This document shows positions 1 to 64,000 of a stretch of 64,000 nucleotides of DNA, in pieces. The stretch comes from Chiloscyllium plagiosum. Taxonomy: Eukaryota. Below the pieces are notes generated by a model. It was not told the origin of the DNA. It saw nothing but the letters and a program-made list of their open reading frames with translations, and searched no databases. The translations under genes were made by a program, and so were the position numbers. The stretch covers positions 28,695,309-28,759,308 of the forward strand of contig NC_057719.1 of assembly GCF_004010195.1 (NCBI RefSeq). Reading direction: 5' to 3'. Each line of letters starts with the position of its first letter. The first letter of the stretch is position 1.

Positions 1-69
1 ACCTGCTGTGCTTTACCAGCAACACATTTTCCGCTCTGATCTTCAGCATCTGCAGACCTCACTTTCTCC
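1..69 (+). mobile_element. 3' part of the short Penelope-derived element (family A), cut by the window edge
   Basis: acctgctgtgctttaccagcaacacatttt…cagcatctgcagacctcactttctcc aligns with 27967-28036 and with the copy at 45933-46060. Confidence 0.8.
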
Positions 70-2404
70 CCTTCATTACTGTAGTGGCAAAGTGCAGAGC
101 TGTAATAGTTTCCTGGTGTTTTGGAACAAACTTGTTGGTCCTTTATCTCAAGCTTACTGGTCTGTCATGATAGGAGGCAAAAAGTGCATATACAGTGTGT
201 ATATTAGCCAATACTACTGAATTTGAGTTTGAGGATACTTGACACATGTAAAGATATTTCATGAAATGAAATAAGTGTTTCTATTAAGACTCAGGTAAAG
301 AAATGAAAACTTAATTCAGTTTAGTTCATTTTTAACATCTATCCTAAATTGGCTTCAACAATAAAATGAAACCATTGTGCAGGAAGTCAATTCATTAACT
401 GTTACTTTCAAGGCTTGCCCCTTTTCTTTTCTACCTCCTTCATGAGACAGTACAGTTAAATCCTGTGACTGACACATTTCATTAACTTGGATACTCTCTG
501 CGCCAGTAGGGGGAACATTGCACAGAATCAAAGATCTCATCCTGGAAAGGGAGAACCAAGATACTAATTTGACTTTCTACACTTGTGTTGCGATTCCTGT
601 CATCTGATAATAAGCAATCTTGCTGATGCCTGTTCATAACCTACGCTTCACTGCTAACACAAAGAAAAATATTTGGAGACACCTGCAAAGGAGAAACTGA
701 GATTCAGAAAGAGCTTTGATTTTAAATTTGGAAAAGTGAGGGAACTGATTTGCTCCCAAGAGTAACATTGATTCACATTGAGTGTCTCAGAAATTAATTT
801 GTATGCTGTCTTGGAGAACACAGACAATTTCACTTGAGTCAAAATCAGGAGGCAGAATCCGATATACAAAACTTGCTGACGTCAGTGTGGCACCAGGTTA
901 TATTACAATCTTATTTCAAAACATTGGATTGGCAGGGTTTTCATGAAATACTCTAAAAATCATTTGGGTTGGTATTTCGTGGTCGTGGACAAGAGAACAT
1001 ACTTGTATCCTTATGAAAAAGCATTTAAAAGTTTTGTGGATTGTAGAGAGTGGGTAGGGAAAAGAGGAAGGAGGTCCTCTACAAAAAAGGGCTTCAGAAA
1101 AAAATGCATTCCTGCCACTGTCAATTTTGCTTTCAGTTGCCTTGATTCTAAACTCTTGAATTGTCCCATTGAACCTCTGTCTTCTTTGAAGATTCTCCTT
1201 AAAATCAACTCCTATGATCAAACTTTTTGGTCATATATCCTGATAACTCTTTTTGTGATTTGTTCTTTCAATATATATGCACAATTGGTCTGGTAAGTAT
1301 TTGATCATTTTACTGTGTTAAATGATTAATATAAATGCAAATGATTGTTGTTCTTGGAGAGAAAAATGTGTTTAGGTAAATTAAAATGATGGAATAGATT
1401 TAATTGACTTGCCTAGATGATTATGGATCAATCATTTTTGTTAAAATTCCTTTTAAAATTCAAAACTCTTTCTAGCTAGTTCTGAAAGGAAGTTTAAAAT
1501 TAGCCAGAATACATAATGTTTTTTAAAAAATCATTTTCTAATATAACATCCTAGAAATGTATGCATTGGATACAGGACAATATTGGATACCAGAATATTT
1601 TGAAGTATTTGCTGTTCACAACTATTGTCAAGCTAATTTGCTATATGGTTTTATCAAAGTTTACAAGTTTACCCTTGACATGAAAACTGAGTACAGACCA
1701 ATAAGGTATGACAAAGTTTAAATATGGATGAAGCAAAAAAGTTGCAAATGATGATTAATTAATGTTATTTTAAAACATTTGTCAAACTTTACTTTGTCTT
1801 TTTCCTCACCAATCTGTAATCTAATATTATCTAAAGGTTCACATGGTGTTGTGTTATGTCTGACAACTCGTATGCAGTATATCTTTTGGAGACTTGCTTA
1901 TGATATCGTCATTATTTCATAACGTGTCCTGAAAGTATAAAGGTCGCAATGTCCATCTTGATTGGGGGCACTTGAAGCATGACATACTGGTGAAGCGAGC
2001 TATTGTTTGTAACTGAATAGCTTAATATTTACCCAGATCTTGAAGTGCCTCTGACTGTAAGCTACTGAATTTTTCAGTACTACATTAGCCATATCCAGAT
2101 TTTATGTTATGAAAACTAACATAAGAATTGCTGTATCAGATACAAATACCCGGTGGGAAGCAAATGCCCAAACAACTAGGTGTCAGATCATATGGTGCCT
2201 GCAATTTGTCACTGAAGAATTGAGGTCAAAAGTCAGAACACAGAATTGGAACAGCATAACACAGGATTTCTAAGGATAATCTTCAAAAAAGAATCTTAAA
2301 AATGGGCTAAACAGATAGGTTAAATAAAAATGTTTAGTGGGCTTCTTTTATTTAAGCAAGAACTGGACAAACAACCACCAAGAGGGCATAAACTAATTAC
2401 TTAC

Positions 2405-2526
2405 CCTTGTTTTCCAAGCAACTCACACTCTGGCACTCTCGGTCCATAAGTCTCTATTTGCAAAGGCTGGTAGACATACAGTGTTTCTTCTATCCTTGGC
2501 ATTGGCTGTAAAGATATCTGTTGACC
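2405..2526 (-). CDS. MNAT1: MNAT1 coding exon (equivalent to human exon 7); absent from the ORF track
   Basis: Read by hand: [41 protein letters not shown], compared with human [41 protein letters not shown]. Acceptor ccttataaacag|GGT, donor CAAGG|gtaagt; 122 nt, phase 0/2. Confidence 0.95.
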
Positions 2527-2690
2527 CTGTTTATAAGGCAATGTAAGTTAAAAATATTAGTTCTGAATGCATAAAAGGAAAGTGAATATCAGTGTTGAGT
2601 AGAAATATCTATATAGCTCCTACATCAATAGTCAGTACTGTTACAGGTTACTTCATGAAAGTCTAGTAAACAAAGTCCTTACAATTAATT

Positions 2691-2993
2691 AGAATCATGG
2701 AATCCCCACACAATGGTCAAAGTCCATTCAACCCATTGAGTCTGCACAGACCCTCCAAACAGAATCCCATCCAGACTCAGACTCCTACTCTATTCCCATA
2801 AACCTGCATAGAGCATGGCCAATCCACTTTACCTGCACATCTTTGGACTGAGAGAGGAAACCTGAACACCTGGCAGAAGCCAATGCAGACATGGGGAGAA
2901 CATGCAAACTCCACACAATCATCCAAAGCTGGAATTGAACCCAGCTCCCTAGTGCTGAGAAACAACAGTGCTAACTACTGAATAACCGTGCCA
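2691..2993 (-). mobile_element. HE1-like tRNA-derived V-SINE (diverged copy)
   Basis: Reverse complement has the tRNA-like head, the V-core (tgtggagtttgcatgttctccccatgtctgc) and a CR1-like tail; homologous to 39795-40139. Confidence 0.85.
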
Positions 2994-3539
2994 CTCCATT
3001 AATTTTCTTAACCAAAACCAGAGGTTACAGCTGAGAAGGACATGGTATCTTCTGTACCTGTTTGGTAACTTGCTCTTCAACTGGACCCAACTATTCTAAT
3101 TCCAAAATAAAAGCAAAAAAAATACCCAGGGTATTTGATATAAAGATAAAATACTGGAGAAACTCAGTGTTATAGCAGTATCTGCAGAATGAGAAATGTT
3201 AACTCTATTTCTTTCTCAGTAGATGCTGCCAGATCTGTGGAGTTTCTCCAACAGTTTTACTTTAACCCCATCTTGATTACTTTCCATTTAAATTATAACT
3301 TATCAACTACTTTATAATTTAACTTCATCATAATATAGTTTTAAAATAATATCAAGAGTCATTTGTGCAACAAACATTCCAGGCTGCAACAGCCTGCACT
3401 AAAAACGTCCTTTTAAGTTTCCACTTTGCTTTTTGAATGACAATGTGCACACTTCTTAGCAATTCTTCAAAAAAAATATAAACAATCTTACATTATTTCA
3501 ATACATTTTCAGACAGGGTGTGCTATCAATAAATTAATT

Positions 3540-4100
3540 TCAAGACATAAATATGGAAATGTGCATTTTGATAGAAAGAATAAGGAGGCATTATTTGGAT
3601 AAATAGTATCTGAATAGGGTAGAGAAGCAAAGGAAGAAGACTTACAAACTCACAAATCACTAACGCATGTCACAATGCAAGTTAATAAGGTCAATTAAAA
3701 ACACAAACAAAGCACTGGGATTTCCTGCTCCCTTTCTGTCCCAAAAGGGGTAAAATTGAAAAGCACAAAGTTATGTTAAACTTCTTTAGGGTCTTGGTTA
3801 TGCCATATTTGGAATGCTTTGTACAGCTGTGGTTTTCATATAATAAAAATGAAAAAAAAAGGCACAATGCAGATTCACAAGTATGATACTAGAACATGGA
3901 GATAATAAAATAGTTTGACAAGCGAGATGAAAATTAAACATTTCCTCTTTTAGCGGTGCCCAAACCTATATCACAAATATAAGACATTTGCTAATAAATC
4001 CAATGATGAATTCAGAAGAAACATCTTAACCCTAAGGGAGGTAAGAATGTTAGTCACCCTGTTACAAGAAACAGTGAGCCAACTAGCATAAAAGGATTTA
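3540..4100 (+). mobile_element. Old CR1 LINE ORF2 3' remnant
   Basis: Degraded match to the CR1 RT C-terminus (ttggttatgccatatttggaatgctttgtacagctgtgg, resembling LVRPHLEYCVQFW). Confidence 0.6.
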
Positions 4101-4695
4101 ATGTTATGTTCCAATTAAGGTACATTAATATTTAACAAGAAATGAAAAACACCTCATTTTATGCAATCTAATTATGCCATAAGATTCCACGTTTTTAAGC
4201 AAAAACAATCTTTATTATATATAAAAGAACTGTACACAGCAATAGGATAAATTATTACTATTTATGCAATTTATGATGGTTTAACTGCTACTGTCTTGAG
4301 TGGAAGCTCTGAAACTATCACCTTCAAAATCCAGACAAGTATCAAGCAAGGCTGTGTGATAGCCCCCATGCTATTTATAATCTACTTGACAGTAGCTATG
4401 CATCTATCAAACTTCAACCGCTGTATGGTATATGCAATAAATATAGCACCGTATGGAAAATTTTAACCTTAGTTACCTCTGTGCCAAAACTAAACTGAAC
4501 ACCACAGACACATAAGATCAACAAAATGCAGATGACTGCAATGTTGCTGCCCATTCTGCACCAGATTTGCAAACCACTGTCAATCTATCCATTTCTAATG
4601 CAAAAAAACTCAACCTGTTCTTGAATGCTGCTAAAACATAACTCATAGCAACCTAGAGATGTTCAAATATTCCATTCTCCAAATATGTTGAGCAA

Positions 4696-5893
4696 TTGAT
4701 CAGGGACCTCAAAGTGAAGGAGCCATTAGGAGGTAGTGACCATAATACAATAAGCTTCAATCTGCAATTTGAAAGGGAGAGGGTACAATCGGTAGTGACA
4801 ATATTTCAGTTGAACAAAGGGGACTATGGAGCTATAAGGGAAGAGCTGGCCAAAGTTCAATGGTGCAATACCTTAGCAGGGATGACAGTGGAGGAACAAT
4901 GGCAGATATTTCTGGGTATAATGCAGAAGATGCAGGATCAGTTCATTCCAAAAAGGAAGAAAGATCCTACAAGAAGGCAGGGGTGGCCGTGGCTGACGAG
5001 GGAAGTTCAGAAACATATAAAGTCAAAAGAGAAAAAGTATAACAGAGCAAAGATGAGTGGGAAAACGGAGGACTGGGAAGCTTTTAAAGAACAACAGAGG
5101 ACTACTAAGAAGGAAATACGCAGAGAAAAAAATGAGGTANNNNNNNNNNNNNNNNNNNNNNNNNNNNNNNNNNNNNNNNNNNNNNNNNNNNNNNNNNNNN
5201 NNNNNNNNNNNNNNNNNNNNNNNNNNNNNNNNNNNNNNNNNNNNNNNNNNNNNNNNNNNNNNNNNNNNNNNNNNNNNNNNNNNNNNNNNNNNNNNNNNNN
5301 NNNNNNNNNNNNNNNNNNNNNNNNNNNNNNNNNNNNNNNNNNNNNNNNNNNNNNNNNNNNNNNNNNNNNNNNNNNNNNNNNNNNNNNNNNNNNNNNNNNN
5401 NNNNNNNNNNNNNNNNNNNNNNNNNNNNNNNNNNNNNNNNNNNNNNNNNNNNNNNNNNNNNNNNNNNNNNNNNNNNNNNNNNNNNNNNNNNNNNNNNNNN
5501 NNNNNNNNNNNNNNNNNNNNNNNNNNNNNNNNNNNNNNNNNNNNNNNNNNNNNNNNNNNNNNNNNNNNNNNNNNNNNNNNNNNNNNNNNNNNNNNNNNNN
5601 NNNNNNNNNNNNNNNNNNNNNNNNNNNNNNNNNNNNNNNNNNNNNNNNNNNNNNNNNNNNNNNNNNNNNNNNNNNNNNNNNNNNNNNNNNNNNNNNNNNN
5701 NNNNNNNNNNNNNNNNNNNNNNNNNNNNNNNNNNNNNNNNNNNNNNNNNNNNNNNNNNNNNNNNNNNNNNNNNNNNNNNNNNNNNNNNNNNNNNNNNNNN
5801 NNNNNNNNNNNNNNNNNNNNNNNNNNNNNNNNNNNNNNNNNNNNNNNNNNNNNNNGAATGGCCTACTCCTGCACCTATTGTCTATTGTCTATA
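4696..5893 (+). mobile_element. CR1 LINE, 5'-truncated, spanning an assembly gap
   Basis: Open ORF2 stretch (…GGSDHNTISFNL… endonuclease end, PWLTREV) before the gap; CR1-type 3' tail gaatggcctactcctgcacctattgtctattgtctat after it. Confidence 0.85.
5140..5855. other. Assembly gap (N run)
   Basis: 716 N characters. Confidence 1.
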
Positions 5894-5964
5894 ATTCCCA
5901 TACCTTGACAGCCAAGTCCAACAACAGGCTACCATTGATGAGCAGATCCAATAGTATATTAGCT

Positions 5965-6170
5965 GTTAAAAATCACACAACACCAGGTTATAGTCCAACA
6001 GGTTTAATTGGAAGCACACTAGCTTTCGGAGCGACGCTCCTTCATCAGGTGATGAAGGAGCATCGCTCCGAAAGCTAGTGTACTTCAAATTAAACCTGTT
6101 GGACTATAACCTGGTGTTGTGTGATTTTTAACTTTGTACACCCCAGTCCAACACCGGCATCTCCGAATCA
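5965..6170. mobile_element. Palindromic non-autonomous Penelope-like element (family B) with twin hammerhead cores
   Basis: 83-bp inverted arms 5965-6047 and 6050-6132 plus a 38-bp one-sided tail; flanked by the direct repeat tatattagctgt (5955-5966 and 6171-6182). Confidence 0.85.
6020..6048 (-). ncRNA. Minimal hammerhead ribozyme motif (intact core)
   Basis: Minus strand reads cac-CUGAUGA-A-GGAGC-GUC-GCUCC-GAAA-GC-UA-gug: full core, 5-bp helix II, palindromic AGCU helix III and 3-bp helix I. Activity untested. Confidence 0.7.
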
Positions 6171-8284
6171 TATATTAGCTGTGTTAGCAAAATATGGCAA
6201 GGAAATGTTTGACAACAAATACCTCCAGAGATCAGCAAAAGCAAATGTCATTACAACATTCCTATACTGCAGTGAGATCTGCACTGCATATCAGCAGTGA
6301 TATGATAGAGAAACTTCATCAGCAATGCTACTGCTGTACCCTCCAGATTCAATGGGAGGACTATAAAACAAACACATATGTCCTTGTTAAAACACAACCA
6401 TTCAGGTACAGCTCCTGCAAGACAAACTACAATGGAGTGGACACCATGTCCAGACAGCTTAGAAGTGTCTCCCCTACCAGGTTCTGAATTCTCAGTTCTC
6501 AAATAATTAACATATCAGGGAAAGTCAAAGGAAACACAACATAGATACTATGAAGCTCTACATAAAGTATGGCAGCATTGACACTAATGGCTGTGAAGCA
6601 CGTATTATTACTTGCTCAAAATAATGTCAACTTATCCAAATGCCTCAATGATGTGACAAAGGAGGAAAGAAAAGGAAGCAATCCTACACTTTTGGACCCA
6701 TTACTTCATAGGATGTCATGCCCGATAAGCTTAAAGATCTTCAGGTCAAGCATCAGCCTGTTCAGCGACATGAAGACACAAAGCAGAAACTCTCAATCTC
6801 AAGAAATTATCCTTGAAATTGAAGATCAGCCAATGGTGCTATTACGTCCTCAATTTTGCTACTTAGTTTCTCCAAACATTAGTTTCAAAAGATAGATCAA
6901 TCTTAAAATGATTTACTTCTGCATGGGACATCATAAATATGCCTCCTCTGGAGACTATTTAATTCTCCTCAACTTTTTATTCTCAGGAGATCAAACTAAT
7001 TTACTACCTCTGGGCTGGGGTGATTTATTAGTTTCTTGTTCTGGCTGTCTTCTCAATAGTTCGAAATTAATTTAAGGTAATTGCTTTCTTTTGCCACAAC
7101 AGCACTTCCTCCACTAGCTTCAAACTTGGTCATCCTCCAGAGTCTGATCCCCCACAAAATTCAAATTAAGATTAAGTCTCACCTGCATTATACATGATGA
7201 ATGGAAAAATGAGTTTATTCCTCAGCTGACAGCTCAGGTCTAGCTAACTAACATCAGCTATCTCCCAGTAACCTGAAGACCACACAAAGTAAAAACTGCA
7301 CCTTATTCATCCTACGAGCACCCGGATAAACTGAAACAAGAGAACCTCCCTAAACTTCTTCCATATTCATGCCAATGTAGCATATTATTCAAACAAACTT
7401 TGAGGTTATTTATTTATCTCCATTTATAATTTCTTCTTTTATTTGAAGTAAATGGATTTTGCAAACTTTCAGGGTTAACTGAATTCTCTTAAACTAATTT
7501 AGCTCTAACTCCCAAAACAACACGTCTCTCTGGACTGCTTTTCTTGCAAGGATTACAGACATCACATCTCCATTTCTTTAGCTGAGTACAACCAACTGCT
7601 ATTTTGTAAACTTACTTTCCAGCTGTGAACTCTTAAGGTGACATGGTCCCAACACTGCAAGCGTAACAGATTTCAAGTTTGTTTTACTTCTATTTATTCC
7701 ATTTTATACTGCTGAACTTGAATTCCAAATATCGAAATTATTTCCTACAACACATGAACCAGATGATCTCAAAAAAGGGGAATATGAGAGGAAAGAAATA
7801 GAAGTATAGCGGATATGGTTAAATTAAGTAGGAAGGAGATTCTCATGGAACTCAAATGCACCGTAGATCAGTTGGGCTGCCCATTTTATTATTTAGTTTT
7901 CATACTTGTATTAAATCCATTGAAACCTTCCAGTCAAATAAAAACATTTATCTTCATTTACTATAACTCCCAGTAATACCATCATTATAATACCAATGTA
8001 TTCAAGGTGCATTTGAGTCCAAAGAATTTGAAATACCTCTCAGGTCCTATTTAAGTCAATGCAAGCAACAATTATAACTCATGTTTGTTCAATAAATATT
8101 AAAAAAACTGGGGAAATCAATTTAGAAAGGCACAGATAATTAAGTCAGTTGGTTTTATCCAGTAACAATAATGTCCTGCAATGTTTTTAACATGCAGGTG
8201 GCTGCTTTTTTTTGATACAATACATTACGGAACAGGAACAGGCCCTTCAGCCCACCAAGCCCATGCCAATTCGTAATCCTTAGT

Positions 8285-8640
8285 TAGAATAGAATTCCTA
8301 CAGTGTGGAAACAGGCCCTTCAGCCCAACAAGTCCTCACTGACCTTCCAAAGAGTAACCTACCCAGACCCATTCCCCTATCCTACTACTTTACATTTTAC
8401 CCTTGACTAATGCACCTAACCTACACATCCCTGAACACTATGGGTAATTTAGCATGGCCAATTTACCTAACCTGCACATCTATGGATTGTGGGAGGAAAT
8501 CGCAGCACCTGTAGGAATCCCACGCAGACATGGGGAGAACGTGCAAACTCCACAAAGACAGTCGCCCGAGGCTGGAATCAAACATGGGTCCCTGGCGCTG
8601 TGAGGCAGCAGTCCTAACCATTGAGCCACCATGCCGCCCC
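8285..8640 (-). mobile_element. HE1-like V-SINE, full length
   Basis: Head gggcggcatggtggctcaatggttaggactgctgcctcacagcgccaggg, V-core, and tail gggcctgtttccacactgtagg. Confidence 0.92.
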
Positions 8641-8859
8641 ATTTAGACTTACTGTAACATAAGAAAATGGTTTGCACTGTGATGATAACTCTGTAAGCAT
8701 CACCTGCTGTGGCTCAAGATTCCCACTATGGCAGAATAGTCTCTGCTTCATTTATTGCAGAGGAAGATAGCAGAACGAGACACTGCCCGTTTCAGTGATC
8801 TATGTTTCCTCACAACCATTTTCTCAGCCAGCTGAGCTTTTCATTTCTCTTCATATACA

Positions 8860-9355
8860 AGGCACATGTCAGGAGCATTATGAAATATTTTCCATCTGTC
8901 CAGATGGATGCAGATCTAACAGCACCCAAGAACTCAACTTCATTCAAATCAAAACAGTGTGCTTGACTGACACAGTATCCACCAAATTCAACATTCATGT
9001 ATTTTATCACCAATGCACAGTGCAAAAGTGTGCATCATCTACCAGATGCACCACAGTAACTCACCAAAGCTCCTTTGGCAGCACTCTCTAAACCCATGCC
9101 TTCTACCACTTAGAAGGTCAAGGGCAGAAGACACCTGAGAACATCCACAGCAAGTCACACATCATCCTTACTTGGAACTATATTAATGGTCCTTCACCAT
9201 TGCTGGGTCAAAATCCTGGAACTTCACTCCTAACAGTACTGTGTTGTCCCTACACCTAAAGGACTATAGCAGTTCAAGAATGCAGTTCACCCACACTTTC
9301 TCCAAGACAATTAATGCTAATCTGTCCAGCAACACTTGTATCCCATAAATTAATA
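8860..9355 (+). mobile_element. 3' remnant of an old CR1-group LINE (same family as 14445-16450 and 17780-20600)
   Basis: Aligns to the reverse complement of 17780-18210 (gggtcaaaatcctggaacttcactcctaacagtac…gcagttcaaga). Confidence 0.65.
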
Positions 9356-9389
9356 GCAAACACAATATACGTTAAGAGATGGGAAAGTG

Positions 9390-9772
9390 GGGGTTAGTAG
9401 TTAGTGATAATGCCACTAAACAAGTGGCCCAGGCTAATGCCCCAGGGAGCATGTTGAAATCCTACCACAGCATCTGCTGGAATTTAAAATCAATCAATAA
9501 ATCTAAAATACAAAAACTATTCACAATAATAGCGACCATAAAAGTATCATTGTTAATGCAAAACTCATCTGGTTCATCAGTATCTTCTAGAGAATGGACT
9601 CTGCTGTCCTTACCTGGGTTTGGGCTACATGTAGCTCCAGACTCTCATCAATATGCTTGATTCTTAACTCCCTCTGAAATGGCCCAGCGAACCAATCAGT
9701 TCAAAGGAAATTTAGGAAAGGAAACAAAGGCTAGTCATGCCAATGATACTCACATCCCATGAAAGAATAAAA
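9390..9772 (+). mobile_element. tRNA-headed SINE-like element, family unassigned
   Basis: B-box-like gttgaaatcc, core aaaactcatctggttca shared with 14622-14640, and 3' end cacatcccatgaaagaataaaa. Confidence 0.65.
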
Positions 9773-9904
9773 GTACTGTGATATAGTGTTTAATCTTGAG
9801 ATATTAGTCACGAATTTAAAGGATGCGTTGTTTCTATAATGACAGCATTATAGCTTGTCACATGCAATGTATTATTCTGTTGGCAAAATGGAAATGTGGA
9901 AATC

Positions 9905-10140
9905 TCGGGTCACAGTGGGTCACATCCTCTGGGCCAGAAGCTCTGGGTTTGAGTCTCACTACAGGATTTGATGGCAATGGAAGGTCTGTTTATAACACCA
10001 CCAAACAGACTGATTGTCAACCTGCAAATCCTTTCAACATACTTAGACAGTAAGAGCGGATGGAATAGCCATTCTTGATACAGAGTGGCACCCCTCAAGC
10101 TGTAGCCTCTGGTTTTAGCCTTGTGACATATTCCAGGAAA
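9905..10140 (+). mobile_element. Possible old tRNA-derived SINE
   Basis: A-box and B-box-like head (tcacagtggg…ctctgggccagaagctctgggtttgagtctcact); the body was not recognised. Confidence 0.4.
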
Positions 10141-10612
10141 AACAAGATACAGCAAACAAATGAAAGCACGTACTTTGCTTGGCGCATGAAGCGCCACACA
10201 TGGGAAATTTTCTTAGACTATAGAAGAAACATGTACAAATTCTAATTCCTCTTTTAAGGCTACATGGTATAATATTCTATATTTTGAGGTCAATTATAAG
10301 CTCATTCCTTACACATTTACCAAGATTTGTTAGAGAATAATGATTTTTCTGCAGATTTATTAATAATTGCAATATCTTAATGGCTCAAGTTTCTCTAGGT
10401 TGGCAGGTGCTCATGGATTTCTCTCAAAAGTCACAAAACTAGTAGCAAATCTCTAGCTTTACTTCCCCTTGCTTCCTACTTAAAAAATGATGCTCACTGC
10501 TTGTTCTGACTACAAAACCTTGAGAATGTACTCAAAAATAAAAGGAAACCAGATAATGTTTGAGAATGTTTTAACATATCTGATGCCTCTCAAATACGTT
10601 TTAATAGTAATA

Positions 10613-11153
10613 CAGTGGTGCCTCAGAATCGGAATTTAATTCATTCCAGGAAGCTGTTCAGATTCTGAAACTATTTTCCCCATAAGAAATAATGGAAATA
10701 ATCCAGTTTCTGGACCCAAAAAAAATCTTCAAGACACTTTTAACTGCAAATACACATGATTAAGGTAAAATGAGTAAATGACCTAAATATCAAGTAATAA
10801 TAATAAAAGCAAGAAATAAATGTACTAACATGAAAATAACTTCATTTACCTTGGTGAGGAGTGCTAATGGTGAATGCACTTATTTGCTTCACTGCTCTTC
10901 TTGGGTGCCATGGTGAATGCACAAGGATGATAATTTTAAAAAACAGCACAAATCAAGGTGAAAACACGAGGTAAACTAGTGATGGACACACGAGAGATGC
11001 TTTCACGACTCCTTCCCGGGACAAACTGAACAAACAATGTGCGACTTGAACAGTACATGGTGTTCGGATTCTCGGGCAAAATTTTCTCAAAATAAGTGTT
11101 CGGATTTCAAGTTGTTCGAACAATAGGGCGTTCGGATTCCGGGGTCACCACTG
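10613..11153. mobile_element. Tigger/pogo-like (Tc1-mariner) non-autonomous DNA transposon
   Basis: TA|cagtggtg-cctcagaatcggaa … ttcggattccggggtcaccactg|TA: about 23-bp imperfect TIRs with TA duplication. Subterminal ttcggatt repeats and a vestigial minus-strand start MAPKK near 10900. Confidence 0.85.
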
Positions 11154-11389
11154 TACTTGCTCAGGAGAAACAAACTGATGTTGAAATATTTCCATTATAC
11201 ACATTTTTAAGAAGTAGTTGAGAGGAAAATTTCACTTTTGGTCAATATAATAGTGATATTTGGAGGGCTATGAGAAAAAGGCAAGAGAGTAGGATTAGCT
11301 GAGATGCTCTTGGCAAGAGGTAGCACATGCACAGCTGGTTGAATGACTTCCTTCTGCATTATTGCCAATCTTTTATTCTACAATTACAC

Positions 11390-11676
11390 TGGATGGCACG
11401 TTCGCCCAGTGGTTACCACTGCTGCCTCACAGTGCCAGGGACCCGGGTTCAACTCCCGCCTCGGGCAACTGTCTGTGTGGAGTTGGCACATTCTCCCCGT
11501 GTCTGCGTGGGTTTCTTCCCACAGTCCAAAGATGTGCAGGTTAGGTGAATTGGCCATGCTAAATTGCCCATAGTTTTAGGTGTAGGAGAATGGGTCTGGG
11601 TGGCTTGCTCTTTGGAGGGTCGGTATGGATTTGTTGGGTCGAAGGGCCTGTTTCCACACTGTAGGGAATCTAATCT
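11390..11676 (+). mobile_element. HE1-like V-SINE
   Basis: tggcacgttcgcccagtggttaccactgctgcctcacagtgccagggacccgggttcaactccc head, V-core and aatctaatct tail. Confidence 0.92.
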
Positions 11677-11943
11677 ATACACCTGAAATTTACTCAAAAC
11701 TTGCTGCTTCTTTTCTATGAGGGGTTTAGCTACATGGGAGACCAATTGTAGCTCACTACTGCTTAAGCTTGATTGCTGGCTCTCTCAGTTAGTCTAAGTA
11801 AAAGGGAATCTAATCTATACACCTGAAATTTACTCAAAACTTGCTGCTTCTTTTCTATGAGGGGTTTAGCTACATGGGAGACCAATTGTAGCCTACTACT
11901 GTTTAAGCTTGATTGCTGGCTCTCTCAGTTAGTCTAAGTAAAA
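11663..11943 (+). repeat. 140-bp tandem duplication
   Basis: 11663-11802 is repeated at 11803-11942 with about 3 mismatches. Confidence 0.95.
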
Positions 11944-13224
11944 GCCAGACCAAATCTCAAAAAACAAAAACACTTTGAAAAGGTAGAAAGCCCTTTAAGT
12001 TATTAAATTTTGATAATTTTCAGGTGGGCAAAATATACTATACAGGTGGGATTTACACATGTTTTGCAGTGTTTAACTAAGTTACGCATATTTAATCAAC
12101 ACAGGTGGATGAGGGCAAGGAGAAATTTATATGATGGTTTTCAACTAATAGAGCAAGCATGTGTGGCAGCTGCAACAGAACTGTTCAGCAGAATGTTTTA
12201 GGGAGTCAAGAGGGCACATTTAAGGTATCAAAATAGTTGCCACCAACAAACGAGCATTAACTTGCTCCCAGTTTACACAAAATTTGAAAATTAAAATAAT
12301 TGATAAAACTGTATTTTAGTCCACCAACTGTACACTATTCGGCATGTTTACCTAGAACACATTTTCCTAATCATATCCCTATCACAAAACAACAGATGCA
12401 TGAAAAACTTTGTTATGATCTCAGCTGAAGTTATCACAGGCAAATCCGATCCTATATCAGATGCGCATAAGACCAGAAAATGGAGGAGCAGAAGGCCATT
12501 CAGCCCATTGAGTCTGCTCCATCATTCAATGAGATCATGACTGATCTGATCATTCTTGACTATACTTGTCTGTTTTTCCCCCCATAGCCCTCAATTCCCT
12601 TACTGATTAAAAATCTATCTCAACCTTGAATATACTTAACAACTGAATCTCATGTCAGATACAGATCCAACTGCAACTGAGACTTCTGCAAACCTGAAAC
12701 CAATGATTATTATCCCTTAGCCAAAAAAATTCTGGAACCTTTTAGCTGATAGCTAATGTTTCCTCTGTTTGTAAAACTCAATGAAAACAAAATGCCATCA
12801 CTCAAAGTCTCTCTCATACTCTCTCATATTTTTTAAATCATCATGGCTACAAAAATACTGACAAGTTACCCATTAAACCCATTTATAAACACAGACTAAA
12901 CCCATATACCAGTGGTGCTAAATCCAAACTCTAAAATAAACATTATTAAGTTACACATAAATCATATACTTTACATCACAACACATCTGTAAAGTTTTCT
13001 TCAAATCTACATGGTATCGTTCTGATGTGCTTTCTGTCACAGGGATCCAAATGCACACAGTATTCTGCTGTGATCTAACCAATGTCACTTCTAAATTCTT
13101 CACTTTGTTTTTATACTTAAATGTCTTCATATGGATAACTCACATTTAATTTTATTTTGCTCAAATACCTCTCTTTTGGGCCAGTTTCTTTGAGTTACGT
13201 TGGCATTTCCTGTTTAGAATAATA

Positions 13225-14200
13225 GAGGTCTATAGCAGGGAAAATGGCCAGCCAAGAACAACCACCTAACTATTCTAATCACATTTTCTAGCACTTGGCT
13301 CACAGACCTGCATGTCTTGGCATCACAAAGGCTTCTTAAATGTAATGAGGTTTCTGCCATCACAATCCTTACAGCAGTAATTCCAGACTCCCTCCCTGCC
13401 TCTAGGTGAAAACATTTTTCCTCCTAAACCCTTAAATCTTCTGTCCCTTAACTTAAATTTCTGCCCCATAGTCACTGATTCCTCCACCAAAGGGAAACAT
13501 TTCTTCCCATCTACCCTATCTATGCACCTCATAATTGTATATATCCCAATCACGTCTCCTTTGCTCCAAGGAAAATAATTCCAATCTATGGAATCTCCCT
13601 TCACAACTAAAGTACTCCAACCCAGGCAACATCCTGGTAAATGTTCTCTCTATGCTCCAGAGCACAATCTCAATCCTCCTATAATGTGGATTCCAGAATT
13701 GCACACAATACTGTAGCTGTGGCCTAATCAACATTTTATACAGTTTCAGCATAACCTCTCTGCTCTTCAACTCCATGCCTTGACTAAAGAAAACAAGTAT
13801 AGCATACGCCTTCTTAACCATTTTATCTACCTGTCTTGCTACTTTAAGGGACTCGTAAACATTCACATAAAGGTCCCTCTGATCCTCTGTGGGTCCTACC
13901 ATTCTTCATGTATTGCCTTCTCTTGCCCTTGTGTATCACTTCACACTAATCCAGACTGAATTCCACTTGCCATTGATCAGCCCATCTAACCAGTCTATTT
14001 CCTCCTGTAATCTAAGGCTATCCTCCATTCACCACCCCACCAATTTTCATATCATTCATGAACTTACTGAGTGACCCTCCTACATTCAAATCTAAATCAA
14101 GCTATATAAACCAGAACAACAATGGCTCCAAGACATCCTGCAGGACCCCATTAGACACATACTCCCAGTCAGAAAAACATCCCCTGACCATCACCCACTG
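13225..14200 (-). mobile_element. CR1 LINE 3' fragment
   Basis: ORF 13516-13902 contains LIRPQLQYCVQFWNPHY (CR1 ORF2 C-terminus); multiple frameshifts. Confidence 0.9.
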
Positions 14201-14444
14201 TGTTTTGTATTACTGTTGCACATTACCCCATATCAAAGATACCTGACATCAGGACCTGATCAATGTCAAGACAAGTCCTGCTCCAGGAACACATGATAAT
14301 TTATATATCATTTTCATAATTAGGAACATAAGTATTCCTAGAATCCATACTGAAACAGGACAGCTGTGATACCAGGGTTAACCTGTTAATTATCCCATTC
14401 ATTAATGCTCAGAATACACAACAGGCCCATCAGCATCCTGTGAA

Positions 14445-16450
14445 GGCAGTGGCATAGAGGCAATGTCAATGGAATAGTAATCTAGAAGCTAAGGCTAATG
14501 TTTTTAGAACATGGCTTTGAATTCCATCATGGCTGATGATGGAATTTGAATTCAATGATTTAATTATCAATTGAATTAAAAGTTGGCCTCTCGACAATCA
14601 TGTAACTGTGTTAACTGCATCAAAAACCCATCTGGTTCACAAAGTCTGCTATGGAAGGAACTCTGAAATCCTTAACTGCCAGCCTTGTTTACATGCAAAT
14701 TTCAGACCCACAGGAATGTTCATTCCTAAGTACTCTCTAAATAGGCCAACTAGCCACTGAGTTATATCAAGCCATCATGATGTCCAAACAAAGAAATGAA
14801 ACCAGAAGGAACATTAGTATCAATCTATGCACTGGAAATGATGTCAAATTCAGCCTTGTTGACTCTTCAAATTCCTCCTTACCAACATCTGGGGCTTATG
14901 TTGGGAAATTGGGAAACCTGCCCTTAGAGTAGTCAAGCAACAGCCTGACATGGTCACACACCCAGAATCATACCTATAGACAAGATCGTAGACACCATCA
15001 CTATGATTACTAGGTACAGCCTGTCTAACTGCCAGGACAAACCCACCAGAGAATAGCAATACGGTCATACACAATTCAGGAAGAGTTGACTGAAGAATCC
15101 CAATTTTGACTGTGCATCTCATGAAGTCTCATGGCATCAGGCCAAACATGAGCATGGAAACCCTATATTGACTGTCACCTAACACCTATCCATAGGTTAA
15201 TGCATCATTACTGCTCCATACTGAACAGCAACTGGAGGAAGCACTGGGGGTGACAAGATCACAGAATGTATATTCATTGGGGAACTTCAATTTCCATCAC
15301 CAGGATTGACTCTGGTGACTATTACCGACCAAGGTGTTGAATCCTAAAGGATGTAGCTACTATACTGGATCTGTGGCAGGTGGTGCCACAACTAATAAAG
15401 GGGAAAATTTACTTGGCTTCATCCGCATCAATCTACTGTTGCAGATGCATTTATCTGTGACGGTATCGAGAAGAGTGATCACTGTAGGTCCTTGTGTAAA
15501 CAAAGTGCCAACTTCACATTAAGGTTCCCCTTTATTGTGTTGTGTGGCACTTCTACTGCGCTCAATGGGACAGACTTCAAACAGGTCTAGTAACTCAAAA
15601 CTAGGCATTAATGAGGCATCGTGGGCCATCAGAAGCAGAATTTTATTCTCAATCTGTAACCTCATGGTCACACAAAATCATAGAATGCTTACAGTGAGGA
15701 AAGAGGCCATTTGGGCCATTGAGTCCGTACTGACCCTTCGAAGAGCATCCCATCCTATCACCATAACCCTGCATTTATCATCCCTAACCCACATAGCCTG
15801 CATATCCCTGGATACTAAGGACAACTTAGCATGACCAATCCATCTAATAATATTATTAGACTGTTGGGGGAAACCTGTGTAAACACACAGACAAAACACA
15901 AACTCCACATGGACAGTCGCCCAAGGCTGGAATCAAACGCTGGTCCCTGGCATTATGGGGCAGCAATGTTAATCACTGAGCCATCGTGCCACTTTACCAT
16001 TGCCATCGGGCTGGAAGATTAACCGTGGTTCAATGAAGAGTGCAGGAAGCTAGGAGCAAAACCAGGTGCTCCTAAAAATGTGGTGTCAGCCTTATGAAGG
16101 TATACCACAGGATCACTTAAATGCAAAGCTACATAAGCAGCATGCAATCGACAGGGCTACACAATTTAATAAGATATAAGCTCTGTAGTCCTAGCACGTA
16201 GGCAATCCACAAATGTCTGTATCTTCAACGATGGGGGAGCTCAGCACATAACAGCAAAAGACAAGACCAAAATATTAGCATCCATCTACTGCCAGAAATG
16301 CTCAGTAGATGCTCCATCTTGGACTCCTCATAAGCAGCATTCCCTCTCATTGTTATTTCCTAATGCATGGACTCTGTTTGTGTGTCATAATGGCTTTTTC
16401 ACAGATTAGAAGGAACACTGCTCAAGGTCTCTCCCATCAGATGTGCTAGT
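14445..16450 (+). mobile_element. Old LINE 5' half: tRNA/SINE-like 5' end followed by decayed APE endonuclease coding sequence
   Basis: Decayed TNIWGL…VKQQPDMVTHPESYL (14881-14975), ggggaacttcaatttccatcac (resembling GDFNVHH), agtgatcac (SDH) and ccgtggttcaatgaagagtgc (PWFNEEC). Confidence 0.7.
15676..15991 (-). mobile_element. HE1-like V-SINE inserted in the old LINE
   Basis: Homologous to the other HE1 copies (aaactccacatggacagtcgcccaaggctggaatcaaac). Confidence 0.85.
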
Positions 16451-17779
16451 CTTCAACTAATTCAATTCAAAAGAAAATATTTCAAAGACTCCCTGAAGAC
16501 TTCCTTCATGAAATGCAACTTTGGTGTCAACGCATGGGAGATCTTGTACAGAAGAAATTAACCTGGAAAAAGCTCCTGTAATAAAGGGACGCAGTTCTTT
16601 TCAGAAAACCTGTCAACAGAAGTATGAAAAAGGAACTGCAGAAAGGGATGTCAGCAACTCTAAAGCCAGAAACACTTACAGATATGCAATTAAAGTTGGC
16701 CTATCCAGGGTTGCCCACATCTTTAAACAAATTTTTTAAATCTGTACAGAGAGGTGTAAAAATATTAAAGAAATCAAAATCTTAACTTTTACTGAAGTCA
16801 GTGAAGAGACTGCCTCCCACTACCTAGAAAAAGTTTCTGAACTGGAAAGGAGAGCACAGGAAAGGCACAGAATGGCAAATGAGAGACAGGTAGAGATACA
16901 CACATAGACATGCACACGCAGAAATCAGTGAAATTATACGTGTGAATTTTATAGTATTTCTGTTACATTGAAAGGTTAAATTTTAGTTTGCATTTTGTTT
17001 CAGCTATAGGTTCACAGCACTGCATATGTACAGTATTTTAGCTTGCACATCGATTAGCCAGAGCAAGAAAATGTCCAGAGTAATTTAACTCTGGCTGTAA
17101 CAAGGATTTCTATACAAAACGTCAAACTCATTTATGCCATTCTACTTAAAATAGTAATTTCAAGTATGGAATTGGAACATTAAATGTGCACAATCTTGTA
17201 CACTCTTCCTAATCACATTTGCCATTTTTGAAAAACCTTTTCCATTTGCAATTAAACATATGCATTTCTATTGCTTCATGCTCAAGACCATTGGGCATTT
17301 TTACATATGTTTATGTAATTATTTCCAGAAAATGTTTAGCCTTAAATCTGTTTAAAATACTAAGCGGCATGTACTTTTGCAGTCTTAAAAGCACTGCCAC
17401 CTTCCAAATCCATACTTACCTTTCTTATATGCTTGGATCTCTCAGTCAGGATTCCCACTTCCGCCACAACACTGAAACAGCCCTAATAAAAGCCATAAAC
17501 TACATTGCCTGTTATCGTGACATTAGTATACAATTCTTCCTAATTCTTCTCAACTAGTTTGCAGCCCTTGACATTAAGCAGACCATGTTTCTCAAATGCC
17601 AATCTGTATTATCCAAGTGAATGAGACCGCAATTATTTGACTCTACTGTTGCCTATCCACCCTTAGCCAGAGAATCTCCTGCTATGACTTCTTATTTGGT
17701 CTTTAGAGTTACCTCTGGAATTCCCCGAAAAATATGCATGCACCATTTCTACTTTCAATCTACCAATGACAATATTTTA

Positions 17780-20600
17780 AAAATTCTTTTGTGACATGCT
17801 AGTATCACTGGCAAGTTCAAAATTGACAGTCTTCCTGAATTGCTTTCAGATGGTGCTAAGCTGTCTTCTTGAACTACCATATTACATTTGATGTAGTTGC
17901 TGTTAGGGAGAGTGCTTCCATGATTATAACCCAATGACATTAAAGGGTCTGCAATGTGGATCCAGTTTCCCACTAGGTAAAAGAAGCTGTGGGTTTAGAA
18001 GGTGCTGTTGAAGAATCCTTTGCAAAATACTGCGCTGAATCATGTAGATCGCATATTATTCTACCACTGAGTGCAGTGGTGGAGTGAATGCTTATCAAGT
18101 AGACTATATTATCGAGGAAAGTGTCAAGCATCTCAAATGTTGCTGGAGTTGCACTCATCCAGACAAGTGGAGAACAGTCCATCACACTCCTGATGTACAC
18201 TTTGTAGAAGGTGGATAGTCATAGAGATATACAGCACGAAAACAGACCCTTCGGTCCATCTCATCGATGTCAACCATATATCCTAACCTAATCTAGTCTC
18301 ATTTGCTAGCACTTAGCCCATATCCCTCTAAACCCTTCCTATTCATATACCCATCCAGATGCTTTTTAAATGTTCTAACTGTACTGGCCTCTACCACTTC
18401 CTCTGGCAACTCATTCCATACACACGCCACCCTCTGCATGAAAAAGTTGCCCCTTAGGTCCCTTTTAAATCTTTCCCTTCTCATCCTGAACCTATGCCCT
18501 CTAGTTCTGGACTCCACCAACCAGGGAAAAGACCTTGTCTGTTTATCCTATCCATGTCCCTCATAATTTTATAAACCTCTATAAGGTCACCACTCAGCCT
18601 CCGATGCTCCAGGAAAAACAGCCCCAGCCTATTCAACTTCTCCCTATAGCTCAAATCCTCCAAACCTGGCAACATCCTTATGAATCTTTTCTGAACCCTT
18701 TCAAGTTTCACAACATCTTTCCGATAGGAAGGAGACCAGAATTGCACGCAATATTGCAAAAGCGGCCTAACCAACATCCTGTACAGCCGCAACATGACAT
18801 CCCAATTCCTATACTCAATGCTCTGACCAATAAAGGAAAGCATACCAAATGCCTTCTTCACTATCCTATCGACCAGCAACTCTACTTTCAAAGAACTACG
18901 AACCTACACTCCAAGGTCTCTTTATTCAGCAGCACTCCCTAGGACCTTACCATTAAGTGTATAAGTCCCAAAATGCAGCACCTCAGCCCATTGGCCTATC
19001 TGATCAAGATCCTGTTGTAATCTGAGGTAACCTCCTTCGCTATCCACTACATCTCCTATTTTGGTGTCATCTGCAAACTTACTAACTATACTTCCTATGT
19101 TCACATCCAAATCATTTATATAAATGATGAAAAGCAGTGGACCCAGCATTGATCCTCGTGGCACACCACTGGTCACAGGCCTCCAGTCTGAAAAGCAACC
19201 CTCCACCACCACCCTCTGGTCTTCTACCTTCGAGTCAGTTCTGTATCTAAATGGCTAATTCTCTCCGTATTGCATGAGATCTAACCTTGCTAACCAGTAT
19301 CCCACGGGGAACGTTGTCGAACGTCCATATAGATCACGTCTACTGCTCTGCCCTCATCAATCCTCTTTGAAGAAGTAACAAAAAACTCAATCAAGTTCGT
19401 AAGACATGACCTTCCATGCACAAAGCCATGTTGACTATCCCTAATCAGTCCTTGCCTTTCCAAATACATGTAAATCCTGTCCCTCAGGATTCCCTCCAAC
19501 AACTGATGTCAGGCTCACTGGTCTATAGTTCCCTGGCTTTTTCTTACCACCTTTCTTAAATAATGGCACCACCCAACCTCCAGTCTTCCAGCAACTCACC
19601 TGTGCCTATTGACAATATAAATATCTCAGCAACGGGCCGAACAATCACTTCCCTAGCTTCCCACAGAGTTCTAGGGTACACCTGGTCAAGTCCTGGGAAC
19701 TTATCCACTTTTATGTGTTTCAAAACATCCAGCACCTCCTCCTCTGTAATATGTACATTTTTCAAGATGTCACCAAATATTACCCTACATTCTCTATCTT
19801 CTATGTCGTCCTCCACAGTAAACGCTGATGCAAAATACCCGTTTGGTATCTCACCCATCTTCTGCGGCTCCACACTTAGGCTGCCTTGCTGATCTTTGAA
19901 GCTCCCTATTCTCTTACTAGTTACCCTTTTGTCCTTCATGTATTTATAAAAACCCTTTGGATTCTCCTTAAGCCTACTTGCCAAAGCTATCTCATGCCCC
20001 CTTATTGCCCTCCTGATTTCCCTCAAGTATACTCCCACTGCTTTTGTACTCTTCTAAGAATTCACTCACTCTCTCCTGTCTATATTTGTCATATGCTTCC
20101 TTCTTTTTCTTAACTAATTTCTCTAGTCATCCAGCATTCCCTACATCAGGAGACACATGTCTTCGTGCCAAATCTCCAGCCTCCAAACAATGTTGGTACT
20201 AGTCAATAATAACTTCCAGGATATTGGTGCAGCATTCAATAAAGCCCATGCTGTTATGGGCATATAGTTAGATTTTTTTTCTCATTTGTGATGGCAATTG
20301 CTGGGGCCTTTTCTAGTGCAAATGCTACCTGTCACTTATGGGCTCATGCCTGAATGCTTTCCAAATCTTTCTGCATGTAGCATGAGTATGTAAGGAGTTG
20401 CAAATGTTACTAAACACTGGTATGATTAGCAAACATTCCTGGTTCTGACCGGATGTTGGAGGGAAAGTCAGCAATATGAAAAATTAGCTGAAGATGGCTA
20501 AAGCCGAGGACAAAGCCCTGAGGAACTCCTGAGGTAATGTTGTATGGCTGAGATGATATGCTTCCAACAATCACAGCCTTCTTCCCCCGACCTGATTTGA
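17780..20600 (-). mobile_element. Old CR1-group LINE 3' portion, split by a younger CR1
   Basis: ORF 20410-20655 has ITSGVPQGFVLG…MFANH (RT motifs); ORF 17973-18200 has IRSVMDCSPLVWMSA. Confidence 0.7.
18217..20145 (-). mobile_element. CR1 (HER1-like) LINE, 5'-truncated ORF2
   Basis: Consecutive frameshifted ORFs with QHGFVHGRSCLTNL, VTSGVPRGSMLGP, SKFADDTK and YCVQFWSP; 3' tail ends in ctctatgact. Confidence 0.95.
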
Positions 20601-23512
20601 ATTTCATAACTCTTCCATTCCCAATATTGCCTATTTTCATCTTATATATCAACATTCTCTGCCCCTACTGAAGCCTTTTGCTTCTGAAAACTTCATCCCT
20701 GCTTTTCTTATCTCTGTTTTAGATATTCTAATACTCTCTAAGTTGGCCTCCCATTTTCCACCCTGCATAAAATTGAGCTCACCCAAACTTTGCTCTTGAC
20801 ACCCTAACTAACACCATATCTCATTCACTCCATTTCTAGTGGCCTACATCTAATCTCTACCCACCAAAGACCCCATGTTAAAACTCTGGTTTTATTTGAT
20901 ACTAATTTAGTTTTATTATACACCACCTCCTTAAACTAAATTTCTGATATGATCCCATTAAATCACCATGAGACATCAAATTTAGCTGCAACCCTTTTAA
21001 TGCCTGGTTATTTATTTTAAATCAACATGTAAAGACATTTGTGGAACAAGTGGGCCTTGAAGCCAGGCTTCCTGATCAGAGGTGTGCCACACGTTCCCCT
21101 TTTGGCCTGGTTAATCTGATTTTTAATCAGCTTATTATTTAACCAAATCTTTTTCTATTGAAAATCAACTGTTTTAATTTTCAAATCAATCTCAAGTAGG
21201 CTCACTCTCTTCCCTTTATTCTAGTGCAAAACATCTTCTGGCTCAGGGCTTTCTTTATCTATCCTCTTACATTGTGATGTGAAAAGTCTTTCCTCTTTAA
21301 CATTTATATGACAATACTATGGTAATAAGTTCCTATTTTGCTCTTGGTATTATGCTACAAATGCAGTTTAGTCATTTTAAATATATGCACTAGCACATTC
21401 ATTATAATGTTACTTTGTACTAGTTCATTCACTGTCTTCCTTTAGATTTAAGGAAAATAAAAAAAAGATGCACTTATGTTCTATCTCACCAGACACCAGA
21501 GTATTTTTTTCTACGGTATTTGAACATTGCAGATATCATCTGGTGTATTTTTAAGCAAATCCGTTTTAGATCATTCCCTCACATTTCGATTACCCTGAAC
21601 ACATTCAAAGTTTCTCATGACAGATGAGATTTCAATCTAGTTTCACAAAAAATAATTAGACAAACTTGGCTTAATTTTTTTTTAGGTCTTACATATATTA
21701 ATACACTAAAATTAAATTCAAAACTAAAGAAACAATGGGTGGAATCCAGCTCATCACAGTGCAAACCATGCCAATCAGGGCAAACCCGATTGTGGGAAAG
21801 GCCCCACGTCAGTCTCCAGATTGCAGCAAAATCACCTGTTTTAAGTCAGACAGCAAAAAGAGCATTTGCAGGATTCCCTGTTGACAAATGCTGGGAGGTC
21901 AATTGCAAAAAGTAATGAGACAAAGTAATGACATCCATTATTCTTGAACCCACAACAATCAACATTTGGTCAGGAATTAAATTATAGATGCATGGTGTTC
22001 ACGAAAACCATCTAACTACTCATGTCAGTTTGACTTGTGGCCTTCTAGGGTGGAGGCTCTAATGTCACAAACATTTGTGCCCAACACTTAGCATTGGGAG
22101 GATGCTGAGAGATAACCTCATCCCCAACCCACGATCCCCAGCCTATCTTCACTAAACATAGCAAACTTGGGCCTCTCTGAATGCACTGTCTGCTATTGTC
22201 ATCACCCCACTGGCACCGACGGCAATGAAGGAGTTGTCAAATCTGACTGGTTGGCAACTTTCAGCAGTTGGAACTTCCAACACCTGCGTTCCAAATCTTA
22301 GGACAGTCCCAACAGCCATTTAAAAAGCTGATGGGATCCACTTCAGACCAATTAAATCCCATTCAATTGAAGTTCTTAGCTGCATATGATAACACATCAT
22401 GTTTTACAAAGCAGTCGATATACAGGCATATCCTTTAATAGAAAATTCACAGCAAATTTGCTCTTCTCTAATACTGGTTAATAAAAATGCTGAAGTTTCA
22501 TTCTTATACATATACATATTTTAGTTCCATCATTTAGTATCATACATGAATTAGAACCTTTTGCAGACAATGTAATAAAGTAGTTGGCATCTCAGTTTTA
22601 GATAACTATATCACAGAATTATTATGAAGCAGGAGGATGCCATTTGGCCCTTCCTGTCTATTCCAGCTCTTCTAACAAACATGACTTTATGCCATTCACC
22701 GACATTTACCCCATATCCTTGCATATTATTTGAATAGAAAAAAAGTCATCCAACGCACTCCAGAATGCCTCAACTGACTCTACCTCCACCACCCTTCCAC
22801 AGGCAGTGCATTTGATACCAATCTACTTGTGTGAAAAACTTTTACCTCACATCACGTTTGCTAAAAGAGAGAGTTGCAATTGAATCGTCTCCTTTGGCTC
22901 CAAGAAAACAATGAACAGTCAATTTCAAAGTAACATATAAAACTGATGCATTTCATGATGTGTTTAGAATATGCCAGCTTTCAACATTTCTGCTCATTGA
23001 GCCAATTCTAATGAAGAGTGTTAAACAAAACTGAGTTAAAAATATAGCTACTCTATTTCATATCATTTTATTCCATTTGGTTAAGAAAACACAGACCTGT
23101 CAGTGATGATAAGACACAAGAAAAAGCTTGACATAAAAATTACAGTAAATGAAATAAATGAAAGCGCAAAGAAAATTAGAAAATTAATTGACCTACTGTA
23201 TATACTCGATTAATAGTCAAACTTTTTTGACTACTTTTTAAAGTTAAATTTATGGAGTCTACTATTACATGGATACTCCTTTTGAGCGGCTGAAATTCTT
23301 GCCTGTCAAAATTCATACCGTAATCATTTGCAGAAGCCCAAATGATCTCCAAACAAACAAATAAAAATGACTCATAGTAATTCTGAAAATTCGGAGTGGG
23401 ACAAAACAGCCATTGGACTGGACAACCGGGAGCACAGCAGAACAACCGGCATACTGGAAAACTGGAGCGGGATGTGATGGCCGTCACACTGACTCAAACG
23501 TTGATCTGTTAC

Positions 23513-23707
23513 AGAGTCATAGAGATGTACAGCATGGAAACAGACCCTTCGATCCAACCCGTCCATGCCGATCAGATATCCCAAACCAATCTAGTCCCAC
23601 CTGCAAGCACCCGGGCCCATATCCCTCCAAACCCTTCCTATTCTTATACCCATCCAAATGCCTCTTAAATGTTGCAATTATACCAGCCTCTACCACTTCC
23701 TCTGGCA
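23513..23707 (-). mobile_element. CR1 (HER1-like) 3' tail fragment
   Basis: Near-identical to 35116-35310. Confidence 0.92.
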
Positions 23708-25569
23708 TCTGTGAAGAACTATGGTTGACTTTTACATGAGATATCTGGAAAATTCCAGGTTATTTGGCCAAATATAGGCGGTCGACCTTTGCATGAGATC
23801 GACTATTACTAGAGTATAACAGTAAATAAAATTATAGAAGTTCTCACCTGAGCCAGTCACATTTATTTCTGAGGTCAAGCCATATTTCAGTAAAATAAAC
23901 CTGTTTTTATACTGGTTTATCAACATATTAAAAAGTGAATTTTTTTCATTGAGCCACTACTTTTGGACCAGGGAAATCTGGTATTCTCAGTTTCTTAGTG
24001 GGAACTGTCCTAAAGGGAACCAGGCCTTAGACTCTCACATTTTCTACAATAAGGCTGCAAGGAGCATATGTTCATATGGATGAAATCATTAATTAAATGT
24101 ATTACATTATAATGTTACATTGTTAAATACCCATGATTTTCCCATCTTTACCTTTGCATTCAATACCCATATTTATAACCAAGATGCTTTAGTACGTTTT
24201 ATGGCTTTAGCTAACTAAGTTACCAACACCTTTTATGTGCTATAAAAATACTCTCAAATGCAACCTTTAAAAAGTTTCAAATTAAACACAAATCAAACGT
24301 AATGCTCAAGAATTGAGTATTTGTGATGTAACTGAATCATTATTATACAAAGTAAAACTTTATTGTCTAATATGCGCAATGATTAAAGTTTGTATAACAA
24401 ACATTACTAATTGAAATGGAGAGAAATAAGGACACAAAGTAAGAATATCCATTAATTATCAATCTGAATAAAAATTACAAATAATGTCTTACACACAAGT
24501 TACTAAATTACAACCTAACACAGCTTAATTTCATTAGGATTATTCTCCAATCAACCTTCTTAAATGGAAAATGGCATGAAGAAATAGACAATACCTTGAC
24601 CAAAAACAGAAGTTAACAATGATTTTCACTCCTCCAGCATGAAACACACCTTAATTTTACCAAATACGGCTTGACCTCAATTGTGAAGTATGATGTAGAT
24701 CAAGATACAGCTCATTTATCAGCCACCAATTTCTTTATAATGTATTCAGTCCTAGGATACTGCCTTAGATATTCTATACGGAGATGGTTAGCCTCCCAGA
24801 AACACAATTATCTTTCATTCTGCCAGGTATGACTACAGTTTCTAACACCCTCCTAACCATTTTCCAATTACGTGAATTTTGCTGGGATTCCTTTGTCAAA
24901 ATGCTATCTTAATATCAAAGCTATTGACTTGTCAGGACCACATTACGCATGTTCTCAAAGTGGTCTGTGAATTATGAATTTATGTAATATTAAGTTTTGT
25001 TTGCGAATGCTCCAATTAAACAATAACCAGCAGCAAACATTTTAATGTTAGACAAGAATAAAAGTTAGTTTATTATATAACCATTGCTGAAAGCTATATG
25101 TAAAACAGTGATAGTTATTACCTAAAATACAAAGATTAAAAAAAAACAGGCATAATTAAAAGAGGTTTATAAACGTGAAAATAAGATTGATCTATTATGG
25201 TTATCCTTCCACATGCTGGTTTCATTAAAAGCTTTGAATTCTCACATCTTCAGAAGGCCCCACTGTGTTGTCAAAAGGTTAGTCAAATTCTAAATGTCTC
25301 CGTTTATGCTTGATGCCAAGGTTACATGTCAGTCTATGTCCGTCTTTCTGGCTGAAGTGAATCATTGGTGGACTTCACATGTCTCTTGGAAGCCATCCTT
25401 TCAGGCTCCTTCTGCCTATTTGGAATAGAAGTTTTTTGTCAGGGGTTGGAGCAGAACTATAATGTAAAGTTTGGAGACAAGTGGCCCTGGTAACAGTTAA
25501 ACTCAACAATCAGTGAACATAAGAACTAGAAGCAGGAGTAAGCAATTCAACTCCTCGAGCCTGTTCCCC

Positions 25570-26940
25570 AAGTGAATGACAAGATTATTCAGTAACAATA
25601 TCATCATTTTGCTGATGACTGAGAGTAGTCTGGTAGGGCAACAATTGGTCAGATATAATGTATCCTCCATTTTTCTGACAGGCCATTCCTGGACAATTAA
25701 TTCTGTCCATTAACTGTATTGGAACTGCTTTGTTAGAGGCATGGCTAGAGAAGTAGTGGTCAGCATTATATGTGATAGAGCCTTCGTTACGTCCAATGTT
25801 CTCAGCTGTTTCTTGATGTTAAATGGAGTGAATCAAATTTGGCTGAGGTTTGGTATGTGTTATTGTGGGGAACCCAGAGAGAGGTTCAAATTAATCAATC
25901 ACACAGCATTTTTGGCAGAAGACAGTTGCAAACACGTCAACCCTGTTTTTTTCCCCTGAGAGTAAAATTTGTGGTGAAATACACCTGTTACTTCAGTTAC
26001 CCTTTGGCACTTTGTTAATTTCAATTTTTGGAGCTGCAAGATCTGCTCTAAAACCATAAAACTCACAGTCCTGTCTTCTCCATTGGGATGTATCTCAAGA
26101 CTATGTGGTAGTCATACCATTCATCTGCAGCATGCAGATTGGTTAGAAAGAGCTCAATAGATTTTGTCCTTGTGTTGGATCAGTCATCACCTGTTTATGT
26201 AGAGTATGGTAGCTATGCCCCTTCAAGACTCAGCCAATTCAATCAATAATGTTGCTACCAAGCCAATTTTGGTGATGGACGCTGAAGACTCATCAAGAGT
26301 GTAATCTGTGCTCTTCATCCTCAGTGCTTCTTTCAAGTGCTGTTCAACATAAGGTAATACTGATTCTTCAGCTGAGGGAGGAATGGTAGCTGATCAGCAG
26401 GAGATTTCCTTGTCCATGTTTACCTGATGCAAGGAGACTTCAATCGGTGCAGAGTCAATATTGAGAACTTCCAAGCTACTCTCTCCTGACTGTATACCTT
26501 GCCTCAGGCGACTGACTGTGTGGAGTTTGCACATTCTCCCCGTGTCTGCGTGGGTTTCCTCTGGGTGCTCCGGTTTCCTCCCACAGTCCAAAGATGTGCA
26601 GGTCAGGTGAATTGGCCATGCTAAATTGCCCATAATGTTAGGTAAGGGGTAAAGGTAGGGATATGGGTGGGTTACGCTTCGGCGGGGCGGTGTGGACGTG
26701 TTGGGCCAAAGGGCCTGTTTCCACACTGTAAGTAATCTAATCTTGCACTGCCACATCTGTTGGTCTATCCTCCCACTGTATGACTATGTCAGACTGTTGC
26801 TTGACTCATCAGTGGAACAGATATCCTAATTTTCATATAGTTTCCCAGATTTTGGCAAGACAGATATGCAAGGTTCATGGGGCTGTCTTTTTGGAACCTA
26901 GGTCAATGTCAGGTCTCCCATTAGTTTTATTCTAATACAG
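25570..26940 (-). mobile_element. Old LINE remnant (inverted homolog of 14850-16450)
   Basis: tatgactatgtcagactgttgcttgactc is the reverse complement of gagtagtcaagcaacagcctgacatggtcac at about 14927. Confidence 0.6.
26501..26742 (+). mobile_element. HE1-like V-SINE, 5'-truncated young copy
   Basis: Near-identical to the reverse complement of 39847-40070. Confidence 0.92.
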
Positions 26941-27870
26941 ATTTGTGTGGGGGTTTGATACACTTGTTCCTATTCCTTAGAGCTTGCCCATCTTAACTAC
27001 ATTGACATGAACCCATGTTTAAGTGCAAACAAATCTAAAATTACTGCACCAAGTTTCTATTTATACTAATTAAGAAAGAGTTTCTCACTAAACTTCTGTG
27101 CCTTAACCTGTGACAGAAAGAAGTTAATAACTGCCCAAAGCTACATTAGTTGTAATGCACTCATCCTCATTAAAAACCAAGTCGATAAAATTTGTGTGAA
27201 TTTTTTAAAAAATCTTCAACTTTATTTGCTTTTAACATGCTAAGCAGAAAACCAGTATCATTAGCTTATTTGACTAAATTCAATGGCCGGGAATTTCCAT
27301 GGCGGTTTTCCAGATAAACTGATTTGCCTCCAGGAGGTGTCCCAGAAAGCACTATGTTCTGAATCTCCTGAGTAATCATGATGATGAGTGGATTGCTACT
27401 GGGCTGGAAGAGTCTGCTAACCCAACGCTGCTGTTCATTCCTTCTAAAACCTTCTGATCCTGACTGTCAAACAATTGTGGAGCACAGTTAATCTTGTAAA
27501 CTCCATTTTAACAGAGTAGAATCAGAGGAACATGCACTCTTTTTAATGGCACTAGCTGCATGTTTAATCTGTGCTCTTCATCCTCAGTGCTTCGAATCTC
27601 AGTGGGTGAACAAGCAGGCAGGTGAACGAGCGAGCTACAGTAAGTAGCCGAAAGGAATAGTCTATTCTACTTCCCTTCACTTCTATCAATTTCCCATCAA
27701 ACTAACATTAGATTACAAAAGCATTTATAATATTCATGGGAAAATATATAATGGGCTGAAGCTTCCAAGAAGGTAATCACAGTCAGATTGCTATTCTGCT
27801 CTTTTTTAATTACCATGTTCCAAAGCTCCAAATTTCAGACTGAAACTTTTAAATCAGGCTTCTCGAAAAT

Positions 27871-28156
27871 AGGTTAGGTGCATTAGTCAAGGGTAAATAT
27901 AGGAGAAGGGCTGAAGAAGGGCTTATGCCCGAAACGTCGATTCTCCTGCTCCTTGGATGCTGCCTGACCTGCTGCGCTTTTCCAGCAACACATTTTTCAG
28001 CTCAGATCTCCAGCATCTGCAGTCCTCACTTTCTCCTGGTAAATATACAGGATAACAGGGTAGGGGAATGGGTCTGGGTGGGTTACTCTTTGGAGGGTCA
28101 GTGTGGACTTGTTGGGCCAAAGGGCCTGTTTCCAAACTGTAGGGATTCTATGATTC
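27871..28156 (+). mobile_element. HE1-like SINE 3' fragment interrupted by a family A element
   Basis: aggttaggtgcattagtcaagggtaaa…gggtaggggaatgggtctgggtgg…gggcctgtttcc matches the reverse complement of 8290-8425. Confidence 0.8.
27902..28037 (+). mobile_element. Short non-coding Penelope-derived element (family A) with an intact hammerhead core at 27911-27938
   Basis: CTGAAGA-A-GGGC-TTAT-GCCC-GAAA-CG-TC; 10-bp TSD ggtaaatata (27892-27901 and 28038-28047). Confidence 0.85.
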
Positions 28157-30024
28157 TAGAAAAAGAAATGTGGAGTGCATCAGTTCAAGGGGCTTTCCAA
28201 TGCAGTTCGGGATGAGTATTGGCGACCAAATGAAACCCCTTTTTTGCAACAGCAACTGCTCTATTCTGGTGTTTAAAGATCCAAAATCTCTCTGACAGGC
28301 TGCAGAGAGAAGCTTAGTATGTAATGGAAGTGGACGAATGGACTGGGTGCTAGGTTGGAGTTAAAGGAGCTGTGTGCCACATACATGGATGATGGGATAC
28401 GGTGGAAAATAAGTGAGAGTAAAGTCAGGTCATATGGGGGCAGGTGATCAATGTGAGCATTTGAAGGTCAGTTTTATACTTCCTCAGAATTTAGAGTAGG
28501 TTTTAAACCCTCTGATATTTCCTGGATAGCTATTCAGCTAAGAGCTAAATATTCCAAAGTCTCTGACTCTAACTCAGAGTTGGGAACTTTTCCATAACAT
28601 TCCAGATGCAGGGCAATTGCCCATCAAATATTTAAGTTATTGGGATAATTACCATATATTCAGTGCACTGGGACTGGAGGGATTGTGTAGCACATCTGTC
28701 AGAGTACATCTGGTTTCTAACTATCTGGAGACCAGATGATTTGTGCCACTTTAATTCATTCAAATAACAAACAATTCTACATTCCATACGTTTATTAAAA
28801 AGTTCAAATTATTGTTTGTCAAAATAGATTATATATTCTTTACAATTTGCTTGAAATATGCCTTTTAAATTTTTTTAAAGTCTTCAAATTGGATGTTCAT
28901 TGTTAAAGCAACACAAATCACATGACTGCATCATTTACTGGTTAAAAGGTATTCTGCCAAGTCTCATTTATTTTCATTGGGACCAGTGGCTATAAAAATC
29001 TGTATATGGCTTCCATGCAGATCTCTGCCAAAAATTAATTCTATTCAATGAGTTTACACTTTGCTCACAAATCCTTACCATGGACAACAGTCTGACCTTG
29101 GCACATATACTGGTGCCAAGTGCCTGAGGATAAATGACAGCTTTAATGATGAATGGGATAAAATACAGTTGTTATTATGGAAAAATGTATAAAATGCACG
29201 GTTATATACTAGTTGGTTTGTTGACGCTGTATTTGTCCATCTACTTAGTACTGCACCAGTTGCCATTACACATGTTGATGCCAATCAGACATTTGCTGCA
29301 ACACTTCATACGAAACCTAATTAATCTCTACACTCTGTCCCTCCCCTTACAAGACTGGCTGTTTGCCAGCAAGTCAATCTTTTCCAAATCAGTTCAATTC
29401 ATTTTAAATATTAAGTGATTAAAATAAATTAATTTTAAACATAATAAATGTACACAAATGGTCTGCACAGTGCTAAATGTTCTAGTATTATTTCATCCTG
29501 ATATTGTCTAGCTTTCTTTGCCTTACAGACAAGATACAAACTGCTCTAGGCTTGTCCTATACATTCATTCTGCTGACCTCTGAGATGACCTATGCAAAGG
29601 CAGTCATGCATTGCGCTGTGGTATAAATCTTCACAGACAAGTAAAACCTGTTCTATTTGGCACAAAGCCCTCTAGCTGTAAAAGCTACTCATATTTATGG
29701 AGGAGGGTAAGAAGGGGCCACATTTGCAGTGCTTATTATCCTTCACCATGTGGCCAACATAGCACTATAAAAATATTAATGTATTTTAAACCCAATAGAA
29801 AAATTCAATAAATAACCACATTTTTGGAAGTGGTGTTAATTATTTACTACGTGTTTAAGAAATTTCATACGCACAATTTATTTGTAACATTTATAATTGT
29901 GTATGCATATAAAGTAATACATGTCCAGACACCTTTAAGTTGGCTCCATGGATTTAAGTTAACAGTCAAATTTATGATGCAAGCAGTCATTTTATAATTA
30001 ATTCATAGTAGCCAATTAAGTTTT

Positions 30025-30311
30025 ACATCAATTCACAGAAGACATTCTGAGTCTAAAAGCAATTTCTTTTTCCAGGTGTGCTAAGTTTTTCTCCCCCTAA
30101 ACAGTAGATAATGGATATTAATTAGAACTTCAAATCTTTTATAAATGTGTTTTTAGAACATAGAACATAGAAGAATACAGCGCACATCAATTCACAGAAG
30201 ACATTCTGAGTCTAAAAGCAATTTCTTTTTCCAGGTGTGCTAAGTTTTTCTCCCCCTAAACAGTAGATAATGGATAATTAGAACTTCAAATCTTTTATAA
30301 ATGTGTTTTTA
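30025..30311 (+). repeat. About 130-bp direct duplication bracketing a 28-bp inverted CR1 tail
   Basis: 30025-30155 matches 30184-30311 (one 3-bp indel); the spacer is gaacatagaacatagaagaatacagcgc. Confidence 0.95.
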
Positions 30312-30383
30312 TTAAGTTATAAGATTAAATTATCTCAACTGATGAACTTAGAATGTTTTTAAGATTATATTGTACTTGAAAAC

Positions 30384-30734
30384 AGAATCACAGAACTCTG
30401 CGGTGTGGAAACAAGTCATTTGGTCCATCAAATCCATACCAACCCTCTATCGAGCATTTCACCCAGAGCCAACCCATACCCTACCCCCATAACCCTGCAT
30501 TTCCCATGGCTAGTCCACCTAACCTTACATTGCCCATGAGTTAAAGGCAATTTAAGTGGCCAATCCATTTAACCTACACATCTTTGGATTGTGGGAGGAA
30601 ACCAGAGCACCCAGAGAACACCCACACGGACACAAGGAGAATGTGGAAACTCTACACAGTCACCCAAGGCTGGACTCAAATCTGAGTCCCTGGCACTGTG
30701 AGGCAATAGTGCTAACTACTGAGCCACCACGTCA
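30384..30734 (-). mobile_element. HE1-like V-SINE
   Basis: Homologous over its full length to 8285-8640. Confidence 0.88.
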
Positions 30735-30869
30735 CCTGAAAAATCTTGAAAGAAAAGCATTCTATATTGTGATATATTTTAATTTTTTTGATGAGATTTT
30801 AAATTACTGTTTGCTATAATTTCTTGTTCAGCATGCTGCAGTCAAAAATGTGTTGTTCTATAACATGTC

Positions 30870-31200
30870 ATTGCAGCTCAGTGGGTAGCACCCTTGCCTG
30901 AGTCACAAGGTTCTTGGATCAAATCCCAGTCCAGGTCATGAGCCCAAAATTTAAGACTGACACTCTAATACAGTACTGAGGGAGCTCATCATTGTTGGAG
31001 GTGCAGAATTTCAAATTATATATTAAGTAGACGTCCCAAATGTCTGTTTGACAGAATGTTAAAGATCCCAAGGCAGTATTTCAAAGAGCAGGGAAATAAT
31101 CTCTAGTGTTCTGCCCAATATTGATCTTTCAATCGGTGACACAACAGATCACTTGATTAACAGTACTTCACTACATGTAGAAACTCATTGTTTTCAAAGA
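30870..31200 (+). mobile_element. Deu-domain SINE (SacSINE1/AmnSINE1-related)
   Basis: tRNA-like head gcagctcagtgggtagcacccttgcctgagtcacaagg…tcaaatccca; Deu-like core cagtactgagggag…ggaggtgc…aaagatcccaaggcagtatttcaaagagcaggg. Confidence 0.75.
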
Positions 31201-33929
31201 GATAAGCCAGTTTCAACTAAACTGGTACTCAACTATACAGGGTAAGAAAAGAATTTAATCCGTCATTATTGTCTTACATAGAATGGCACAATTCCAACCA
31301 CAAACAAGTCATCAGTTGATGCCATCCAGGTCCCTTTAAATGCAATATAACTGGGAGAAATAAATGTTTCATAATTGTAGAATGCTTTTTATAAAAACTT
31401 TCTCCATATTTTTGCTGCATCTGCTCTCATTTACATGCTACATTGAATGATTTTGTGTTATATTTCTGGTTCTTGTCACTGGGTGAGTGTAGCAAGAAGT
31501 ATTCAACTTAGCAAATCATTACAGTTCAAATTACAAATCACTTTACATTCTAAAATTCCACACTATTTCATTACACTAATCATTACCCATCATCTCTTTC
31601 GTTTCCATGGCTTTCAATAATGCTATCATTGTACATTTCTCTTGACCTACACTTATGGATAGCCTGTGAGAAAAATTGTCAAAAAAGAAATTCAGCAAGT
31701 TCTTCCCCATCTACTCTTCCTCCCCTTTCAAAGCAGGAAAATGTTTGAGATAGACTAATTCCATAACCATTTGCCTCTGGTTGGAATCCAACAATTTCTT
31801 CCCTTTTTATCACTGCAAGCAACAGAAGGCAGAAATCTGCTGAATCATGTGATTGACAGCATTCCACAGCCAGTCTTAAAAAGACAGGGAGAAGGAGCAA
31901 AAGCAAGCTAGAGGACAGAAAGCACAAGGCAACTCTGGTAGAAAGAAAACATTACAGGGACTGAAATTCAGAAAAGGGGAGAGAGAGAAACTGGAGTAAA
32001 GGAGAACCCTGAAACAATGACAGCGTAAGAAACATCAGAGAATATTTCCCACACGCCATCAAACCTGAACCCTATTCTTTGCAAAGGGATAACCTCATTC
32101 TTTTACTTCATTTCTGACAACAGAGACTGGCTTTCTCTGTCCAGCTCTAAGGCCTGAGGACTTTTTCCAGAGTTACTGCATGTTTAACGGAGGTCCACAA
32201 GTACGTTTCCAGATAATTGACTATTTATCCCCTCTTGCACTATGGAAATGACTTGATCCTCACTTAGCTGCTGCTAACAGCAACACAACTGCAATTGTTT
32301 ATGCAAGTAACTGTAGTACACTTCCACAGCCTAGGATGATTATTGTTGAACCAACCCAGAGTCTCTTACCAACCAAAATAGTTTAGCGCTGTAATCCCCA
32401 ATAAACTTAGTAACAAACTAATTATTGGTATCCATATTTCTAATTGGTTTACTGTTGTCTGTTGTTAAAAGGACTTGACATTAGATAGTACATTTTTGAC
32501 TAGTAATACTGTACCATTGCACTGCATTACTGAAGAAGAACTTCTCCAGAGTGTTTTTAAATAATCTATCATATTTCATTCTAACACCAAGCACTTTTTG
32601 CAGCACCTTAAGTTGTAGTTATATTTTCATTTTAGAAAAATATAAAGCTTTATTTCAATTTTGAGCAGCAGCAAGATTCAAGTTGAGTGCCTATGCACAC
32701 TTGCTTTCATGCTGGAGCTTGCGAAGAATAAATCAAACGTCTTGTCTGCACAATGTGGAGGAAAAAGTGCAGCTTTACCATATATTATCATGACTCACGA
32801 ACGAGTTAACTGAAACGCAGTAATTATTATGGTAAAGCAAATTCATGACCATCTTGGCAAAGAACACTTTGAAACTATTTTCACGTATTCCAAATAATAT
32901 ATGCAGATGTCAAATCCTGTTAGGTGCATTCAATATTCATTGATTGATCAACCCTTAATCAGATGACAAGACACATTAAACCAAGTTATTTATAGTATAA
33001 AGACCATAGCTGCATGATACCAGTCAGCAAAGAGTTGCACATAAAGGTTCAAACTGATCCCAACAATACCTCTATTATTAATTGACTCAATTTGGAATTC
33101 TGCCATTAATTAGGGCTTCCATCAACCATGTCAACCTAAACTACTCTAGGGATTTCAAAACTTAAACATCTGTGATGGTCAACTCAAACATTTTCCTGTG
33201 CATAATATGTCATTTTGCACATTTCAAAAACTGAGACTTGTCTTTAAAAGAGTAATTTCTCCAATCCAAACTGGGTCATGTAACCTATACAGTTTAACTA
33301 TGCTTACCTTCATGGACAATATCTATGCCATGAAAGAAAAGATGAGAGAAAGTGATAGCTTTAATGAGTTAAGATGCATCATTACTCACTCTTCACTCAA
33401 AAGTATAGCTATTAATACTGCTGTTATAGCATGCTCAGCTTTCTTTATTAAAAACTTCGGCTCACTGTGTGGACTGCACTGGAAAATCAACATTCATTTC
33501 AGCAGTCTAATTAAGAAACAATTTTAGCACATTCAACTGAGCCAAATGATCTTCGTAGTTTCAAAAGTATTAAATGGCAATTACTTCATCCAGTAATACA
33601 TAATTATCAACACTGAATCATTTTGAGGGGACAAATAATTTAGATTCTGTTAAACAATGTAGATGCAAATTAACCAGTAACAAATGAAGAAGAGTCAAAA
33701 AGGATTTCAGAAAAAGGATTTCATATAAATTCTTCCTTCACTTCAGAGAAGAAAAATTAAATCTCTTTCCAACGTGGAATCCATAAAATTGCTCCCACCT
33801 TCATCTAACACAAGTAGTTTCAGTGATGGAATTCACTGTTATAATTTGCGCCTCTCAAGCTGCCTCCATTGAAAACGACAGAGGATTCAACTTGAAATAA
33901 ACCCAAGAATTGCACTAAACCTATCATAG

Positions 33930-34620
33930 TTTAAATTGGTAATAATTTCATTCCGAATCAGAAAGTTGTGGATTCAAGTCCAACTCCTAAATTTGAGTAC
34001 AATATCCTAACTGTCACTCTAGTGCGTTATTAAGGAAATGCCACACTGCTGAAGGTGCCACATTTTGCATGAAACATTAAATTAAGGGTCCCTCTGCCTC
34101 TCACATTGGCATAAAAGATTCTTGGCACTATTTCAAACAGCAGCAAGAGTCCTGAGCAATATTCATCAATCAACATCATAAAAATATTATCCGATAATTA
34201 GCTGGTCTACATTACTGTTTGTATTAGCTCGAGCACAATTTGGCTGCCATGTTTCCTAACAATACATCAGTGACTACATTTCATAAGTAAATAAATGCAA
34301 AGTACTACAGATGCTGGAGATCTGAAATAAAAGCAGGAAGTGCTGGAGAAACTCAGAGTCTGGCATAACCTGTACAGAGAAACAAGATTAGCATTTTGAG
34401 TCCAGTATGACTCTTCTTCAGAAGTTCACAAGGAGTTCCAAAGAACAGTCATGCTGGACTTGAAATGTTAGCTTTCTTTATCAATCCACAGATGTTGACT
34501 GATCTCCTAAATTCCACCAGGACTTTGTTTTTATTTCAAAACTACTTCATTAGTTGTAAAATGCTACGAACATTGCTACGAACAACACTATTGAAAAGGA
34601 ATTTTTAATTTTCTTTTCCC
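33930..34620 (+). mobile_element. Deu-domain SINE interrupted near its tail by a palindromic element
   Basis: Core gaaggtgcc…gaaacattaaattaagggtccctctgcctctcac…aaaagattcttggcactatttc; the tail resumes at about 34539 (actacttcattagttgtaaaatgct). Confidence 0.75.
34293..34538. mobile_element. Old palindromic Penelope-derived element (family D) with two decayed hammerhead cores
   Basis: Inverted arms (tgaaataaaa…ctggagaa and ttccaccag…tttttatttca). Minus core CTGAAGA-A-GAGTC-ATACTG-GACTC-aAAA at 34391-34421; plus core at 34438-34470. Confidence 0.65.
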
Positions 34621-35654
34621 GTAGAAAGCACAGTCTGGAATAGCTTTCAAAAGCATTATTCCAGGATTGGTTGACATTTGAACCAATTTCACTCTGGCTT
34701 AATCAACACAGAATAGAACATGGAACCAATCTGGTGACAGTCATCGTTGGTACATGTTATGGGCCCAGAGCAAATCCTCTCAAAAGGTATTAAGAAGGTG
34801 GTCTAGACCTTAAGCCTTTCTTGTTTCAAAGGTAAATGTAAGGTATTGCATTCCAAATGCAATTTGATTGATCAGATGACTCAACATTAAGCAAACACAA
34901 TTTGTTCATACAATCTAATTAAAATACAACAAAAATATGAAGTAGGAAAGAGAAGAATTGGCTTAGCTGTAACTCTATTGCAAAACCTTAACAGACTAAT
35001 AGACTCAGTAATTATTATTAATTAACCATTCCAATATAGTAACATCTCTTAAACACACAGTTGGTAAAAGGTAAACTCAGAAAACAGTCTGTATCAGATG
35101 CAACTCCAGCAGTAGGAGTCATAGAGATGTACAGCATGGAAACAGACCCTTTGGTCCAACCCATCCATGCTGACCAGATATCCCAACCCAATCTAGTCCC
35201 ACATGCCAGCACCCGGCCCATATCCCTCCAAACCCTTCCCATTCATATAACCATCCAAATGCCTCTTAAATGTTGCAATTGTACTAGCCTCCACCACTTC
35301 CTCTGGCAGCTCATTCCATATACATACCACCCTCTGTGTGAAAATGTTGCCCCTTAGGTCTCTTTTATATCTTTCCCCACTCACCCTAAACCTATGCCCT
35401 CTCGTTCTGGACTCCCCGAACCCAGGGAAAAGACTTTTTCTATTTACCCTATCCATGCCCCTCATAATTTTGTAAATCACTATAAGGTCTCCCCTCAGCC
35501 TCCGCGCTCCAGGGAAAATAGCCCCAGCCTGTTCAGCCTCTCCCTATAGCTCAAATTCTCCAACCCTGACAACATCCTTGTAAATCTTTCCTGAACCCTT
35601 TCTAGTTTCACAACATCTTTCCGATAGGAAGGAGACCAGAATTGCACGCAATAT

Positions 35655-36007
35655 NNNNNNNNNNNNNNNNNNNNNNNNNNNNNNNNNNNNNNNNNNNNNN
35701 NNNNNNNNNNNNNNNNNNNNNNNNNNNNNNNNNNNNNNNNNNNNNNNNNNNNNNNNNNNNNNNNNNNNNNNNNNNNNNNNNNNNNNNNNNNNNNNNNNNN
35801 NNNNNNNNNNNNNNNNNNNNNNNNNNNNNNNNNNNNNNNNNNNNNNNNNNNNNNNNNNNNNNNNNNNNNNNNNNNNNNNNNNNNNNNNNNNNNNNNNNNN
35901 NNNNNNNNNNNNNNNNNNNNNNNNNNNNNNNNNNNNNNNNNNNNNNNNNNNNNNNNNNNNNNNNNNNNNNNNNNNNNNNNNNNNNNNNNNNNNNNNNNNN
36001 NNNNNNN
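35655..36007. other. Assembly gap (N run)
   Basis: 353 N characters. Confidence 1.
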
Positions 36008-36159
36008 GGACTGTGGGAGGAAACCGGAGCACCCGGAGGAAACCCACGCAGACACGGGGAGAATGTGCAAACTCCACACAGTCAGTCGCCTGAGGTGGGA
36101 ATTGAACCCGGGTCTCTGGCGCTGTGAGGCAACAGTGCTAACCAGTGTGCCACCGTCCC
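36008..36159 (-). mobile_element. Young HE1-like SINE (5' half) inserted in the CR1 RT region
   Basis: Near-identical to 39984-40139 and interrupts the SGVPQ motif. Confidence 0.9.
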
Positions 36160-39100
36160 ACCCACTTTGTGGCACTCCACTGGTCACAGGCCTCCAGTCT
36201 GAAAAACAACCACCACCCTGTCTTCTACCTTTGAGTCAGTTCTGTATCCAAATGGCTAGTTCTCCCTGTATTCCGTGAGATCTAACCTTGCTAATCAGTC
36301 TCCCATGGGGAACCTTGTCGAACACCTTACTGAAGTCCATATAGATCACATCTACCGCTCTGCCCTCAAAAAGCTCAATCAAGTTTGTGAGACATGATTT
36401 CCCATGCACAAAACCATGCTGACTATCCCTAATCAGTCCATGCCTTTCCAAATACATTTACATCCTGTCCCATCAGGATTCCCTCCAACAACTTGCCCAT
36501 CACCGACGTCAGGCTCACTGGTCTACAGTTCCCTGGCTTGTCCTTAACCACCCTTCTTAAGCAATAGCACCACATTAGCCAACCTCCAGTCTTCCGGCAC
36601 CTCACCTGTGACTATCGATGATACAAATATCTCAGCAAGAGGCCCAGCAGTCACTTCTCTAGCTGTCCACAGAGTTCTAGAATACACCCTGATCAGGTCC
36701 TGAGGATTTATCCACCTTTATGCATTTCAAGACATCCAGCACTTCCTCCTCTGTAATATGGACATTTTGCAAGGTGTCATCATCTATTCCCCGACAGTCT
36801 ATATCTTCCATATCCTTTTCCACAGTAAATCCTGATGCAAAATACTCATTTAGTATCTCCCCCATTTTCTGCGGCTCCACACAAGGGCCGCCTTGCTGAT
36901 CTTTGAGGGGCCCTATTCTCTCCCGAGTTACCCTTTTGTCCTTAATGTATTTGTAAAAACTCTTTGGGACTCTCCTTAATTCTATTTGCCAAAGCTATCT
37001 CATGTCCCCTTTTTGCCCTCCTGATTTCCCTCTTAAGTATACTCCTATTTCCTTTATACTCTTTTAAAGATTCACTCGATCTATCCTGTCTATACCTGAC
37101 ATATGCTTCCTTCTTTTTCTTAAGCAAATCGTCAATTTCGTTAGTCATTCAGCATTCCCTATAGCTACCAGCCTTCCCTTACACCCTAAAAGGAATATAC
37201 TTTCTCTGGATTCTCGTTATCTCATTTCTGAAGGCTTCCCATTTTCCTGCCGTCCCTTTACCTGCGAACATCTGCCTCCAATCAGTTTTTGAAAGTTCTT
37301 GCCTGATACCATCAAAATTGGCCTATCTCCAATTTAGAACTTCAACTTTTAGATCTGGTCTATCCTTTTCCATCATTATTTTAAATATAATAGAATTATG
37401 GTCGCTGGCCCCAAAGTGCCTCCCCACTGACACCTCAGTCACCTGTCCTGCCTTATTTCCCAAGAGTAGGTCAAGTTTTGCACCTTCTCTAGTAGGTTCA
37501 TCCACATACTGAATCAGAAAATTGTCTTGTACACACTTAACAAATTCCTCTCCATCTAAACCCTTAACACTATGGCAGTCTCAGTCTATGTTTGAAAAGT
37601 TAAAATCCCCTACCATAACCACCCTATTTTTCCTACAGATAGCTGAGATATCCTTACAAGTTTGACTATTAGGTGGTCTATAATACAATCCCAATAAGGT
37701 GATCATCCCTTTCTTCTTTCTCAGTTCCACCCAAATAACTTCCCTGGATGCATTTCCGGGAATATCCTCCCTCAGCACAGCTGTAATATTATCCCTTATC
37801 AAAAATGCCACTCCCCTTCCTCTCTTACCTCTCTTTCTATCCTTCCTGTAGCATTTGGCCATAGAAACATCTGTCTGTACCTTGAACTAGAGAATCCCCT
37901 AACACAAGTGATCTCTTGGAACCCGACGTACCCCGTGTTGCGTTAGAGCCAGTCTCGATACCAGAAACTTGGCTGTTCATGCTACGTTCCCCTAAGAATC
38001 CATCACCCCCTACATTTTCCAAAACAGCATACCTGTTTGAAATGGGTATATCCACAAAAGACTTCTGCACTAGCTGCCTACCTCTCTTTCCTTTCCTGAG
38101 TTAACCTATCTATGTGACTGTATCTGAGACGTCCCCCCCCCCTTCCTATAACTGCCATCCATCAAATACTGTTGCTGTTGCAAATTCCTCATTGCTTCTG
38201 TCTCTCCAACCGATCTATTCGATCTGATAAGATTCGCAGCCAGCAGCATTTATGGCAGATATCATCCGCTGTAACCCTTAAACTCTCTTTAAAGTCCCAC
38301 ATCTGACAAGAAGTACATATCACTCTATTAAAGGCCATTTTTGCTCCTTCACAATCTACAGACCCAGAAAATAACATCGTTTTATTCCCCTACAAACACT
38401 GCCCCAGGTTAAATGAACAGTTATGGCTTATATTTTAAGTTTAATCTCCAAAAACATATCTCCAGGAAGTGAATCCCCCAGCTTTTCACTGTAAGTAAGA
38501 GGACAGTGTAGTAGAGAGAGATGTACTGCAGCTTTCAAACCCTGCTGAAACCCCAGTAACAACTGCTACTGAGAAAAAAGATAAAAATTCTGATTCTTTC
38601 AGAGCTTGACCATACCCATTCAGGCTGCTTCTATTGTTCTAACTTTTAAAAGAAACCCAAGGCCTCACAAACCATTTACTCTCGTGGTTCTGTAGAGACT
38701 GCTCGACACCTCTGTCTTACAATCTCTCTTCAAACAAAAAAAAGGACAAAATAACCTCTTAAAGCCATCGTATCACCACATATGCAATTTGCCAAGTATG
38801 AAGATATGGTTCTAGGAATGCAAAACTGATAAGAACGTCAAGTTTAAAACACGTCAGTCAAAAAATCAAGTACAATTCTCTCTTCCATTAAAAGTGAGAC
38901 CACAGATTAAAATACATTTTTGGCATTCCTGCAGCTCTTGGTGAAAAAAATTAGAAAAATATTTCATGTCTTTTTGCATGCACTACCTGGATTCAAACCC
39001 AATAGTGAAAAAAGTGGATGACTGGCAGACTTGTAAATAAGATTGTATGGTCTCAAACCTGTATGTCGCCAAAATAGGCTACAACAAAATTTTAACATCC

Positions 39101-39684
39101 AGTGACAATCGCACTTCTTATCTCCAGTGCCTTTATAAGTTAGTTATACTTTCACCTGTTTTCTTTAAATCAAGGACTCATTTAGAATCTGCTCAAAGAT
39201 AAATGCATTGTTTGTTCGTTAGAAAAAACTCAAATCAAACCTGACTCAAAAGATGCAAATTTTAATGCCAGGATATCAATTAGAAGGCAGCTAGTTTGGC
39301 CACCAACTGACTCTTAAGACTCTGCTCTGAGATCCTTGGAGGTAAAAGAGAGACAGACAGACAGACACACGCACACACGCGGCTGACATGGGGTGCAGGG
39401 AGGATGCTTGGGTGCGTGAGGCAGTGAAGCCACAACTGCAATGCATCTATAAGAATTGGTTTAAGTTCGGAAAAATGATAAAACAGCTGAGACCTGAAAT
39501 TTAAGAATCAAGGATTCAGCAAAGTGGGACTTGCTGATGAAAACCACTACAAATAAGAAGATTGAAGGGACTTTTACAAAATCCACTAAAAGACTGTGGC
39601 AGGGAGAAAGGGACTACAATGCACTGGCTGTGATTTGGACTTGATTTGGACTCTGCAGATATGTACAAGATATATATCTGCAGA

Positions 39685-39763
39685 GATGTGGCATGAGAAG
39701 TTTTCATTTGTGTAAATTGGTAGGATGTGGCATGAGAAGTTTTCATTTGTGTAAATTGGTAGG
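39685..39763 (+). repeat. 39-bp perfect tandem duplication
   Basis: gatgtggcatgagaagttttcatttgtgtaaattggtag occurs twice. Confidence 0.95.
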
Positions 39764-39794
39764 CAGGCAACCCTCCTTTTCTGCAATTTGATAT

Positions 39795-40139
39795 GATTAG
39801 ATTAGATTAGATTAGATTAGATTAGATTAGATTAGATTAGATTAGAGTGTGGAAACAGGCCCTTCGGCCCAACAAGTCCACACCGACCCGCCGAAGCGCA
39901 ACCCACCCATACCCCTACATTTACCCCTTACCTAACACTACGGGCAATTTAGTATGGCCAATTCACCTGACCTGCACATCTTTGGACTGTGGGAGGAAAC
40001 CGGAGCACCCGGAGGAAACCCACGCAGACACGGGGAGAACGTGCAAACTCCACACAGTCAGTCGCCTGAGTCGGGAATTGAACCCGGGTCTCTGGCACTG
40101 CGAGGCAGCAGTGCTAACCACTGTGCCACCGTGCCGCCC
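39795..40139 (-). mobile_element. Young full-length HE1-like V-SINE with an expanded (TCTAA)n tail
   Basis: CpG-rich head gggcggcacggtggcacagtggttagcactgctgcc; about 10 GATTA units at 39795-39846. Confidence 0.95.
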
Positions 40140-42923
40140 ACATATATTAGATCCTAAGTAATATTTACTTAATATTAATTATAGTGTTTTTGTTATGGTA
40201 ACAGTCTTAAATCATGAAATCCTGTTATACAATTCTGTCAGTCACTGGGAAGTTTACTTTAAAAAGTTATGAGTATCTACACGGATCGTAAGGGTCACAA
40301 TATGATGGATGCGCAAAATTCAAAAATGTCAAATTGCTGTAGCTAGGGTGCTTTTCTGAACTTGAAGCTGAGATTGTTTCGAAGTTAAGGATGTTTTCAT
40401 GCAAACGGATGTGTCCTTGGACTAGAGAATACTGCACCTCAGTGTCTCAGAAGAAAAATGTTCTTTCCAACATTTTTATCTCTCATTTTACTCTGTTCAA
40501 GAATTCTTATCAGAAATAACTGCTTTTGAATTTTGAATCAGCAATTAGGAAAACAAAAATTGTCGGTCCACTGTACTATCATGTTCAATGCCTCAGTAGC
40601 TTTGTTTGAAGTGTTAGGAGACATTTGTTTCAACAAGTTCATTTCAATCAAAATTGACCTTGGTTTTTTTCTTAGTACAACAGCTGTACTTTATTTAAGG
40701 AAAGAATATTTCAGGTGGGCACTCAGATAGTCCAATTCAAAATCTTTATAAGGATATTTAGCCAAATCAAGAACCACAAAATTTGATTTCTGGAGTAACA
40801 ACTACTGTCACTAGTACGTAACTAAAACTGCAATACATAAATCTTTAATGACTGTAGATGCAATATAGTTCCCAAAGTGACCTTCTTTTAGAAACCACAA
40901 TTTACAGAAAGTAAATCAGCTCAAAAAATTCACATTTGCAAAGTTAGAATGGAGAATTCAGCCCTAGAATTTAATGGATAGCAATTCCAGTATTTGCACC
41001 AGAATCAAACACTTTGATAGCTTGCAATATTGTCGCAGATATTCTGTTCAGGGTTGGAAATTCAATTTCCAATTGTAATATTCGCTTAAATATTGTCCAC
41101 ACCTTTAGATGACCTCTGTGCTTGAGATTCCTGGCCTCCAGTTATTAATCTATCCAGGAATCTAGCAGCAAGGATTATCTGTATAAAAACCATGTCCCCA
41201 TTTGCAGCCTTTTATGCCATATTCTGTAGTTTAAATATCCAGCAAACACATTGATAGCTCAAGGGAGTGGGGAAGTGTTTGGAGTATGGCAGAAAGGAGA
41301 GGGCAATGGTGTTGGGTCAGGCAAGAAGTGCTACTCTGGCAGACTAAGGTGGGAGTCAGTTAGAGAAAGGGGAGAATGTTCAAAGGTGTCAGGAATCCAG
41401 TTTTATATTCACCCAATATGTAGAGTAGGTTTTTGATCCTCTAACCTTTCCTGGGTTTCTATGTAGCTCAAGTGAGTTGGAACCCTCTGAATTCTTGAAC
41501 TTTAAGGTACTTCTTTGAAGTAATCCAGATGCCCATCGGAATCTCCATGTTCCCAGGAAATTCCCACCACTGGAGACTCTGCACGATGCTGAAGTAAACT
41601 CTTGCCTGCACAATTCCTACAACCACCTCAAAATCAGAATATCTGGGCCTCCGACTTTCACCAGAGTTTACCAGCTATGAGAGGGGAGCTCACTTGCAAT
41701 GAATAAGGAGGCAGATGAATATTTTTGGGACCTCTGTCCTACAAAACAGAACTGATCCAGGAAGTAACTTTAAAAAATAACTATCCTCCTTAGGATAGGC
41801 CTATGTCACCAGTTCTAATTCTCTTTCAGTACACCACCATCACTGAAACACAGGTTCCTACTGCTGATCAGTAACAGGAACACTTGGCATAGTGAATATC
41901 CACCAAAAGCCTGATCTTTGTTTTGTAAATGATGGTGTGATAGTCCAATTACTACATGGTAAATGGAAACTCCTGGGCACAGTGGATATCTGACACAACT
42001 AGGTGTATTATATTGCTACAGGAGCCTGACTGACCTCCTACAGAAGCTTTTAATGGGAGATCAGTAGAATCACTGTGAAATTCCTGCATTCAAAATTGCT
42101 AAATGCTAAAAATGCCACATCTCATGAATAAATAAATTTTGAAATGAATTATATTACTTTGTTAGAATAGGAATTGTGCAATTTTCTCCCTCTGACAAGA
42201 GGGAAAAACTTAAAACAACAAACTATGTTTCATGAATTGTCAACTGGCACTAGTTAAGATCATCTTAGAATAGAAGAATGATACTTTTATAGAAGATACC
42301 TTTTTAGAAGGCAAATCTAAATACTAAACATTTTTCATTATTCCATACCCTCAATGTACAGTAAAACCACTGTGATTGTAAAAGTTTAACAATTAGTGAC
42401 CAAGAATGTAGCAATGATTCCTTCAGTTAGAAAAATCTATACTTGCTAAAGTTTTAATGAAGGCTGTATGTGTCTTTCTTGATCTCAATAGAAGCATGAC
42501 AATATTTTATGTATTTAATGGTTACAGAAACGTAAGTGAAAGAGGTCAGGAATGATGTGTGACATTGGAGCAAAAATACCACAAAGCAAAATAGTACAGC
42601 AACTTAAGTTTCCATCATGAGTTCCTGAAATTTTCTCTTTACTAATGTGGAAGGGCAAAGCAGAATAACATAACATGATAGCCTTTACTTTACTCCTGAT
42701 TAAACTAATTCAAATATTGTGCACAAATCAGGTTCATACTAGCGTAATGCTTTACTTTTGAAGTTTAATATTAATGCTATCCAATTGCTATCATTCAATA
42801 GTCTTAAATCAAAAAATTAAGACAAACTAAGATTCATAAAGCAAGTCTTACATGACATACTGAAAAAGTATTTTGAATGTATGTTGATCCAATGTAACAT
42901 TTGCCAAGTAGATAAACACTTAC

Positions 42924-43049
42924 CATTTTAATGCCAGTTGAGAATGTGACAGATCTGACTTGCTGCTGTGTTTCCAACTGTGTTTCCAGTTGTGCAGCTC
43001 GATCCTTATGCTGAGCCAAAAGCATGCTTGCAGGCAGCTGGGAGCTTTC
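42924..43049 (-). CDS. MNAT1: MNAT1 coding exon (equivalent to human exon 6)
   Basis: Translates [42 protein letters not shown], compared with human [42 protein letters not shown]. Acceptor tctggtag|GAA, donor ATG|gtaagt; 126 nt, phase 0/0, in frame with the previous exon. Confidence 0.96.
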
Positions 43050-43259
43050 CTACCAGACACATTGATGACAGATTACAGCTTTAAGCAGTGAGAAAGAATC
43101 CCCTTGTTCCCTAAGTTGAGGTATAGGGACATAGGAAAGATTCCTAACACACCATACTTAGTAACTAATTCAGGTTACTAATCAGCATTAGCTATATTTG
43201 TGTTCTTCAGAAATTGAGTTCAATATTCCTCAAGACTGAATTTGGATTTCCACTGACTC

Positions 43260-43318
43260 CTTCTTTTTCTGGCTGATAGTCTCCTGTACTCTTTCTTTTT
43301 CTGGCTGATAGTCTCCTG
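43260..43318 (+). repeat. Short direct duplication (period 32)
   Basis: cttctttttctggctgatagtctcctg is repeated. Confidence 0.9.
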
Positions 43319-43499
43319 AAATTTAAAGTTACTGACTTGTGTGGCTGGCAATCCAAATGGTAACTATTTTACTTGAGTGACATGATTGAAAATTATGTCA
43401 TTACTCAAAAAATGACTAGCCTCAGAATAATCTCTCGTCTTTTTTTTTAAGGCATAATAGTGCCTTCTAACATGTTGATTACAAAGAAAAATACAGAAA

Positions 43500-43870
43500 G
43501 AGAAACTTACAGCACTAAAGGAGATTTTCAGCCCATTGCATCTATGCCAGCCAAAAAAAGAGCTATCGAATTTAATCCTGCTTTCCATCCATTGATTCAT
43601 GGCCATGTAGATTGTGGCTCCTTAACAGCACTTCCAACTACTTGGCAACTGGATTCAGGAGCTCTGCCTCGACTGCTGTTCCAGGTAATCAGTTCCAGAC
43701 CCCACCACCCTCAAAAATCCTTGTGCCAATTATTTTAAATCTATGCTGTCTTGCTATTGACATCTCTGTCAAGGAAAATAGGTACTTTCCGACCACTTTC
43801 TGGACTCTCATAATTTTGTACCCTCAATTAAATTTCTCCTTGCGCCCCACTGTTTAAAAGTAAACAATCC
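43500..43870 (-). mobile_element. Old CR1 3' remnant
   Basis: Resembles 13225-13600 (ttccagaccccaccaccctc…ttttaaatctatgc…ctcataattttgta). Confidence 0.6.
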
Positions 43871-44261
43871 TACATGGTCCTTGATGTTATGAAATGAATT
43901 AGACTAGACAGATGTGGAAGGAATGTTTCCGGCTTCTTGGAGAATTGACAATTAGAGTTATAACTCCAAAATAATTACTAATAAATCCAATTGGTAAAAA
44001 CAGTGAAATTTATTTATTGAGAGTAGAAATCATACCCATTACCATCCTGTGTAGTGCTTACTTAAGCCTAAGTTTTATTTTTTGCCAATATCAAGGCAAA
44101 CGAGAACGTAAACCATACTCCACTTCAGCTGACAAAAACACATTATAATTAAAAGAAAGCCAAAATAATGCTGTGTGGTGTGTGCTCACAGCCATCAGTA
44201 ACCAAGTTTTCATTTATTTCATTGTGGTGAGACTGGGATTTCTTTTTTATGATGAATTTTT

Positions 44262-44330
44262 TTAGATTAGATTCCCTACAGTATGGAAACAGGCCCTTTG
44301 GCCCAACAATTTCACACCAACCCTCCGACA
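44262..44330 (-). mobile_element. HE1/HER1 3' tail fragment
   Basis: tagattagattccctacagtatggaaacaggccctttggcccaac. Confidence 0.85.
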
Positions 44331-45334
44331 AGCCTTGACAACTGGAACTTGCAGAGCTACTTTATGTCTTATGTTTAACACCTGTACAAGTTGTCAAGGA
44401 ATTTCATTAGCCAGCAAGACTTCTGTTCAAATCAGCACATGATCTGTGATGTAAGTTGTGTGATTTTATATACATTTAAAATAATATACCTAAAATATTA
44501 TCTTTTATTTTAGAACTTGGACTTTGAACCAGTGACCTAAGAGATTTGGTCTGTGCATGTGAGCGAGTTTAATGATAACTTGTCATTATTTCTGGAGCCA
44601 TGAATTATTTTTAAACCAGGAAAGAGGGAGTCCCTGGGGTGATGATGGGAATTGTTTGCACTGAAGAGTTTTACAAATAGTTTTCAGTTGGAAGGATCAG
44701 GGTTGTTTTCCTTTTGTTTAGGTCAAACACCCATAGCTTGGAAACACTTGGTTTCAGTTCATAGACAACTTGTTTGAAATTGGATGCATGAAACAATTGT
44801 CTTAGAGCAAAGAGTTAGTTCACGAAAGTTAGAAATCGGTTACCTTAGTATATGAGATTTAGTTTGAAAGCTCTAGAGTAAAAGTGTTTAGTTTCAATGA
44901 AGGGATTATTTGAAGCTAAAAAAAAACAAAACTCAGTTGTGTGAATACAAGAAAGAATTTGTCAAATTCTCATGACCAGGAATTGAAAACAATTAAGTCA
45001 AACCTATAGATGTGATAGAGAAGGGAATTCTCTCTCTGTAATGTTTGGGTAATGTAAAGTCTGCTGTGGGGATTGATGGAATTTGTATTTTTGGATTTGT
45101 TTTGAAATGTTTCAAATTGTGTTATATCCAAAAAACTTGATTTATTCAATCCTATCAATTTTTTGGAATAAATTGCTCTTTTATTGTTAAAACCAGATGT
45201 GCAATATTGCATGTTTGCATTTCAGTGAAAGATCACCTTCTTAAATAAAAAGATGCATCATCTATCAAGCTGGATTTCAGTCTTGAATCTGGAAGATCTA
45301 GTAGTAACTTCAATTGAGATTGTGATGAACGTCT

Positions 45335-46760
45335 GAAACAGGAGCATTCAGCTCCTTGAGCCTGTTCTCCCTTCAATAAGATCACGGACGACCAGTTTGT
45401 GTTTTGAGTTCCACATCTACCTCCAATAATCCTTGATTCCCATGCCAAAAAAGAATCTCTCTACCTCCTGCCTTTAAAATATTCCATGACCCAGTTTCCA
45501 ATTCCTGAATATTACAAAATCACACAGCCCTCAAAAAAATTTTTCATCTCAGTCCGAAAAGGCTAACATCTAATTTTCAAACAGTGCCACTTAATGTTGA
45601 ACTTAACCACAAGAAGGAACATGTTTCCCACATCCACTTTGTCAGGACCAATCATGATCTTATATACTTCAGTTAAGCTAACTTGCGTTCTTCTAAACAC
45701 CCAGCCCAGCCATTACAACCTATCCTCATAAGACCATTCACTCCGTTTCACTATTAATCTAGTAAACATCCTCTGAACTACCTCCAACACATTTATGCCC
45801 TTGCTTAAATCAGGAGACCAAAACTGCATTAGCTATTCATGATGTGGTCTTACTAATACCCTATATAACTGACACATAACAGCTTTACTTTTACAGTCAA
45901 TTCCTCTCATAATAAAAGGATAGAATTCCATTCCTGAAGAAGGGCTTATGCCCGAAACGTCGATTCTCCTGTTCCTTAATGCTGCCTGACCTGCTGCACT
46001 TTTCCAGCAACACATTTTTAAGCTCTGATCTCCAGCATCTGCAGTCCTCACTTTCTCCTCGAATTCCATTAGCCTGCTTAATCATGTACTATACCTGCAA
46101 ATTAACACATTGTGACAGCTAAAATCCTCTGTATCTCAGATTTCCACAATCTTTCTGTTTAAATACTACACTATTTCTTCCATCCTTCCTGACAAAGTGA
46201 ACAACTTCACACTTTCCCACATTATATTCCATCTGCCAGATTGCTGACCACTCACTCAACCTGTCAATTCATCTACAAAGTCCTTGTGTCTTCTTCATAA
46301 CATACTTTCCTATCTATCTTTCTGTCATCTGCAAATTGAGCTACAATACTTTTGTTTCCCTCATTCAAGCTATTGATACAAACAATAAAAAGTGAACCTA
46401 GCACAAAGCTGTCAGGCCTCCACTTGTCACACCCTGCTAATCAGGGCATAAACCCATTTACACACACTGTTTTCTGCCAGACAGCCAATCTGCTATCCAT
46501 ATTAATATGCTATGCATACATCATGAGCATTTATTTTCCCCAAAACAATGGCTACTCATCCCAATTACCTCAAAATTTTTCAACTGTGCAGTTATAATCC
46601 CTTAAAATTATCAATTCTAACATTTTACCTACCAGAGCATCAGGCTAACTGGCCTATAGTTTTCTGTCTGCCCCCCCCCCCCCAAATATATTCATGACTT
46701 TCTGGTATGATGGAACCTTTCCTGAAGTGAGGAAATTTTGTAAAATTAACTCCAACACTA
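45335..46760 (-). mobile_element. Old CR1 LINE remnant
   Basis: QLYRVLVRPH in ORF 45833-46069; tgtcatctgcaaatt is the reverse complement of FADD. Confidence 0.75.
45933..46060 (+). mobile_element. Short Penelope-derived element (family A) with an intact hammerhead core at 45934-45961
   Basis: CTGAAGA-A-GGGC-TTAT-GCCC-GAAA-CG-TC; 10-bp TSD gaattccatt (45923-45932 and 46061-46070). Confidence 0.85.
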
Positions 46761-46779
46761 CTTCAAATTACCATCTCAA

Positions 46780-47270
46780 ACCACAGCTGGAATACTGTGA
46801 ACAGTTTTGGGCCCTTTATCCAAGAAAAAGATATACTGGCATGAGACAGTCTGGAGCAAGTTTATTAGGCTGATATCAGATATATGGAATAAATTGATTC
46901 TGTACTCATTGGAATATAGAAGAAGAGGAGGCAATGTTATTGAAATATACAAGATTCTTAGAAGACTTTACACAGTAGATATGGACAGGTTGTTACCCTT
47001 GTGGGAGAGTCTCATACCAGAGGGCATAATCTCAGAATAAGGGGTCGCACATTTAGAGATCAGGAGCAATTTCTTCTCTCGGTTGATAGTGAATCTGTGA
47101 AATTCTTTACCACTCAGGGCTGTTGAGACTGAGTCATTAAGTATACTCAGATGGCTGAGATCAACGGAGTTTTTAAATCAGTAAGGAATCAATGGGGCAA
47201 GGCAAGTAAGTGGTGTACCAGCCAAGCAGATTTGAGGGGTAAATGGCCTTCTTCTGTTCCTATGTCTTAT
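46780..47270 (+). mobile_element. CR1 3' fragment
   Basis: ccacagctggaatactgtgaacagttttgg (PQLEYCEQFW), YSLEYRR…IEIYKILR, and a tail ending cctatgtcttat. Confidence 0.8.
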
Positions 47271-47548
47271 CGTCTTAATAATCACCTGGCTAATGTAAGC
47301 AATCTATTTTTTATAATGCATGTCAATACTTTACATATACTAATGAGCAGTTAGTTGCCGAAGTCAGATTTGGGGCTTTCTTTAAATGTAGGAACTGTAT
47401 TAAAACTCACCAGCAAACAGTTATTTTTGTTTAAGGTACGGGATTTGTTAATTATCTCTCTGATATTCTTCAGCAACTTTAAATATACATCTGCATTCAA
47501 AGATTTGCTGCATCTGCGTATGTCATATGATTTACGATCTATACGTAC

Positions 47549-47689
47549 CAGATCATCAATAAGGGCCTTTTTATTTTTCTTTTTTGCCAACTGTTGCATT
47601 TGTTCTTCCTTCAGAAAAAGCATACGTTTTTGATCACTCTCCTGCCGTTCAAATTCTAAAGCTTCTTCCAAGTCTTCCTGCTCCCGGCT
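47549..47689 (-). CDS. MNAT1: MNAT1 coding exon (equivalent to human exon 5), coiled-coil region
   Basis: Minus-strand translation [47 protein letters not shown] closely matches human MAT1 [47 protein letters not shown] (recalled). Acceptor ttctattttag|AGC, donor CTG|gtacgt; 141 nt, phase 0/0. Confidence 0.96.
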
Positions 47690-48254
47690 CTAAAATAGAA
47701 AGCAAGAATGTTTGCTGAAACATATAGATTTCACTTCACAGAAACCTATTTGATGAATAATTCAAGTATAACATATTACCTAAATCCCTAGTTGGAGTAA
47801 TCTAATATTTCCAACAGTAATGCACTGTGACTTCAATAATGACTTCAAGCAGATGGTCATGTCTAAGAATACCCACTTTAATGAGTATTTGCATTTAGCC
47901 AAGCTTAGTGGCAAAATTTCAATAAATGTCAACAAGAAAAGTGCATGAAGCAATAACAAGAAGCCAATGTCCGGAAAAAACCTGGGCGAGCAGGGACACA
48001 GATGTGCTTAGAAACGTTTTTTTTACAATTAGCCACTGCACTCATTTTTTTAATACAATAATTCCACAAGGATACACAGTACAATAACAGAAGGCAGTTG
48101 GAGTAACCAAGCTCTGTACAAATCACTTCCAGCTAGCTAAGGATCAGGATTCACTAGTTATCTCTCTGATATTCTTCTGCAACCTTAAATATATAACTGC
48201 ATTCAAAGATTTGCGGCATCTGGCATATGTTATATGGACATGTGGACATGTATG

Positions 48255-49910
48255 TGTAGAACCGCAGGAGATGGGAGAGGTTCTCAATGAATATTTCTCC
48301 TCTATGTTTATCATGGAGAAAGACATGAAGACTTGGGAATTTGGAGAAATTAGTGGTGATGTCTTGGAACAGTCTACATCACAGTAGAAGAGGTGTTGGA
48401 TGTATTAGAATGTATGAAGGTGGATAAATCTTCTGGTCCTGACCAGACATATCCAAGAACGTTGCAAGAGGCTAAAGAGGAATTGCAGGGGTCATGGCTG
48501 ATATTTTTGCATCATCGTTAGCCACAGGTGAGATCTCAGAAGACTGCAAGGTAGCAAATATTGTGCCATTATTCAAGAAGGGCTGCAAAGAAAAGCCTGG
48601 GAACTACAGACCAGTAAGCTTAATATCTGTGGTGGGTAAGTTACTGGAGAAGATTCCGAGAGACAAGATGTACATGCATTTGGAAAGACAGGGTTTGATT
48701 TGGAGTAGTCAGCATGGCATTTTGAATGGGCGATCATGCCTCACAAATTTGTTAGAGTTCTTTGATGAAGAGACTAGGAAGGTTGACAAGGGCAGGGCGG
48801 TAGGCTTGGTCTAAATGGTGTAGGTATAAGTGAGAACTGGAGATGCTGGAGACTAGAGTCTAGATTAGAATGGTGCTGGAAAAGCACAGCAGGTCAGGCA
48901 GCATCCGAGGAGCAGGAAAATCAAACTTCAGGCAAAAGCCCTTCATCAGGAATGACAGAATCTTGGTCTAAATGGATTTCAGTAAGGCCTTTGATAAGAT
49001 TCCATATGGTAGGCTGCTCTGGAAGATTAGATCACATGGAATCCAGAGATAGCTGGCAAATTGGATACAAAATTGCCTTGATATTAGGAAGCACAGGATA
49101 ATAGTGGAAGAATGCTTGTTGGATTGGAGGCCTGTGACTAGTGGAGTGCCTCAGGGGTTGGTGCTGGGCCCGTTACTGTTTGTTATCTCCATCAATGATT
49201 TGGATGAAATGTACAAGGCATGATTAGTAAGTTTGCTGATGACACTAAAATAGGCAGTACAGTATCATGTACAGTGAGGAAGGTCAGCAGAAATTGCAGC
49301 AGGACCTTGATCAGCTGGGGAAGTGGGCAGAGAAATGACAAATGGAGTTTAATAGAGATAAGTGTGAGGTCTTGCATTTTGGAAAGACAAATCAAAGTAG
49401 GAGTTTCATGGTGAATGGTAGGGCCCTAAGGAGTGTAGTAGAACAGAGGGACCTTGGAGTTCAGATTCACAGTTCTCCAAAAGTGGAGTCACAGGTAGAC
49501 AGGGCAGGGAAGAAGGCTTTTGGCACACTGGCCTTCAATGGCATTGAATGCAGAAGTTGGGAAGTTATGTTGCAGTTATACAGGATGTTGGTCAGGCTGT
49601 ACTTGGAGTATTGTCTTCAGTTTGGTCATCTTGTTATAGGAAGGATGTTATTAAACTGGAAAGACTGCAGAAGAAATTTACAAGGACGTTGCCTGGACTT
49701 AATGGTCTGAGTTATAGGGAGAGATTGGACAAGCTAGGATTTTTTTCTTAAGAGCATAGGAGACTGAGGGGGAATCTTATTGAAGTGGTTAAGGTCATGA
49801 GAGGTATGGATAGGGAGAATGCACTCAGTCTTTTTCCCAGGGTTGGGGAATCAAGAACTAGAGGGCATCAGTTTAAGGTAAGAGGGGAAAAAAATAATGG
49901 AGTAACCTTT
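48255..49910 (+). mobile_element. CR1 (HER1-like) ORF2 fragment, 3' end cut off at the Penelope junction
   Basis: PGNYRPVSLISVVGKLLE, QHG…SCLTNL and SKFADDTK motifs in successive frames. Confidence 0.93.
48819..48961 (-). mobile_element. Family A short element with a decayed hammerhead core (48922-48949)
   Basis: Minus strand reads CTGATGA-A-GGGC-TTTT-GCCT-GAAG-TTTG; 14-bp TSD cttggtctaaatgg (48805-48818 and 48962-48975). Confidence 0.85.
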
Positions 49911-50620
49911 TTCCTGTTTGTCCTATATAGTGTTTTGTGCAGTCCTTGCATGGTATTTTGTACACTACATTAGTTTTGGTCATGTTGGGTATCGGGTCCT
50001 TCGTTCTGGTGAGTTGTTGTCTGAGCGTGGCTGTTGGTTTGTATCTTTATGAGGCACAAACCAACAGCCACACTCAGACAACTCACCAGAATGAAGGACC
50101 CGATACCCAACATGAGCAAAACTAATGTAGTGTACAAAATACCATGCAAGGACTGCACAAAACACTATATAGGACAAACAGGAAGACAGCTAACAATCCG
50201 CATACATGAACATCAACTAGCCACGAAACGACACGACCAGCTATCCTTAGTAGCCACACACGCAGACAACAAGCAACATGAATTCGACTGGGACAACATT
50301 ACTATCATAGGGCAAGCCAGACAGAGAACAGCCAGGGAATTCCTAGAGGCATGGCATTCATCCACAAACTCCATCAACAAACACATCGACCTGGACCCAA
50401 TATACCAACCACTACAGCGGACAGCTGAAACAGACAACCGGAAGCGGCAGGGACAGACCACTATAAACACCGGAGGAAACATCAAAGAAGTGCTTCGCAG
50501 GAGGCTCCCAAGCACTGATGATGTCGCCTAGCCAGGGGACGAAACGTTTGCAACAAAAACTTCCAGCTCGGCGAACAGAACCATAGCAACGAGCACCCGA
50601 GCTACAAATCTTCGCACAAA
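49911..50620 (+). mobile_element. Penelope-like element 3' end (GIY-YIG endonuclease) with a 5' inverted duplication
   Basis: ORF 50034-50531 contains NVVYKIPCKDCTKHYIGQTGRQLTIRIHEH…REFLEAW…IN; 49911-50042 is the inverted copy of 50056-50184. Confidence 0.93.
50515..50548 (+). ncRNA. Penelope-associated minimal hammerhead ribozyme motif (family C)
   Basis: gca-CTGATGA-T-GTCgCC-tagcca-GGgGAC-GAAA-CG-TT-tgc: full core, helix II with one mismatch, ACGU helix III and gca/ugc helix I. Confidence 0.7.
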
Positions 50621-50904
50621 TGTTACAGAAATTGGCTGAAACAAGTAGCAAGATAGGAAAGCAATACAAGAGTTTTTTCAATTATCGCTCTGGAAGGAAG
50701 AAGTGAAAAATGTTTGCAACTTAGTAAAGAATTTGTTATGAACAACAGAACTTTGCATAATTTGGAATTTATGCAAGGTGGACTTCAGGAGCTGGGCAAG
50801 GAAAGAACTGGAGAAATAAAGCCTGAAGACAATGGTGAAAACTGTTGAGGAATTTATTGGTGAATAGCAGGAAAATGCAGAATTGGTAGACTGGATCATA
50901 TTCA

Positions 50905-53250
50905 ATTACTCAGCTGCAAACCTGGACAAGCATACCGCCAAGGTCACAGACTTCATTAGCAACTGTTTGGAGGATTGTGTGCCAAAGAAATCAATCCAGG
51001 TGTTCCCCAGCCAGAAACCTTGGTTGAACTGAGAAATCCACTCCCGACTGAAGATTAGGTTTGCAAATTCAAATCGGACAACGCAGACTTATATAGAAAA
51101 TCCAGATATGAGCTCTGCAAAGCCATCAGAGATGCCAAGAGGTTGTACCGGACCAAGTTAGAGGCCCAAACCAACCATACAGACTCCCGCCACTTGTGGT
51201 AAGGTCTTAACAACAGAGTCATAGAAAGGCACAACACGGAAACAGACTCTTCAGTCCAACTCGTCCATGCCGACCAGATATCCCTACCCAATCTAGTCTC
51301 ACTTACCAGTGCCCAGCTCATATCCCTCCAAACCCTTCCTATTCATATACCCATTCAGATGCCTTTTGAATGCTACAGTTGTACCAGTCTCCACCACTTC
51401 CTCTAGCAACTCATTCCATACACATACCACCCTCTGCCCCTTAGGTCTCTTTTATATCTTTCTCCTCTCACCCTAAACCTATGCCATCTAGTTTTGGACT
51501 CCCCGACCCCAGGGAAAAGACTTTGTCTATCTATCCTACCCATGCCCCTCATGACTTTATAAACCTCTATATAAGGTCATCCCTCAGCCTCTGACGCTCT
51601 GAAGCAGAGACAAAAGACACATCCCTTCCTGGTGCACTCAATGCTTTCTATGCTCAGTTCGAGCAGAATGCTGGCGGCACAGTGTCACCTACCCCAACAG
51701 CCCTGGACGCACTTGTTCCATCCATCATCATTGCAGATGGCAGATTGGTCTTCGTGGGAGTCAACCTAAGAGAGCAACCGGCCTGGACGGAGTCCCCGAC
51801 CATGCACTTCGAGCCTGGTTTCAGACCACCTGGCGGAGATAATCACTGACATCTTCAGCCACTAGTCAAAGTCCCTACCTGCTTCGAAAAGACCATCATC
51901 ATCCCAGTACCGAAGAAAACACATGCAATGTACTTTGATGACTACCACCCAGTGGCTCTGAACTCCATAATCAAGAAGCGCTTCGAGAGGCTGATCATGG
52001 CGCACATCAACTCTAGTCTCTTAGCCTGTCTCAATCCCCAGCAATTTGCCTACTGACATAACAAGTCCACAGCAGAAGCCATTTCCCTATCCCTTCACTC
52101 ATCCCTGGAGCATCTGGACAACAAGAACACCTACATCAGACTCCTGCTCTTTGACTACAGTTCCACCTTCACCACCAATATCCCCTTCAGACTGATCTCA
52201 AAATTCCAAGACCTAGGTCTTGGCCCCAACCTCTGCAACTGGATCCTCAGCTTCCTTACCCACAGACTGTAATCAGTGAAGATAGACAACTGCATCTGCT
52301 CCATGGTAACACTGAACACTGGAGACCCCCAATGATGCACTCTCAGCCCCCTACTGTACTCCCTGTACACTTGCGACTGTGTTGCTAAATTCTGAACAAA
52401 TGCTATTTTCAAGCTTGCTGACAACAGCAACATGATAGGAGGACATCAAACAATGAGTCAGAATACAGAAAGGAAATAGAGCGCTTGGCAACGTGGTGCA
52501 ATGATAACAACCTCTCTCTCAATGTTAGCAAAACAAAAGAATTGATCATTGACTTCAGAAAGAAAGGAGGAGAATACGCCCCCATCAATATCAATGAGAG
52601 GGTCGGGACCATCAAGTTCCTAGAAGTGACAAGAACCAACAACCACCTGGACGTTCCACGTAGATGTGACAGTCAAGGCAGCACAACAATGGCTCTGCTT
52701 CCTCAGATGGCTCAGGAAATTTGGTCCAACTTTTAATATGCACCATAAAAAGCATACTGTCCGAGTGCATAACGGCCTAGTACAGCAACTGCTCTGCCCA
52801 GGACTGTAAGAAACTACAGAGGTTGTATGCACAGCGCAGACCATTACAGAAGCCAACCTCTGATCCTTGGATCCCATTTACTTGTCTCAGTGCCGTGGAA
52901 AGGCTGCCAATGTCATGAAAGACATATCCCACCCCGGTAATACTCTCCCAAAGACTCTTCTGACAGACAGGAGATACAGAAGCATAAACACACGCATTTC
53001 ATGAACAGTTTCTTCACTACCGTTATCAAACTGATGAACGCACCCTCCAGCTTCAAATAATGTTGATTTTGTTAATGCTAATCTTGCTGAGCGCATGTCC
53101 TGTGTGGTGTAACCTATATGCCTTAAACTGTCCAAGTTTTGTTTTCACACTATGATCTGTATGTCCTTGCTTACTATGATCTGCCTGTATTGCTTTTCAC
53201 TGTACTGAAGTACATGTGACAATAAATAAAATAGAATCAAATAATCAAAT
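50905..53250 (+). mobile_element. Rex1/Babar-clade LINE, decayed
   Basis: VTDFISNCLEDCVPKKSIQVFPSQKPWL (about 50943-51026), DYSSTF, WCNDNNLSLNVSKTKELIIDFRK; 3' end tgtgacaataaataaa…atcaaa. Confidence 0.88.
51216..51600 (-). mobile_element. CR1 (HER1-like) 3' fragment inserted in Rex1
   Basis: Homologous to 35116-35510. Confidence 0.9.
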
Positions 53251-53574
53251 CAGACAATGGAAGTAGAAATATGGAGGTAGAAATGCGCAATCCTAGTGAT
53301 TGGAATGAAGTGAGGCTTTGAGCTTAGAATCAAAAAATGCATTGAATTTAATGTACTGGAAAGTTCAGCAGCCAGAAAAGGGAATAGAATCACATCTGTG
53401 ATGTAAAGATTTCCAGCGTCAGTTCTACATAATAGATGTTACACCCTCATCTAAAGAGTATTATATAGAATATAAAATCCTTCATGACTTCATGTTCTCT
53501 AAACATTTCTCCTATACTTTCGTGTTCCTCAAAATGTTGATAGTATAGACAGCAATTCCCCAGTCTTCAACTAT

Positions 53575-56013
53575 ATAATCAGGTTCTGGTCAAGAATAAG
53601 AACGAATCATACTTTAGACTGAGACAATTGGGATCAAATGAATCTCTTGAAGAATATAAAGAGTGTAGGTGCATTCTTAAGAAGACAATCAAAAGGGCCA
53701 AAAATGGATATGAGATATCCTTGGCAAATAAGGTTAAGGATAATCCAAACAAATTCTATAAATACATTAAGAGCAAAAGAGTAACTAGGCAGAGAATAGG
53801 GCCCTTTAAAGATCAACTAGGTCATCTCTGTGTTGATCCTCAGGAAATGGGAGAAATACTAAACAAATAGTTCATGACAATTTTTACAGTGGAGGAAAAA
53901 ATGGAGGCTAGAGAACACAGGGAAATAATTATTGATGTATGAAAATAGTTCACATTACAGAAGAGGAAGTGCTGGAAGTTTTAGATAACATGAAGGTGGA
54001 TAAATCTCCAGGACCTGATCAAGTGTATCCCAAGGTGTTGTAGGAAGTCAGAGTAGAAATTGCGGGCCCATATAGCAGAGATATTTATATCATCCATAAC
54101 CACAGGTGAGATGCTGGAAGACTGGAGAATGGTGAATGTTGTGCCTTTATTTAAGAAAGGCTGTAAGATAAGCCTGGGAGCTATGGACCTGGGAGTCAGA
54201 CGTTGGTGGTGGGTAAGTTGTTGGATGATAGGATTTACATCCATTTGGACTTCAGTAAAGCCTTTGACAAAGTTCCACATGGTAGACTAGTTAGTGAAGT
54301 TAGATCACACGAGATTCAGGAAGAGCCTGCCAATTGGATACAAAATTGGCTTTTCAGTAGGAGACAGAGAGTGGTGGTGGGAATGTTGTTTTTTGGGCCT
54401 GTGACTGGTGGTGTTCTGCAGGAATAGGTACTGGATCCACTTTTGTTTATCATTTATAGAAATGACTTTAGGAGACATGGTTAGTAAGTTTGCAGATGAT
54501 ATTGAAATTGGGGTATTATGGATAGTGAAGAAGATTATATAGATTACAAAGAGATCTTTGTCAATTGGGCCAATGGGCTGAGGAGCAGCAGATGGAGGTT
54601 AATTTGGGTAAATGTGACATGTTGCATTTTGGTAAAACAAGCAGGAGTAGGACTTATACAGTTAATGATAGGGCCCTGGTAATGTTGTAGAATAGAGACC
54701 TAGCGGTTCAGGTACATAATTCTTTGAAATTTGTGTCGCATATAGACAAGGTAGTTAAGAAGGCATTCATTGCTCAGACCTTTGAATATAAGAGCTGCAA
54801 TGTTCTGTTGAGGATGGTGAGGCCTCTACTGGAGTATTGTGTACAGTTCTGGTTCCCCTGCCATAGAAAGGATATTACTAAATTGGAGAGCGTTCAGAGA
54901 AGATTTACAAGGATGTTGCCAGAAATGGAAGGTTTGAGCTATAAAGATAGGCTGAATAGGCTGGAACGTCTTTCACTGTATCATAGGAGTTTGAGGGGTA
55001 ACCTTCAAGAGGTTTATAAAATCATGAGGGGCATACAAATGGCAGGAGTTTTTTTTCCTAAGGTGGGGGAGTTCAAAACCAGGGCGGGGGGCATATTTTT
55101 AAGGCAAGAGGAGAAAGGTTTAAAAAGGACATGAAGGGCAACTTTTTGTTTACACAAAGGGTGGTTCGTATATGGAAGGAACTGCCTGATGCAGTTACAT
55201 CGAACATTACAGAGCAGTACAGGCCCTTCGGCCCTCGATATTGCGCCGACCAGTGGAACCAATCTAAAGCCCATCTATCCTACACCATTCCATTTTCATG
55301 CATACGCTTATCCAATGGCCATTTAAATGCTCTTAAAGTTGGCAAGTCTACTACTGTTGCAGGCAGGGCATTCCATGCTGCTACTACTCTGATTAAAGAA
55401 ACTACCTATGACATCTGTCCTATATCTATCACCCCTCAATTTAAAGCTATGTCCCCTCGAGCTAGCCATCACCATTTAAGAAAAAAGACTTTCACTGTCC
55501 ACCCTATCTAATCCTCTGATTATCTTTTTTGTCTGAATTAAGTCTCTTCTCAAGCTTCTCCTCTCTAATGAAAACAGCCTCAAGTCCCTCAGCCTTCCCT
55601 CCATATCAAGCAACATCCTACTAAATTGCCTCTGAACCCTTTCCAAAGCTTCCACATCCTTCCTATAATGCGGTGACCAGAACTATACACAATACTCCAA
55701 GTGCGGCCGCACTAGAGTTTTAGAGCATGAGCTCGTGGCTCTGAAATTCAATCCCTCTATCAATAAAAAAAACACGCTGTATGCCTTTGTAACAATCCTA
55801 TCAACCTGGATGGCAACTTTCAGGGACTTATACAGATCTATAAAGGGATCAATACAGTTACAACATTTAAAAGACATCTGGATAAGTACATGAATATGAA
55901 ACATTTGGAGGGATATGGGCCAAACACAGGCAAGTGGGACTCGTTTCATTTGGGAATATGGTCAGCGTGGACTAGTCGGATAGAAGGGTCTGTTTCTACA
56001 CTGTATGACTCTG
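53575..56013 (+). mobile_element. CR1 ORF2 fragment whose 3' end (about 55850-56013) is displaced by an antisense CR1
   Basis: NPNKFYKYIK, LDFSKAFDKVPH and EYCVQFW; cagttaca is repeated on both sides of the insert. Confidence 0.9.
55200..55848 (-). mobile_element. CR1 3' fragment (second subfamily) nested antisense
   Basis: Reverse complement of about 58750-59410 (TLVRPHLEYCV; tail gtactgctctgtaatgttc). Confidence 0.88.
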
Positions 56014-59000
56014 AGTCTGCTCAGAAGGGAAGCGGGGATAGGAGCAGAGCATTAGTCATTGGAGATTCCATTGTTAGGGGGACAGGCAGGAGGTTCTGTG
56101 GGAACGAGAGAGACTCATAGTTGGTGTGTTGCCTCCCAGGTGCCAGGGTTCATGATGTCTCTGATCATGTTTTTGGGTTCCTTTGGGCGGGGGGGAAAGA
56201 GCAGTCCCAAGTTGTGGTCCATATAGGCCCTAAGAACATAAGGAAAGGGAGCTGGGGGAAACTTAGTGCTAGAACAAACAGAGTTGTTATCTCTGGTTTG
56301 TTACCCATGCCAGGTGCTAGCGAGGCAAGGAATAGGGAAAGAGAAGAGTTGAACACACACCTACAGGGATGGTGCAGGAGGGAGGGTTTCAGATACCTGG
56401 ATAATTGGGGCTCATTCTGGGGTAGATGGGATCTCTACAAACGGGATGATCTACACCTGAACCAGACAGGTACCAATATCCTGGGGGGAAAACTTGCTAA
56501 TGCTCTTCAGGAGGGTTTAAACTGATTCAGCAGGGGGATGGGAACCTAAATTGTAGTTCCAGTGTCCTGGAGATTGAGAGTATTGAGGTCAGAAATATGT
56601 TTCAAGGTCGCAAGAGTGCACTGGCAAGCAGGAAGATTGGTTTGAAGTGTGTCTACAAATAAGGTGGGTGAACTTGCAGCATGGGTTGGTACCCTGAGGC
56701 TTCAATGTTGTGGCCATTGCAGAGGCATGGAGAGAGCAGGGACAGGAATGGTCGTTGCAGGTTCCAGGATGTAGATGTTTCAATAAGAACAGAGAAGATG
56801 GTAAAAGAAGGGGAGGTGTGGCATTGTTAGTCAAGGACAGTATTACGGTGGCAGAAAGGACATTTGAGGACTCGTCTACTAAGGTAGTATAAGCGAAGGT
56901 TAGAAACAGGAAAGGAGCAATTACCCAATTGGGAGTTTCCTATAGGCCTCCGAAAAAGAGGTAGAGAAGAGGATAGAAAAGATGATTCTGGATAGGAGCG
57001 AGAGCAACAGGGTAGCTGTTATGGGGGACTTTAACTTTCCAAATATTGACTGGAAATACTATAGTTCGAATATTTTAGATGGGTCAGTTTTTGTCCAATG
57101 TGTGCAGGAAGGTTTCCTGACACAGTATGTAGGTTAACAAGAGGCAAGGCCACATTGGATTTGGTACTGGGTAAAGAATCCAACCAGGTGTTAGATTTCA
57201 AGGTATGTGAGCACTTTGGAGATAGTGATCACAATTCGGTTATGTTTACTTTAGCGATGGAAGGGGGATAGGTATATACCGCAGGGCAAAAGTTATAGCA
57301 ATTATGGTGTGATCAGGCAAGCTTTAGGATGCTTAGGATGGGGAAGAAAACTGCAAGGTATGGGCACAATTGAAATGTGGAGCATATTCAAGGAACAGCT
57401 AATGCGTGTCCTTGCTAAGTATGTACCCGTCAGGCAGGGAGGAAGTGGTTGAACGAGGGAGCTGTGCTTTACTGAAGAAGTTGAATCTCTTGTCAAGAGG
57501 AAGAAGGCCACTTATGTTAGGTTGAGAAGTGAAGGCTCAGTTAGGGCGCTCGAGAGTTATAAGCTAGCTAGGAAAGACCGAAAGAGAGAACTAAGAAGAG
57601 CCAGGAGGGGACATGAGAAGACGTTAGCAGATAGAATCAAGGAAAACCTTAAAGCTTCCTATAGATATATCAGGAAGAATGACGAGAGTAAGATTAGGGC
57701 CAATCAAGGACAGTAGTGGGAAGTTGTGTGTGGAGTCCGAGGAGATAGGAGAAGCGTTAAATTAATACTTTCCGTCACTGGAAAAAGACAACGTAGTCAA
57801 GGAGAATACTGAGATACAAGCGACTAGACTAGATGGGATTGAGGTTCACAAGGAGGAGGTGTTAGCAATTCTGGAAAGTGTGACAATAGATAAGGCCCCT
57901 GGGCAAATTGGGATTTATCCTAGGCTTCTCTGGAAAGCCAGGGAGGAGATTGCAGAGGCTTTGGCTTTGATCTTTATATCATCATTGTCTACAGGAATAG
58001 TGCCAGAAGGCTGGAGGATAGCAAATGTTTTCCCCTTGTTCAAGAAGGGGAGGAGAGACAACCCTGGTAATTATAGATCAACTTACTCAGTAGTGGCTAA
58101 AGTGTTGGAAAAGATGTAGAATTTACAATCATTTAGAGATGAATAAGTTGATCAGGGATAGTCAACACGGTTTTGTGAAGGATAGGTTGCGCCTCACAAA
58201 CCTCATTGAGTTCTTTGAGAAGGTGACTAAACAGGTGGATGAGGGGAAAGCGGTGGATGTGGTGTATATAGATTTCAGCAAGATGTTTGATAAGATTCCC
58301 TAATAGGTTTTTGTACAAAATACGGAGGCATGGGATTGAGGGTGATTTAGCAGTTTGGATCAGAAATTGGCTAGCTGCAAGAAAAGAGAGGGTGGTGGTT
58401 GATGGGAAAAGTTCATCCTGGAGTTCAGTTACTTGTGGTGTACCACAAGGATCTGTTTTGGGGCCACTGCTATTGTCATTTTTATAAATAACCTGGTTGA
58501 GGGCATAGAAGGATGGGTTAATAAATTTGCGGATGACACTAAAGTCAGTGGAGTTGTGGATAGTGCCGAAGGATATTGCAGGTTACAGAGGGACATAGAT
58601 AAGCTGCAGAGCTGGGATGAGAGGTGGCAAACGGGGTTTAATGTGGAAAACTGTGAGGTGATTCGTTTTGGAAGGAGCACAAGGAATAAAGAATATTGGG
58701 CTCATGGTAAGATTCCTGGTAGTGTGGATGAGCAGAGAGATCTCAGTATCCATGAACACAGATCCCTGAAAGTTGCCACCCAGGTTGATAGGGTTAAGAT
58801 GGCATACAGTGTGTTAGCTTTTATTGGTAAAGGGATTGAGTTTCAAAGCCATGAGGTCATGTTGCAGCTGTACAAAACTCTGGTGCGGCCGCAATTGGAG
58901 CATTGCGTATCGTTCTGGTCACCGCATCATAGGAAGCAGGTGGAAGCTCTGGAAAAGGTTCAGAGGTTATTTACTAGGATGTTACCTGGTATGGATTGAA

Positions 59001-59411
59001 GGTCTTATGAGGAAAGGCTGAGAGACTTGAGGCTGTTTTTGTTAGAGAGAAGAGGGTTGAGAAGTTACCTAATTGAGACATATAAGATAATGAGAGGTTT
59101 GGAAGGGTGGACAGTGAGAGACTTTTTCCTCAGATGGTGATGGCTAGCATGAGGGGACATAGCTTTAAATTGAGGGGTAATAGATAAAGGACAGATGTCA
59201 GAGATAGCTTCTTTACTCAGAGAATAGTAGGGGTGTGGAGCGCCCTGCCTGTAACAGTAGTAGTCTCACCAACTTTAAGAGCATTTAAATGGTCATTGGA
59301 CAAACATCCGGATGAAACTGGAATAGTGTAGGATTGATAGGCTTCAGATTGGTTCCACAGGTCAGCTCAACATTGAGGGCCAAAGGGCAGTACTGCGCTG
59401 TAATGTTCTAG
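56014..59411 (+). mobile_element. CR1 LINE with ORF1 SGNH-esterase and the full ORF2 span, inactive
   Basis: LVIGDSIVRG, CCLPGARV, DDLHLN (esterase); GGVALLV, GDFNF, SDHN (endonuclease); NKFADDTK (RT); tail gcgctgtaatgttcta. Confidence 0.95.
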
Positions 59412-60040
59412 GAGTCTATTTTCTTAAGTGTCTAATCTTCATGCGAGAATCAATTCAAACCCAGCATCTATGCTTGATACACATTCAACAAGCGTAACTG
59501 AATAGTGATTTATGTGCAAGATTGCAGGTTTTTTTCCCTTCATTACTTTAAGATACAAGACTAGTTAACTCTGACAGATCACCAGAATGCAAACATATAG
59601 CATTATTAAATTGCATGGCTCAGTACTACACCAAGCATTGAGTTTAGATCGGCTCCAAAAAAGCACATGTTAATAACTGTTCTAAAATATTTTATGAAGT
59701 AATTTTATATTTTTAACTGAAGTACTGTAATTACTCCCACACACGATAGTTTAGATATTTTAATAATACAGCATCCAAAACAATAACATTATAGAAAAAG
59801 AGAGCAATTTTTCCTTCATTAAGGCATAATGTATGCTCAAATTTTATGATGATTAAATTATGCACATTTGTGCACAAGTTTAACTTGAGAAAATACCTAG
59901 AATGAAAATAAAATAAAAATAATCACAGAAATACTTCATAAACTCTATAACATTGAGAGATATTAGAATTTTAAAAATAATCTGCAATTTAGATTAGATT
60001 TATGCCAGTATTTTAAAATACTCAACACTTTATATAGTGT

Positions 60041-60170
60041 GAAAGTGAGGACTACAGACGCTGGAGACTAGAGTCGAGTGTGTGCTGCTGGAAAAGCTGA
60101 GCAAGTCAGGCAGCATCCGAGGGGCAGGAGAGTCGGTGTTTCGGGCAAAAGCCCTTCATCAGCCCTTTCC
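60041..60170 (-). mobile_element. Family A short element with a mutated hammerhead core (60135-60162)
   Basis: Minus strand reads CTGATGA-A-GGGC-TTTT-GCCC-GAAA-CACC (GUC site lost); imperfect flanking repeat ttatatagtg/ttatataatg. Confidence 0.8.
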
Positions 60171-61469
60171 TCTTGATATTATATAATGCCTTTAATGTAT
60201 TCACGAAAGATACCAAAAGATTCACAGGAAAATTACAAAATATGTCACCAAGCAGATCTTAGGTCAGATGTCTGAATGCAAAGGAGTAGGTTTCAAGAAG
60301 TGTCTTCATGGAGGAAAGCAAGGCAGAGAGAAGAAAGTAGGGAGACTTTCCAAAACTTGAACTCTAGGCACCTTGAAACATGGTCACCAATGATGGCACA
60401 ATTGTGATTGGGTAAGTGCAAGAGGCCAGAAGAAGAGTAGCACCAGTGTCTCAGAGGTATCAGAGGCAGGAGGAGATTAAGTTTTGGATAATTTCAAGTT
60501 TAGAAAGCATACAATGTGGGAGACTAGCAAAAAGGGCATTGAAATAGTAAAATCTAGAGGAAACAGCTCATCTTGAGTTTTTGATACTTCTTAATGACTT
60601 ATGGAAGGAGCTCATAGTCAGAAAATTATAGAACACATTGACACAAATTCTGTTATTGTGGTAAACTTAGGAGATCAGCCAAGCTTTTACTGTCTTGCCA
60701 TCTAAGCAATTGTCCATGTGAACATGGAATAACACACAAAGTTCTCAGCTGGATTGAAAATTACATTGGTAAAGTTTAGGAAAGAATAATTGTACATGGA
60801 ACTGCACTGACGAGGAGTTAATAATGGAACAGCACAAAAAAAGTGCTACAGTCACAGTTGAATAGATTACATAAATACATCCATATATATATATAAATTT
60901 GTACTTGGAAAGGAAACCAATTGAAGTGGATAGTGCAAATAATAGAGAAACTAAATGCAATTAATTTAATTAGTTTAGATAAATTAGAAATAGGAGCTGT
61001 TAAGTGGACAATTACAGGACTATGTAAAGAAAGGAAATAAACTGTGTGAGATTACAACGTAAATAGCTTTAGGCTAGTAGAAAAAGAGACAGGGTGTGGA
61101 AAATAGCTCAGTAAATCTAACAACATTATCTAAAAAGTTACAAGGAAAAGCTAACTGGATTGTGCCTATTTGCCTAGCCAGCAACATTCACATCCCATAA
61201 AATAATTATTTTAAGAAAGGTGCAATTACTTTACCATCAAGATTCTGCTACGTTGTTCAAAGTGTTTAAATCAATGTTGAGAATGTGGATATTATTAATT
61301 ATGAAGTCTTGTGCTTGCCAATGTTACAAAAAAGAACGGGAAATTCTCCAAACAAGCATACATTGTCAGCATTGGAAAAGAGAAACAAGTCAGGTACATA
61401 GTTTCTCTTCTACCTTTCATTAGATCAGGAAAATAAACAAACCTTTTACAAACGTGACAAATGACCATA

Positions 61470-64000
61470 CAAATTGGGAGTATGAAGAGGCATTCCGCCC
61501 CTGGAGTCTGCTCCAACATTCAGTAAGTCATGGCTGACCTGATTGTGGCCTCAGCTTTGACTCTTTGATTAGTCAGGAATCCATATAGCTCTGCCTTGAA
61601 AGTATAAAATAACTCTGCCTTGGTCACTCTCTGGGTTGGGAGGAAAGAGAGTTACAGAAATTCTCAACCCTCAGAAGGAATTTCTCATCGGTCTTACATG
61701 AAAGGCCCCTTATTTCTTCTAGTTTAGCCTCTACCACAAGGGCAAACATCCTTTCAGCATCCACCTGTCAACACTTCACAGGATCTTTTATGTCCCAATA
61801 ACATCACTTTTTATTCTTCTAAACTCTGATTGATACAGGCCTAATCTGTCCAACCTTGTTTCATAAAATAAATCCTAATTCTAGGTATCAGTTGAACTTC
61901 TTCTGAAATATTTAGATCCTTTCTTAAGTCAGGAAACCAAAACTATACAAGTTACAGGAATGATATTAAGTCGGTGTGGGTTCAGAACAGATTTACCACG
62001 ACGTTGCTGGGTATGGAAAGTTTGACTTATAGAAAAAGGCTGGGATTATTTTCACTGGAGCATAGGAGGTTGAGAGGCGACCTTATAGAAGGAGAGTATA
62101 AATAAGGTTAATGATAGTTGGCTTTTCCCTAGGATGGTAGATTTTAAGACTAAAGAGCACATTTTTAAGGTGAGACAATAGTGATTTAAAAAAAGATATG
62201 AGGGACATTTTTTTTTACACAGAGTAGTTTGCATGTGGAATTAACTTTGTGAGAAAGTGGTGGATGTGGACACAACTACAATGTCTTGACAATGTCCCGT
62301 ACAACTGTCAGATAACATTATACATTTATATTCCATTTCCACTACAATAAACAACAGTTTTTCATTTGCCTTCCAAATCACTTGATGTAGTAAATCCAAG
62401 AAACTCAAGTAACTGGACACCCAGATTCCTTTGTACCTCAGAGTTCTGTAATCTTTCCTGAAGAAAATAATGACTATTTTACTATTCTTCCTGCAACATC
62501 TAATTTTTCCCACACGCTTGAACAATATTTCAATATTCCTACTGGACATCTTATGTCCTCTTCATTTGGTTCCTTCATCTGAGTCATTAATGTAGATTTT
62601 AAATGATTGAGCCCCAGCACTGGTAAGCTTTGCACTCTGTTCATCACATTTTGCCAATGCAAAAGTGATGCATTTATGCCGACTTTCAATCTCATGTTAG
62701 CTAACCAATCTTCTAGCCTCGTTCTATTCATATACATAACAAACACTTAGTCTGAATAGCAACCTTTGATGTGACAATTTGTCAAATGGCGTCTTGAAAT
62801 TTAAATACAGCAGATCCATGTGTTCCCTTTTAACCATGTTGCTTGTTACTTTCTCAAAACTATTTCAATAAATTAGTCAACCATAATTTCCTTTTCACAA
62901 AGCCATGTTGATTCTGTCCAATTATACTGAGTTACTCTAAGTAGTCTGCCACATTCTAAATAAAGGATTCCAGCATTTTCCCCTGATTAATGTTAAGTTA
63001 ACTGACCTGTAGCTTCCAGAGTTCTGTTTCCACTCCTGTTCTCTCGAATACAGGAGTCATATTCTCTATTTTTTCAATCTGAAGGGACCTTTCCAGAATC
63101 TAGGGAATCTGTGAAAATTAAAACCAATACAACTACTATTTGAGGAGGCACTTCTTTTAAGACCCAAGGTTGAAGTTCATCAGGACCCAGGGAATTGTCT
63201 GCTTCTGGTTTCAAATAATTTTCTCAGTACATTTTCACTGATTAATGAAATGTTAAAAATTCATTCATGAAATGTACATGTTGCTTGCTGGCTCAGTATT
63301 TATTGCCAACCCTAGTTGCCCTTGAGATGGTGATGGAGAGTTGCCCTTTGAACCACTGCAGTCCATTCAGTTTAGGTACACCACACTGCCAAAAGGGAGG
63401 GAGCTCACTTAAACAACTTCATTTATTTTAAGTTTCACCCTTCCTTTTACATCCTGATACATACTTTTTTCTGGGAGATTATTTGTATTCTCTATAGTGA
63501 CAGTGAAGCAAAATATCTATTCAATTTATTGCCATTTCCTTATCTTCCATTATTGATTCACCAGATTCACTCTCTCTAGAGGACCAACACACACTTTACT
63601 TTTCATTATCTTTTTAAATACCTGTAGAAACCCTTACCAACTGATTTTATATTTCTAGCTAACTTTCTATGTATTCTATTTCTCCTTCCTTATTAACCTT
63701 TTGCTCTTTCTTTGCTTTTTCTTTATCTTCTGCCCAATTTTCTGACTTGCCACTCATCTTTGTAGAATTATCATTTTGCTTCAATTCAATATCATCTTTA
63801 ACTTACTTAGTAGCCATACTGGTGTAACCATCCCTTACAGTCTTTCTTTACACCAGAATGTAACTTCTCTGATTATTCTGAAATATCTCCTGCCACTGCA
63901 ACTCTACTGACCAATCCCTAATCTAATTTCCTAATTTCTTTTTACAGCTCTGTTTTTATGCCCTCATAATTGCCTCTATTTATGTTTTAAACACTAATGT
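61470..64000 (-). mobile_element. Old CR1 LINE remnant with nested fragments (plus-strand CR1 at about 61965-62285; old LINE tail at about 63285-63405)
   Basis: CR1 tail at 61470-61620, ttcacaaagccatgttga (reverse complement of QHGFVK), and caggaccc…ttgtc (reverse complement resembling DKSPGPD). Confidence 0.75.

Follow-up and report, generated by a model that had tools for sequence, protein, structure and literature searches.

The hammerhead ribozyme pieces found throughout the 64-kb window (the whole stretch of DNA that was analysed) are very probably end modules of protein-coding Penelope-like retrotransposons, copied from the front end of an uncut, probably capped RNA and likely dead on arrival. 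Judged from sequence, families A and B are the end modules (pseudo-LTR, or pLTR, plus tail) of Neptune-type elements encoding a reverse transcriptase (RT) and a GIY-YIG endonuclease, family C is an old family related to B, and family D is Poseidon-like, although the Neptune (A, B, C) and Penelope-Poseidon (D) names rest on motifs rather than on a tree with reference elements.

Hammerhead-derived insertions in the window

Hammerhead-derived sequence is present at all nine places named by the original prediction, coordinates included, while a strict descriptor (CUGANGA, a helix II of at least 3 pairs, GAAA, NN, UH) is satisfied by four of them (Table 1); the other five are decayed homologues with broken cores. 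In 30 dinucleotide shuffles of the window, strict cores occurred with a mean of 0.17 and a maximum of 1. Together the nine sites represent seven insertions. The two arms of the family A insertion are 96% complementary and are predicted to fold as a single hairpin (-141.6 kcal/mol) that buries the core, and relatives of this insertion run on into GIY-YIG and RT sequence. The 3′ end of the family D insertion has 30 genomic copies at 98-99% identity, and its endonuclease matches Pfam GIY-YIG below the cut-off (E 0.018). Tandem Repeats Finder detected no hammerhead arrays in the 64-kb window.

Table 1. Hammerhead-bearing features of the window; element names are assigned from motifs, and "strict" marks cores that satisfy the strict descriptor.
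Position	Strand	Feature	Core	Target duplication	Layout and context
1..69	+	Further family B copy, 3′ part			Clipped by window start; absent from the original list
5965..6172	both	Family A insertion, 208 bp; end module of Neptune-type Penelope-like element		12 bp (5955-5966, 6171-6182)	Inverted arm 5965-6048(-) without tail; forward arm 6050-6172(+) with tail
6020..6048	-	Minimal hammerhead core, family A	Intact, strict; helix II GGAGC/GCUCC, AGCU palindrome
6049..6077	+	Family A core	Broken; G instead of C3		At inversion joint
27902..28037	+	Family B stub with tail	27911-27938(+), intact, strict	10 bp (27892-27901, 28038-28047)	In SINE-like repeat
34299..34538	both	Family C head-to-head insertion, old	Both decayed: 34391-34421(-) without G12 (C-G to C-A decay); 34438-34470(+), 5′ box decayed		Homology to B in body and tail; main arm 34299-34421(-), inverted arm from ~34438(+)
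45933..46060	+	Family B stub	45934-45961(+), intact, strict	10 bp (45923-45932, 46061-46070)
48819..48961	-	Family B stub, older	48922-48949(-), broken, GAAG for GAAA	14 bp (48805-48818, 48962-48975)	In LINE fragment
49911..50620	+	Family D insertion, 5′-truncated Poseidon-like element; GIY-YIG frame and end module		Searched, none found	Fold-back 5′ part 49911 to ~50047; GIY-YIG reading frame reaches 50531, then end module
50515..50548	+	Minimal hammerhead core, family D	Intact, strict; bulged helix II, ACGU palindrome
60037..60178	-	Family B stub, older	60135-60162(-), without U16.1	7 bp (60030-60036, 60179-60185)

Core anatomy and genome-wide abundance

A genome sample of 80 fixed-position 10-kb stretches (780,336 bases) contained 59 strict cores, compared with 1-6 in five shuffles. 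These cores have the features of the Penelope-type minimal hammerheads that had been predicted. An extra base follows A9 in 57 of the 59, and the 15.2-16.2 pair of the loopless helix III is palindromic in 36, with CA or TG, as products of CpG decay, in 21 of the other 23. The G10.1-C11.1 pair is G-C in 40 cores and G-U in 16. Outside the descriptor, the first two pairs of helix I are Watson-Crick in 45/59 and 51/59 (C-G, A-U, U-A), a helix for which the shuffle test is inflated by kinship among copies, and helices I and II covary. Helix I has only 3-5 pairs, and predicted folds are weak (-8.2 kcal/mol for the core at 45934). No hammerhead family was among the 11 matches to Rfam covariance models (E up to 5), as is expected of cores that have no helix III. 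The Rfam matches at 6002-6095 and 50008-50087 were rejected as miRNAs, being insertion palindromes with scores far below gathering.

Insertions occur once per 4.5 kb in the genome sample and once per 9 kb in the window, the latter as predicted. They make up ~2.7% of the sampled DNA and extrapolate to ~800,000 genome-wide, and the very large count that had been anticipated is borne out by two families that together have at least 104,593 exact intact cores. The four families originally distinguished are not independent, since B and C have body and tail in common.

Linkage to protein-coding Penelope-like elements

The 130-250-bp pieces have the same sequence as the end of protein-coding Penelope-like elements, confirming the predicted similarity to Penelope pseudo-LTRs, and their linkage to RT and endonuclease frames agrees with the proposed mobilisation by Penelope RT/GIY-YIG. 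In long copies the end module is found after RT and GIY-YIG sequence and also before the start of the reading frame. Copies of A at two loci (L040, L058) run into the GIY-YIG C-terminus, and copies of B at another (L073) run into RT, a CxxC linker and GIY-YIG. A full 3.4-kb element is present in the genome, and one locus (L358) comprises, in order, an inverted arm, a pLTR, the frame start, RT, a gap, the 3′ UTR and a pLTR with tail, flanked by 10-bp duplications. In reciprocal tests, a B core lay downstream on the same strand in 24 of 30 RT-selected loci and an A core downstream in 24 of 30 endonuclease-selected loci. The six loci per test that lack a downstream core, some of them containing gaps, count against our explanation, as does the absence of an intact full-length reading frame, every long copy seen being frameshifted or gapped.

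In Pfam, GIY-YIG scored 22.7 bits (cut-off 22.6), and RVT_1 matched under the cut-off, with E values of 2.5e-4 and 6.6e-5. A search of the PDB with the RT fragment returned nothing relevant. The A and B endonucleases align with each other at 32% (E 2e-16). A cysteine linker between RT and endonuclease is visible in the A and B translations and is not seen before the endonuclease of D, a family with endonuclease linkage only, and at one locus (L155) a decayed Neptune-type endonuclease is followed, 423 nt further on, by a C-type copy. An AGAAGGG leader, common in one set of loci (L001-L030), was dismissed as a product of the query; it occurs in 0 of 53 B copies in an unbiased sample.

Short and long copies

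Main copies that hold a core numbered 107; seven were dropped because of gaps, edges or a poor core, and the remaining 100 were classified as long or short. The upstream extension varies, with long copies making up 11/22 of A, 18/58 of B, 7/8 of D/E and 1/12 of C; the upstream UTR is absent in the 40 remaining core-holding B copies. In the trees, short and long copies of A and B are intermingled without short-only clades, and the long/short label changes 13 times in B compared with 14.9 after shuffling (56 rows, i.e. 56 of the 58 copies) and 9 times in A compared with 7.7 (22 rows). As the trees have ~125 columns and are poorly resolved (starred branches 10/53 in B and 1/19 in A), small self-copying stub lineages could hide in them. 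No long shared upstream sequence was found among 30 loci chosen by a C query, and a short-only lineage may exist in family C, the sole such case. Together with the arrangement and starts of the copies described below, these observations argue against the separate non-autonomous, retrozyme-like families of 130-250 bp of the original prediction, less certainly so for C.

The predicted excess conservation of the core over the body was likewise not apparent, as divergence among copies is 4.7% in the core versus 6.8% in the body for B (p 0.07) and 9.3% versus 7.9% for A (p 0.5). Before removal of subfamily-diagnostic sites, the raw difference in B had a p of 2e-7, which counts against our explanation. 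G12 is missing in 10 of 21 A copies.

Insertion architecture and 5′ ends

Copies occur singly or as head-to-head pairs, and no head-to-tail arrays are present among 242 sample hits. The sample has 67 head-to-head pairs among 175 insertions, and the mirror arm, often present in short copies, lacks the last 35-40 nt: in 35 of 38 B pairs it ends at or before position 96 of 127, and in all 21 A pairs at or before position 94 of 124. Short copies have target duplications, which reach at least 8 bp in 37 of 126 short inserts versus 2.9% of controls. One-off partial tandems, with two hammerheads 340-610 nt apart, are rare, and two complete cores in direct orientation were found in about 9 of 30 frame-start loci.

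The 5′ ends of short copies pile up just before the core and not at the ribozyme cut site. The core start is included in 60 of 86 B main copies, and only one of the 86 starts within positions 27-31, the place expected from cleavage. The ends scatter over ~0-10 nt, and microhomology with the target is common. Where copies start exactly 4 nt before C3, the preceding base is G in 68 of 100 copies, the first 100 among 5,033 exact matches (expected share 26%, p 2e-18), whereas the element itself has C there. This excess suggests a capped RNA start, and in the available text on L1 an untemplated G is interpreted as a copied cap (PMC9341517); our literature search returned no report linking Penelope with a non-templated G and a cap. 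In most non-inverted copies, however, the target duplication ends with this same G, and for several inverted copies the mirror arm could be its source. Among 13 inverted loci the G clearly belongs to neither in 4, and among 17 others in 1. Part of the excess can therefore be explained by terminal addition or target preference.

A proposed model of insertion and its alternatives

Under our explanation, transcription would begin at an initiator-like site that lies 4 nt before C3 in family B and 8 nt before it in family A. The endonuclease of the element would nick the target, and RT would prime inside the RNA at both ends of the tail. For an anole element in vitro, the available text reports both internal RT priming at the two tail ends and uncut RNA as the main substrate (PMC11167929). 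Synthesis primed at the first tail would run off the RNA 5′ end after ~130 nt and add an extra G by copying the cap. Priming at the inner site, on the other strand of the target, would give the tail-less mirror arm, and the small partial tandems would arise when copying jumps back from the 5′ end to the reading frame. The ribozyme itself may be under selection in master elements, as the covarying helices suggest, and not in inserted copies, and its cleavage is predicted to require either a dimer or assistance by protein. Dimer-cleaving variants have reportedly been described by Lunse et al. in 2017.

One alternative differs in a single step, namely that the 5′ pile-up marks a structural stop, at helix I of the ribozyme, of either RT or second-strand joining, instead of an RNA start. 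The 5′ strand of helix I does lie at this boundary, and both the spread of the ends and their microhomology would fit, but we consider it unlikely given the few pairs and weak predicted folds of that helix, the confinement of the G excess to one position, and a locus (L301) at which both pLTRs begin at the identical base with the identical G. The inferred start sites also match the initiator consensus, which we take to be BBCA+1BW, and this weighs against a structural stop. It is less likely still that some stubs, above all those of old family C, were recopied from their own internal promoter as SINE-like non-autonomous partners of Penelope. The stubs start at the inferred start site and account for 11 of 12 C copies as well as the B majority given above, and the accessible parts of two studies describe an internal promoter in fly Penelope (PMC2377424) and a rotifer pLTR that alone suffices for mobilisation in trans (PMC3846280). 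Against this, long members occur in each of the B variants seen, the stub label shows no clustering, 5′ joints and inversion centres vary between copies, and an endonuclease remnant precedes one C-type copy.

That the pieces are retrozymes, i.e. ribozyme-processed monomers that were circularised and then reinserted, is highly improbable overall, and for A, B and D it is already contradicted. The covariation of helices I and II and the direct double cores are in its favour, and the available text of a recent preprint proposes the derivation of retrozymes from Penelope pLTRs and reports them in one cartilaginous fish (bioRxiv 10.64898/2026.07.22.740005). Yet the copies are not arrayed head to tail and do not end at the cut site, the mirror arms set two cores on opposite strands, with the A core buried in its hairpin, and the cores here are minimal, whereas the metazoan retrozymes described in the accessible part of PMC7229834 have canonical ones. 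RNA reads of a related label also run in both directions, with 92% continuing into the flanks and no pile-up of ends, in a run (X19) that is a poly(A) single-cell library, poorly suited to cut ends and, like contigs, blind to circles. The reads of X19, X6, X1 and X4 show neither a splice joint nor a cut-site end, an observation to which we give no weight either way.

Returning to the copying of end modules from uncut RNA, we tentatively propose that the stubs, which number in the hundreds of thousands, preserve the steps of the Penelope life cycle in vivo, from capped RNA beginning 4 nt before an uncut hammerhead through internal priming and cap copying to jumps into the frame. Such jumps might create two-hammerhead mini-units able to cut as an intramolecular dimer and to circularise; the step by which animal retrozymes are born would then be visible many times over, each time independently. 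Should the extra G be a copy of the cap, the start of the RNA would be fixed, uncut RNA would be identified as the template in the animal, and the abundance of ribozyme-tipped stubs would be explained. With insertions on this scale, the genome is useful as a very large natural archive of how Penelope elements insert, a mechanism that is still poorly understood. The two-hammerhead mini-tandems are concrete constructs for studying a retrozyme origin from Penelope ends, and intronic head-to-head copies also make long hairpins in host pre-mRNA.

Comparison with known systems

The head-to-head pairs, absent tails and target duplications agree with published Penelope architecture, and the system itself is known. 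Minimal hammerheads in the pLTRs of metazoan Penelope-like elements, including truncated ones, were described in 2014 (Cervera and De la Pena, PMC4209133). As far as the available text of that survey goes, the cores here share with it the type I core without a helix III loop, the extra base between 9 and 10.1, the G10.1-C11.1 pair, the palindromic 15.2-16.2 pair, several families per genome, a majority of single copies from truncated elements, and opposite-strand pairs 100-700 bp apart. The same text leaves sharks unnamed and gives counts of ~4,000 for coelacanth and ~9,000 for Xenopus, compared with the 104,593 exact cores of two families here. A literature search yielded no shark description of hammerhead-bearing Penelope families, only a general review and one passing mention of Penelope in whale shark; Repbase and Dfam, which lay outside it, may catalogue them.

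With the endonuclease-positive (EN+) Neptune and Penelope/Poseidon units, as covered in the accessible parts of PMC3846280, PMC8557442 and PMC8969392, our elements have in common a single RT frame with C-terminal GIY-YIG, the pLTR, an adjacent inverted 5′-truncated copy, an optional 30-40-bp tail, target duplications of 8-16 bp and, in A and B, the CxxC linker. In contrast to those units, most insertions here consist of the last 90-130 nt only, with 5′ ends at one spot. The anole Poseidon studied in vitro (Frangieh et al. 2024, PMC11167929) likewise has two internal priming sites bounding the tail, extension of both target strands, an uncleaved RNA substrate and RNA-seq ends that are absent at the cut site. 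That work is biochemistry, whereas ours concerns genome scars, and its available text does not describe the extra G or the jump from the 5′ end to the frame. Non-LTR retrozymes (PMC7229834; bioRxiv 10.64898/2026.07.22.740005) are, in the portions available, also non-coding, with a type I hammerhead and kinship to pLTRs, but they form head-to-tail repeats with a core per unit and circular RNAs, whereas the copies here are solo or head to head and the same as the ends of coding elements. The notable additions to the known system are the number of cores, the 5′ starts just before the core with their G, and the rare two-hammerhead mini-tandems.

Hammerhead sites and insertions in the window

All nine hammerhead sites of the original prediction are hammerhead-derived, but only four of them (6020 on the minus strand, 27911, 45934 and 50515) satisfy the strict descriptor of CUGANGA, a helix II of at least 3 pairs, GAAA, NN and UH, whereas 30 shuffles of the window average 0.17. 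The remaining five are degraded, having lost C3, G12, A15.1, U16.1 or the 5' box. An Rfam scan, which had been proposed as a check on the sites, was run on the window and left the hammerhead cores undetected. The nine sites make up seven insertions, one each of families A, C and D and four stubs (short copies holding little beyond the end module) of family B, and clear target duplications of 7-14 bp were found at five of the seven.

The window is mostly intronic and lies within a MAT1 gene. SINE-like repeats and CR1/L2-type LINE fragments account for much of it, and two of the B stubs are inserted in such repeats. One SINE-like pair (26503-26731 and 39842-40070) is 95% identical, and the window holds many other repeats of these kinds. 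There are also local near-perfect tandem duplications of 140 bp (11663-11944), 93 bp (30025-30276) and 39 bp (39685-39763), some of which are possibly assembly artefacts.

Features of the window and loci with mini partial tandems
Feature	Location	Strand	Description
Family A insertion	5965-6172		head to head
Family C insertion	34299-34538		head to head, old
Family D insertion	49911-50620		
MAT1 (CDK-activating kinase assembly factor) gene exon	47351-47689	minus	Pfam PF06391, E 3e-7, match at 47354-47689
Mini partial tandems	L297, L301, L302, L304, L308, L310, L311, L313, L314		pLTR, tail, 210-480 nt frame start, second pLTR

Hammerhead modules are the ends of protein-coding elements

The predicted link between the short pieces and Penelope is borne out, as the A and B modules are continuous with GIY-YIG and RT sequence in longer copies. 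A copies extend upstream to variable degrees, via a long 3' UTR, to the GIY-YIG C-terminus and then the RT, and the upstream extension of B copies reaches the endonuclease, a cysteine linker and the RT. The B core lies downstream on the same strand in 24 of 30 loci picked by B RT sequence, and the A core lies downstream in 24 of 30 picked by A endonuclease sequence. One locus (L358) shows a textbook Penelope-like unit, consisting of a tail-less inverted arm, pseudo-LTR (pLTR), frame start, RT, assembly gap, 3' UTR, pLTR with tail, and a 10-bp duplication. Pfam matches are modest, with RVT_1 below the cut-off and GIY-YIG at the cut-off for B, and the closest Atlas clusters have HTH_animal, RVT_1 and GIY-YIG. 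The family D endonuclease was located in the window, and D is a young Poseidon-like element. Family C has its body and tail in common with B, with an inter-copy identity of ~76-83%, and one C-type copy lies downstream of a decayed endonuclease. No intact complete reading frame was found among the copies examined. A fifth, older Poseidon-like family, E, is related to D and has a helix II of 6-7 pairs (L198:2108, L179, L176, L166, L222). In two D copies (L137, L142), a segment of the endonuclease is amplified as a short tandem within the 5' inverted part.

Abundance and core features

We sampled 80 fixed-position 10-kb stretches from the large contigs of the assembly (780,336 non-N bases), which held 59 strict cores compared with 1-6 per shuffle in five shuffles. 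Several features that lie outside the descriptor recur in these cores. The extra base after A9 is present in 57 of 59, as had been predicted, and the palindromic 15.2-16.2 is likewise upheld, being found in 36 with 21 more accounted for by CpG decay; helix I is paired in 45 of the 59 at its first position and in 51 at its second, with pairs that differ by family. Exact-pattern cores in the whole assembly number 87,506 for B and 17,087 for A, with 0 for control patterns, confirming the expectation of a very large genomic count. Sample and assembly agree well (21 exact B cores in the sample, 19 expected). A homology search of the sample gave 242 matches in ~175 insertions covering 21,274 bases. 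Scaled up to the genome, this corresponds to ~800,000 insertions and ~270,000 strict cores; the figures are rough because the assembly has gaps and sampling was limited to large contigs. One B stub with identical flanks occurs twice within 4 kb (L332 and L333, G000:C1 at ~3.888 and 3.892 Mb), a local duplication that occurred after insertion.

Short copies as a separate family or as element ends

The short copies had been read as non-autonomous families in their own right. In the unbiased sample, core-holding copies run on into the UTR in 11 of 22 cases for A, 18 of 58 for B, 1 of 12 for C and 7 of 8 for D/E. Short and long copies do not cluster apart on the B and A trees, both of low resolution: label changes number 13 in B against a shuffled mean of 14.9 (70-79 of 500 shuffles were equally low) and 9 in A against 7.7. 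Head-to-tail arrays are absent among the ~175 sample insertions, and 67 of the 175 are paired head to head, with chance possibly accounting for some of the widest pairs. The mirror arm, defined as the shorter arm of a pair, lacks the final 35-40 nt in 35 of 38 B pairs and 21 of 21 A pairs, with arm ends clustering at 80-94; this missing end is the tail signature described for Penelope-like elements (PMC3846280, PMC8557442). The two cores of a head-to-head insert lie on opposite strands, and the insert is predicted to fold into a long hairpin, so that the pair cannot dimerise in cis. Excess conservation of the core over the body was not found, the core being no better preserved than non-diagnostic body sites (p 0.07 for B, 0.5 for A), and G12 decays through CpG loss among copies. 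Selection on the hammerhead therefore operates on master elements rather than on inserted copies.

Copy ends and a proposed run-off copying of capped RNA

The 5' ends of copies concentrate at the ribozyme's front edge and not at its cut site (27-31), where only one of the 86 B main copies has its start. Of nine non-inverted copies with an end exactly 4 nt before C3, seven have G as the adjacent base, while the element itself has C. Genome-wide, 5,033 matches share this end, and 68 among the first 100 of them have G, against a background share of 26%. Among 30 such loci inspected closely, G occurs in 20, often common to the target duplication or possibly to the mirror arm; in five it clearly comes from neither. 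The inferred start sites match the initiator consensus. An extra G of this kind in L1 has been interpreted as a copied cap (PMC9341517), the fly Penelope pLTR contains an internal promoter (PMC2377424), and PMC11167929 describes internal priming at two tail-bounding sites of an anole element, with uncut RNA as the substrate. Taken together, these points make run-off copying of capped RNA the simplest model. Under it, we infer that the RT would prime at the first tail of capped, uncut element RNA and run off the RNA 5' end after ~130 nt, leaving a short stub; the other target strand would give the tail-less mirror arm, and occasional jumps would lead back into the reading frame.

B frame starts are rare, occurring in 1 of the 80 sample stretches. 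Among 30 loci picked by B frame start, the module directly precedes the frame, at least partly, in 29, and in 18 the frame ends after 209-476 nt and gives way to a second module, mostly beginning 4 nt before C3. The joints all differ. Approximately nine of the 30 carry two complete cores in direct orientation, and the mini partial tandems (see table) space their two direct hammerheads by 340-610 nt. Five of the mini-tandem joints are found close to a short palindrome, around +227 to +231 from the frame start, and their letters differ each time.

Some B stubs (L001-L030; window 27902-27910 and 60163-60171) have a purine-rich leader with a GGG end directly before C3. It resembles a partial repeat of the first 11 core nucleotides, was seen in none of 53 unbiased copies, and is possibly due to RT slippage at the template end. 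The B tail ends in a pyrimidine tract and AG ~35 nt before the frame ATG (e.g., L061:1830-1845), and the C body carries a comparable tract with AG behind its core; by their sequence, these might mark the 3' splice site of an intron that has been retained, and no spliced reads were seen there in the RNA reads.

The RNA reads (run X19) come from a related label; they are raw single-cell poly(A) data and are unsuited to showing cleavage. Reads over the B module (3,536 of 12,955,460 records read) run in both directions, and 92% continue into unlike sequence; clipped ends again cluster at the position 4 nt before C3. No position in this run had many molecules starting or ending. The signal is read-through of genomic copies within host RNA.

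Comparison with known systems

A literature search gave no paper on these shark families, which may be catalogued in Repbase or Dfam. Retrozymes, as described in PMC7229834 and bioRxiv 10.64898/2026.07.22.740005, consist of tandem units and give rise to circular RNAs, a definition outside which the stubs of the window and genome fall, so the retrozyme-like label is not supported. What merits testing is the putative cap signature, along with the mini-tandems that carry two hammerheads. Minimal cores, the extra base and the palindrome were already described by Cervera and De la Pena in 2014 (PMC4209133), who report mostly single copies of truncated elements and also opposite-strand pairs, and who count ~9,000 cores for Xenopus and ~4,000 for coelacanth. 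The hammerhead stubs are thus an already known kind of system, of which this shark provides a further member.
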